The position numbers were made by a program, and so were the translations under genes. Shown here piece by piece: positions 1 through 40,339 of a stretch of 40,339 nucleotides of DNA (the stretch's first letter is position 1; each line of letters begins with the position of its first letter). The stretch is from contig JBGFRZ010000010.1 of the NCBI GenBank assembly GCA_041694835.1, positions 1 to 40,339 of the forward strand. The letters are read 5' to 3'. This DNA is from Ignavibacteria bacterium (GTDB lineage: Bacteria > Elusimicrobiota > Endomicrobiia > PHAN01). The notes beneath the pieces are model-generated. The model was given only the letters and a program-made list of their open reading frames with translations, was not told the DNA's origin and did not search any database.

Positions 1-2
1 CC

Positions 3-3000
3 TCTTCAGAGTTTGTAGTTGCTCCATCGCTTAATCGCTCCATCGCTCAATCGCTGTATTACTGGCGAGTCCGCGCCCGGGACAACGCTGGTAATTTTTC
101 CCTATACCCTACCCCCTATACCCTAATCGTCGACACAACACCACCTCCTGCGGTAAATGTGTTGACATCGCCGTTAAATGGTATGGCTACAAATCAACTG
201 ACGCTCAATTTCACCTGGTCGACTGTAACAGACACTCCCGCTGGTGTCCGAAACTATATATTGCAGTTATCTACCGCTAGTGACTTCAGTGTCTTGAGTT
301 ATTCCTCATACACCATCGCTTCATCGCTCAATCTCTCCATCGCTCAATCTTCATACACCTGGCGGGTTAATGTTCAAGACAACGCATTAAATTACACAAC
401 CTCAACGGTGAGATGGACAGTGGTGGTTGACACGACGCCCCCGTCGGCGCCATCTCTGACGGCGCCGTTAGACGGTGCGGCTACGAATCAAACGACATTG
501 ACATTCAGTTGGTCTAGTTCGGATGAGAGTGGTTTTCGCGGTGGCTCCGGCATAAACGGCTATGAGTTTTATATCTCCACCACTTCAGATTTTTCCGTCT
601 TTACCTCTTCAGAGTTTGTAGTTGCTCCATCGCTTAATCGCTCCATCGCTCAATCGCTGTATTACTGGCGAGTCCGCGCCCGGGACAACGCTGGTAATTT
701 TTCCCTATACCCTACCCCCTATACCCTGACCATTGACACAACACCACCGAGCATAGTTGATAATCAACCGGGAGATGATGTTTGGCGGCCAATGGCAGGC
801 ACACTCTATAATGTGGATTTCCACGATACAGGTTATGCCCAATCAAGGCTTTATTCCATACAGTATGCCGTTTCAACGACACCGTTTCTTGGAGCGCCTC
901 TTGTGATAAATTGGACCAACATAGTGACCCCGCCGGCAAATCTGGCTTCTTTTACAGATAACTGGTCGGTTTCGTTTGGCCCGCTCCTTGAAGTGGTTAC
1001 GAACTATGTTTCAGTAAGAGCAATGGATTTCGTTGGAAATACCTCTACTTCTACGGACATCTTTTACATAAGAAAAGATGTGTCTGACCCCGTCGTTTTA
1101 GATAATCAACCTGGCGACGATGTCTGGCGCAGAGTTGCAATGCCCGATGGCTATAATGTGGATTTTCAAGATGACGGCGGCTCACTCCTGAATTATGCTC
1201 AGTGGCGCGCTTTCAAGAACCTTGCCGACGGAACGAAGGTCTATCACACCGCATGGTATAACATATTTGTCTCGACGAATATCGCTTTGTATACAGCCGA
1301 CTGGTCTGTTGACTTTTCAACTCTCACCGAAGGAACGAACCACATAGAGGTGAGGGTTTTTGACAACGCCGCCAACCCTCTAACCATTCTAACATATCCC
1401 GCTCCGTTCTATGTAAGAAAAGACACCACCCCGCCGGTGTGTCAGGATTTTCAGACGGGCGACGACGTATGGCGAACTTCAAACACAGGACTTTACGATG
1501 TGCAATTTGTCGACGCTTTAAGCGGTTCAGGGATTCAAAAATTTGAAGTTATTGCATCAACAATGGCGGATGGCAATCCGCCCGCTACACCTTGGACGCT
1601 TGTTTTGACGACGAACACGCACTCTTACACCGTCCCGTGGTCCCTACCCGCTTCCGTGTGGGATGCTTTGCCGTCAGGGCCGCAGAGGAATTTTATTTCC
1701 TGCCGAGCAATGGATTTTGCGTTCAACACATCAACTGTTTTGACGGATGCTTTTTATGTTATGAAAGACACTGTTCCACCGAGAATAGTTGATAATCAGG
1801 ATGGCGACGCTCCCTGGCGCCGATTCGGCGGAACGGTTTATGATGTTGACTTTTACGACTACGAATCCTTGCTTCGCGGTGCGCAGTATATCTCAAGAAA
1901 TGGTCCAAATCCGACGGATACCCCATGGGGTCTCGGCTGGGTCAGTATTTTCGGTTCAACAGGAACTCCGTCTCATACAACCGACTGGTCGGTGGATTTT
2001 ACAAATCTCCCCGAGGGCGCCAATTACATATTTGTCAGGTCCTCGGACACGGCGGGTTTACAGAGTGAGCCGTCTGTTGCGGTGTTTTATGTCAGAAAAG
2101 ACATCACTACTCCCGCAATAGTTGATAACCAGGATGGCGACTTCGCCTGGCGCTCAACTTCAGGCACTCTTTATGGAGTGTTTTTTCAGGATGCAATATC
2201 AGGTGTTACGACGGCACAGTATCAGATAAGAGACCCGTCAAACGCTATTCTTGTTGACTGGACAAGTATATTTGGGGGCACCACTGGCTTTATTAACTAC
2301 AACTCTTCGTGGAGCATTTCGTCTGTGGCGTTTAACTCCCTTTCAGAAGGAACTACGAATTTCGTTTATGTCAGATGCAATGACAATGCCGGCAATTCGC
2401 TTACACTTGGTGCAGCCGCGTTTTTCATACTTAAAGACACCACCCCGCCTTTTTGTGTTGTAAATCAAAATTATTACGAATCCACCCACGGCGACTGGTT
2501 TGTTGATGTCGACTTCTTTGACCCCCCGACACCCGGAAGAGTGCCCGGCGGCTCAAGATTAAACTACGCTCAGTATAAAATTCATACTCTGCCAAATGAG
2601 GGCGGTGAGACAAGAAAACCCTGGACGAATATTAGCGGATTTACATCCGGCACTACTTTTTATGTTGATGGCTGGAAAATTGACTTTTCTGCCTTACCTA
2701 TTGGAACGACCTGTTATGCATCAGTAAGAGTTGTTGACCTTGCGGGTATTACATCTACCTGGATAGATGCCTTCCGTGTTTTAAGAACCACGCCAACAGC
2801 GCCGATTATAACAGACAATCAGCCGGGCGACTACGGGTGGTATAATTCTTCGGCTACTTTTTTGCAGCAGTTCTACGACGTTGATTTTGCTGTCGGACAA
2901 GACGCATTTCTCTCTACAATGAGCGTGATTGTTCGCAGCGGCATTCTTGGCGCGGGTGTTCTAGTCGTCGGCGAAACCATAGTCATATCGACGGCAAATG

Positions 3001-6000
3001 TTGCCGCTTTTACCGCCAACTGGCGGGTTATACCTTCGACATTTTCTCCCGACCACTACATATGGGATTTATTAAGAGAAGGAACGAATTATGTAACCGT
3101 TAGGGCATATGATACATTGGGCAGTAGTTCCTCGCTAACCGATGTGTTTTTTGTTAGAAAAGATACAACTTCACCACCAGTGCCTGTGTTATCTTCACCA
3201 TTAAATAATTCTGCTACAAACCAGTTATCAGTAAACTTTTCATGGAATCCGTCAGTGGACCTTACCTCCGGCACTTCGTTTTACACATTGCAAATATCAA
3301 CTGATATAAACTTTGGAGCGATTTATTATTCAACCCAGTCACGAGTCACCAGCCACCAGTCACCAACATTGCCTCAGTCAACTTATTATTGGCGCGTCAA
3401 TGCCATTGACAATGCCTCTAACTACTCCCTATACCCTACCCCCTATACCCTGATTGTTGACACAACTCCACCGACAGTTTCAAACCCGACTTTGCCAGCA
3501 AATGGCACAATCACTAATTCTAACTCTATAAACTTTCAATGGACTTCTGCAACTGATGCTTTCTCCGGACTCAAGCACTACACATTACAAATCTCCACTG
3601 ACATAAACTTCGGAGCGATTTATTATTCAACCCGGTCACCTTCCACCAGTCACCAGCCACCAGTATTGCCTCAATCAACATACTACTGGCGTATTCGTAC
3701 TGAAGATAACGCCGGCAACTATCAACTATCAACTATCACCTATACACTTCTTATTGATACTACACCACCATCAGTTCCGATTTTAACAAGCCCCGTAAAT
3801 GAGCAGGCTACAAACCAAATGAATTTGACTTTTAACTGGTCTACTTCCGACGATACTGGTTTCCGTGGCGGCTCCGGCATAAACGGCTATGAGTTTTATA
3901 TCTCCACAACTTCGGATTTTTCCGTCTTTATCTCTTCGGAGTTTGTAGTTACTCCATCGCTTAATCGCTCCATCGCTCAATCGCTGTATTATTGGCGGGT
4001 CCGTTCCCTTGACAATGCTTTTAACTACTCCCTATACCCTACCCCCTATACCCTGATTGTCGATACTTCTGCGCCGAGAATTATTGACCTTCAACTGGGT
4101 GATGACCAGTGGCGAAATAACCCCGGAACAACTTACAATGTTGACTTTGAAGATACTCTTTCACGGCTTCATACCCTGCAGTATACGGTATTCTCCACTG
4201 CCGACCAAACAGGCCAGCCCATAATAGGATGGACAAACATCGCAGCGAATATAAATGCCGAAACTTTCATTACGGATTGGACGATTGATTTTGCCGCATT
4301 GCCCGAGAATACAACTTGCCATGTTTCCGTCAGGGCCTGGGACAATCTTTTACAATATACAACTTCCTTCAATGTGTTTTATGCGCTCAGAGATGTCACA
4401 AGACCCATAATAACCGACAATCAACCTGGCGATGACGTCTGGAGGCGGGCAAATACCGGTTTATACAATGTTCTTTTTGATGATGATGGCGGCGCTCGTC
4501 TTAGAAATTTTCAAACAAGGGTTATGTCCGGTGCGCTTGGTTCAGGTGCGACAATACAGGACTGGACTGTCTCCGACACTATAATTTCCGGCGCTACTTT
4601 TTTCAACATACCATGGCCGCTGAATTCCACGACATGGAGTTTAATGCCCGAAGGAAAATCTCACATTTCAGTGCGCCTGTTGGATAATTCCTGGTCGCCT
4701 ACACTTGGATATAACACAGATTCTTTAACAGATGCATTCTATGTCTTAAAGGATACTACCGTGCCGACGATTGTAAACAATCAATCGGGCGATGTCGCCT
4801 GGAGAAATTCAAATTACGCGACTTACAATGTTGACTTTATGGACGCTGTCTCCGGTTCAGGTATTCAAAAATTTGAAGTTCTTGCATCAACAATGGCGGA
4901 TGGCAATCCGCCCGTTACACCCTGGACGGTTGTTTTGACGACGAACACTCATAGTTATACGTCGGACTGGACGCTTCCGCAGAGCGTCTGGGACGCTCTT
5001 TTGACAGATGCGACAAATTACATATCCATTCGCGTCTTTGATTTTGCAGGCAATGTTTCAACAATGACGAATGCGTTTTTTGTTTTGAAGGACGCTCTTG
5101 CGCCGTTTGTCAACAATCTTCAAGATGGCGACAATATATGGCGCCGCCTGAACGACGGAGTTTACAACTTGGATTTCTTTGATACGGGCGGCTCTCGCCT
5201 GAATAAATTCCAAATCCGCGCTTCAACCATTGGCTACGGCTTCTTGCCTTTTGTCTTTGATTGGTCTGACAGCGGAACAACCATCTCCGGGACGACTTTT
5301 TACACAGACAACTGGTCACTGCTCACTGCTCACTGGTCACTTCTTCCGTCAGGCACAAACTATATTTCGGTAAGAGCGTTTGATTTTGCAGGTTCAACTT
5401 TTACCGTCACCGTCGGATTTTATGTTTTAAAAGACACTGAGCCGCCGACGGGACTCGCCAACGCTCCGTCTCATTCTTCAACTACAACCTTCAACGTTCC
5501 ATATTCGGCGCAGGACTTTGGTTTTTCAGGTATCAATTTTGTCAAACTTTACTATACTTTGCAGACGGTGTCGCCCTTTACATGGACACATTATATAACT
5601 ACGACGACAAATCCGATTTCATTTACCGCGCCGCAGGAAGGGACGCACGGATTTAGAATTGTTGCCTATGACCGCGCTGGCAACACCGACGAAGCCGACC
5701 CGCCGCCATCTGCAACACCTCCCGAGTCGTCAACGCTTCTTGACATCACGCCTCCAACGGTAAACGACCAGCAGGCGGGAGACGACGTTTGGCGAAATTT
5801 TGCAAAACCTGACGGTTATGCAGTATACTTTAACGACACCGGCTCCGGGCTTGACACGGCGCAGTATATAATCCGCGAGACGGCCGACCCCGCAAGCCCC
5901 ACCCTTAAAGGGTGGACTACCATATTTTCGTCGGCGTCGCAAAATATCACTTCATATAATGAAAAATGGCAGATTGATTTTGATGCCTGTAAGTCATCGT

Positions 6001-9000
6001 GGAGTTATGTCTCTGCGCGCGTCTGGGATATAGTGGGAAGAACAACTACAGTCAACAATGTCTTCTGGGTAAAGAAAGATATTGCACCAGCGGTTATTTC
6101 ACATAACGAATTCGCTGAGGGCGGCGACAATACCTGGCGAAATGTCGCACGCGCTGGAGGCTATGATGTAGATTTCTTCGACGGGCTTTCAGAACTCTCA
6201 AGAGCAGAGTACGCAGTCCACAGCTCATCGGTAGTGGGGGGATTGATTCCCCCCTACATTGTGGACTGGACAGACATAGCGACCGCAATTTCTTCCACGA
6301 ACTATACGACAAACTGGTCTGTCAGTTTCACCCCGCTTCTTGAAGCCGCAACAAACTTCGTCCATGTGCGGCTTACGGATATAGCGGAAAATGTCTCAAC
6401 TTATTACGCTTTTTATATCCTAAAGGACACTACTACACCTACCGTCGCCAATAATGAAGTCGGACAGGACCCCGTCTGGCGCGCGGCTTCAAGAAACTAC
6501 GACATCGATTTCTTTGATTACAAGTCACGGCTTGACGCGATTCAATACAGAGCGTTTATTTCTACCGGCGGACTTAACCCCATTACGACATACTGGCAGG
6601 ATATTGTTCCAGCGCCGCTTGCCTCCTCTGAATACACCGCGAATTTTACACTTAACTTTGAACTTCTTCAAAATGGAACAAACTATATCGCCGTGCGCTC
6701 GCGTGATATCGCCGGAAACACTACGACGCAGTTTGATTTATTCAGAGTCCTTCGCGACAATGTTCCACCGACAATCGTGGACAACCAGCCGGGTGACGAT
6801 GTCTGGCGTGCGTCAAATGTGGCGACTTACGATGTAGATTTTGTTGACACGCTTTCAGGCGTTACAACTGCCCAATACAGAATTTATCCGTCTCCGTCTA
6901 TGGGCGGAACACCGCTGACGGCTTGGACGACCATTTACCTCGGCACCGCTGTTTCAACTTATTCCACAAACTGGCAACTGGCACCTGCCGACTGGGCGGC
7001 TATCCCCGAGGGAGTCAGCTATGTCTCTGTCCGCTGTTTTGACCTTGTTGGTAACACTTCAACCCATGTAGATGCCTTCTATGTCAGAAAAGACACAACC
7101 ACTCCGACAATAGTTGACAACGAACCAGATGACGAAACATGGTATAACAGCGGACGAAATTACGATGTGGATTTTCACGATTACTCGTCGTTGCTGAACA
7201 ATGCCGAGTATAGCGCATTTGCCGGCGGTTATCAAACAGGCGGAGTCGTTATTCCATGGACGGCGCTATTTAACAACTTAAACTCATCTTCCTATGTAAG
7301 CGACTGGCCGGTGAATTTTGGTGCCTTGAATCAGGGATACAACTATATCTCAGTCAGAGCATATGACAACGTTGGCAATGTCCGAACAGCGGACGTTTTC
7401 TATGTCAAAAAAGACACCGCTCCGCCGTCACAAATCACGAATCTTAATGCTACAACAGGAAACAATGAAGGCGAAATAAACCTGTCATGGACGGCCCCAT
7501 CCGCCCCTTCGCCAGGAAGCGGGACAAGTCGGTATATTGTAAAGTTTGCCACCTTCGTTATTACGGAATCGAATTTTGATGCCGATGCGAATGTCAGGAC
7601 ATTTTCTCAAACATGGAACCCATCTGCCGCCGGCACAACTGAAAACAAAGTTATAACCGGACTTTCGCAGGGCAGATGGTATTATATTGCAGTAAAAACC
7701 GGTGATACTGCCGGTAATGTTTCAGTTCTGGCTTTATCTAATCAAACTCAGTCAAAGACAGACACTTTTCTTCCGGGCACGATTACCAATCTTTTGGCGT
7801 CCCCTGGTGATTACATGGGTCAGGTGAACCTTTCATGGAGCGCACCTGGCGACAACGGCAACATAGGTAATCTCACAGGGACATATATTGAGGGCGACAG
7901 TTATGCCGGATGGTATCGCCTCAGGCACTGGGAAAACATAAACCCCGGAAGTAATTTTGATACAGGGGGATATGTAGAAATCAATAACCCATTTTCACCC
8001 GCTCCCGTCGGTTCAATTGAGAATTTCACATTGGGCGGATTAAATCATAGTTCAACTTATTTTTTTATAGTAAGAACATTTGACAAAGCGAGTAATTTTT
8101 CTACTTCCAACTCAACATCTTCTATGCCATCTCCTCCTGGGGCTGCGAAAGGTCATATCTTATGGGGTTCAGAGACTTCAAATGTGCCAAGAGGAGCTCT
8201 GTGGGAGCCACCGAGCTGGGGTGCTGCCGGAACTCTACCAACCGTCACTTTTCCGACGGGTCATAGATTTGAATTTGTTAGAGTCGCTGCCTGCCAGACA
8301 TTAAGAAATGAAAAACTTACGCTTTTCAAAACCGGTGATGGTGATGCAACGCTTGAAGCATTAGGTAATGTATATTTACAACGTTGGACTGGAACCACCT
8401 GGGAATATATAGACCGACTGAATACAACAGTAAACAACATGCGAGATACCGTTCGCGATTGCGATTTAGCATACGAGCAGACATCAGGCAGGTGTCTTAT
8501 CGCTTACAACAATGGCACAGCGGGACAACTCACATATCGTGTGTGGTCATCAACTGCCGGAACCTGGTCAATAGGACCTACTAACCTTATACTTACCGGT
8601 GTGACAGGTGCGGTTAACTGGGTGCGATTAGAACCGCGACCTAATTCAAATCAAATAATGTTAGCGACGCTTGATGCAAATTCAGACATTTTCTGTGCAC
8701 TATGGGATGGCGATACAAACTCATTCTTGTCCATGTCTACATATGTCCCCACAGTTTCCGCCGCTATTGCCACAAGAGAATGTTTTGATTTAGCCTGGGA
8801 GACACAAAACGAAAGATGTATGCTCCTCTGGGGCGAAGGAACGGCGACGAGATATTCACTGTGGTCGTCGACAGCAAATCGGTGGGTAGTTCAGAATGGA
8901 CCAGGTTCACCGAACATAGCCGCTACTGCGAACTGGCTCAGCCTTGCTGCGGACCCAAGAAGCAATTCAAACTATATAGGAATGACATCCATAGACGGCT

Positions 9001-12000
9001 CCCTTGACTGGAATGTTTCTATATGGAGTGGGACTTCATGGGGCGCTCTGCCTGCTGAAGACCCAACAATGGAAACGAACGCTTCCCGCCCAACTGATAT
9101 TGCCTGGGAAAAAGATTCCGGTAGATGCATAATAGTTGCCGGTGATTTGGATGCAAGAGAAATCTCATTTATCGGCTGGTCGGAAGTGTTAGGTTGGCAT
9201 AACCCGATAACGGGTGCGGCGACCACACCATCAGTAGCGCCGAAAACACCAACAGGGACTTTAGGTCTTTTAGGTGATATAAACTGGCTCGGACTTGTTG
9301 CAGATCCGAACCAAAACAAAATGATTTGTTACATAATTGACCAGGCAGCTGACTTAACTACAATCAACTGGACTGGTGCTGGATGGTCAGGTAAAAAAAT
9401 CCATGAATTAACCGTTGCAATTGCAACAAGAGAATGTGCATCGTTAGCACTTGACAGACACGACATAGTTCCACCGACATATACCGATAACCAACCCGGG
9501 GATGACACATGGAGGGTTTCAAATACAGGCAGTTATAATGTTTCATTCAACGATACCGGTGGCTCATATCTTAGAAACTTTCAGATAAGGGCTACAACAG
9601 GAACCGCTTTGACATCTCCGGTAATCCTTGATTGGACAAATAATCTGACATTCCCTGCCCAAACAAACTCTTATACCACACCTTGGGCACTTACTTCCGT
9701 CGTATGGGACAATCTAAGGGATGGGCTTAATTATGTGCATATAAGGGTTTTTGATGGCGTCGGAAACACTGCGACGGGTGAAAATGTCTTTTATGTCAGA
9801 AAAGATACAACCCCGCCAACCATTCCCATATTGTCAGCACCGTTAGACGGTGCGACTACAAATCAGACAATTATAAATTTCTCATGGAGTTCCTCTTCCG
9901 ATTTAACTTCGGGAGTCAACGGCTATGAGTTTTATATCTCCACAACTTCGGATTTTTCCGTCTTTACCTCTTCGGAGTTTGTGGTTACTCCATCGCTTAA
10001 TCGCTCCATCGCTCAATCGCTGTATTATTGGCGCGTCCGCACCCGAGACAACGCTGGCAATTTTTCAACGTGGAGTTCAACGCGCTCCGTGCTGATAGAC
10101 ACTGTCATCCCACGAATTGTCAATAATGTTTCAGGCGATTTTATCTGGCGAAATTCGTCAGGCACACCTTATGATGTCAGATTTTACGACGAACTCTCAC
10201 GGCTTGCAACCGCTTACTATCGCGTCTGGACTTCAACCGGTCAGATGGGAACACGACTTGTTGACTGGACGAACATAAATTCTTTGTTGATAAATGCAAC
10301 TTACTATGAAACCAACTGGTCAATCCCGGCATCTTCCTGGGCACTGCTACAAAACGGCACTAACTTTGTGACCGTTAGAGTTGATGATTTGGCAGGAAAT
10401 ACTTCTACCTGGGTTGATGCGTTTTTCATTAGAAAAGACGAGCTCTCGCCGCCGGTTCCGTCTCTGACTGCACCGTTAGACGGTGCGGCTACAAATCAGA
10501 CAACACTGACTTTCAGTTGGTCCGCTGTCTCAGATGAGAACTCAGGAGTTGGCGGCTATGAGTTTTATATCTCCACAACTTCAAATTTTTCCGTCTTTAC
10601 CTCTTCGGAGTTTGTAGTTACTCCATCGCTCAATCGCTCCATCGCTCAATCGCTGTATTACTGGCGAGTCCGCGCCCGAGACAACGCTGGTAATTTTTCC
10701 CTATACCCTACACCCTATACCCTAATTGTTGACACTGCACCGCCGACAATACCGTCTCTAATTTCACCTTCAAGCGGCACTGTTACAAACATTCAACAGC
10801 CAGCTTTTGATTGGACTGATTCAACAGACACCTCGGGAATTTCAAATTACGAATTCCAGATTTCAACCGATGTAAACTTCGCGGTTTTAACCGACCAATC
10901 TCTCCCCGCCACATCTTACTTTCTACCTTCTACCTTCTACCCGTCCACCTTATATTACTGGAGAGTCCGCGCTCAAGATGTCGCCGTCAATTTCTCTACC
11001 TTTACCTCTATCTTTACCTTAATCGTCGACACCGCGACTCCGCGGATAATGAACTATGAATCAGGCGGCGATTTGGTGTGGAGAAATATGATTAAGCCGG
11101 GCGGATACAATATTGATTTTGACGATATCGGGCTTGCAAAGATAAATAATATCCAGTATAAAGTCCACACCCTACCGTCTGAAGGCGGAAGCATACTGGT
11201 GACATGGGAGACGATTAGAAGCACATTTCCGCCGTATACCACATTGTTTGCACCGCCGCTGAACCTGTTGTCCTGGACAACGGATTTTGGCGTCAATTAT
11301 GACCTGCTTCAAAACGGAACAAATTATGTCTCTATGCGTGTAAGCGACCTTGCAGGGAACACTTCTACATGGGTTGATGTGTTTAGAATTTTGCGAGACA
11401 TTATACCGCCGACAGTAAACGACATGCAGACGGGTGATTTCGCATGGCGAAGTTCGTCGGGAACGACTTACGCCGTTTATTTCAACGATACCGGCGACTC
11501 GCTGCTTTCCAAATTCCAAATTTCTGTCTCTACTAATCCCTATCCCCTATCCCCTATCCCCTCTGTTTTTGATTGGACGGATAGAATAACCGGCATCAAC
11601 GCACCGTCATACACAACGCCCTGGCCGCTGAGTGCCGCGCAGTTTGCAACACTTCCCGACGGAGCATCAAGTTATGTCTCCGTACGCTGCTTTGATTTGG
11701 CAGGCAATACGACGACATTCTCCGATGCGTTTTTCATTCTGAAAGACACAGTAGCGCCTTTTTGCGTCAATAACGAAACTACCGACCGCGGATGGCTCAC
11801 TTCAAATCCGGGGGCGATCTGGGACATAGATTTCTACGACCCGCTTTCTGCTTTTACTCCGGGCGGCTCAAAATTAAACAACATATTCTATCGGGCGAAG
11901 TCGTCCACGGGCGGTATAATAATTGATTGGAATGCAATCGCAACATCTCAAAATACGACTTTCTATATAACGAATTTTTCTGTTAATTACGACGGCTTAT

Positions 12001-15000
12001 ATGACGGAATAAACTATGTAGATGTTCTTGCAAATGATTTTGCAGGCAATGCAACCACTTATATAAATGCTTTTACGGTTAAAAAAGACACCACATCGCC
12101 GAGGATTGAAGTGGCTTTTGACACGACCACAGTCAACTGGGTCAATACCTCACAGGTCTATGATATTAATTTTTACAAGCGCGGCGCAACTGACCTGCAT
12201 ACAATACAATATACTGTCTGGACAGGACCCAACAGAACAGGAACAAATAAAATACCCGGCGATGGCACCTGGAGCAATATCGGCACGCCCCCGCTTAATG
12301 TTTCTGAATATACAACTGATTGGCCGGTAGTTTTTGCCGACCTTACTAACGGGGGGACTAACTTTGTCTCGGTCAGATGTTGGAATGTAGCAGGTGCGAC
12401 ATCCACAATAATTGATACTTTCAGAATCTTCAAAGATGTGACAAATCCGTCAATAATAGATAATGTTCCGGGTGATGATACTATCTGGCGCTCGTCAAAT
12501 GTTGCCGCCTATAATGTTGACTTTTTTGACTCACCCGGTCCACCACAGACGGGCTCGCTGTTGAGTAAATTTCAATTAAAGATAACTTCCGGGACAAATC
12601 AAACTGGACTGTTATATCAGGACTGGACGGACGAAAAACTTAATATCGCTTCAACTTTTTATGTTATTGATTGGCCGCTGAATTGGTCCGCATGGCTCAA
12701 TTTACGCGAAGGGAGAAATTATATCTCTGCAAAGGCATTTGACAATGCAAGTAATGTTTATGAACTCTCAGATATTTTCTTTGTATTGAAAGATACAACT
12801 TCACCGACGATAAACGACCAGCAGACAGGTGATGATAATTGGCGACGGCTTAATATAAGTTCATACAGCGTTTATTTCGCTGACACCGGCGGCAGTAGAT
12901 TATCCCGATTTGAAATTTCCGCTTCTACTACCCCCTACCCCCTATCCCCTACCCCCTTAATTGGTTGGACCACCGTTCAATCAGGTATAAACGTTGAAAC
13001 TTTTGTTTCCAGCTGGTCGTTACCTTCTTCCGTCTGGGCTGCATTGCAATCCTGGACAACAAACTACATTTTCGTCCGTGTTTTTGATAATTCCGTCCCC
13101 GGAAATTCATCTACAACTGCAAATTCTGTATTCTATGTCTTGAAAGACACCGTCCCACCGAGAATAATTGACAATGAAACAATTGACCGTGGTTGGTTTG
13201 CCTCTAATCCAGGCGCTATCTGGGATATTGATTTTGAAGACCGCCTGCCTGAACATTGCTCAAAACTTGAGACGGCGCAATGGACTGCATTTACCTCACC
13301 TAACCAAAGTGGCTCGCAGGTTGTCGGCTGGACAAATATTTTTACAAATTTAGGGACAACAAATTGGACAACAAACTGGGACCTGGGACTAACAACATGG
13401 ACACTACTTGCCTCTGGAACTAACTTTATATGTGTTCGTGTCTGGGATATTGCCGGGTCAACAGAAACATTATCAGATGTATTTATCGTCAAAAAAGATA
13501 CTTTTGGTCCGACGATAATTGATAATCAACCCGGGTATGATACCTGGTTGGCTGCTGACCCCGGGTCAATCTGGAATGTTGACTTCAAAGATGAACTATC
13601 AAAACTTGCAAGTGCGTATTACAGAATTTCTACACAGCCAAATTTGACCGGGACAATACTGACTCCCTGGACAACTATATTTGCTACTTACGGTTCACAA
13701 CTTACGACTTACGATTCTAACTGGCCGCTGGCTCCAAACCACTGGACACTTTTACCCGAGGGCACTTCATACATTACCGTGACCGCATATGATAACCTGA
13801 ACAACCAGACGACATTTTTTGATGTATTTCATATCCGTAAAGACACAACAACTCCATACTGTGTGGATAATCAACCAAACATTTTTGCAGATACACAGGA
13901 TGACTTATCAAATATAGATATTGATTTTTATGATAGAGGCGGGTCAAAAATAAATTATGTTAGATATACTGTTAGACCATCAGCGGGTTTACCGCCGGAG
14001 TTTATTATCAACTGGAAGAATATCCCCGGTATTGCTGATGGATTAAATACAACATACTATATCACTAACTGGTCAATTACAGAAGCATGGCCATCACTGC
14101 CGAACAATGCAACAAGTTATGTATCAGTTAGAGTAGTTGACTTTGCAGAGCATACCACAACTTTTGTAGATGCATTTTTGGTCTATAAATCTGCTATTGG
14201 ACCAACAATAACTGATAATGTAAATGAAGCACTCCTACCTTACTATAATACACTTGTTAATGCATATTTTGATGTTGACTTCCAGTCAAATTCCGGTGCA
14301 AACCTCACTTATTTTGAAATAAAAGTTACTACGGGTCCATCAGAAACAGGTGCAACTATAACTGACTGGTACAAGGTCGCAGATATAAATGCAATTACTT
14401 ATACTACCGACTGGCAAATTGCAGAGTCAACATTTAACGCGATGTGGCAAGGTTTAAATTATGTCCATGTGAAAGTTCGCGATGCTGTACCAACACAAGC
14501 ACAATTAAACAATGTCTTCTATATCAAGAAAGATACCGCACCACCACTAATTGATGACTTTCAGGCTGATGCAACATTTTATGCTCGCACAGCAGGAACG
14601 AAATATAATGTTGATTTCCGTGACCTCGGTATAGGAGTTGCTACAGGACAATATCTTGTCTCATATTCTTCAACCAATATATTAGGGACGGTCCTTATTT
14701 CCTGGACTACAATTTTTGCTCTCTCTCCACAATCGTCTTATACTACCGACTGGGAAGTAGATTTTGCAGCATTGCAGGAATGGTGTACGAACTATGTCTC
14801 AGTGAGATGTTACGACGGCTTCGGATATCTTACAACTTCCTATGCGGTATTTTCTGTCTGGAAAGATACTACGGCGCCAACAGTTCCATCGTTGACTTTG
14901 CCGTCGGAAAATGCGCTATTGAGCGCTCAATTAGTGAACTTTAACTGGTCCGCCTCTGCCGATACTCGTTCAGGAGTTGATAATTACACTCTGCAAATTT

Positions 15001-18000
15001 CTACTTTGGCAGATTTTGGTCTGATAAATCAGACGACTACGACTACCCAATTAAATTGGTCCGCTACATTGACCGATGGCAGATACTGGTGGCGTGTCCG
15101 AGCAAAAGATATTGCAGGCAATCTATCTGTATTCTCGTCCACAAGAACATTTTTGATTGACACTTCTTCACCGACAATCGTTGATAATCAACCCGGGTAC
15201 GAACTATGGCTATCGTCAGACCCGGGCAGCATATGGGATGTTGATTTCAAAGATATCGGTTCAGGACTTACAACTGCGGAATATAGAATTTGTTCTCAAC
15301 CGGGTAATACTGCGGTTTTAATCAACTGGACAACTATATACGCCGGTGTGGCAATTTCAAGTTATACTACAAACTGGTCACTGGCTACCGGTCATTGGTC
15401 ATTGCTACCGCAGGGGACAAGTTATATTTCAGTTAGATGTTTTGATATGGTCGGACTTTCTACAACATCTGCGGATGTGTTCTACATCAGAAAAGATACT
15501 TCACCCCCGACAATTTCAGGTGTTGATTCCGTCGGCAATACAGATACAACCTGGAGAAATGCTTCAAAACCCGGTGGCTACGATTTGAACTTCCACGACC
15601 CACACTCGCTGTTAAGAGATGCCTGGTATTGCGTATCTACAAATACTCTCGCCACACCGCCACTTGTGATTTCATGGACAGCGATATTTACCGAGCAAAA
15701 CACCGCTGACTTCCTGACTAATTGGTCGCCATCATTTGCACTACTACTTGAAGGTGTAACAAACTATGTTTCAGTCCGGGTGCAGGATAATTTACTACAA
15801 ACCGCAACTTATTATGACAGATTTTTTATCTTAAAAGATGTGACGAAACCAACAATATCCAACAATATGGGAGCAGGGAGTGATTCTGTCTGGCGAAATA
15901 CCACCCCGGGAGCAATTTACGATGTTGATTTTCGCGATGCGGGTGGTTCAAGGTTGTCTAAATTCCTGACGAAGGCGATGACAGGCACACTTATTACAGG
16001 AACAACCGTTTATGACTGGACTGACAACACTGATTTGTCATCGCAAAACACTACATTTTATCTGACAAACTGGTCATTAAACTTTGACGCACTTCGTGAA
16101 GGCAGAAATTATATATCGGTTAGAACTTCTGATACAGCGGGAAACTTTGAGACGCTTACAGACGCATTCTTCGTCCAGAAAGATACGACAACACCGACAC
16201 TCATCAAAAATCCGACATGGGACGAAAACCGCTGGTATGCAGAACCACCAACAGTGGATGTTGACTTTACAGATGCCATTTCAGGCTCAGGCGTCAGTGG
16301 TTTTGATGTGAGGACGACTACTCAAAGCAGCGCCTCGCCGACCGCGTGGCAGACCGCATGGGTTACGGTTGTAACCACTAACACACACTCATATACACCG
16401 AACTGGCCTGTACCGCAATCAGTTTTCGACGCGATGATTCACGGAACAACAAATTACTGCTGGGTAAGAGCATATGATTTTGCTGCTAATACAACTACTC
16501 CTGGCGCTTATACATTCATCGTGAAAAAAGATACTGCCGGGGTAAGTATTGTAGACGGTGAAGTTATTGGGCAGGATATTGTCTGGCGAAATAATCCGTC
16601 GGAAAGAGCATACAATATTGACTTCTTTGCACTCGGTGAATCAAAATTGCAATCTGCAGAATATACCGCCTGGACAGGTCCAAACTGGACAGGTTCACAA
16701 AAATTTACATGGACAACTATTCCCGGCTTTGTCCCGGGCATAACTCAATATACTGCGGATTGGCAAATTGGCTCAACAGAGTTTACTCAACTGCTTGATG
16801 GCTCAACAAACTATATATCAGTCAGATGCTGGAATACCGCAGGGACTACCGTCACTTTAGCAGATGTATTTTTTGTGAAAAAAGATACAACGCCACCATC
16901 AATTCCTATGTTATCCTCTCCTTTAAATGCTTCAGCGACCAATCAGTTAAATGTCAATTTTGCTTGGCTTGCTTCTGGCGACCTTGCTTCAGGAACTTCA
17001 TCATATACATTGCAAATTTCAACACATTCAGATTTCAGTTTTGTCCATTATTCAACCATTACACCTTACACCTTCCACCTTTCACCTGCGTTGTCACAGA
17101 CAACGCACTACTGGCGAGTTCTCGCTCTCGACAACGCTGGTAATTTTTCCCTATACCCTACACCCTATACCCTAATCATTGATACTACTCCGCCGTCAGC
17201 ACCATCACTTGTTGGACCAATAAACGGGTTTGCTACAAATTATGTAACTATTTCTTTCGATTGGACAACTGTTGTTGACTCAGGCCCTGCCGGACTATCT
17301 CACTATAAGATTGATATTTCATCAGTTGCTGGTTTTATGCCACTTTGGTATTCAAGTTCAGTTGTCTCTAACTCACTAACTTACTTACTCACTAACTCAC
17401 TGACTTATTACTGGAGAGTTGCTTCTGTTGATAGGGCAAATAATTTTAGTATATATCAGTCAACATATAGTCTAATAGTTGATACAATTTCACCGTCAAT
17501 GCCAATTCTATCAACACCAATAGACAATTACGCAACAAACCAGATGATGCTAACTTTCACCTGGTCAGGAGTAGATATCGGTCCTGCTGGAATAAAAGAA
17601 TACGAACTACAAATTTCAACTGACCAAAACTTTACTATGTTGAATTACAGTTCTACAACTACTTCTCAATCTCTTAATCTCTTAATCTCTCAATCTCTCT
17701 ACTGGTGGAGAGTTATCTCACAAGACCGTGCAGGAAATTTATCGTTATACTCATCAACAAGAACTTTCGTAGTTGATATTTCATCGCCACCAGCAACATC
17801 GCTGTTATCACCGGCAAATGATACACGGACAAATTCAACTTCTATAACATTTCAGTGGAGTGCGGTTTCAGATATCGGCCCTGCAGGATTGAAAAATTAC
17901 GAACTACAAATTTCAACTGACCAAAACTTTACTATGTTGAATTACAGTTCTACAACTACTTCTCAATCTCTTAATCTCTTAATCTCTCAATCTCTCTACT

Positions 18001-21000
18001 GGTGGCGGGTTAAAACTATTGACCGTGCAGGGAATTATAGAATTTCTACATCATCAGAAATAACAGTTGATGTTACACTCCCCTCAGTAAAAGATAATCA
18101 ACTTGGTGATGATGTATGGCGCGCTGTTGGAACTACTTCGTATGATATCGATTTCTTTGATACTCCGTCAGTGAATGGTGCAGGGTTAGGTTATGCACAA
18201 TACATTGTATATCCATCAACAAATCCTGACGGAACTGCCTCAGGAACTGCACTAACATCATGGCAAACAATTTTCAACTGGTCATTGCCGACAAGGACAA
18301 CATATTATACAGACAACTGGGGTCTATCACCTGTATGGGGTAGTCTGCAACAGGGGTATAATTTTGTATTTGTCCGTGCATATGATATGGCAACTAACAC
18401 AACGGATTATACTACATTCGTTTTCTATGTGAAGAAAGACACTGCACCACCAACTATTATCAATAACGAACCTTCAATTCCGCCGTGGGAGTCATCACCA
18501 CGCAGTCATAATGTTGATTTTCAAGACACTGGCTCAGGTGTAAAAGTTTCATCTTATACTGCCTGGACACAACCGAACAACACAGGAACAAATGTAGTTT
18601 CATGGACAACGATTTTTGATACTTCCCCTGCTGTTGGTTTATGGTCAGACGACTGGTTGCTGAATTTTGGTTTACTATCACCGGGAACAAATTATATCTC
18701 AGTGCGCTCAGCAGATGCTCTTGGCAATGTTGCAAATAGTACAGATACATTTAGAGTTCTTAAAGATACTATACCGCCAGCAAATATTACAAATTTAACT
18801 TCAGCACAAGCAAGCACAGCGGGCTCTGTGCAGCTACAATGGACTGCACCGTCAGATGATACTATTTGTGACCCCGGGAATATCCGACTGAAATATTATC
18901 TACTGAAATATAAAACATCACCATTTACAACTACATCCGATTTCCTTTCAACAGGAACAACATTTTATCTACCTTTCTTGCCCGCTCCACCCGGAACAAC
19001 AGAAACTGGAACGGTTACAGGCCTTATTGAAGGAACAACTTACTGGATCGGTATATTGCCACAGGATAAGGCAAACAATTATAGTGTTGCTGTTTCAACT
19101 ACAGCCAACTGGGCAACAAGAGTTCCACCCGCCCGGATTACCACTTTAATAGGAACAGCACCGGAGGAGTTAAACCCGGGTGAAGTCCACCTGACATGGC
19201 TCGCCGTCGGTGACGATGGCACTACGGGTACTGCGAGCGGGTATGAACTTAAATATGCAACTTATGCATTTACAGAAGCAGCTTGGGGGACTGTATCAAC
19301 TTTTGCACAGAGCTGGATTCCTGTTTCTGCAGGAATAACTGAGACCAAAACACTTTCAATGCCAGCAGTCGGTACAACATATTACTTCGCTATAAAAGCA
19401 TACGACGATGCTTCGCCGCCGGCAAATTACTCTGTTATGTCAAATACCGTTTCTGTCCAATCACGACCGACGGGACCCGCAGACGGTATCTTAACATTTG
19501 TATATCAAACTGCTGCCGCACCGAAATATAGAACCGTAAGTGCGGCAGGTGCAGGTTTTGGTTCAACCCTCGATGCTCAGTCATCGGTCGGGACAATCCG
19601 CTGGACTATCCTTCGTTCCTGTCCGTTTGTTAGAGATGAAAAAATCCTTGGATTACAGTCAGGCGGTGGAACAGAGCCCGACGGACGACTCTATTTGCAG
19701 AGGTGGGATGGACAGACGGGAACATGGGGCTCAATGGGCTCCATAACACCGGCAACACAACTGAATTCAACAAAATACGATTCACGCTACCGTGCATTTG
19801 ATATTGCTTATGAGCAGACATCAGGTAGAGCAATGGTTGTTTTCTTTAATGGAGTTGCCAGTCAGGTTGTCTATCATATCTGGTCATCAACAGCACAGGC
19901 ATGGAGTGTGTATGGCTCTACAATTACACTTGGTGTCACAGGGACAATAAGATGGGTCAGGCTTGAACCACAGATGGGCTCTGACAGAATAATGTTAACT
20001 TGTCTTGATTCAACAAACAATGACTTATATTCTATCTGCTGGAACGGTTCTTCATGGGTTGATGGTAATGTAAATACTGCCGCTACTGCGGTAAATGCAT
20101 TTCAATGTTTTGATGTTGCATGGGAATTGACTTCAGGCAGGTGCATCGTTCTGTGGGGAGAAGGAACTGCGACACAATATAAAATATATACTCCCGGAAC
20201 TGGTTGGGGCGGAGCAACTGCCGGACCTAACCCCGCTGCAACAGTGAACTGGATAAAACTTGCCTCCGATAGACTCTCGGGAAGCAACCGCATCGGCGCA
20301 TCTATACTTGACGCTTCAGCCGCTCCCAATGACTGGTGGGTTTCTATATGGAACGGCTCGACGTGGGGAAGTACCTCGGAAATTTCAGCGAGCATGGATG
20401 CGGCAACCCAACGGCTCGTGGATATCGCATGGGAAAAAGATACCGGTAAATGTTTGGTCGTCGGAGTTCTGAGCGCCGCACCGGCGCAGTCGTTGAGTTA
20501 TGCCCGCTGGTCAGCCGCAACCGGCGCATGGAACGACCCCGCCTTAACAACACTTTCCGGCGCCGAAAATAACCTCGGCAACTCGGTTGACTTAAGATGG
20601 CTGCAACTCGTGCCTGACCCCAACTCAAACAAAATGATTGTTATCGGTATAAATGCGAACACAGCAAATAACGCTTCGGTCCGAACCCAGAACTGGTCGG
20701 GTACCGCATGGTCGGCTGTTACCGCGCACACTGCACTTGCACCGTCAGGAACTTATGAATGCGCGTTTCTTACACTTGACAGACACGATACAATCGCTCC
20801 GACTTTCGCGAACAACCAGTCGGGCGACGACACATGGCGCAACACGAACAGCGGTTTTTACAATGTTGACTTCTTTGACACGGGCGGTTCCCGATTATCG
20901 GTGGTTCAGGCGCGGCTTGCAACGGGCGCAGGTGGTGCCGGTGTCTATAGGGATTACACGAATGAACTTGTCGCTCTCAACACGGATTCATATACCGCGG

Positions 21001-24000
21001 ACTGGCAACTAACATCAGCAACATGGAACGAACTGTGCCGCGGAAGGAGTTTTATTTCTTTAAGGGTGTTTGATGGTGTCGGAAACAATGTTACACTTCC
21101 CGATGCATTTTGGGTTCAGAAAGATACAGAACCGCCGACGATGGTAAACAACATGATTGGTCAATTGACGACATGGTATAATGTTGCGCCCACGGGTTTT
21201 GACATTGATTTTTTTGAACAGACAGGACTTTCTCTATTAACAACGGGACAGTATTTTGTGAATACAATGCTTAATCAATCAGGAGTAGTTATATCTACGG
21301 GCGTCGTCTTTCCGTTTACATCGGGAAGGGTTTCTTTCACTGACAACTGGAATCTTGAAGACGGACACTGGGAATTGCTCTTGAGCGCGACGAATTATGT
21401 GACAGTGCGCACTTTTGATGTCGCAGGAAACACAACGACATTAGTTGACGCATTCAGGATTCTAAAAGACACCGCCCCGCCTTCGGCTATCACAAATCTT
21501 ACGGCACTTGCAGGAACGTTCAGGGGAAGTGTTGACTTGCGATGGACTGCCCCGTCGGATGTGGAAAGCGGAGTTGGAGTTTATGTAATAAAGTATGCGA
21601 CATATCCTATAAACTCCGTCGCTCTATTTGACACCGCTACGACCTGGCCAAATCCTCTTATTCCGCAACCATCAGGCACGGAAGAATTTATTACACTGAC
21701 AGGACTTGATGTTCATACAACTTATTATTTCTGTATAAGAAGTCGCGACAGAGTTCCTTCGCCACCAAATCCCTCATTTAACTGGTCGCCAATTTCAAAC
21801 TCTCCGTTTACGAGGCCAAGAAGAGAAAATGTCTTTGTAAACGAGATATTTGCTCAAGGTGCGGGTTCATGGGTTGAACTTTTCAGTAATTTGCCGTCGT
21901 CTCAGACGTTGAATAATTGGAGAATTATATATAACCTTGGAAGTATTGATGCACCCGGTAGTGAGTCAACTGTCTGGACGGGTGCAAGTGCAAGCAGTAT
22001 CACATCGGGGGGACATTTTGTCGTCACGGGATTGAATTTAAGTGGAGCAAATAGTTATCATCTAAAATTATTAAACGAAAACAATTCCCTTGTAGACATC
22101 GTTCAGTGGCCAGTACTTTCAGCGGGTCAATCACTTGCAAGGATTTCCGACGGCAATGAGACATTCTTTGAGGTTGACCCTACACCGACCCAAGGTTATG
22201 CGAATAACGTCTCATCCGATGTGAAAATCAACGAGTTCAACTACGCCTCTTCGGATGAGTTCGTTGAATTGTATAACAACTCACCTTCGACTGTTACACT
22301 TACAAACTGGTTCATTAGGAACTCAAATAACTCAACATTTAAGTTCACAAGAAAAATCTTTCCATATTCGTTTACTATTGTGGATTTCTCTTCGGTTGAC
22401 AACGACGGAGGAAGTTATTTGAGCAGATTCGGTGTAAATGGATTGGGGGACGACTCTGACTTCATCACCCTTGAAAATCCATCGGGTCAGGTCGTTGATA
22501 GGGTGACCTGGCAGTCAGGGACGACATACAGATACAGAAACTATAAGGCTCGGTTGGTCGCTTTCAATACACCGGCGCAAGGAGGACTTTTGCCACCTTC
22601 CGTATTAGCAAGAATACAAGACGGTGCTGACACAGACATGGACAACGCCGATTTTTCATCAGTTGCTTCGGCCTCTTACGGCAGAAGAAATACTACACCC
22701 GTTGCACTGCCTGAAAATCAGATTGTTTATCCGTCTTCCGGAACGGTTCTTCCAAGAAGGTTTAAGTTTGAGATCAGACTCGGCACAAACTCTGCCCTGG
22801 GTTTTAACGATACGCTTTGGTTCATAAGAACCGCCGGTTCACCCGACAATAGGTCGCCACACATATATAGACTATCTGATTTCGGCATAAACCTTTCAAC
22901 CCTGACAACACAAACAACCGTTCAGGTAGGTCTTAATTGGATAGACATAGACGGAAATACATTAGTTGATGGAAGTGTTTATAGAATAATTTTGAATACC
23001 GACAACGATATTTCAGCGGCACCACAAATTATTGTTTCATCCGTCACTTATGACTCGGCGATTCATAGTGTTAGCGCCGGAAATATTACCAACAAATACG
23101 CCAACGACGGGGCTTTACTTGGTTCTATTAGAGTCTCTTTGAGAAATAACTCGACTTACACGGGCAGCGATATTAAACTCTCAACTATATCCGTTAAGTT
23201 CACTGATGCCGGCGACTCTCCGCTTACAAGCTTACAAGCAAGAAACCTCTTTGATTCGGTCCGGCTGGTTTATGACAAACACAATGACGGCAATTATTTT
23301 TCTGGAATCGACGACGATATAATAACGGTGGTTAATAAAGACGCCATTAGTTTAGTCGATGGTGTGCAAGATATTGCTATTGCTTCTATTCTCAGTGTCT
23401 CACCGCAAGGCTCGGCAACCTATTTCTTTGTTGTACAGTTAAGCACATGGGCGTCGCAACAGGGAACCTTCAAAGTTAAAATTGTGCCGGGAACCGGTAC
23501 TCTATGGGAAGCCATTCCTTCAAATGTTTTACAGCCACACATAGTTGGAATTGAGGTGGCGGCTTCAACACCCGCTATCATCAGTCCGGTAAAGTCTCCG
23601 GCGGGAACGTCATGGCCTTATAGTTTAGGAGTAGAAACCCGGGTAAACTCAATTCAAAGATGGTGGGCAGATGGCAGTGTATTTGTGTCAAGGGAGGACG
23701 GATATATTACGGTTCTTAATGCCGACGGAACATTGAACTCATCGTTCCAGGCTGCAGGTCCTGTGATATCTTCTATTTTCAGCGATGACTGGACGGGGGA
23801 GGCTGGTTTTCTTTACTTCGGCACGAAATCAGGACAGATATATAAAAACTCCCGCTCTAATATAGGCGTAAACACTTGGTTAAGAAACCTTGGCGATCAA
23901 ATAACATCGGAGATACTGGCGTATTACTTTGTTCCGCCGGCTAAAATTTATGCTGGAAGCTTTGACGGCAGAGTTTTTAAAATAAGTACCGGCACAGGTG

Positions 24001-24671
24001 CCGATTTATGGATTCCCGTTCAACTTTCTGGAAATATCGTCCAAACCCCCGCTATAGATGAGGGTTTCAGTGTAGGTGTAAACTCTCTCTGGTGGGGGAC
24101 AAGAAACGGATTTGTTTACCGCCTGAACATCAATGACGGAACGATAGTGTCTTCTACACAAACAGCAGCGGCTGTATCAACGAACATAGAATACGACGCT
24201 GGTTTTCTCAACCAAAATCTAAATACCTTAAACGTTTATTTCGGAACACAAAACGGAGTATTATGCTCAAGATACGGTCTGACATTAAGCAGTGTGCCGT
24301 CGGGGTGGAGCGACCTAAATGTTTCAACCACAATAAACAAAATAGTTGTGAGCGTTGAAAGTGGCGTAAAATTCTTGTATCTGAGTTGTGATAATGGTTT
24401 GTATAAAGTAAATGCATCAAATGGCGGCATTGTATGGTTCTATAATACTGCGCCGGTAAAAGCGACGGCATATGTATGGAATGCTCCTTTTATTTATTTT
24501 GCGACACAGGACGGTTTTTTGTATTGTATTGACAGAGATACCAGAGCGCTAAAGTCTGGATATCCCGTTATTTTAAGCGGCCCTATAAGTTCAATGATTG
24601 CTTTGGATTTCTCCAATAATAGGGTTATAGTCGCAAGTGATGACGGAAAAATAAATGTGCTTCAGGAGTGA
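3..24671 (+). CDS. Giant modular surface/extracellular protein, 5'-partial (>8222 aa)
   Basis: The frame of ORF 159..24671 is open back to position 3 (SSEFVVAPSLNRSIAQSLYYWRV...), so the true start lies upstream of the window. It has ~38 ~115-aa modules (DTTPP-x-DNQxGDDxWR...YxVDF...W...NYVSVRxxD) and 14 ~100-aa FN3-like modules (LxxPxNG...FxW...ISTxxDF...YYWRV). FN3 domains lie at ~7413-8130, ~18763-19470 and ~21468-21820, and Trp-rich propeller-like domains at ~8150-9460 and ~19480-20790. Lamin-tail-like domains (VNEI...WVEL; INEF...FVELYN) lie at ~21830-22700 and a PQQ-like propeller at ~23600-24668. Confidence 0.93.
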   Translation, partial: SSEFVVAPSLNRSIAQSLYYWRVRARDNAGNFSLYPTPYTLIVDTTPPPAVNVLTSPLNGMATNQLTLNFTWSTVTDTPAGVRNYILQLSTASDFSVLSYSSYTIASSLNLSIAQSSYTWRVNVQDNALNYTTSTVRWTVVVDTTPPSAPSLTAPLDGAATNQTTLTFSWSSSDESGFRGGSGINGYEFYISTTSDFSVFTSSEFVVAPSLNRSIAQSLYYWRVRARDNAGNFSLYPTPYTLTIDTTPPSIVDNQPGDDVWRPMAGTLYNVDFHDTGYAQSRLYSIQYAVSTTPFLGAPLVINWTNIVTPPANLASFTDNWSVSFGPLLEVVTNYVSVRAMDFVGNTSTSTDIFYIRKDVSDPVVLDNQPGDDVWRRVAMPDGYNVDFQDDGGSLLNYAQWRAFKNLADGTKVYHTAWYNIFVSTNIALYTADWSVDFSTLTEGTNHIEVRVFDNAANPLTILTYPAPFYVRKDTTPPVCQDFQTGDDVWRTSNTGLYDVQFVDALSGSGIQKFEVIASTMADGNPPATPWTLVLTTNTHSYTVPWSLPASVWDALPSGPQRNFISCRAMDFAFNTSTVLTDAFYVMKDTVPPRIVDNQDGDAPWRRFGGTVYDVDFYDYESLLRGAQYISRNGPNPTDTPWGLGWVSIFGSTGTPSHTTDWSVDFTNLPEGANYIFVRSSDTAGLQSEPSVAVFYVRKDITTPAIVDNQDGDFAWRSTSGTLYGVFFQDAISGVTTAQYQIRDPSNAILVDWTSIFGGTTGFINYNSSWSISSVAFNSLSEGTTNFVYVRCNDNAGNSLTLGAAAFFILKDTTPPFCVVNQNYYESTHGDWFVDVDFFDPPTPGRVPGGSRLNYAQYKIHTLPNEGGETRKPWTNISGFTSGTTFYVDGWKIDFSALPIGTTCYASVRVVDLAGITSTWIDAFRVLRTTPTAPIITDNQPGDYGWYNSSATFLQQFYDVDFAVGQDAFLSTMSVIVRSGILGAGVLVVGETIVISTANVAAFTANWRVIPSTFSPDHYIWDLLREGTNYVTVRAYDTLGSSSSLTDVFFVRKDTTSPPVPVLSSPLNNSATNQLSVNFSWNPSVDLTSGTSFYTLQISTDINFGAIYYSTQSRVTSHQSPTLPQSTYYWRVNAIDNASNYSLYPTPYTLIVDTTPPTVSNPTLPANGTITNSNSINFQWTSATDAFSGLKHYTLQISTDINFGAIYYSTRSPSTSHQPPVLPQSTYYWRIRTEDNAGNYQLSTITYTLLIDTTPPSVPILTSPVNEQATNQMNLTFNWSTSDDTGFRGGSGINGYEFYISTTSDFSVFISSEFVVTPSLNRSIAQSLYYWRVRSLDNAFNYSLYPTPYTLIVDTSAPRIIDLQLGDDQWRNNPGTTYNVDFEDTLSRLHTLQYTVFSTADQTGQPIIGWTNIAANINAETFITDWTIDFAALPENTTCHVSVRAWDNLLQYTTSFNVFYALRDVTRPIITDNQPGDDVWRRANTGLYNVLFDDDGGARLRNFQTRVMSGALGSGATIQDWTVSDTIISGATFFNIPWPLNSTTWSLMPEGKSHISVRLLDNSWSPTLGYNTDSLTDAFYVLKDTTVPTIVNNQSGDVAWRNSNYATYNVDFMDAVSGSGIQKFEVLASTMADGNPPVTPWTVVLTTNTHSYTSDWTLPQSVWDALLTDATNYISIRVFDFAGNVSTMTNAFFVLKDALAPFVNNLQDGDNIWRRLNDGVYNLDFFDTGGSRLNKFQIRASTIGYGFLPFVFDWSDSGTTISGTTFYTDNWSLLTAHWSLLPSGTNYISVRAFDFAGSTFTVTVGFYVLKDTEPPTGLANAPSHSSTTTFNVPYSAQDFGFSGINFVKLYYTLQTVSPFTWTHYITTTTNPISFTAPQEGTHGFRIVAYDRAGNTDEADPPPSATPPESSTLLDITPPTVNDQQAGDDVWRNFAKPDGYAVYFNDTGSGLDTAQYIIRETADPASPTLKGWTTIFSSASQNITSYNEKWQIDFDACKSSWSYVSARVWDIVGRTTTVNNVFWVKKDIAPAVISHNEFAEGGDNTWRNVARAGGYDVDFFDGLSELSRAEYAVHSSSVVGGLIPPYIVDWTDIATAISSTNYTTNWSVSFTPLLEAATNFVHVRLTDIAENVSTYYAFYILKDTTTPTVANNEVGQDPVWRAASRNYDIDFFDYKSRLDAIQYRAFISTGGLNPITTYWQDIVPAPLASSEYTANFTLNFELLQNGTNYIAVRSRDIAGNTTTQFDLFRVLRDNVPPTIVDNQPGDDVWRASNVATYDVDFVDTLSGVTTAQYRIYPSPSMGGTPLTAWTTIYLGTAVSTYSTNWQLAPADWAAIPEGVSYVSVRCFDLVGNTSTHVDAFYVRKDTTTPTIVDNEPDDETWYNSGRNYDVDFHDYSSLLNNAEYSAFAGGYQTGGVVIPWTALFNNLNSSSYVSDWPVNFGALNQGYNYISVRAYDNVGNVRTADVFYVKKDTAPPSQITNLNATTGNNEGEINLSWTAPSAPSPGSGTSRYIVKFATFVITESNFDADANVRTFSQTWNPSAAGTTENKVITGLSQGRWYYIAVKTGDTAGNVSVLALSNQTQSKTDTFLPGTITNLLASPGDYMGQVNLSWSAPGDNGNIGNLTGTYIEGDSYAGWYRLRHWENINPGSNFDTGGYVEINNPFSPAPVGSIENFTLGGLNHSSTYFFIVRTFDKASNFSTSNSTSSMPSPPGAAKGHILWGSETSNVPRGALWEPPSWGAAGTLPTVTFPTGHRFEFVRVAACQTLRNEKLTLFKTGDGDATLEALGNVYLQRWTGTTWEYIDRLNTTVNNMRDTVRDCDLAYEQTSGRCLIAYNNGTAGQLTYRVWSSTAGTWSIGPTNLILTGVTGAVNWVRLEPRPNSNQIMLATLDANSDIFCALWDGDTNSFLSMSTYVPTVSAAIATRECFDLAWETQNERCMLLWGEGTATRYSLWSSTANRWVVQNGPGSPNIAATANWLSLAADPRSNSNYIGMTSIDGSLDWNVSIWSGTSWGALPAEDPTMETNASRPTDIAWEKDSGRCIIVAGDLDAREISFIGWSEVLGWHNPITGAATTPSVAPKTPTGTLGLLGDINWLGLVADPNQNKMICYIIDQAADLTTINWTGAGWSGKKIHELTVAIATRECASLALDRHDIVPPTYTDNQPGDDTWRVSNTGSYNVSFNDTGGSYLRNFQIRATTGTALTSPVILDWTNNLTFPAQTNSYTTPWALTSVVWDNLRDGLNYVHIRVFDGVGNTATGENVFYVRKDTTPPTIPILSAPLDGATTNQTIINFSWSSSSDLTSGVNGYEFYISTTSDFSVFTSSEFVVTPSLNRSIAQSLYYWRVRTRDNAGNFSTWSSTRSVLIDTVIPRIVNNVSGDFIWRNSSGTPYDVRFYDELSRLATAYYRVWTSTGQMGTRLVDWTNINSLLINATYYETNWSIPASSWALLQNGTNFVTVRVDDLAGNTSTWVDAFFIRKDELSPPVPSLTAPLDGAATNQTTLTFSWSAVSDENSGVGGYEFYISTTSNFSVFTSSEFVVTPSLNRSIAQSLYYWRVRARDNAGNFSLYPTPYTLIVDTAPPTIPSLISPSSGTVTNIQQPAFDWTDSTDTSGISNYEFQISTDVNFAVLTDQSLPATSYFLPSTFYPSTLYYWRVRAQDVAVNFSTFTSIFTLIVDTATPRIMNYESGGDLVWRNMIKPGGYNIDFDDIGLAKINNIQYKVHTLPSEGGSILVTWETIRSTFPPYTTLFAPPLNLLSWTTDFGVNYDLLQNGTNYVSMRVSDLAGNTSTWVDVFRILRDIIPPTVNDMQTGDFAWRSSSGTTYAVYFNDTGDSLLSKFQISVSTNPYPLSPIPSVFDWTDRITGINAPSYTTPWPLSAAQFATLPDGASSYVSVRCFDLAGNTTTFSDAFFILKDTVAPFCVNNETTDRGWLTSNPGAIWDIDFYDPLSAFTPGGSKLNNIFYRAKSSTGGIIIDWNAIATSQNTTFYITNFSVNYDGLYDGINYVDVLANDFAGNATTYINAFTVKKDTTSPRIEVAFDTTTVNWVNTSQVYDINFYKRGATDLHTIQYTVWTGPNRTGTNKIPGDGTWSNIGTPPLNVSEYTTDWPVVFADLTNGGTNFVSVRCWNVAGATSTIIDTFRIFKDVTNPSIIDNVPGDDTIWRSSNVAAYNVDFFDSPGPPQTGSLLSKFQLKITSGTNQTGLLYQDWTDEKLNIASTFYVIDWPLNWSAWLNLREGRNYISAKAFDNASNVYELSDIFFVLKDTTSPTINDQQTGDDNWRRLNISSYSVYFADTGGSRLSRFEISASTTPYPLSPTPLIGWTTVQSGINVETFVSSWSLPSSVWAALQSWTTNYIFVRVFDNSVPGNSSTTANSVFYVLKDTVPPRIIDNETIDRGWFASNPGAIWDIDFEDRLPEHCSKLETAQWTAFTSPNQSGSQVVGWTNIFTNLGTTNWTTNWDLGLTTWTLLASGTNFICVRVWDIAGSTETLSDVFIVKKDTFGPTIIDNQPGYDTWLAADPGSIWNVDFKDELSKLASAYYRISTQPNLTGTILTPWTTIFATYGSQLTTYDSNWPLAPNHWTLLPEGTSYITVTAYDNLNNQTTFFDVFHIRKDTTTPYCVDNQPNIFADTQDDLSNIDIDFYDRGGSKINYVRYTVRPSAGLPPEFIINWKNIPGIADGLNTTYYITNWSITEAWPSLPNNATSYVSVRVVDFAEHTTTFVDAFLVYKSAIGPTITDNVNEALLPYYNTLVNAYFDVDFQSNSGANLTYFEIKVTTGPSETGATITDWYKVADINAITYTTDWQIAESTFNAMWQGLNYVHVKVRDAVPTQAQLNNVFYIKKDTAPPLIDDFQADATFYARTAGTKYNVDFRDLGIGVATGQYLVSYSSTNILGTVLISWTTIFALSPQSSYTTDWEVDFAALQEWCTNYVSVRCYDGFGYLTTSYAVFSVWKDTTAPTVPSLTLPSENALLSAQLVNFNWSASADTRSGVDNYTLQISTLADFGLINQTTTTTQLNWSATLTDGRYWWRVRAKDIAGNLSVFSSTRTFLIDTSSPTIVDNQPGYELWLSSDPGSIWDVDFKDIGSGLTTAEYRICSQPGNTAVLINWTTIYAGVAISSYTTNWSLATGHWSLLPQGTSYISVRCFDMVGLSTTSADVFYIRKDTSPPTISGVDSVGNTDTTWRNASKPGGYDLNFHDPHSLLRDAWYCVSTNTLATPPLVISWTAIFTEQNTADFLTNWSPSFALLLEGVTNYVSVRVQDNLLQTATYYDRFFILKDVTKPTISNNMGAGSDSVWRNTTPGAIYDVDFRDAGGSRLSKFLTKAMTGTLITGTTVYDWTDNTDLSSQNTTFYLTNWSLNFDALREGRNYISVRTSDTAGNFETLTDAFFVQKDTTTPTLIKNPTWDENRWYAEPPTVDVDFTDAISGSGVSGFDVRTTTQSSASPTAWQTAWVTVVTTNTHSYTPNWPVPQSVFDAMIHGTTNYCWVRAYDFAANTTTPGAYTFIVKKDTAGVSIVDGEVIGQDIVWRNNPSERAYNIDFFALGESKLQSAEYTAWTGPNWTGSQKFTWTTIPGFVPGITQYTADWQIGSTEFTQLLDGSTNYISVRCWNTAGTTVTLADVFFVKKDTTPPSIPMLSSPLNASATNQLNVNFAWLASGDLASGTSSYTLQISTHSDFSFVHYSTITPYTFHLSPALSQTTHYWRVLALDNAGNFSLYPTPYTLIIDTTPPSAPSLVGPINGFATNYVTISFDWTTVVDSGPAGLSHYKIDISSVAGFMPLWYSSSVVSNSLTYLLTNSLTYYWRVASVDRANNFSIYQSTYSLIVDTISPSMPILSTPIDNYATNQMMLTFTWSGVDIGPAGIKEYELQISTDQNFTMLNYSSTTTSQSLNLLISQSLYWWRVISQDRAGNLSLYSSTRTFVVDISSPPATSLLSPANDTRTNSTSITFQWSAVSDIGPAGLKNYELQISTDQNFTMLNYSSTTTSQSLNLLISQSLYWWRVKTIDRAGNYRISTSSEITVDVTLPSVKDNQLGDDVWRAVGTTSYDIDFFDTPSVNGAGLGYAQYIVYPSTNPDGTASGTALTSWQTIFNWSLPTRTTYYTDNWGLSPVWGSLQQGYNFVFVRAYDMATNTTDYTTFVFYVKKDTAPPTIINNEPSIPPWESSPRSHNVDFQDTGSGVKVSSYTAWTQPNNTGTNVVSWTTIFDTSPAVGLWSDDWLLNFGLLSPGTNYISVRSADALGNVANSTDTFRVLKDTIPPANITNLTSAQASTAGSVQLQWTAPSDDTICDPGNIRLKYYLLKYKTSPFTTTSDFLSTGTTFYLPFLPAPPGTTETGTVTGLIEGTTYWIGILPQDKANNYSVAVSTTANWATRVPPARITTLIGTAPEELNPGEVHLTWLAVGDDGTTGTASGYELKYATYAFTEAAWGTVSTFAQSWIPVSAGITETKTLSMPAVGTTYYFAIKAYDDASPPANYSVMSNTVSVQSRPTGPADGILTFVYQTAAAPKYRTVSAAGAGFGSTLDAQSSVGTIRWTILRSCPFVRDEKILGLQSGGGTEPDGRLYLQRWDGQTGTWGSMGSITPATQLNSTKYDSRYRAFDIAYEQTSGRAMVVFFNGVASQVVYHIWSSTAQAWSVYGSTITLGVTGTIRWVRLEPQMGSDRIMLTCLDSTNNDLYSICWNGSSWVDGNVNTAATAVNAFQCFDVAWELTSGRCIVLWGEGTATQYKIYTPGTGWGGATAGPNPAATVNWIKLASDRLSGSNRIGASILDASAAPNDWWVSIWNGSTWGSTSEISASMDAATQRLVDIAWEKDTGKCLVVGVLSAAPAQSLSYARWSAATGAWNDPALTTLSGAENNLGNSVDLRWLQLVPDPNSNKMIVIGINANTANNASVRTQNWSGTAWSAVTAHTALAPSGTYECAFLTLDRHDTIAPTFANNQSGDDTWRNTNSGFYNVDFFDTGGSRLSVVQARLATGAGGAGVYRDYTNELVALNTDSYTADWQLTSATWNELCRGRSFISLRVFDGVGNNVTLPDAFWVQKDTEPPTMVNNMIGQLTTWYNVAPTGFDIDFFEQTGLSLLTTGQYFVNTMLNQSGVVISTGVVFPFTSGRVSFTDNWNLEDGHWELLLSATNYVTVRTFDVAGNTTTLVDAFRILKDTAPPSAITNLTALAGTFRGSVDLRWTAPSDVESGVGVYVIKYATYPINSVALFDTATTWPNPLIPQPSGTEEFITLTGLDVHTTYYFCIRSRDRVPSPPNPSFNWSPISNSPFTRPRRENVFVNEIFAQGAGSWVELFSNLPSSQTLNNWRIIYNLGSIDAPGSESTVWTGASASSITSGGHFVVTGLNLSGANSYHLKLLNENNSLVDIVQWPVLSAGQSLARISDGNETFFEVDPTPTQGYANNVSSDVKINEFNYASSDEFVELYNNSPSTVTLTNWFIRNSNNSTFKFTRKIFPYSFTIVDFSSVDNDGGSYLSRFGVNGLGDDSDFITLENPSGQVVDRVTWQSGTTYRYRNYKARLVAFNTPAQGGLLPPSVLARIQDGADTDMDNADFSSVASASYGRRNTTPVALPENQIVYPSSGTVLPRRFKFEIRLGTNSALGFNDTLWFIRTAGSPDNRSPHIYRLSDFGINLSTLTTQTTVQVGLNWIDIDGNTLVDGSVYRIILNTDNDISAAPQIIVSSVTYDSAIHSVSAGNITNKYANDGALLGSIRVSLRNNSTYTGSDIKLSTISVKFTDAGDSPLTSLQARNLFDSVRLVYDKHNDGNYFSGIDDDIITVVNKDAISLVDGVQDIAIASILSVSPQGSATYFFVVQLSTWASQQGTFKVKIVPGTGTLWEAIPSNVLQPHIVGIEVAASTPAIISPVKSPAGTSWPYSLGVETRVNSIQRWWADGSVFVSREDGYITVLNADGTLNSSFQAAGPVISSIFSDDWTGEAGFLYFGTKSGQIYKNSRSNIGVNTWLRNLGDQITSEILAYYFVPPAKIYAGSFDGRVFKISTGTGADLWIPVQLSGNIVQTPAIDEGFSVGVNSLWWGTRNGFVYRLNINDGTIVSSTQTAAAVSTNIEYDAGFLNQNLNTLNVYFGTQNGVLCSRYGLTLSSVPSGWSDLNVSTTINKIVVSVESGVKFLYLSCDNGLYKVNASNGGIVWFYNTAPVKATAYVWNAPFIYFATQDGFLYCIDRDTRALKSGYPVILSGPISSMIALDFSNNRVIVASDDGKINVLQE
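1565..1588 (-). repeat. GTAG-type REP-like hairpin inside the giant CDS (second copy at 4895-4918)
   Basis: Plus strand reads GGCGGAT-GGCA-ATCCGCC-CGCTAC, translated within MADGNPPAT. Confidence 0.65.
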
Positions 24672-24690
24672 TACATTAGAGGATAGAGAG

Positions 24691-27402
24691 ATGAAAGGAC
24701 AGAGGACAGAGTGGCAGAGCACAAGTGCACAAGAGCACAAGGGCACAAGAACACAAGTCAGGGCAGCAGAGCAGCGGTGGCTCGTGGCTCGTTTCCTCCA
24801 GTCACCAGCCACCATCCACTATTCGCTATTCTCTCATCTCTCATCTCTCTCCTCTATCCGCTATTCGCTTCCCGCTTTCCATTTTTCCCTGTCTACTATC
24901 TACTTATTTCTTATTTCTTATTTCTTATTTCTTGCTTCTTTTTTATACGGCGCTTCCTGGCCGATGTTTAGAAATAACATCCAGAGGAGTGGAGGTATTC
25001 AAGAGGTGGCAACCCCGGCATCATCACCCCAGGGATGGTTTTTCGAATTGCAGGGCGGGCTCATCGGCTCTCCTGTGGTCAAAGACGATATTGTTTATTT
25101 TGGTGCAAGGGATGGTTCAGCATGGTCACTTGATGCGTTAAGTGGCGAGGTTATCTGGCAATACTCGACATCAGGATTTGCCGATTCAACTCCCGCCATC
25201 TGGCAGGATCGTCTTTATATAGTGTCTCGCGATGGAAAGATTTATTGTTTTAAGCGAAAGTATCTTACAGGCGAAGACGGACTTCCTTTATGGAGTTTTG
25301 ACACGCAAAGCACCGCGGCTTCATCACCTCTTGTTGTTGACGGGAAAGTTATTGTTTTATCCGGACCAAAACTCGACGGTCGCCCTGAGGGGTATCTTTA
25401 CATAATAGATGCCCTGACGGGAATACTCATTAAAAAAGAGCAGTTGAGTATGTTTAGTTACGGCTCGGCTGCTTTTGAAAATAATAGAATATATTTTGCT
25501 CTAAACGATGGCACTATAGCATGCTATGACATAGTTCAAAACAAATTTGTCTGGTCGGAAAAACTTTTAAGCAGCATGAATTACTCGGCTCTTGCTTTAG
25601 CGGGTGGAGTGCTGTACTGTTATTCCGGCGATATGGATAGAAAACTTTACGCAATGAACTCTCAGTCGGGATTTGTGGTCTGGGTGTCATCGCAGTTAAG
25701 CAGAGTTGCCACAGACAACACATCGGTTTCTGTTCACGACAACAGGGTTTTGGTAAATATTTATCCGTCAGATGTTTGGGAAGTTAGTTGGGGTGTGGTG
25801 AGGTCAAGTCAGAGTGTGCTCTGTTTCAACCTTTCAGGCGGGCTTTTGTGGAGAAAGGACTTCTTTGTGGAGGGCTCTCCCAAGGATTCTTACGGTGTGG
25901 CTTCATCACCTGGCGTTATTGGAGACATCGCTTATGTTGGCACAAATAGCGGCAACTTGTTCGCATTAAGTATGAGTTCAGGGGCGGTTCTTGCTCAATA
26001 TGGATTCAATTCGCCTGTTGTCTGCTCGCCGGCTATTTCAAACGGATGGCTCTATTTTGGCACTGTCGATGGAAAATTTTATGGAATAAAATCTGATAAG
26101 ATACTTTCTATAAAGGCGCCAGATGCGGGAGATGTGGTCATTAACTATACCCCGGTTACTGTTGTTTCGTCAAAATTTGAAAACGAGGGCTATGTTCTCG
26201 AATATTCCGCTAACGAAACAAACTGGGCAATAGTTTCAAGCGGAACGATTGTTTCCGGAACGACGACAATGTTTGATTGGAATACGGCAGCCCTTATGGA
26301 TGGCACATACACCATAAAACAAACTCTGATAAATAAACAAGAAAATTTTGCGGCGAATAAAATAATAATAGATAATTCACCGCTTCCCCCGACAGCTCTT
26401 ACAGCATTAATCTCGCAGGAAAATAGAGTTACTCTCGGATGGATGAAATCGCTTGATGACGGTGGCGGAAACAATGACGTTGTTTCTTATGAAATTTATA
26501 AATCGACTACCGCTGATATTTTTCAGGATTTCATAACCGTAAGCCGCGGGACTGTTGAATATATAGATACTATAACAAATGAAAGCACCTATTACTATAG
26601 GATTATGGCAGTAGATAAACGTTCAAAATCATTGCCCAGCGGAGCTATTAGTATATATGCCGGCAGCTCAGGTTTACAATCATCTATAAGCGCCACAGTT
26701 ACCCCTGAAGCCGGTGGAACTGTAAGACTTGAGTCGGGCGGGAAAGTCGCCGAAGTGGTTTTTTATGCTGGAAGCGTAGATGAAACGGTTACCGCCACTA
26801 TATCTGTGCCGCTAGAATACGACAAAACTGTGCCACCAGATGCCAGAGGGACAAATCTGGTTTATGAAATAAAACTTTCCAAGAAAGTAGAACTTAAAAA
26901 ACCCGCGGATATAAAAATTAAGTATACAGACGCCGACATAGCCGGATTGAGCAAAGAAAAACTCAGACTTTACTGGTATGATGAAGAAAAGAAAAAATGG
27001 CTTATGGTAGATTCGTCGAATCCCGTCCCCCAGGCTCATGTTGTCGAGGCGAAATTGTGGAGATTTGGTCTTTTTAGGATTATGGAGTTCAGCCCTTCTT
27101 TCGACGACATTTTGAAAGACGAACACGTCTATACTTTTCCGTCGCCGGCCAGAGGCGAACAGGTGAATTTTAAGTTTTTGATTTACACTCCAGCGGTATT
27201 GAAAATAAGCGTATATAGTATAGCCGGGGAGATAATATGGGAGAGTAATGAATATGATTTTAAACAGAAAGACATCGGGAAGGTCCAGGTGATACCGTGG
27301 AGTATAAGAAATATCGCGACGGGGATGTATCTTTATAAGTTTGAAGCAAGAAGCGGTGACAGGATAAAACGGGCACTCAAAAAGATGGCGATAATACATT
27401 GA
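24691..27402 (+). CDS. PQQ-like beta-propeller protein with FN3 domain and C-terminal T9SS type-A sorting-like domain
   Basis: WPMFR start of the mature part, then SPVV...VYFG.DG / W...SSP PQQ-repeat motifs and an FN3-like 'PTALTA...VTLGW...YYYRI' segment. The C-terminus 'VYTFPSP...ISVYSIAGE...W...ATGMYLY...KKMAIIH' resembles a CTD. ATG 24691 (AGGA upstream) is preferred over GTG 24655. Confidence 0.85.
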   Translation: MKGQRTEWQSTSAQEHKGTRTQVRAAEQRWLVARFLQSPATIHYSLFSHLSSLSSIRYSLPAFHFSLSTIYLFLISYFLFLASFLYGASWPMFRNNIQRSGGIQEVATPASSPQGWFFELQGGLIGSPVVKDDIVYFGARDGSAWSLDALSGEVIWQYSTSGFADSTPAIWQDRLYIVSRDGKIYCFKRKYLTGEDGLPLWSFDTQSTAASSPLVVDGKVIVLSGPKLDGRPEGYLYIIDALTGILIKKEQLSMFSYGSAAFENNRIYFALNDGTIACYDIVQNKFVWSEKLLSSMNYSALALAGGVLYCYSGDMDRKLYAMNSQSGFVVWVSSQLSRVATDNTSVSVHDNRVLVNIYPSDVWEVSWGVVRSSQSVLCFNLSGGLLWRKDFFVEGSPKDSYGVASSPGVIGDIAYVGTNSGNLFALSMSSGAVLAQYGFNSPVVCSPAISNGWLYFGTVDGKFYGIKSDKILSIKAPDAGDVVINYTPVTVVSSKFENEGYVLEYSANETNWAIVSSGTIVSGTTTMFDWNTAALMDGTYTIKQTLINKQENFAANKIIIDNSPLPPTALTALISQENRVTLGWMKSLDDGGGNNDVVSYEIYKSTTADIFQDFITVSRGTVEYIDTITNESTYYYRIMAVDKRSKSLPSGAISIYAGSSGLQSSISATVTPEAGGTVRLESGGKVAEVVFYAGSVDETVTATISVPLEYDKTVPPDARGTNLVYEIKLSKKVELKKPADIKIKYTDADIAGLSKEKLRLYWYDEEKKKWLMVDSSNPVPQAHVVEAKLWRFGLFRIMEFSPSFDDILKDEHVYTFPSPARGEQVNFKFLIYTPAVLKISVYSIAGEIIWESNEYDFKQKDIGKVQVIPWSIRNIATGMYLYKFEARSGDRIKRALKKMAIIH
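24716..24869 (+). repeat. Composite tandem-array repeat, copy 1
   Basis: GCACAAG(N) units, a core, then CAGTCAC/CAGCCAC, CTATTCG and CTCTCAT units. Nearly identical to the reverse complement of 33947-34144. Confidence 0.9.
24903..24930 (+). repeat. Perfect (CTTATTT)x4 in the signal-peptide-coding region
   Basis: Read directly; encodes part of LFLISYFLFL. Confidence 0.92.
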
Positions 27403-29123
27403 GATTGTTGAATAAAATTTTGAGGCGGGTTATGACAGAAAACAGAGTTCGGAAAATAGTTCAAGGGTTCAAGAGTTCAAGAGTTCAAGAGTTAAAGGGT
27501 TTGAAACCCCACAACTATCTAACTCCCAAACTTCCCAACTCTTTCGCGGCCACCGGCTCTTACCTATTTACTATTTACTATTTGCTATTCGCTATTTGCT
27601 ACCTACTACCACCCTACCTTTTTTCTGCGCAGATTCATCCCAATGCGGGCACTACATCGGCAACGTTTCTAAAACTTCCTGTGGGCGCCCGGGCAGCTTC
27701 TCTATCAGGTTATATAGGGGGTGCGTCGGGTCCTTCTGCTATATATTGGAATCCGGCGGGGCTGGCGGATACAAGATCCAGCGAGTTTGAATTTTCACAC
27801 ACCGGGCACTTTCAGGAGATAAAACACGACTTCGTTGGATACATCCATCCGCTTAAAAAAGGAGCAGTTGGCTTTGGACTAATTTCTCTTTATGCTGGTG
27901 GTATCGAAGGAAGAAGCGGAGTGCTCGATTCTGATGAAAGATATGTCAATCTATATCAGGTGACAATGCCCGAATATCGCTACAGCGTCTCGGATATTGC
28001 GCCTAAGGTGGCTTATGCAGGAAAAATGAACAGCGATATTTCCCTCGGCGGTAATTTTAAGTTTATCCATCAAAGAATAGAGAATAACTCCGGGTATACA
28101 TTTGCAGCGGATTTTGGCGCTATATATAAACTCAATGAAGAAATTCGACTTGGCGCTGTTTTGAAAAATATAGGTCCTGGCATAAAATTTGTGGAAAAAT
28201 TTTATATATTGCCAATGGAACTTGGCGCTGGACTTTTGTACCAGAACAAAAAATTCGGTGTTTCGCTTGATGCTGTTCAGCCAATAGACAACTATTTAAT
28301 AACTTCTCTGGGTTTTGAGTATTCGCCAATTGTTCATCTTTCATTGCGCGGTGGTTATAGATATCGGCTTTATGGTTGGAGATTGGGAAATTATGCGGGG
28401 GTTTCTTGCGGCTTCGGAATAAATTTTTACGGAACAAAAATAGACTATGCTCTAAGCTCATACGGCGATCTTGGTCTTTCGCACAGGTTTTCAGTTGGGG
28501 TTGAGTTTGCTCAAGTTGGAGGTCTGTATAAATTTTTAAGAGAGACCATAGGCTTGAGACAAAGGTCTGATGAGCGAAAAAAGAATGAAGAAAAGCCCGA
28601 AGTTTTAAGACCATTGCCGCTAAAGTTGGAAGAAAAAGGCGAACAAAATCTTGTCTCTTTATCGATGCCACGCGTTTTTTACAGTTATATCGCCGATATA
28701 AAACTTTCAAATGTAGATACGATAAATAAAATTTTTACATATAATGTTTCGGTTTCAACAACTCCCGACGGGGAACCACCTTTGTCTATGTTAAAAGGTA
28801 GAATAACGACCAGAAAAAGCCTCAATGACATAAAAACAACAGGATTTATCGTTGGAGTTTCAACGCAAGCATTTCGGATTGAGGATGAAGATGTAATGAA
28901 ACTCATAGAATTTGGTGAAGTTTTTGACCAGAAAATAATGTCTGCCGAGGTTTATATCAGCCCGTCAACAGACTCTCGTGATGTCAATATATATTCTTTT
29001 GAAAATGACGAACCTAAAAAGTTGAGTTATGAAAAAGTAGTGTTATCCATTGACGAGAAACCATTATATAAGATAATGCTTGAGAAAGCCGAAAAAATTG
29101 CCATAACCTTGAAAACAAAGTAA
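27399..29123 (+). CDS. PorV/PorQ-family outer-membrane beta-barrel protein with C-terminal extension
   Basis: Motifs 'FLKLPVGARAASL...SAIYWNPAGLA', 'GAVLKNIG', 'LSLRGGY' and 'IDYA..SYGDLG.SHRFS' are typical of PorV/PorQ-like proteins. The start is either TTG 27399 (overlapping the upstream TGA) or ATG 27432. Confidence 0.82.
   Translation: MRLLNKILRRVMTENRVRKIVQGFKSSRVQELKGLKPHNYLTPKLPNSFAATGSYLFTIYYLLFAICYLLPPYLFSAQIHPNAGTTSATFLKLPVGARAASLSGYIGGASGPSAIYWNPAGLADTRSSEFEFSHTGHFQEIKHDFVGYIHPLKKGAVGFGLISLYAGGIEGRSGVLDSDERYVNLYQVTMPEYRYSVSDIAPKVAYAGKMNSDISLGGNFKFIHQRIENNSGYTFAADFGAIYKLNEEIRLGAVLKNIGPGIKFVEKFYILPMELGAGLLYQNKKFGVSLDAVQPIDNYLITSLGFEYSPIVHLSLRGGYRYRLYGWRLGNYAGVSCGFGINFYGTKIDYALSSYGDLGLSHRFSVGVEFAQVGGLYKFLRETIGLRQRSDERKKNEEKPEVLRPLPLKLEEKGEQNLVSLSMPRVFYSYIADIKLSNVDTINKIFTYNVSVSTTPDGEPPLSMLKGRITTRKSLNDIKTTGFIVGVSTQAFRIEDEDVMKLIEFGEVFDQKIMSAEVYISPSTDSRDVNIYSFENDEPKKLSYEKVVLSIDEKPLYKIMLEKAEKIAITLKTK
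27459..27605 (+). repeat. Octamer (GTTCAAGR) and heptamer (CTATTTR) arrays in the 5' end of the PorV-like gene
   Basis: GTTCAAGR-type x5 at 27459-27498, AACTCCCA-like units at 27505-27536, CTATTTA/CTATTTG/CTATTCG units at 27564-27605. Confidence 0.88.
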
Positions 29124-29145
29124 CGAATGAAGGTAGAAAGATAGA

Positions 29146-29964
29146 ATGAACGCACATTTATATGAAAATTTTTCATACGAGAATCTGGCAATAAACATAT
29201 GTATTCACGGACAAATAAACGAAATATCCGAATTGGGCAAAGTGCATAGCATCAAAGTGATTTTGCTCAAAGGCGCCGCTATGATAGAGTTATTCCCCGA
29301 GTACAGCTTTATACGTTCCATGGAAGATATAGATATAGTTGTTTTCCAGAAGGATTACGAGCGATTCAGGTCGATGCTTGAAGATTCCGGTTATATTTCC
29401 GTCAAAGAAGATCCCTGTGCGATGTATCATCCGGACAAGAACGTCACAGTTGATATTTCTCGCGGATTGTGGTATATGAGCGAAAGTGAACTTGAAAGAT
29501 CGATAATTCCTCTATCTGATTACAACATTGAAGCGCGCTGTTATATTCTAAAACCGCAGGAATTGACAAGAAACATAATAATTCATTCGTGGATGCACGG
29601 AAGAACCGAGTATAAGTGGGATGAAGATGTGGAAAAATTGAAAAGTCGTTTCAATATAAGAATTGAAAGTTTGAATCTGCCATCCAACGTGATTGTTAAA
29701 TTCATCAAGAAAGGGAATTTATGTCACGCGGGGCACATAATAAAATTTCTGATTCTCCCTTTTGGAAAAAAAATTAACTATATCTTCGGGATGTTTTTTC
29801 CTGGAGATGCGTTTTTGAAAAGAAGATATAACTGCGGGAAAAGTTTTGTGGCTATCGGTAGTGCTTATGTTTTTAGATGGTTCAACTTGCTCTATAATTT
29901 CGCTGTTTTTTTCAGTAATGTCCTAAGGTGCCTTTTTTTAGAGCGATTTTTAAGACGCTCCTGA
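29146..29964 (+). CDS. Uncharacterised nucleotidyltransferase family protein (NTP_transf_5-like)
   Basis: 'VILLKGAA...R.M.DIDIVV' motif with a DxD metal-binding pair. Confidence 0.75.
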   Translation: MNAHLYENFSYENLAINICIHGQINEISELGKVHSIKVILLKGAAMIELFPEYSFIRSMEDIDIVVFQKDYERFRSMLEDSGYISVKEDPCAMYHPDKNVTVDISRGLWYMSESELERSIIPLSDYNIEARCYILKPQELTRNIIIHSWMHGRTEYKWDEDVEKLKSRFNIRIESLNLPSNVIVKFIKKGNLCHAGHIIKFLILPFGKKINYIFGMFFPGDAFLKRRYNCGKSFVAIGSAYVFRWFNLLYNFAVFFSNVLRCLFLERFLRRS

Positions 29965-30673
29965 AAAATACGACGGATAGAGGGAGCGTTAAAATACCGG
30001 TGACTATGGCGAACAAAAAATCAGGAGTGTCGATTTTACTTTCGAGCATGAGTGATCTGAAAAAAGAAAGAGAGCGTGTTGTCGGCAGGATTGCTGAAAT
30101 TCCATGAAGTTGGCGCGGCAGTGCGTCCGTCGGAAAATAAACCCCGCTTAAGATATCTATCAAACTTAAAGTCAGCCATCCAAGGGAATCGCCCCGTTTT
30201 AAGAGCAGGATAACCCCCGCGAGAAAAAGACCAAAACCGATAAAAACGATCGTTGCAATCGCCGCAAATCCAAAAAGATATACAAGTTTTTGAAGCGTAA
30301 AAGAAATCCCGAGCAACATTCCGATGGATATGTATGCGATGAGTTCAATAAAAAGGAAAAGAAATTTCGGCAATATAAGATAGATGTGTGTCAAAACCTC
30401 ATCTCCGGGGAATAAAATTAACCTTTCTATTGTTCCCCAGTATTGTTCCTGCCTGATGGCTTCATTCAGCGTAAGTAAAGAGTAGTAGATTATCCTAGAA
30501 AAAATTATCCCGAAGAATAGAAAATAAAAATACTCTCTGGAAATATATTTGCAAAGGAAATAGAAGATGACAAGATTGAACATCAGGGAAAAAATTTTTA
30601 GCGCGAAGTTTATCTTGTAAGATTTTTCTATGCACAATTCTCTGTAAAAGAAGCCGAGGAGTTTCGAATTCAT
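29912..30673 (-). CDS. ABC-2 type transporter permease
   Basis: About 6 hydrophobic segments, with 'EQYWGTIERL' and 'LSGVYFP..ALP' ABC-2 motifs. Overlaps the ATPase gene by 4 bp. Confidence 0.88.
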   Translation of the reverse strand: MNSKLLGFFYRELCIEKSYKINFALKIFSLMFNLVIFYFLCKYISREYFYFLFFGIIFSRIIYYSLLTLNEAIRQEQYWGTIERLILFPGDEVLTHIYLILPKFLFLFIELIAYISIGMLLGISFTLQKLVYLFGFAAIATIVFIGFGLFLAGVILLLKRGDSLGWLTLSLIDILSGVYFPTDALPRQLHGISAILPTTRSLSFFRSLMLESKIDTPDFLFAIVTGILTLPLSVVFFRSVLKIALKKGTLGHY

Positions 30674-31317
30674 ATTCGGTTTATGTCTCTGTTTTCAAGG
30701 TTGTAATGGAAGTGAGCGAGTTTTTTCACCTCGTTTGCATCGTGAGTTGCAAAAAATACGGTGGTCTTGCTTTCTTTGTTTAGAAATCCGATGAGTTCAT
30801 AAATTTTTTGCGATGTTTCCATATCTATCGACCTTGTCAGCTCGTCGAGAAGCAGTATCTCCGGTTTGTTTATTATCGCCGCCGCTATCGATAGCCTGTG
30901 CTTTATACCTGAAGAACAAACGGCGAATTTAGTGTCGAGAAAATCTTCAAGTGAAAGCTTTTCTATAACTTCATCCATCATGCTCGACCTCGCTTTGTAT
31001 ATGTAAGAGATGAATTTTATGTTTTCATATACGGACAACTGCGGATAAAATCCCAATTCTGGATTGATGACGACCCCGAACATCTTTTTAACTGATTTCC
31101 TTCTCCTTGTGGCGTCGACCCCGGATACGATAATTTTGCCAGCGTCCGGGAGAATAAGCCCCGCGAGTATTTTAATAAGGGTGGTTTTTCCCGAGCCATT
31201 TTTTCCGGTAACTGCGGTCACACTTTGTTTTTCAATTTTCAGATTGAGAGAGGTAAAAAGCGTTCGCCCGTTGAATGATTTTTTGAGATTTGAAACTTCA
31301 ATTATATGTTCAGCCAT
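30670..31317 (-). CDS. ABC transporter ATP-binding protein
   Basis: Walker A GKNGSGKTT, signature-like CSSG, Walker B LLLDE, H-loop ATHD. Confidence 0.92.
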   Translation of the reverse strand: MAEHIIEVSNLKKSFNGRTLFTSLNLKIEKQSVTAVTGKNGSGKTTLIKILAGLILPDAGKIIVSGVDATRRRKSVKKMFGVVINPELGFYPQLSVYENIKFISYIYKARSSMMDEVIEKLSLEDFLDTKFAVCSSGIKHRLSIAAAIINKPEILLLDELTRSIDMETSQKIYELIGFLNKESKTTVFFATHDANEVKKLAHFHYNLENRDINRI

Positions 31318-31341
31318 TCCCTGTCCTCTATCCTCTATCTG

Positions 31342-32619
31342 CTACTTAAATAATATGTTTGCCAACACGCCGAGTATTATGACTTGTGGCACCGTTATAA
31401 CGGGTAGCCAGATGGCGGATTTTTTTCCGATATTTGTCCAGATGAGGCCGATTTCGGTGTAATCAGTTGAGACACCCGCCATCAGGAAGACAAAACTGTT
31501 GCCGAGCGCGCCCGTCTGCTTAAAAATTTCAAAAGCGAGCGGCGCCGAACCCTCGGAACAAACTTCTATTATTGTTGCCAACACCAGAACGACCAAAAGT
31601 CCTAGTGCCGTCGGTCCCATATATTTGTGAAATATGTGCTGCGGTATATATGCTCCCACGATGCTTGAAATACCCATTCCAAGAAGGAGCCACCACAGAA
31701 CCATATTTGCCAACGCGACCGAACCATTAAATACACCTTTTATCTCTTTTAGCATAGCCGTCGCTGTAAAATTGTACGAAGCGATTCTTTTTTTCATGTC
31801 TTCCCATATAGAGAAATCCTCGTCTGTAGGGAGCGTGGTGATATTTTTTTCAATCAGGTTTTTACCTTCAAGATATTGAAAAATAAACCCTGTAACTATG
31901 GCTATGAATATTGCCGAAATTATTATATAAAACGCTTTTAAACCAAAAAATCCGACAAGCATTATAGTCATTGTGAAATTCGCCCATGGGCTTGCCAAAA
32001 GAAAACTTACGACGGAAGCGCTTGATGCGCCCTTTTTGTGGAGTTGAATTGAAATAGCGAGTATTCCGTGACTGCAGGCGCTGAACAAAAATCCGAGCAA
32101 AACCGAGTAAAAAATTGTTCTTTTTTTGGGTTTTGAAAGTACTTTTGAGATGTATTCTTTCGGGACGAGGTGGTCTATGATTCCTCCGAGTAAAAGCCCC
32201 AGAATCGCCGCCCACCAGATTTTGTTGAAATACATAAAAAATGAAATTCTGAATGGTTCAAGAAAGGGGAGAAAATAAGAAAGCGTCAGCAAGAATAAGA
32301 TCGCGGATGAGACGAGCAAAACTTTGTTTTTATAAAATTTTGATTCCGGCGCCACGCATGAAGGACATATCTCATCCCCGTTAGAGATTCTTTGTGAAAT
32401 TTGGTCAGAAGATAATACCCCCGAATGAATTCGGGGACCAGAACGTTCGCTTCGCTCACTTAACTTCGTATCCCGCATACTAACGGGAGCAATTTTATTT
32501 TCTTGGGCGAATTTATTTAAACAGCGCTGACTGCAAAAGTAAAATGTTCCGTTTTCCGTTGTAAGTTTAAGTTTGGTTTTTTCGTCAACTTGCATTCCGC
32601 AGATGGGGTCAGTTTTCAT
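31342..32619 (-). CDS. YHS-domain + ArsP/DUF318-like permease, carrying an in-frame repeat insertion
   Basis: N-terminal DPICGM...YFCS..C (YHS), followed by a multi-TM permease with 'ACSHG' and 'VCSEGSAP' motifs. Confidence 0.85.
   Translation of the reverse strand: MKTDPICGMQVDEKTKLKLTTENGTFYFCSQRCLNKFAQENKIAPVSMRDTKLSERSERSGPRIHSGVLSSDQISQRISNGDEICPSCVAPESKFYKNKVLLVSSAILFLLTLSYFLPFLEPFRISFFMYFNKIWWAAILGLLLGGIIDHLVPKEYISKVLSKPKKRTIFYSVLLGFLFSACSHGILAISIQLHKKGASSASVVSFLLASPWANFTMTIMLVGFFGLKAFYIIISAIFIAIVTGFIFQYLEGKNLIEKNITTLPTDEDFSIWEDMKKRIASYNFTATAMLKEIKGVFNGSVALANMVLWWLLLGMGISSIVGAYIPQHIFHKYMGPTALGLLVVLVLATIIEVCSEGSAPLAFEIFKQTGALGNSFVFLMAGVSTDYTEIGLIWTNIGKKSAIWLPVITVPQVIILGVLANILFK
32376..32487. 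mobile_element. Miniature inverted-repeat element inside the permease gene
   Basis: CCCGTTAG...CTAACGGG ends (32377-32487, 111 bp), with an internal hairpin CCCCGAAT-GA-ATTCGGGG (32419-32436). Confidence 0.7.
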
Positions 32620-32642
32620 TATTCAGATTAAAAATTTTGAAA

Positions 32643-32705
32643 CCACGAATTGACACGAATAACACGAAAATAAAACTATTTCGTGAAAATTTTGTTCATT
32701 AGTGG
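32643..32705. repeat. CACGAA(T) array with an imperfect inverted counterpart
   Basis: ccacgaat-tgacacgaat-aacacgaa ... ttcgtg...ttagtgg. Confidence 0.6.
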
Positions 32706-32735
32706 TTTATCATTTTAATGGCCTCCTGATATTAG

Positions 32736-32830
32736 TGCACAAGGCACAAGGCACAAGGGCACAAGTGCATAAGTCATCTGTCATCCATCATCCGTCATTC
32801 GTCATTTCCGCACACTATTCGCTATTTGCT
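32736..32830 (+). repeat. GCACAAG / (C)GTCAT / CTATTCG tandem arrays downstream of queA
   Basis: gcacaag-gcacaag-gcacaagg-gcacaagt-gcataagt ... ctattcg-ctatttg. Confidence 0.8.
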
Positions 32831-32839
32831 AGCCACTTC

Positions 32840-33928
32840 TTATATCACCAAAGTTGCGTCGCCGAAAGTGTAGAATCTGAATTTTTTTTCTATCGCGTAC
32901 TGATAAGCCCTGAGAACAAAGTCTTTGCCGGCAAAAGTAGAAACCAAAACCAGATGAGATGAGCGGGGGAGATGAAGATTGGTAATTAAGAGATTAACGA
33001 TTTTGAATTTGTAGCCCGGGGTGATAAAAAATGAAGTCATACCTTCGCCAGATTTAATCGCTCCATTTTGACCGACTGTCTCCAATGTTCTGACCACATC
33101 AGTGCCGCAGGCAATAACTCGCCTTCCTTCTTTTTTTGCGGCATTTATTTTTTGTGCGACTAAGTCAGAGACATTGTAGTACTCATCCGGCAAACGATGC
33201 TTTTCCACCGTGTCTTCTTTGATAGGGCGAAAGGTGCCCCATCCCATATGCAAAGTCAGGTAGACGATTTCTACTCCTTTCGCTTCTATTCTTTTTAATA
33301 GTTCAGTTGTGAAATGTAGGGCCGCGGTAGGGGCAGCAACAGAGCCCTCTTTTTTGGCATATACCGTCTGATATCTGTCGGGATTTATGAGAGGTTTTTT
33401 TATATAAAGCGGAAGGGGAACTTGTCCGTATTTTTCAAGAGCAAGTTGGGCTGTTTCAGACGAAGAAAATTCCACAATTCTGCTTCCGTCGGCAGTTTTT
33501 TCTAAAATTTTTACCCCGTTAGAGAACGCCATCCCGCAAGGCGGGACGACTTTATCCCGTTCGCCCTCGGGATTTTCTCTAACGGGGTGAACCGCTCTAT
33601 CTTCGCATAAGAATAGTTCCGTCCCCGATGGGACATTCGGCTTCACTAACGCCTCCCATCTGCCACCCCCTGAATTTTTTAACAAAAAAACTTCTGCTTT
33701 TCCGCCGGTGATTTTGCGCGCCGGAAGACGAACAGGTATGACTCTGCTATCGTTTAGAACTAAAATATCACCTTCTTTCAGATAGTTCAATATGTCGCCG
33801 AATTTTTCGTCGCGTACTGCTTGTTTTCTTCTTTCAAGAACCAATAGTTTAGAACTGTCCCTTGGCTCAATCGGCTCTTGAGCAATCAGTTCTTTGGGCA
33901 ACAAGTATTCAAACTCTTTTGTCTGCAT
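32840..33928 (-). CDS. queA: S-adenosylmethionine:tRNA ribosyltransferase-isomerase QueA, carrying an in-frame ~25-aa insertion
   Basis: 'LP.ELIAQ.P..PRD.S.LL', 'VLNDSRVIP.RL', 'RYQTVYA...GSVAAPTA.LHF', 'LITNLHLP.S' and 'FRFYTFGDA' motifs. Confidence 0.96.
   Translation of the reverse strand: MQTKEFEYLLPKELIAQEPIEPRDSSKLLVLERRKQAVRDEKFGDILNYLKEGDILVLNDSRVIPVRLPARKITGGKAEVFLLKNSGGGRWEALVKPNVPSGTELFLCEDRAVHPVRENPEGERDKVVPPCGMAFSNGVKILEKTADGSRIVEFSSSETAQLALEKYGQVPLPLYIKKPLINPDRYQTVYAKKEGSVAAPTAALHFTTELLKRIEAKGVEIVYLTLHMGWGTFRPIKEDTVEKHRLPDEYYNVSDLVAQKINAAKKEGRRVIACGTDVVRTLETVGQNGAIKSGEGMTSFFITPGYKFKIVNLLITNLHLPRSSHLVLVSTFAGKDFVLRAYQYAIEKKFRFYTFGDATLVI
33513..33588. mobile_element. Miniature inverted-repeat element inside queA
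   Basis: Perfect 14-bp terminal inverted repeats ACCCCGTTAGAGAA / TTCTCTAACGGGGT, with an internal hairpin TCCCGC-AAG-GCGGGA (33532-33546). Confidence 0.8.
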
Positions 33929-33946
33929 TTATACTGAATAGCAAAT

Positions 33947-34144
33947 AGCGAATAGCGGATAGAGATGAGAGAGCAGAGGTGAGAGATGAGAGAATAGCGA
34001 ATAGTGGATGGTGGCTGGTGACTGGAGGAAACGAGCCACGAACCACGAGCCACCGCTGCTCTGCTGCCCTGACTTGTGCTCTTATGCACTTGTGCTCTTG
34101 TGCCTTGTGCTCTTGTGCCCTTGTACCTTGTGCACTTGTGCTCT
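33947..34144 (-). repeat. Composite tandem-array repeat, copy 2 (upstream of queA)
   Basis: The reverse complement matches 24716-24869, differing mainly in unit copy number. Confidence 0.9.
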
Positions 34145-34152
34145 TGCTTTTT

Positions 34153-34176
34153 GCGGGATGGCAATCCCGCCGCTAC
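34153..34176 (-). repeat. GTAG-type REP-like hairpin
   Basis: Minus strand reads GTAGCG-GCGGGAT-TGCC-ATCCCGC. Confidence 0.7.
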
Positions 34177-34218
34177 CGATAACCGATTACTGATTACTGA
34201 TTACTGATTACTGATTAC
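34177..34218. repeat. Heptamer tandem array (YGATWAC)x6
   Basis: cgataac-cgattac-(tgattac)x4. Confidence 0.92.
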
Positions 34219-34224
34219 CTGTCT

Positions 34225-36903
34225 CTACCCTTCTACCTTATTATTGCTTTTTTCTTGAAAGAATTTAACTGTCTCTACTACGATTAAAACCGTTCCGCTG
34301 GCTGAACATGCAATTAACCAATTTTTAAGAGATAAAGGGACCACTTCAAATATCTTCTGTAAGAATGGTACATAAAGTATTGGAAGCATTGTAGAGATAG
34401 TAAGAGAAAAAGCCAGTATTATCCATCTATTGGTTAATAGTCCTAATTTGAATAGAGAACTGGTAGCCGAGCGACAGTTGAACGCATTGAATGTTCTAGT
34501 CATAATCAAAGTAACAAAAAACATTGTCATCGCATACTGTTTTCCTTCTCCAAGCGACAGGATGAATATACCCAATGTTATAGCACAAATCCAAAGACCC
34601 ACACCAAAAATATAAAATAATGACTGCCGATTAAGTATATTTGCTTTTGGTTCACGAGGAGGATGTTTCATTATACCCGGCTCTGGCGGCTCTAAACCTA
34701 ATGCAATCGCGTTTGGTCCATCCATAATCAGATTGATAAATAGAATCTGCAAAGCGGTTAAAGGAAGAGGCAATCCCCCGAACATTGCCACGACATAGGC
34801 CAGGGTTGCTCCCATGTTGTCAGAAAGTAGATATGTGAGAAACTTTCTGATGTTAGCAAAAATAGTCCTGCCTTCTTCTACGGCGCGAACAATAGAGACA
34901 AAATTGTCGTCGGTCAAAATCATATCTGATGCTTCTTTGCTTACGTCGGTTCCGGTTATTCCCATCGCTATGCCGATATCCGCTTTTTTTAACGCGGGGG
35001 AATCGTTTATTCCATCTCCCGTCATAGCAACTATTTTTCCATTTTTTGCAAATGCCTCTATTACACGCAATTTGTGGCTTGGTGATACTCTTGCATATAC
35101 CTCTACTTCCTCAACGATTTTTTCAAAATTTTCGTCTGACAGATTATCTAACTCGGCTCCGCTTAATGTTCGTCCTGAAGTTAAAATTCCTAATTCTTTT
35201 GCAATCGCTATCGCTGTAATTTTGTGGTCGCCGGTAATCATAATCGGTTTTATACCCGCATCTTTACAAACTTGAATCGCTTCTTTTACTTCTTTTCTCG
35301 GCGGGTCAATCATTCCTACCATCCCGACAAAAATCATATCGGTTTCCGCTTCTTTTAAAGAATGTTCGTTTAATTTCCTGTAAGCCAGACCCAAAACGCG
35401 CAAAGCACTTTCAGCCATTTGTTGAGCCGAAGTTATTATTTCCCCTTTATTCTGTTCGGAAATTTCTATTTCTTTTCCGTCTCGGTAAACATAACTGCAA
35501 CTATCAAGAATTATTTCTAACGCTCCTTTACTGTAAGCGATGATGCCTTCAGAAGTTGAGTGGACGGTGGTCATCCTTTTTCGCTCCGAAGAAAAAGGTA
35601 TCTCGTCTTTGCGCGGCTGAAAAGTTTTTATTTCTTCCAAATTGATTCCTGCTTTGGCCGCCGCCACCGCCAATGCGCCTTCCGTCGGGTCGCCGATTAT
35701 CGTCCAACCTTCCGATGAATTATTTAGACGGCTGTCATTGCACAATGCGCCGACCGTTAAAAGTTTTTTTAGATGAATATTTTCGTTTTCAGTCAAAGGA
35801 TTTCCGTCTATAAAAAAATCGCCCACAGGTTCATAACCCACACCACTAACATCAATAAAATGTTCATTAACCCAAATTTTGCGGCTCGTCATCTGGTCTT
35901 CAGTCAGAGTTCCGGTTTTATCTGAACAAATAATAGAAGTTGCACCCAATGTCTCAACTGCCTGAAGTTTTCTGATTAAAGCGTTTCGTTTAGCCATACG
36001 GCGAACACCCAGAGCCAAACTGATTGTCATTACCGCAGGCAATGCTTCGGGAACTATGGCTACAGCCAATGCCACTGTCCAGATAAACATCTCCAAAAGT
36101 GAATATCCTCTAATAATACCTATCAATCCAATAACTACTGACAATATTATCGCGGAAATTCCAATCAATTTAGCGGTGCGGTCTATACTAATTTGCAACG
36201 GCGTTTTTTGTTCTTCCACATCCTGTAACATCCTGGCAATTTTGCCAAACTCGGTATTCATCCCGGTAGATACGACAATCGCTTTTCCACGACCATAACT
36301 AACATTGGTCCCCATAAAGAGCATATTTTTTCTGTCGCCTAATGGAATCTCTTCCCCCTGAAGAAGTTGTTCTGTTTTGCTTACACTTTCCGATTCGCCG
36401 GTTAATGATGCTTCGTCAACTTTTATATTTATTGCTTCTACAAGACGACTGTCGGCGGGGATTTTATCACCTGTTTTCAAAGAGATTATATCACCTGGGA
36501 CTAAATCTTCGGCGGGGATTTCTTTTTCTTTACCGTCTCTGATTACTCTTGATTTCAGAGCGGACATTTTTTTTAACATCTCTAATGCCTTCTCCGCCCG
36601 ATACTCCTGAATGAAACCAAGCACTCCCGCCAAGATAACAATTACCATTATGGCGATTGCTTCAATATATTCGCCGATAACTACCGAAATACAGGAAGCA
36701 ATAATGAGAACAACGATTAGAAAACTTTTAAACTGGTCTAACAGAAGTATAATGGGTGATTTTCTTTTTTTCTCTTGTAGTCGGTTATATCCAAATTGTT
36801 CTAATCGTTTCTTCGTTTCAGATTCGCTCAAACCCGAGACGGAAGAGTTTAAAAGAGCAAAAACTTGCTCTATTTTTAGATTATGCCAAATATGCTCTTT
36901 CAT
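34225..36903 (-). CDS. Cation-transporting P-type ATPase (P2A, Ca2+-type)
   Basis: TGES, PEAL, DKTGT phosphorylation site, KGA, MITGD and GDGIND motifs. Confidence 0.95.
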   Translation of the reverse strand: MKEHIWHNLKIEQVFALLNSSVSGLSESETKKRLEQFGYNRLQEKKRKSPIILLLDQFKSFLIVVLIIASCISVVIGEYIEAIAIMVIVILAGVLGFIQEYRAEKALEMLKKMSALKSRVIRDGKEKEIPAEDLVPGDIISLKTGDKIPADSRLVEAINIKVDEASLTGESESVSKTEQLLQGEEIPLGDRKNMLFMGTNVSYGRGKAIVVSTGMNTEFGKIARMLQDVEEQKTPLQISIDRTAKLIGISAIILSVVIGLIGIIRGYSLLEMFIWTVALAVAIVPEALPAVMTISLALGVRRMAKRNALIRKLQAVETLGATSIICSDKTGTLTEDQMTSRKIWVNEHFIDVSGVGYEPVGDFFIDGNPLTENENIHLKKLLTVGALCNDSRLNNSSEGWTIIGDPTEGALAVAAAKAGINLEEIKTFQPRKDEIPFSSERKRMTTVHSTSEGIIAYSKGALEIILDSCSYVYRDGKEIEISEQNKGEIITSAQQMAESALRVLGLAYRKLNEHSLKEAETDMIFVGMVGMIDPPRKEVKEAIQVCKDAGIKPIMITGDHKITAIAIAKELGILTSGRTLSGAELDNLSDENFEKIVEEVEVYARVSPSHKLRVIEAFAKNGKIVAMTGDGINDSPALKKADIGIAMGITGTDVSKEASDMILTDDNFVSIVRAVEEGRTIFANIRKFLTYLLSDNMGATLAYVVAMFGGLPLPLTALQILFINLIMDGPNAIALGLEPPEPGIMKHPPREPKANILNRQSLFYIFGVGLWICAITLGIFILSLGEGKQYAMTMFFVTLIMTRTFNAFNCRSATSSLFKLGLLTNRWIILAFSLTISTMLPILYVPFLQKIFEVVPLSLKNWLIACSASGTVLIVVETVKFFQEKSNNKVEG

Positions 36904-37041
36904 TTACCTGCTCCTATCTAACGAATTGGGGTATAAAAGGAAGGCCCCTACCTAGTGGTATGTATTCCTTGTTTTCTCCGTGGCAAATAACTTTAGTATA
37001 CATTTTTTTTAATCAATGTAAAAATCAGACGACAATGTCGA

Positions 37042-38115
37042 TTAAAAGATACCGACAATTTCGTAATTGCAATGCACGCATTTTCCGTCTTTGATTTTGT
37101 TGCTTATAACATTGAAATGAATTCTGTGAACCAATTTTTTGTCGCAGCGCGGACAGAAAGTGTTGTTATATCTGTGCCCCGGCAGATTGCCGATGTAGAC
37201 ATATTTCAGCCCTACATCGTGAGCAATTTTTACTGATGCTTCCAATGTTCTGACCGGCGTTGGCGGTAAATGCGTCAATCTATAACTCGGCGAGAATCGG
37301 GTAAAGTGCAACGGAACATCATCGCCCAAATTTTCCTTAATCCACTCACACATTCTTCTTATGTCTCTGATGTCGTCATTGAGCGTTGGAATAATTAAAT
37401 TGACAATCTCCAAATGCACTCCTTCTTCTCTAATAATTTTCAAAGTTTTTAGGACCGGCTCCAATTCGGCGGATAGTGTTTCCTGGTAAAATTTTTCGCT
37501 AAAGCTCTTCAAGTCAACAGTAACCGCATCCATATATTTGAGAAGTCGCCGCAAGGGTTCGGGAGATATCGCCCCGTTGGTGTGAAAAAGATTAAGAATT
37601 CCTCTCCTTCGGGCTTCTTTTGCAATCTCATACATATACTCGTAAAAAATCGTCGGTTCGTTTATGCTGTGAGAGATGGATTTACATCTCTGTCTTATTG
37701 CCTCATCCACAACTTCTCTCGGGGAGTAATTTCTGCTTCTTAACTCTTCGGGGCCACGGGTGGTGATATGCCAGTTGTGGCACTGATTGCATCGAAAGTT
37801 GCACGAAGCGGTAAAGACACAGAGGTTGCGATGCCCCGGATGCACATGATACACCGGTTCAAGTTCGATGGGGTCAATCTGGAGTCCAACCGGTCTTCCG
37901 TAAACCAAACTGTAAAGTTTGCCTCGTCTGTTTTCTCTGACACGGCAAAATCCGCGTTCGCCTTCCGCGATGATACATCTGTGAAAACACAACTCGCAGC
38001 GGACATTGTTGCCGGCTAATTTTTGATAAAACATCGCCTCTTTCAAGCCCATTCTTTCCGCTTCCAAATTGGCGGATAACAGAAGCAAAAATATTATCAA
38101 TCCTATTTTTTTCAT
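37042..38115 (-). CDS. AmmeMemoRadiSam-system radical SAM enzyme (PflA-like activating-enzyme family)
   Basis: CELC..RC, 'GFCRVREN', 'IDPIE', radical SAM CNFRCNQC, 'VPLHFTRF.P.Y', C-terminal CPRC/CVHC. ATG 38115 is chosen because the ORF-track start (38160) lies inside a MITE. Confidence 0.9.
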   Translation of the reverse strand: MKKIGLIIFLLLLSANLEAERMGLKEAMFYQKLAGNNVRCELCFHRCIIAEGERGFCRVRENRRGKLYSLVYGRPVGLQIDPIELEPVYHVHPGHRNLCVFTASCNFRCNQCHNWHITTRGPEELRSRNYSPREVVDEAIRQRCKSISHSINEPTIFYEYMYEIAKEARRRGILNLFHTNGAISPEPLRRLLKYMDAVTVDLKSFSEKFYQETLSAELEPVLKTLKIIREEGVHLEIVNLIIPTLNDDIRDIRRMCEWIKENLGDDVPLHFTRFSPSYRLTHLPPTPVRTLEASVKIAHDVGLKYVYIGNLPGHRYNNTFCPRCDKKLVHRIHFNVISNKIKDGKCVHCNYEIVGIF

Positions 38116-38119
38116 GTTG

Positions 38120-38464
38120 TAGTGCTCTGTCTCGCAAATAATTGCGCATTTTGGAGGCATAGATTTGAGCTCATTTCAAGGAGTGAGGAGTGCGGTGTAG
38201 TCGCAGTGCTACATAAACGACGAACGACACAGAAATCAGCCAAAAATATGCCTCCCGTTAGGGCTGGCGCTTTTGGGCTGCAACTTCGTCGCTCTCCCCG
38301 TTAGAAATTTCAGAACACTTAAAATGCGATTGAAACATTTTCGTCAGGATTTCTAACGGGGCTCGTCGCTCACATACCGCAGTGGGTATGCTTCGCTCCT
38401 CGCTCCTTGTTTCGCTTCAAAATCGCTCAGCCAAAATGTCAACTATTTGCGAGACAGAGCACTA
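38120..38464. mobile_element. 345-bp MITE-like palindromic element
   Basis: Perfect 21-bp terminal inverted repeats TAGTGCTCTGTCTCGCAAATA (38120-38140 / 38444-38464). Imperfect symmetry continues inward (CATTTTGG; CAAGGAGYGAGGAG). Confidence 0.82.
38296..38361. mobile_element. 66-bp CCCCGTTAG element nested in the MITE
   Basis: 13-bp terminal inverted repeats CCCCGTTAGAAAT / ATTTCTAACGGGG. Confidence 0.8.
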
Positions 38465-38476
38465 GTTTGCGGGAAT

Positions 38477-39013
38477 TTATTGGCGAGCAAGTTCATCAAA
38501 GGCGATAAGTTCTTTTCTTATGCCCAATATAATGGCAGTAGTCCCGGGTGTCTTCTTTGTAGTTATATCTTTGCCTATCTCCATTTTATCTATATCTTTG
38601 ACACTTTTGCCTATAAACTGTTTTAAAAACTCTTCCTTTTTAAACTCGCTGTCTCTTTCTCTTGCCCGCTGGATATAAATTCCGTTTATTTTTTTATCTC
38701 TATCAAGTCCGAAGACAAATTCAATTACACCAAATTCTCCTCTCTGAGCAGCAGCAATTATATAGCACAATAGCCCGCCTTTCGCATCCAGCAACTCATA
38801 GTATTGATATGTCTCTCTTTGTCCGGGCAAGAGTTGGCTTCCCAATCTTTCTTCTATTATTTTTAGTGTCTGTGTGGATATTTTTTTAGTGATTGTCTTA
38901 TAATCCTTTGCCTCAGGGAAAATTCTCGCCATCGTTCTCTCCGGATTTCTCCAGACGCGGATAAACAACTCCTGAGCGGAAACCGATGCTGTTAGGTTAA
39001 GAAAAATCAGCAA
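38477..39013 (-). CDS. Exported FMN-binding-domain-like protein
   Basis: Signal-peptide-like N-terminus (ASVSA) and 'G..G.IEFVFGL..D.KI.GI.I....E......FLKQFIGK', resembling FMN_bind-type proteins. Start codon uncertain. Confidence 0.55.
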   Translation of the reverse strand: MLIFLNLTASVSAQELFIRVWRNPERTMARIFPEAKDYKTITKKISTQTLKIIEERLGSQLLPGQRETYQYYELLDAKGGLLCYIIAAAQRGEFGVIEFVFGLDRDKKINGIYIQRARERDSEFKKEEFLKQFIGKSVKDIDKMEIGKDITTKKTPGTTAIILGIRKELIAFDELARQ

Positions 39014-39082
39014 AAATCCAAAGCGGCTAAAAATTTTAACAAATCCGATTTTATTTTAATCATAACGGCATTATGAGATTAT

Positions 39083-39138
39083 TATTCATTATTCGTCATT
39101 CATTATTTGCTGTTCGCTATTCATCATTTGTTATTCAC
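39083..39138. repeat. Degenerate heptamer array (TATTCAT-like)x8
   Basis: tattcat-tattcgt-cattcat-tatttgc-tgttcgc-tattcat-catttgt-tattcac. Confidence 0.8.
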
Positions 39139-39154
39139 TTTTCCCGACGACAAA

Positions 39155-39172
39155 TTCGAACAAATGTTCGAA
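39155..39172. promoter_or_regulatory. Palindromic operator-like site matching the Gram-positive-type LexA (Cheo) box
   Basis: TTCGAAC-AAAT-GTTCGAA; the core CGAACAAATGTTCG fits CGAACRNRYGTTCG. Confidence 0.4.
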
Positions 39173-39232
39173 AAATGTTTCACAAACCAATTACTTGAGC
39201 TCTTGTGTCCTTGTGCTCTTTCTCCCGCTATC

Positions 39233-39256
39233 GTGGAATAGCAATTCCACCGCTAC
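39233..39256 (-). repeat. GTAG-type REP-like hairpin
   Basis: Minus strand reads GTAGCG-GTGGAAT-TGCT-ATTCCAC. A second hairpin CCCGCCA-N5-TGGCGGG follows at 39270-39288. Confidence 0.7.
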
Positions 39257-39342
39257 AACGCCGATAAACCCCGCCATGCCGTGGCGGGTCGACAACTACA
39301 TTGCCGTTCGCCGTTCATTGTTCACTGATAACTGATAACCGA

Positions 39343-39834
39343 TTACCGATTATTCGCATCTATCCCCTGCCTACTTATTCTTGGTAATCCTTTCGCTTTC
39401 CATCTGTTAATGCCGCCTGAGATGTTGTAGACCTCTGTGAAATTTAGTCCTTTCATTATGTCCAAAGCGCTTCCGCTTCTGGCTCCGGTTCGGCAATAAA
39501 TAAGATATATTTTATTTTTGTCCGGGTTGTCGAGGTCGTTTCTGAAAGTTCTGGAATAGTAATCTAACATGATGGCGCCTTCTATGCGCTCGGATGAAAA
39601 TTCCCCGGGAGTCCGCACATCAAGAATTACAAAATTTGGGTTGTTCTTATTTTTTTGTATTAAATCAAACGCTTCTTGCGGAGTAATGTTTTTAATCGTC
39701 TGAGTTTCCGACTTTTCAATACTATCTTCCTTTGAGGCGATATCCTTGGACTGGAGACATCCGCCGAGTATAAATAACGGAAGCATTATTCCCACAAGCA
39801 GCAAAACCGACAATTCCCGCTCATTATTAATCAT
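39343..39834 (-). CDS. Rhodanese-like domain lipoprotein
   Basis: Lipobox LGGC, 'ILDVRTPGEF', active-site CRTGARS, 'GGI..W...G.P'. A strong GGAGG SD lies upstream. Confidence 0.9.
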   Translation of the reverse strand: MINNERELSVLLLVGIMLPLFILGGCLQSKDIASKEDSIEKSETQTIKNITPQEAFDLIQKNKNNPNFVILDVRTPGEFSSERIEGAIMLDYYSRTFRNDLDNPDKNKIYLIYCRTGARSGSALDIMKGLNFTEVYNISGGINRWKAKGLPRISRQGIDANNR

Positions 39835-40260
39835 AAATCTCCTCCCACGATATTTTTACTGTCCACCGCAGTCGCTGGATAAACTCCAACCACGCTTTCT
39901 GCGGTTTCATTTTTAAATTGATACCAACTAAAAAATCCAAGTAAAAGGTCTATAAACCTGCAAAGAAAATTTATTTTGCTCCTTCCTTAATGAAAATTTT
40001 TGTGCCGTTCTAAATTGAAAACCAGCTAAATTATAAGTCAACCCAACAATCAGGGCATCTTTTTTAGAACCGTCTCTGTTTAGATGGGTATATCCTAAGT
40101 TTAGGTCTGTTTTGGGAAACAGGACACTAGATGACCATGATATTTAATCAAATCAAGGGCTAATAACTGCTTATATTTAGGTACCCTTCCCATGCTATGC
40201 ATTTTATCCGTTAATAGAACAACAACTTCAGTAAAAGCAATTATTTAATGGGGTCATCCA

Positions 40261-40293
40261 CCCGCCATAAATGGCAGAGCTTTCTAACGGGGT
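40261..40293. repeat. Right end of a further CTAACGGGG-family element
   Basis: TTTCTAACGGGGT at 40281-40293, preceded by the hairpin GCCAT-AA-ATGGC. Only a degenerate candidate left end is present (~40203-40215). Confidence 0.5.
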
Positions 40294-40339
40294 AAAGTAC
40301 AGGTAAAACAATCAAAGTTAATAAAGTAGAGGAAACAAG

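Follow-up and report, generated by a model that had tools for sequence, protein, structure and literature searches.

Heptamer repeats, REP hairpins and palindromic elements inserted in frame are each known, while their origin and their effects on proteins are poorly understood. The repeats termed STRR are tandem repeats of heterocystous cyanobacteria; the T9SS-type genes in the window analyzed here (a single stretch of DNA of 40,339 nt) presumably do not fit a cyanobacterium. REP/REPIN elements with RAYT transposases were reportedly described by Bertels and Rainey in 2011.

In those parts of Rehm et al. (2015, PMC4692102) that bear on this comparison, heptameric SSR/STRR of heterocystous cyanobacteria and GGGAATC-type repeats of Xanthomonas resemble the arrays reported here in forming many dispersed 7-nt families, in their strong excess over other periods and variable unit number, and in being mostly intergenic with an intragenic minority. 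In contrast to these repeats, ours also include 8-nt units, are not G-quadruplex formers, reside in a different host organism, often have arms that together form palindromes and are linked to REP hairpins, and are extensively read in frame, contributing to signal peptides, to FN3 repeats and to enzymes that are essential. The sections of Di Nocera et al. (2013, PMC3733652) on GTAG-tagged REP/RAYT systems describe a GTAG head followed by a hairpin of ∼18 bp, tens of copies, inverted doublets, a location mostly 3′ of genes and sometimes inside them, a single Y1 (HUH) transposase gene and a family conserved across related genera, all of which have counterparts here, the transposase in the form of a candidate RAYT. 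However, this RAYT-like gene lacks flanking REPs and falls below the equivalog cut-off, and our REPs sit within heptamer arrays or have them alongside, these arrays constituting most of the repeat load. RPE, as outlined in a portion of a MITE review (PMC10969869), are similar in being palindromes of ∼100 to 150 bp that are inserted without loss of frame into many unrelated genes (among them housekeeping genes), that encode a recurring peptide and that are lacking in the orthologues of relatives (checked here for HisF). But whereas RPE have a fixed sequence, the arms here are heptamer arrays of variable unit number, the modules additionally make up signal peptides and occupy the space between genes, and the host phylum is unrelated, as presumably are the sequences. 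Finally, the relevant passages of two further sources place CTCTT repeats in the leader-peptide coding region of opa, in phase-variable outer-membrane proteins (PMC3745409), and CT repeats in oipA (PMC10564699); these share with our arrays the pyrimidine-rich composition, a unit length that is not a multiple of 3, the location in the signal-peptide region and a hydrophobic reading, while our units are 7 nt long and degenerate and are not confined to such leaders, being present in enzymes of the cytoplasm and in DNA that is not coding as well. Searching the literature for heptamer arrays as signal peptides or for repeats of Elusimicrobiota yielded nothing, part of this search being too loose to establish absence.

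Across the 1.9-Mb genome (completeness, 97%; contamination, 0.4%), we counted 762 period-7 and 379 period-8 arrays, compared to 36 to 45 and 63 to 70, respectively, in dinucleotide shuffles (n = 3). Inside crude ORFs, the corresponding numbers were 354 and 167, compared to 23 to 28 and 37 to 48 in three codon shuffles. The arrays have a median length of 3.6 units, cover 33.3 kb (1.75% of the genome) and are built from 323 different canonical units, of which many are private. More than half (620 of 1,141) lie outside crude ORFs, i.e., in 12.5% of the genome, crude ORFs making up 87.5%; 307 of the 521 in-ORF arrays lie no more than 300 nt from the 5′ end of their ORF, and many of these are leaders or reflect ORF over-extension. 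Analysis of the window with TRF detected 46 merged period-7/8 arrays, 27 of them in a giant ORF and 19 in gaps or leaders; the conserved bodies of the remaining 11 genes contained none (Table 1).

The initial annotation had proposed that one set of short units serves both intergenic DNA and translated sequence. Each listed instance of such sharing could be located in the window, including three exact copies of CAGTCACCAGCCACCA (0.00 expected from shuffles), the CTATTTG/CTATTCG units and three GTAGCG hairpins with 7-bp stems, all on the minus strand. The notion of a single set held only in part: CCAGTCA, CCAGCCA, TACCTTC and CCCTATC are also present in gaps, but CAACTAT, TTACACC, CTACCCC, ACTGCTC and AACTGGC occur in the giant gene alone. 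Comparison with shuffled controls of the genome, the ORFs and the giant gene placed the arrays far above chance, and the gene content bore out that the window encodes no responsible enzyme.

Table 1. Repeat features of the window, with their positions, strands and translations where assigned
Feature	Position	Strand	Description
Giant ORF	3..24671	+	8222 aa; open at 5′ contig end; 27-28 period-7/8 arrays
Slot 1 of FN3 copies	21..55	+	Just before YYWRV; unit GCTC(C/A)ATC, read PSLNRSIAQSL
Slot 1, further GCTC(C/A)ATC copies	624-658, 3952-3985, 9988-10021, 10621-10654	+	
Slot 1, other fillers	3335-3365; 3635-3664; 10917-10941; 17059-17087		CCAGTCA; CACCAGT; TACCTTC; TTACACC, respectively
Slot 1, other filler	17368-17405		CTAACTCA
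Slot 1, other filler	17664-17699, 17961-17996		TCTCAATC
Slot 2 of FN3 copies	100..125	+	After DNAGN; unit CCCTATA, read SLYPTPYTL
Slot 2, further CCCTATA copies	703-727, 3422-3451, 4025-4054, 10699-10724, 17149-17174	+	
Slot 2, other filler	3716-3743	+	CAACTAT
Slot 3, second domain type	11538..11562	+	After (K/R)F(E/Q)I.AST; unit CCCTATC
Slot 3, other filler	12928-12957	+	CTACCCC; REP hairpin in two other copies
REP hairpin	1565..1588	-	GTAGCG GGCGGAT TGCC ATCCGCC; antisense in giant ORF; read MADGNPPATP
Paralogous REP copy	near 4895-4918		With GTAACG; giant ORF
Shared 16-mer CAGTCACCAGCCACCA	3647-3662; 24799-24814; 34009-34024	+; +; -	Exact copies
Composite array leader	24672..24963	+	Between giant ORF and beta-propeller/T9SS-tail gene (PQQ gene); AGGACAG, AGAGCACA, GTGGCTC, CCAGCCA, CTATTCG, TCTCTCA, CTTATTT
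Element A core	24733..24831	+	Dispersed; hairpin 24776-24789 / 24800-24813
CTTATTT x6 array	24903..24944	+	Read IYLFLISYFLFLASF; just before mature N-terminus WPMFRNN
AGTTCAAG x5.5 array	27458..27501	+	Upstream or in leader of PorV-like gene
CTATTTG x5.4 array	27564..27601	+	Read YLFTIYYLLFAICY; predicted signal-peptide core, PorV-family barrel
CTATTTG/CTATTCG units	27564-27601, 32818-32831, 33936-33962		
Arrays between queA and YHS/ArsP permease gene	32734..32831		GCACAAG/AGTGCACA, GTCATCC, CTATTCG/CTATTTG
P-type ATPase gene-queA gap	33936..34218	-	GAATAGC, AGAGATG, ACGAGCC, CTTGTGCT x9.5, TACTGAT x6.4
Element A, inverted copy	33992-34097	-	91% identical; inside ATPase-queA gap
REP hairpin	34153..34176	-	GTAGCG GCGGGAT TGCC ATCCCGC; 3′ of ATPase gene
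Gap adjoining rhodanese gene	39081..39352		ATTATTC, ACTGATA, GATTACC
REP hairpin	39233..39256	-	GTAGCG GTGGAAT TGCT ATTCCAC; 3′ of rhodanese gene

The giant ORF encodes Ig-like, FN3, LTD and beta-propeller domains. FN3 was assigned from sequence similarity to the 1k85 FnIII domain; an AlphaFold2 model of one FN3 copy, built from a 12-row alignment, reached a pLDDT of 46 and was not used. With 25 of the 200 deep arrays, this is the richest ORF in the genome, and it contains 28 array loci, compared to a mean of 1.42 (maximum, 5) in 100 synonymous-codon permutations and to 0.93 and 0.84 in local and global shuffles, these 28 loci not being independent because the domains are duplicated. As first described, its arrays are short and degenerate (2 to 5 units, 73 to 95% matches), and in 21 of 27 pyrimidines make up more than 60% of the sense strand. 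Stop triplets are present on the antisense strand of 25 of the 27 arrays, and the pyrimidine-rich orientation of the sense strand is thus imposed by stop-codon avoidance.

The arrays indeed occupy homologous positions, fixed slots in two repeated domain types, as a result of domain duplication and short-tract DNA copying. Nucleotide identity in slot 2 reaches 86 to 100% between copies whose N-terminal halves share 45 to 50%, being 100% for the pairs d3/d5 and d7/d10 (N-terminal halves, 46% and 49%). The claim that the arrays keep the frame despite their 7- or 8-bp periods required modification: the ORF is open, but this is not a property of the arrays, which replace sequence of equal length, since the alignment of the 13 FN3 copies is nearly gap-free. 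A 16-mer in slot 1 is identical DNA read in two frames. Same-length replacements of this kind are not predicted by a simple insertion model, and those units of the giant gene that have no copy elsewhere count against a reading as mobile repeats.

In-frame arrays were also observed in many other genes. Coding-like flanks in the same frame were found for 59 of 71 ORFs with deep arrays, and Pfam domains were detected in 18 of 20 sampled ORFs of this type. At least 16 of these 20 encode ordinary proteins of the cytoplasm or membrane, in which the array lies either within a Pfam domain or between two of them. One insert, consisting of a purine arm, a centre and a pyrimidine arm (the arms TCAGAGG and CCTCTGA being complementary), recurs in ValRS (twice), an iPGM-like metalloenzyme, a PLP enzyme, CarB, NuoF, HisF and GluRS; its centre was recovered in seven copies by a strict search whose criteria missed known cases. 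Array inserts are also present in LeuRS, CarA, ArgJ, kinases and others. In enzymes such as ValRS, CarB and NuoF, which are among the essential ones affected, the repeat-coded inserts comprise 30 to 90 residues, and housekeeping genes stay in frame through inserts of up to ∼90 residues. A predicted peptide of such inserts (ValRS, NuoF or HisF) is SLEFRGQRTE...THLSSLISHLS. Inspection by eye of the insert borders in NuoF, the PLP enzyme and CarB revealed no target-site duplication. Because cytoplasmic enzymes (ValRS, CarB, NuoF and HisF) carry inserts, the arrays are not specific to secreted proteins, contrary to the expectation of the initial annotation.

Its suggestion that export signals are array coded fared better. 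In 11 of the 14 PorV paralogues examined, arrays follow a plausible start codon and precede the conserved N terminus of the mature protein, where they would build the core of predicted signal peptides. In the PorV-like gene of the window, the match to the PorV_fam profile begins (residue 85) 16 residues 3′ of the CTATTTG array (residues 56 to 68). The CTTATTT array of the PQQ gene, for which the start codon is not settled, probably forms the hydrophobic core of a signal peptide. A long stable RNA hairpin spanning this whole leader found weak support, its fold being only weakly better than those of shuffles (z = -2.0). In the genome, a leader cassette heads four unrelated genes with 98 to 100% identity, giving signal peptides of 26, 30, 39 and 39 residues, and the cassettes vary in unit number between copies. 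One array-coded leader peptide begins MRKPFTIRYSLFAICLLFAIR....

Larger composites of 100 to 170 bp are 88 to 100% identical across many loci. Element A (∼100 bp), whose 3′ hairpin arm is the 16-mer CAGTCACCAGCCACCA, is represented by 29 copies of at least 45 nt (70 to 100% identical), 12 of which span the whole 99-nt core, mostly with 82 to 100% identity. A fixed polarity of this element towards the downstream gene was not upheld (16 copies in the same direction, 13 in the opposite), and an exact 26-mer of it had no match in the collections searched for closer relatives. Nested palindromes are common, with a purine-rich arm followed by a complementary pyrimidine-rich arm and the bounds AGTTTAGAG ... 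CTCTCAACT. As putative terminal inverted repeats of the kind found in MITEs, AGTTTAGAG ... CTCT(C/A)AACT form bounds within 420 nt in 35 of 71 candidate starts, many of them symmetric, and the motif is itself a heptamer unit.

Judged by its sequence, the GTAGCG hairpin classifies as a GTAG-tagged REP. The genome contains 50 such hairpins with 7-bp stems, compared to a median of 3 (maximum, 14) for 119 permuted heads; 13 inverted (head-out) doublets are spaced 30 to 130 nt apart, and the hairpin adjoining the rhodanese gene has compensatory stem changes relative to other copies. The REP 24-mer matched 26 times in this genome, 20 and 8 times in two members of the family and 3 times in one other genome, with no matches in 27 further genomes or for the reversed control. 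A search for RAYT/TnpA near the arrays, as earlier recommended, gave a mixed outcome. A single Y1_Tnp gene, with a product of 236 aa, lies outside the window (PF01797, 48.5 bits; cut-off, 23) and is RAYT-like (NCBIfam REP_Tyr_transpos, 62.7 bits, below the equivalog cut-off of 80), but no arrays adjoin it and its contig, C41, carries no REP. In relative G002, a REP is located ∼500 nt from a Y1_Tnp match. RVT_1 (reverse transcriptase) and TnpB-type profiles had no match in the genome, and no autonomous partner element was found in it by these searches. Since relative G001 has a similar REP number (20) yet few arrays, REP/RAYT alone cannot explain the array expansion.

Arrays in relatives were sampled over 25 to 80 kb per relative. 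The HisF insert (residues 135 to 221) was absent in all 11 relatives having the gene, PorV orthologues in three relatives have ordinary signal peptides, and orthologous FN3 slots are of equal length and non-periodic. The proposed alignment of filled and empty orthologous sites thus yielded empty sites for HisF, the giant gene and PorV. The arrays are not a matter of pure protein constraint: the periodicity resides in the DNA, orthologous slots are non-periodic, and codon permutation removes the excess. The giant orthologue in G001 has one array in a 24-kb ORF, those in G010, G003 and G004 do not rise above the null level, and that in G002, the sole enriched relative in whole-ORF sampling, is moderately enriched in different units; this sampling overturned the impression from loci of ∼3 kb that giant orthologues are array-rich in all relatives. 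A metagenome scan with the beta-propeller protein revealed no closer relatives, and a QueA scan of genome contigs returned only three loci of ≤45% identity. Loss of mismatch repair was rejected as a cause, MutS and MutL being intact here and in 12 relatives.

We consider it fairly probable that the genome underwent a lineage-specific colonization by modular palindromic miniature repeats, combined with slippage and filtered by selection, as the proposed mechanism. GTAG-tagged REP hairpins, often in inverted doublets, form one layer and 7/8-bp tandem arrays, often as a purine arm plus complementary pyrimidine arm, a second, with the 100- to 170-bp composites assembled from modules of both as a third. 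New copies would arise elsewhere through a transposition-like process or recombination, and slipped-strand mispairing would cause the number of units to drift. Within genes, the copies expected to survive selection would be those with a stop-free orientation and a frame-keeping length in tolerant places: enzyme surface loops, the hydrophobic core of signal peptides, and two or three slots of the giant-protein domains. T-rich units would suit signal-peptide cores, with L/F/I/Y/A read in all three frames. Array-bearing segments would then be passed among the domain copies of the giant gene by duplication and copying of short tracts of ∼50 to 70 nt. These are known selfish bacterial repeats in a striking variant, not a dedicated diversification machine. 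An active DNA process that overwrites short stretches with 7/8-nt periodic copies at unchanged length and moves leader cassettes between genes appears unlikely to us. Such a process might, e.g., act on hairpins or single strands in connection with the HUH transposase, or it might be a repair route with template switching; a moved cassette would then comprise the 5′ UTR, the start codon and the signal peptide that the array encodes.

A purely local origin, with replication or repair biased to 7- to 8-nt slippage or template switching, nothing mobile and shared units convergent, seems rather unlikely. It would agree with the in-place, same-length replacement in FN3 slots, with the slot-1 16-mer as the same DNA in two frames, with the many private units among the 323, with the moderate enrichment of different units in G002 and with the polymerase-footprint idea for heptamer excess that is quoted in a part of PMC4692102. 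It is at odds, however, with the near-identity of composites at many loci, with identical leader cassettes, with one multi-module insert in unrelated enzymes and with intact MutS/MutL here and in the 12 relatives, which leaves no evident mismatch-repair loss. An adaptive role, in which surface proteins are switched or varied as units are gained or lost, through frame shifts in leaders and variable adhesin strands, strikes us as more doubtful still. Arrays in ValRS, LeuRS, GluRS, CarA/B, NuoF, HisF and ArgJ and beside queA, where switching would be harmful or pointless, argue against it, as do the shortness and degeneracy of the arrays (median, 3.6 units; 73 to 95% matches in the giant gene). 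In its favour are the arrays in the leaders of 11 of 14 PorV paralogues and of the T9SS-tail protein, leader cassettes differing in unit number, the giant protein as the array-richest ORF, unit lengths that are not multiples of 3 and the opa CTCTT precedent in the part of PMC3745409 concerned. An artefact of assembly or binning, from mis-assembled low-complexity reads or foreign DNA, is highly improbable. Two contigs end exactly in the repeated leader cassette, and the repeats therefore do break assembly, but the 24.7-kb ORF remains open through 27 arrays, housekeeping genes stay in frame across their inserts, the REP 24-mer is common to two other genomes of the family, and the genome has the high completeness and low contamination given above.

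Heptamer repeats, REPs and in-frame palindromic elements are found side by side in this small, nearly complete 1.9-Mb genome. The near relatives are almost array-free, and therefore the gain, spread and tolerance of the repeats can be compared directly. Non-coding repeat DNA here supplies functional-looking signal peptides to a whole paralogous family of outer-membrane barrels, and a portable leader cassette is found on four unrelated genes. In such genomes, annotation will systematically misplace start sites and fuse ORFs. If still active, the process would be a tractable example of how selfish or slippage-prone DNA gives rise to new protein sequence; should overwriting and cassette movement prove true, this would be a new mutational mechanism by which non-coding repeats are turned into signal peptides, loops of enzymes and strands of adhesins.

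The genome of the window (1.9 Mb, 89 contigs, 97% complete), here called G000, contributes the window as a full 40,339-base contig, C66, and every sequence item listed in the initial annotation was present in it. Of the 46 merged period-7/8 arrays that TRF detected in the window, the giant open reading frame (ORF) holds 27, and the other 19 fall in gaps or leaders; the conserved bodies of the remaining eleven genes are array-free. Genome-wide, 762 period-7 and 379 period-8 arrays were counted, compared to 36 to 45 and 63 to 70, respectively, in three dinucleotide shuffles. The excess over codon-shuffled controls on which the initial annotation depended also held, with 354 period-7 and 167 period-8 arrays in crude ORFs versus 23 to 28 and 37 to 48 after shuffling. 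Arrays make up 33.3 kb (1.75%) of the genome and contain up to 30 units each (median, 3.6). The giant ORF has 28 array loci, which are non-independent events because its domains are duplicated, versus a mean of 1.42 (maximum, 5) in 100 permutations preserving protein and codon usage. We thus conclude that the periodicity is a property of the DNA itself rather than a consequence of the encoded amino acids.

The proposal that one repeat set serves both within and between genes held in part, since some giant-gene units, but only some, are common to intergenic DNA. CTATTTG/CTATTCG units occur in the leader of PorV and flank queA on both sides. The 16-mer CAGTCACCAGCCACCA, with exactly three occurrences in the window (expected, 0.00), is the 3' arm of the hairpin GGTGGCTCGTGGCT / AGTCACCAGCCACC, which forms part of the core of element A, a composite dispersed in the genome. 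Copies of at least 45 nt number 29, of which 12 cover the full 99-nt core, and an inverted copy lies upstream of queA. A role of element A as a polar regulatory module was rejected, as 16 copies share the direction of the next gene and 13 oppose it.

The GTAGCG head followed by a 7-bp stem and TGCY loop is found in 50 copies in G000, versus a median of 3 (maximum, 14) for 119 permuted heads. Thirteen head-out inverted doublets occur, and stem variants (GCGGGAT, GTGGGAT, GGCGAAT, and GTCGCAT) are compensatory. The layout is that of GTAG-tagged REPs and REPINs (PMC3733652). A search for RAYT/TnpA genes co-located with arrays had been suggested; G000 does have a single Y1/HUH transposase gene (contig C41; 236 aa; score above the Pfam cut-off and below the NCBIfam equivalog cut-off), but no REP and no arrays were found in its neighborhood. 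Among 31 genomes, 15 carry Y1_Tnp genes. A REP 24-mer had 26, 20, and 8 matches in the family's three genomes and 3 in one other, and was absent from 27 other genomes (reversed control, 0 everywhere); the REP system is thus old in the family. This 24-mer is identical in the relatives G001, G002, and G003, though QueA is only ∼45% identical, which argues for strong conservation or continuing homogenization of the hairpin. In some REP doublets, a second palindrome, CCCCTCTTAATAGAGGGG, lies between the two hairpins, and these doublets are flanked by GTT(T/G)AGAGTT, which is also the end motif of the enzyme inserts described below.

Locations of the giant ORF, repeats, and related features, with the other genes of the window
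Feature	Location	Remarks
Giant ORF	window 3-24671 (+)	8,222 aa, open at contig start; Ig-like, FN3, lamin-tail, and beta-propeller domains
BamB/PQQ-like beta-propeller protein	window	type-IX sorting tail
PorV-family barrel	window	
Nucleotidyltransferase	window	
ABC pair	window	
YHS/ArsP permease	window	
queA	window	
P-type ATPase	window	
Radical-SAM protein	window	
Small protein without known function	window	
Rhodanese	window	
GTAGCG-headed hairpin	window 1565-1588, 34153-34176, 39233-39256	
Element A	window 24733-24831	
Giant ORF end and next gene	window 24400-27402	beta-propeller repeats end the giant ORF; next gene, in a different frame, is another beta-propeller with type-IX sorting tail; an array leader separates them
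CTTATTT-like arrays	window 24903-24944; G002 C8:1433-1599	same unit; long in G002, of the same family
Inverted repeat CCCCGTTAGAAAT / ATTTCTAACGGGG	window 38296-38361	perfect, 13 nt, 40 nt apart, between radical-SAM and small unknown genes; unrelated to the REP family
Leader cassette	C79:30920-30981 (contig end), C6:1-62, C6:4084-4145, C6:6048-6109	G000
REP doublets around CCCCTCTTAATAGAGGGG	C7:9346-9433, C7:12465-12549, C27:920-1004, C31:14661-14748	G000
Antisense REP hairpin	C62:15786-15809	G000; within another PorV paralogue's signal-peptide coding sequence, read as CGIAIQPLL
Array-bearing histidine kinases	C56:6580-8805, C60:521-2215, C86:2086-3516	G000; insert at about the same HATPase_c position

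Of 521 in-ORF arrays, 307 are located no more than 300 nt from the 5' end of the ORF, and translation of many apparent in-ORF arrays is not secure; an in-frame TAA immediately before the queA ATG indicates that the queA arrays are non-coding. Three classes of translated arrays are convincing, namely, those in signal peptides, in housekeeping enzymes, and in the giant protein. For the signal peptides, we examined 14 of 16 PorV-family matches in G000, omitting the two weakest, as their alignments begin too deep inside the protein for the N terminus to be located. An array separates a plausible start codon from the conserved mature N terminus (A)GTTSA.FLK in 11 of the 14, several of which clearly start with MKK or MRK, and PorV orthologues of three relatives have ordinary signal peptides. 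The CTATTTG array of the window's PorV gene corresponds to residues 56 to 68, and the family profile begins at residue 85. Type-IX export requires a signal peptide, which applies to the beta-propeller protein; there, six CTTATTT units encode the sole hydrophobic stretch ahead of WPMFRNN, a putative signal peptide with a tentative start codon. Furthermore, a leader cassette comprising at least 50 nt of 5' UTR, ATG AGA AAA CCA TTT, and a CTATTCG/CTATTTG array is 98 to 100% identical before four unrelated genes (310, 787, 534, and 311 aa), with signal peptides of 26, 30, 39, and 39 residues. Two contigs end exactly in this cassette, indicating that the assembly breaks at the repeat.

Of 71 ORFs containing deep arrays (at least 2.8 units), 59 had coding-like flanks in the same frame, and 18 of 20 ORFs sampled from the 68 non-giant ones had Pfam domains. 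In this sample, arrays lie inside or between domains of ValRS, LeuRS, GluRS, CarA, CarB, NuoF, HisF, ArgJ, a DegT aminotransferase, a PLP enzyme, three histidine kinases, two glycosyltransferases, and others. The inserts follow a common plan of AGTTTAGAG, (GACAGAG/GTCAGAG)n, and (AAGAGAG)n, then AAAAAACTCA and (CCTCTCA/CCTCTGA/ACTCTCA)n, ending in CTCAACT; their arms are complementary, and they are stop-free in this orientation only. The HisF insert (residues 135 to 221) is absent from all 11 relatives having the gene, and its peptide matches ∼70 other places, in G000 only. In two of the three histidine kinases, alignment to the HATPase_c profile resumes, after the insert, at profile position 36 to 37.

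The giant protein contains 13 copies of a ∼100-residue domain, and a profile built from 12 copies hits the FnIII domain of chitinase A1 (E = 3.6e-5). Two fixed slots hold arrays, one directly before YYWRV and one after DNAGN, which by the FnIII alignment and the topology of this fold we take to be the strand E/E-F loop region and the start of strand G, respectively. Slot 1 is filled by five or six different units. Since the 13 copies align nearly gap-free, each array stands in for sequence of equal length. Another domain type is present in 5 copies, and its slot holds CCCTATC or CTACCCC arrays twice, an antisense REP hairpin twice, and neither of these in the remaining copy. The C/T-rich sense strand noted initially was found in giant-gene arrays, but it is demanded by the open frame, as 25 of 27 arrays have antisense-strand stop triplets, and purine-rich in-gene arrays are equally common elsewhere (93 versus 85). 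Slot-2 DNA is 86 to 100% identical between copies with N-terminal halves only 45 to 50% identical, including an identical 48-nt tract in copies d7 and d10, which points to short-tract copying among the repeats.

QueA identity of at most 45 to 51% places even the nearest genomes at a distance from G000. Period-7/8 TRF rows per 10 kb ranged from 0.5 to 5.5 in 15 relatives (samples of 20 to 80 kb each; the genome with 5.5 is AT-rich), versus 6.3 in G000. A single array was found in the 24-kb ORF of the giant orthologue of G001, array counts of the G010, G003, and G004 orthologues are at the permutation null, and the G002 orthologues have 4, 3, and 2 arrays in 7- to 8-kb ORFs (null, 0.1 to 0.25). 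Orthologous FN3 slots have equal length and homologous but non-periodic sequence, with different units present in G002 and G003. The comparison of filled and empty sites suggested by the initial annotation yielded empty orthologous sites, as in HisF. Pure protein constraint is ruled out, as the arrays are not conserved in orthologues. Intergenic and in-gene arrays increase together in the G000 lineage, and this expansion, unlike the REP system, is not old in the family.

The best-supported explanation, which we favor as rather probable, is that modular nested-palindromic miniature repeats invaded this lineage specifically, that slippage altered the unit numbers of arrays, and that selection filtered which repeats survive within genes; in the giant gene, intragenic copying would have followed. 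The data show that identical composites are dispersed and that orthologous sites are empty; an enzyme, a mode of movement, and slippage are inferences. MutS and MutL are intact. The link of the arrays to the RAYT-like gene is weak, because G001 has REPs without arrays. Insertion does not account for same-length replacement in the FN3 slots, so that a template-switch or "overwriting" process may act there. The observation of the initial annotation was confirmed, and its interpretation was partly supported.

In our literature search, which does not prove absence, neither the use of heptamer arrays as signal peptides nor repeats of this sort in this phylum turned up. The repeats of G000 resemble the heptameric SSRs described for Nostoc and Xanthomonas (PMC4692102), REP/REPIN (PMC3733652), and in-frame Rickettsia palindromic elements (PMC10969869), and the leader arrays resemble opa CTCTT coding repeats (PMC3745409). 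Unlike any of these, G000 combines their features, and it is further set apart by arrays that serve as palindrome arms and by the scale of their translated use.

Follow-up and report, generated by a model that had tools for sequence, protein, structure and literature searches.

The window (the whole 40,339-nucleotide stretch of Ignavibacteria bacterium DNA that was analysed) was found to contain a giant gene in which 13 of the 14 modules have, immediately upstream of the Y-Y-W-R-V strand, a tandem array of 20-38 nt built from 7- or 8-nt units (Tandem Repeats Finder, TRF), and the arrays occupy this slot (slot 1) without a change in module length. On balance, these arrays are best explained by a genome-wide 7/8-nt array process that overwrites tolerant edge-strand segments in place, followed by spread through gene conversion. 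The features, including the arrays of a second slot (slot 2), were as follows.

3..24671, plus strand: giant ORF of 8,222 codons, 5′-open (domain matches and ORF scan)
26..55, plus strand: slot-1 array of type A (NNATCGCT x4, PSLNRSIAQSL) in the partial first module (TRF, lag scan)
100..125, plus strand: slot-2 heptamer array (CCCTATA/CCCTACC, SLYPTPYTL), predicted FG loop and strand G (TRF, lag scan)
314..349, plus strand: slot-1 array of mixed A/F octamers (CATCGCT / CAATCTCT) (TRF, shuffles, lag scan)
629..658, plus strand: slot-1 array of type A (TRF, shuffles, lag scan)
3337..3365, plus strand: slot-1 heptamer array of type B (CAGTCAC-type, QSRVTSHQSP) (TRF, shuffles, lag scan)
3635..3664, plus strand: slot-1 heptamer array of type B (RSPSTSHQPP) (TRF, lag scan)
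3716..3743, plus strand: slot-2 heptamer array (CAACTAT x4, YQLSTITY) (TRF, lag scan)
3956..3985, plus strand: slot-1 array of type A (TRF, shuffles, lag scan)
9992..10021, plus strand: slot-1 array of type A (TRF, shuffles, lag scan)
10621..10654, plus strand: slot-1 array of type A, perfect 16-nt super-unit x2 (TRF, shuffles, lag scan)
10680..10726, plus strand: 47-nt tract identical to 17130-17176, carrying a slot-2 array (0 of 2,000 permutations)
10917..10941, plus strand: slot-1 heptamer array of type C (CTACCTT-type, SYFLPSTFY) (TRF, shuffles, lag scan)
10994..11019, plus strand: slot-2 12-nt repeat x2.2 (STFTSIFT) (TRF)
15018..15083, plus strand: slot 1 of the sole array-free module (LINQTTTTTQLNWSATLTDGR) (shuffles)
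17059..17087, plus strand: slot-1 heptamer array of type D (TTACACC-type, ITPYTFHLSP) (TRF, shuffles, lag scan)
17368..17405, plus strand: slot-1 array of type E (CTAACTCA x5; alternatively CTNA x10) (TRF, shuffles)
17664..17699, plus strand: slot-1 array of type F (YAATCTCT x4) (TRF, identity tracts)
17961..17996, plus strand: slot-1 array of type F, second copy (TRF, identity tracts)

The giant ORF was found to contain Pfam matches to Big_13, SusE, Ig_Rha78A_N, fn3, LTD and PQQ-propeller, together with 14 [YHT][YWT]WR[VI] motifs that correspond to 14 FN3/PKD-like modules. Module 1 is truncated by the contig start, and window positions 1-124 are an exact match of 604-727. The end of contig C48 and the window start share an exact overlap of 62 nt, and the part of the ORF on C48 begins MKKNFALIIIGFCLPLTVC...; if this join is right, the ORF would extend upstream by a putative signal peptide and about 775 residues more. 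The module folds were predicted by AlphaFold with pLDDT of 90.7 and 95.1 and an identical strand order in the two models, and Foldseek matched the module to ColH PKD 4u6t and FN3 1x5x, 3mpc and 3pe9 (TM 0.6-0.8); with the Pfam matches, a seven-to-eight-strand beta-sandwich of the FN3/PKD-like Ig type is predicted. Slot 1 had been proposed as one surface segment; in the models it would be more than a single surface loop, extending from the C'-E turn through strand E and the EF loop into the first part of strand F. The core common to all 13 arrays (residues -12 to -7) was modelled at the C'-E turn and strand E, the array at 10621..10654 from strand E through the EF loop into the first part of strand F, and slot 2 at the FG loop and strand G. 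The array-bearing segment was modelled as ordered strands (pLDDT 97, residues 61-70), and such strand assignments depend on family alignments, the family fold being expected regardless of the slot-encoded peptide.

Period-8 arrays were found by TRF at 21-55, 313-349, 624-658, 3952-3985, 9988-10021, 10621-10654, 17368-17405, 17664-17699 and 17961-17996, and period-7 arrays at 3335-3365, 3635/3644-3664, 10917-10941 and 17059-17087; every array located in the original prediction was thereby recovered. All 13 were found to be in frame. The peptide QSRVTSHQSP had been assigned to both CAGTCAC-type arrays, which is correct for the first, whereas the second encodes RSPSTSHQPP and includes one type D unit, CTTCCAC. 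A 22-nt stretch identical to the first was found on contig C62, and 19-20-nt stretches identical to the second within dispersed array trains. The unit types had been described as different microsatellite families; periods 7 and 8 do both occur, but the types partly form one series, since types A, F and the mixed copy are one base per unit apart and types B, D and C are NCACC-type heptamers alignable unit by unit. Unit number was constant among the paralogous type-A copies, which vary by point changes, and between the two type-F copies. The type E unit due to read TAA in frame was found to be CTTACTCA instead, and a similar peptide, SLTYSLTNSLTY, was found in the related genome G018. The CCCTATA/CCCTACC array of slot 2 was repeated at 703-727, 3422-3451, 4025-4054, 10699-10724 and 17149-17174. 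Over the whole 24.7-kb gene, 22 segments scored at least 9 at lag 7 or 8, with the two slots as hot spots (13 in slot 1, 3 in slot 2 and 6 elsewhere), and the control lags 5, 10 and 11 gave 0, 1 and 0 segments.

The periodicity lies at the DNA level and not in a peptide repeat, as had been proposed. Synonymous-codon shuffles, which drew on the gene's own codon usage (5,000 trials per module), attained the observed lag-7/8 score in 0-10 of 5,000, and residue-order shuffles in 0-2 of 5,000, for the 13 array modules. The module near 15030 had been set apart as lacking an array, and its slot (motif at nt 15084) was found to score 3, attained by 4,146 of 5,000 shuffles, with no match longer than 13 nt in the rest of the genome. 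All 13 arrays overlap at the aligned core of about -12 to -7, which agrees approximately with the single fixed slot that had been proposed, but their extents vary by array kind. Counted in residues back from the motif, the octamer arrays run from about -12 to -1; among the heptamer arrays, two kinds run from -16 to -7 and a further kind from -12 to -4. The roughly conserved segment length was also borne out, the distance between anchors being 22-24 residues in the 22 array-bearing modules versus 21-25 in the 121 others (six modules were unanchorable, and one array-free outlier of 34 residues, a regex mis-anchor, was set aside).

Identical tracts of 39-124 nt show gene conversion among the modules. 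The tract at 10680..10726 is shared by two modules that are 56% identical overall and reads as a conversion tract, and a 108-nt tract (17601-17708, an exact match of 17898-18005) encloses the type F array. Identical runs of 108, 50, 47, 47, 40, 40 and 39 nt were found between modules 54-84% identical overall; the runs of these 7 of 78 module pairs were attained by 0 of 2,000 column permutations. Tandem domains of bacterial surface proteins can undergo concerted evolution via intragenic gene conversion or recombination. The present modules resemble them in being mosaic, with short identical tracts between otherwise diverged copies, but their tracts contain microsatellite arrays at the DNA level, and those of slot 1 assort independently of those of slot 2. 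Cassette-like replacement had been suggested, and it stands insofar as short identical tracts moved between modules and unit types recur at unrelated loci, but no dedicated cassette system was seen. When the slot segments were compared by BLAST with the remaining genome, same-unit arrays were found (up to 36 nt at 92%) with matches stopping before the module flanks, and no silent donors with flanking homology were seen; cassette-type antigenic variation, with silent donors and an expression site, was rejected on this ground. A diversity-generating retroelement was also rejected, since no reverse transcriptase (PF00078) was found in the 97.2%-complete genome and no match to one among the ORFs of the window.

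The 1.9 Mb genome (97% complete) was found to contain 800 period-7 and 403 period-8 arrays among 2,238 TRF rows, and thus head-to-tail units of the 5-11-nt class of prokaryotic long-unit SSRs far above chance. The period-7 arrays form a shoulder at 25-34 nt (144 + 152 of 770) instead of declining steadily, and the slot arrays have 3.6-4.8 units each, both consistent with a preference for about four units. Deep within long ORFs, 124 arrays of at least 3 units were found, G-poor on the coding strand (14% G) and marked by a stop-codon filter: the unit is stop-free in all frames in 113 of the 124 on the coding strand versus 41 on the opposite strand. For most unit types, further arrays exist at unrelated loci in the genome, and other genes contain these units, read in frame as SQSLNRSIAQS (C80), TQSLNRSITQS (C86), VTSHQPPST (C79) and, for type C, HLPSTFY in a carA-like gene on C51. 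The array of the carA-like gene is length-neutral relative to 9 of 12 aligned orthologues (three without the segment, one with extra residues), whereas the same octamer array lengthens the product of a GT4-like gene by 5 residues, so length neutrality is not universal. No array (lag score at most 6) was found in the 22 FN3-like modules of other proteins of the genome; therefore fold tolerance alone is insufficient and the history within the gene matters.

Arrays were found to be rare in the homologous modules of relatives. Among 135 such modules from 12 related genomes, 16 segments scored at least 9 at lag 7/8 (10 in slot 1, 5 in slot 2 and 1 elsewhere) and none at lags 5, 10 and 11; the same within-module scan of the source genome (G000) gave 13, 3 and 0. 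Slot-1 arrays at this threshold were found in 4/13 modules of G002, 2/15 of G003, 1/8 of G018, 1/17 of G022 and none of the other eight genomes, 18 of the 140 relatives' matches being without the motif and left unscored. The giant gene is collinear with its counterpart in G022 (61% identity, 6,014 columns), a genome of a different family with 29% GC in the sampled DNA; in 12 orthologous pairs an array was present in 11 source slots versus one G022 slot, with two more G022 slots scoring 8. From these alignments the arrays look derived in the source genome. The module's ancestral codons were found to be kept inside the arrays (SL.R, TSH, TSY, ITP), on which ground arrays as foreign inserts were rejected: PSLNRSIAQS of type A corresponds to TTSLTRTLPEG of G004 and TSHQSP of type B to TSHSTP of G004, and type C begins at the conserved TSY and type D at the conserved ITP. 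The sampled DNA of relatives contained 8-42 TRF rows per 100 kb versus 63 in the source genome, and array density poorly tracks slot occupancy (35 per 100 kb in G001, with no slot array). No close relative was found in metagenome contigs.

Under the preferred explanation, a lineage-wide habit would convert DNA patches of about 20-40 nt into tandem arrays in which a unit of 7 or 8 nt occurs about four times. Within a gene, an array would survive where the unit is stop-free in all three coding-strand frames and where the protein tolerates an S/T/L/P/N/Q/Y-rich, non-periodic peptide; two places in the module would qualify, namely the C'-E turn/strand E/EF loop (slot 1) and the FG loop/strand G (slot 2). 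There the array would replace existing codons in place, often starting from conserved codons, with module length constant. We infer a templated, length-preserving process of the substitution type and not insertion by slippage, either as out-of-register copying between adjacent units or as short-patch conversion by similar arrays at other loci. Work on phage T4 and on polymerase fidelity describes templated mutagenesis, in which imperfect direct repeats misalign transiently; it is known as an infrequent cause of complex mutations and not as a genome-wide generator of four-unit arrays. It would homogenise adjacent imperfect repeats by simultaneous substitutions at constant length, which is the outcome seen here. 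Short-tract gene conversion within the gene (39 to at least 124 nt) may then have spread the array-bearing tracts, so that 13 of 14 slots are occupied. Local seeding from ancestral codons and membership of genome-wide unit families point in different ways, and the two fit together only if ectopic conversion, started by chance similarity, is assumed. The arrays are probably tolerated and not selected.

It is rather unlikely that the arrays represent adaptive surface-protein variation, kept because they speed up change in exposed edge strands, where a single substitution copied to every unit would alter several residues together, or because gain and loss of units switches the gene as at a contingency locus. 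The putative signal peptide and the Ig-like, LTD and propeller domains would suit such a role, and 21 of the 124 deep-ORF arrays lie in this gene on about 1.4% of the coding DNA, an enrichment that would also be expected under selection for variability. Between orthologues, conservation is lowest in the slot (29-53% nucleotide identity versus 57-79% for the core), and different units occupy the m17106 position (array 17059..17087) in the source genome, G022, G002 and G003, the last by a weak mapping (45% context identity). The tracts of contingency loci are long, with unit number varying between strains. Such loci, SSRs inside the coding regions of host-adapted bacteria as outlined in PMC2651432, share with the present arrays units that are not multiples of three (7, 8 nt) inside a surface-protein coding region (ORF 3-24671). 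However, the arrays have only about four units, the paralogous type-A copies never differ in unit number, 13 of 13 are in frame, and the same arrays occur in housekeeping-type genes such as the carA-like gene.

Somewhat more doubtful is descent from one old array, by which the ancestral slot was already arrayed, the unit types descended from it via concerted evolution and the array-free slots of relatives are decayed arrays. The one-base steps between A, F and the mixed copy and the alignment of B and D (a common xxxCACC core and a unit-specific C) point in this direction, as do CTAACT-type arrays or the peptide SLT.N..LLTT in G000, G003, G018 and G022, and scores of at least 6 in relatives' slot 1 (18 of 134 at lags 7/8 versus 5 in the three control lags 5, 10 and 11). 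However, phase-clustered differences arise between any two periodic sequences, so the unit-by-unit alignment cannot prove common descent. For most source arrays, all six to eight orthologues with at least 50% context identity were non-periodic; periods 7 and 8 coexist even at one orthologous module (7 in the source genome, 8 in G002); and the genome's 22 more distantly related FN3-like modules show no trace. The 26-nt slot-2 array of 100..125, also consistent with old descent, is identical in the source genome and G022 (adjoining core 64-71%), which hints at DNA or peptide selection or at transfer and is unpredicted by a purely neutral model. Selection for a low-complexity S/T/L/N/Q peptide, or a codon-usage artefact, with only apparent DNA periodicity, is highly improbable given the shuffles, the nearly empty control lags and the identical units between genes, although the slot peptides are similar in composition, follow a loose pattern ([ST]..L..[NST]..[LI].[QND][ST]) and in some cases contain N-x-S/T motifs.

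Heptanucleotide SSRs are over-represented in other prokaryotes, as GGGAATC in Xanthomonas and GGGGA(C/T)T in Nostoc (Rehm et al. 2015, PMC4692102), a heptamer excess first noticed, according to the paper, in a 2007 survey. As characterised in its relevant sections, those SSRs are likewise genome-dispersed 7-nt tandem units of few abundant families, with about four units preferred and the mechanism not known, but they are mostly intergenic, G-rich, quadruplex-forming and under-represented on the coding strand in ORFs (PMC4692102). Here, in contrast, units of 8 nt are frequent as well, the arrays are translated in frame with 14% G on the coding strand, and beta-strand segments are replaced length-neutrally. 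A cyanobacterial STRR heptamer host (heterocystous, HIP1-rich) was rejected, since the HIP1 octamer, which marks cyanobacteria, occurs 15 times versus 14.5 expected and the genome is 1.9 Mb. Rickettsia palindromic elements are palindromic mobile elements inserted in frame in genes. The arrays resemble them as selfish or neutral DNA-level elements read in frame at tolerant protein sites; in-frame mobile insertion of this type was nevertheless rejected, since module length is equal with and without the array and no inverted arms flank the arrays, no inverted pair involving them. Borg coding repeats have unit lengths divisible by three. They share with the arrays a genome-wide tandem-repeat tendency, tolerance in ORFs and fast evolution, but, in the features drawn here from PMC9879509, they add length and create new disordered protein regions, whereas here 7- or 8-nt units encode a non-periodic peptide of constant length in a segment modelled as ordered.

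A genome-wide repeat-making habit can thus rewrite folded parts of a protein; what is new here is that beta-strands are rewritten at constant length.

The 14 modules of the giant gene, each of about 100 residues, were found to contain a central part ending in the motif [YHT][YWT]WR[VI]. In 13 of them Tandem Repeats Finder placed a period-7 or period-8 array immediately 5′ of this motif (slot 1), which confirmed the array coordinates of the original prediction; the array-free module was the one with its motif at nt 15084. When synonymous codons were drawn from the gene's own usage (5,000 trials), the observed lag-7/8 score was attained by 0-10 of 5,000 shuffles in the 13 array-bearing modules and by 4,146 of 5,000 in the array-free module, and when residue order was shuffled, no more than 0-2 of 5,000 trials did so. 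Peptide selection and a codon-usage artefact were rejected on these tests, and the proposal that the periodicity lies at the DNA level stands. A scan of the whole gene gave 22 segments scoring at least 9 at lag 7/8 (slot 1, 13; slot 2, three; elsewhere, six), and 0, 1 and 0 segments at the control lags 5, 10 and 11, respectively. The octamer arrays (types A, E and F) were found to cover residues about -12 to -1 before the motif, the heptamer types B and D residues -16 to -7 and the heptamer type C residues -12 to -4. The arrays had been expected to occupy the same aligned columns, which held for a core common to all 13 (residues -12 to -7) but not for their extents, which differ by type.

Slot 2, located after a conserved N-x-S downstream of the motif, also contained heptamer arrays. 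The slot-2 repeats were the following (window positions):
100-125, CCCTATA/CCCTACC array
703-727, CCCTATA/CCCTACC array
3422-3451, CCCTATA/CCCTACC array
3716-3743, CAACTAT array
4025-4054, CCCTATA/CCCTACC array
10699-10724, CCCTATA/CCCTACC array
10994-11019, 12-nt repeat
17149-17174, CCCTATA/CCCTACC array

A third, seldom-used slot was found in two copies of the giant protein's other repeated domain, which is of a DNQxGDD..WR Ig-like type. Heptamer arrays CCCTATC/CTACCCC (11538-11562 and 12928-12957) occupy one common position there, preceding a conserved W, and encode PYPLSP[IT]P; their units recur on contigs C53 and C34.

AlphaFold models of the array-free module (pLDDT 90.7) and of the type-A module 10440-10751 (50-sequence alignment; pLDDT 95.1) contained like strands at 9-11, 16-18, 22-27, 37-45, 53-59, 63-67 and 71-81, followed by a last strand at 91-97 in the former and 93-97 in the latter, and in Foldseek FN3 and PKD-like domains matched the modules at TM 0.6-0.8. 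In the models the shared array core corresponds to residues 61-66, that is the C′-E turn and strand E; octamer arrays extend via the EF loop to the first two residues of strand F, and slot 2 corresponds to the FG loop and strand G. In FN3 topology, strands E and G are edge strands. The arrays are thus modelled as encoding ordered strands and not floppy linkers, although a family alignment would give the family fold whatever the slot encodes.

Slot-1 length, taken from a conserved upstream anchor to the motif, was 22-24 residues in modules with an array (n = 22) and 21-25 in those without (n = 121), with six of 149 modules not anchorable and one module mis-anchored by the regular expression (34 residues, an artefact) excluded. 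Slot 2 contained 24 residues in all eight array modules and in 119 of the 133 without an array, and no module of intermediate length was seen among the anchored modules. The predicted conservation of slot length was therefore borne out, and from sequence comparison the slot arrays are taken to replace existing codons with no insertion.

The type A peptide PSLNRSIAQS and the corresponding TTSLTRTLPEG of the relative G004 were found to have S-L-x-R in common, with the first 24 nt mostly shared, and TSHQSP of type B aligned with TSHSTP of G004. A conserved T-S-Y forms the start of the type C array and a conserved I-T-P that of the type D array. The arrays thus retain ancestral codons. Each of the four units of type A is distinguished from type F by a G/T difference, and both forms are present in the copy at 314-349. 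Types B and D can be aligned one unit against the other and have xxxCACC in common. The slot had been described as filled by different array families; several unit types are indeed present, but A/F and B/D are partly one series. A permutation test of phase clustering in the differences between array pairs gave small values and was rejected as evidence of common descent, since any two sequences of the same period yield that pattern.

Modules 17484-17795 and 17781-18092 were 70% identical overall, yet contained a 108-nt identical tract (17601-17708 = 17898-18005). Window positions 1-124 were identical to 604-727, and further identical runs of 50, 47, 47, 40, 40 and 39 nt were found between other module pairs. 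For 7 of 78 pairs, none of 2,000 column permutations attained the observed value. The slot-1 and slot-2 tracts assorted independently: one and the same slot-2 array adjoins type A, type B and type D arrays of slot 1, and is missing from one module of type A. These tracts indicate short-tract gene conversion among the modules, which accounts for the copies of type A and for the pairs of B and of F. Of the cassette-like replacement originally proposed, the movement of identical tracts between modules was retained; the ancestral codons were kept, so the arrays are not foreign cassettes.

Of 41 genomes of the class, 15 contained the module family, the host genome G000 among them (profile search, E ≤1e-15). 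The comparison set consisted of the giant genes of 12 relatives with 140 module hits, 18 of which were without the motif and unscored for slot 1. Slot-1 arrays (score ≥9) were found in G002 (4 of 13 modules), G003 (2 of 15), G018 (1 of 8) and G022 (1 of 17), and none in G001, G004, G009, G010, G013, G015, G020 or G039. An unbiased scan of 135 relatives' modules gave 16 lag-7/8 segments, with ten in slot 1, five in slot 2 and one elsewhere, and no segments at lags 5, 10 and 11; with the threshold lowered to 8, slot-1 arrays were found in 14 of 134 relatives' modules. The giant genes of G000 and G022 were collinear (61% identity, 6,014 columns), and in 12 orthologous module pairs an array was present in 11 of the G000 members versus one of the G022 members, with two G022 slots scoring 8. 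Slot 1 was the least conserved part of these pairs (29-53% nucleotide identity versus 57-79% in the core). Ungapped identities over the upstream 90 nt and 'N' values, unreliable where indels shift the register, were not used, and orthologue rows of about 50% context identity or more were relied on, those at or below 45% being paralogous in some cases.

The counterpart of the array-free module in G018 was found to contain a clean TCAATCAC ×4 array. At the position of the type D module (m17106) the unit was TTACACC in G000, TAACTCC in G022 and the octamer ACCTCTCT in G002, and CTAACCA in G003, where the mapping is weak (45% context identity). Since occupancy and units differ between genomes at mapped modules, slot 1 appears to gain and lose arrays repeatedly, with G000 as the extreme case. 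No array was found in 22 more distant FN3-like modules of other G000 proteins. A 26-nt slot-2 array was identical in G000 and G022, whose adjoining core is 64-71% identical (sampled G022 DNA, 29% GC). Array rows per 100 kb numbered 8-42 in the relatives' sampled DNA versus 63 in G000, and tracked slot occupancy only loosely. No close relative was found in metagenomes with a flank-anchored type-A DNA pattern or a 401-residue four-module query, and no public sequencing run was listed for window positions 16800-18200.

In place of a tandem array, slot 1 of four modules in two relatives contained a palindrome, read in frame as TQAEAC.YQ, whose arms are 8 nt long; such palindromes were absent from 60 kb of other G022 DNA and from all of G000. 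Their positions were:
L032 (locus of G022), 2797
L032, 5518
L032, 6121
L040 (locus of G004), 1929

The host genome contained 800 period-7 and 403 period-8 Tandem Repeats Finder rows, with a shoulder at 25-34 nt in the period-7 array lengths. Arrays of at least three units numbered 124 deep in long ORFs and 376 between ORFs; the giant gene, about 1.4% of coding DNA, contained 21 of the 124. Coding-strand units were G-poor (14% G versus 23%). A unit free of stop codons in every frame of the coding strand was present in 113 of the 124 deep-ORF arrays, versus 41 of 124 on the opposite strand. This stop-codon filter was also seen inside arrays: the sole type E unit that would read TAA in frame was found as CTTACTCA, and the TAACTCC array of G022 contained CAACTCC at the corresponding unit. 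ATCGCT octamers were found at at least eight other G000 loci, CACCAG heptamers at at least 11 and CTACCTT at six, and no G000 match beyond 13-18 nt was found for types D and E, the CAACTAT array or the array-free control slot. The slot units, types D, E and CAACTAT excepted, belong to genome-wide families. Slot-type units were also found in frame, with the same peptides encoded, in a GT4-like gene (SQSLNRSIAQS), on contig C86 (TQSLNRSITQS), in a carA-like gene (HLPSTFY) and on C79 (VTSHQPPST). The array of the carA-like gene maintained length and a conserved Y..ST..Y.LP against 9 of 12 aligned orthologues, and that of the GT4-like gene added five residues. The linker of the carA-like gene (L073, C51 5943-7271) exceeded that of the f2 relatives by about 30-40 residues; it is made up of repeat-like sequence (HKAQEHKSTRAQEHRSQ...TSHQH) and includes a CACCAG array.

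The CACCAG unit was also one segment of a heptamer-array train dispersed at at least eight loci, in the order (GTGGCTC)n (CACCAG[TC])n (CACTATT/CGCTATT)n (ACCTCTC)n, on contigs C23, C41, C49, C52 (three times), C62 and C79. Most of these trains fall in the opening 30-270 codons of stop-to-stop ORFs and are therefore likely to precede genes or to lie in regions for signal peptides. On the window, successive 7/8-nt arrays fill the intergenic spacers 24696-24944, 27458-27601, 32734-32805 and 33936-34218, and the arrays (AGAGCACA)×5 at 24716-24757 and (CTTGTGCT)×9.5 at 34073-34146 are reverse complements of each other. The first of these trains overlaps the annotated start of ORF 24655-27402, the real start of which is probably downstream. 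The product of this ORF, which follows the giant gene, is a propeller protein of BamB/PQQ-like type; it weakly matched the C-terminal sorting domain of type IX secretion (E 2e-4, under the Pfam cut-off).

The genome comprises 1.9 Mb in 89 contigs (97% complete), the window being one entire contig. Bases 3-24671 form a single ORF of 8,222 codons with an open 5′ end, and the protein matched Big_13, SusE, Ig_Rha78A_N, fn3, Lamin-tail and PQQ-propeller in Pfam. Window positions 1-62 exactly overlap the end of contig C48 (11901-11962), which suggests that C48 precedes the window; its reading frame opens with a typical signal peptide and contributes 812 codons, so the full protein is probably of about 9,000 residues. 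The assembly broke within the repeated type-A tract, so this join and the module order are not certain. The arrays are unlikely to be an assembly artefact, being in frame within one 8,222-codon ORF. HIP1 was not in excess in G000 (15 found, 14.5 expected), so the host is not a cyanobacterium.

As to the origin of the arrays, a diversity-generating retroelement was rejected, no reverse transcriptase being found in the 97%-complete genome, and so was loss of mismatch repair, MutS and MutL both being present. The arrays are not flanked by inverted arms, and no inverted pair involves them. Insertion by slippage would shift the frame if it added 7 or 8 nt, and would lengthen the module by seven or eight residues if it added 21 or 24 nt; as no such lengths were found, a templated, substitution-type process is inferred. 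In one candidate process, a unit would be copied out of register from its neighbour and then realign. In the other, similar arrays elsewhere would serve as donors for short-patch conversion wherever chance similarity allows it to nucleate, which could explain both why ancestral codons are retained and why the vocabulary is shared. A tentative and rather doubtful proposal is an undescribed, length-preserving 'periodisation' in these bacteria, in which a patch of about 30 nt would be resynthesised or converted into about four copies of a neighbouring or genome-vocabulary 7/8-nt seed. About ten consecutive residues would be rewritten per round, and folded segments, in this case two edge strands of an Ig-like module, would evolve in jumps with frame and domain length intact; the peptide from each round would be new and non-periodic, since neither 7 nor 8 is divisible by three. 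The arrays may be beneficial, for example through surface variation, or may be tolerated.

That heptanucleotide repeats are in excess in some bacteria has long been noted and has been discussed mainly for intergenic DNA; we know of no mechanism for it. Rehm et al. (2015, PMC4692102) describe dispersed, mostly intergenic heptamer repeats with four units preferred in Xanthomonas and Nostoc, and call the literature on 6-9-nt repeats scarce. Unlike those repeats, the slot arrays of G000 are read in frame. The open-access full texts searched contained no description of 7/8-nt arrays that are both in frame and length-neutral within Ig-like modules. The two fixed structural slots, the length neutrality, the arrays modelled as strand-encoding, their spread by conversion and a vocabulary common to other genes are considered new.

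The giant gene is a natural experiment, with 14 paralogous copies of a small, well-modelled domain and collinear orthologues in a dozen genomes. The arrays occupy two defined structural places, replace codons, encode strands modelled as ordered and travel between modules by conversion, and these four features constrain any mechanism towards templated substitution. Homology-based alignment and selection tests on such genes call for caution. A purely DNA-level process thereby has a route to change ten residues of a folded protein in a single step and, should such rewriting still be under way, uncultured bacteria with small genomes would have in it a new source of rapid variation at their surface.
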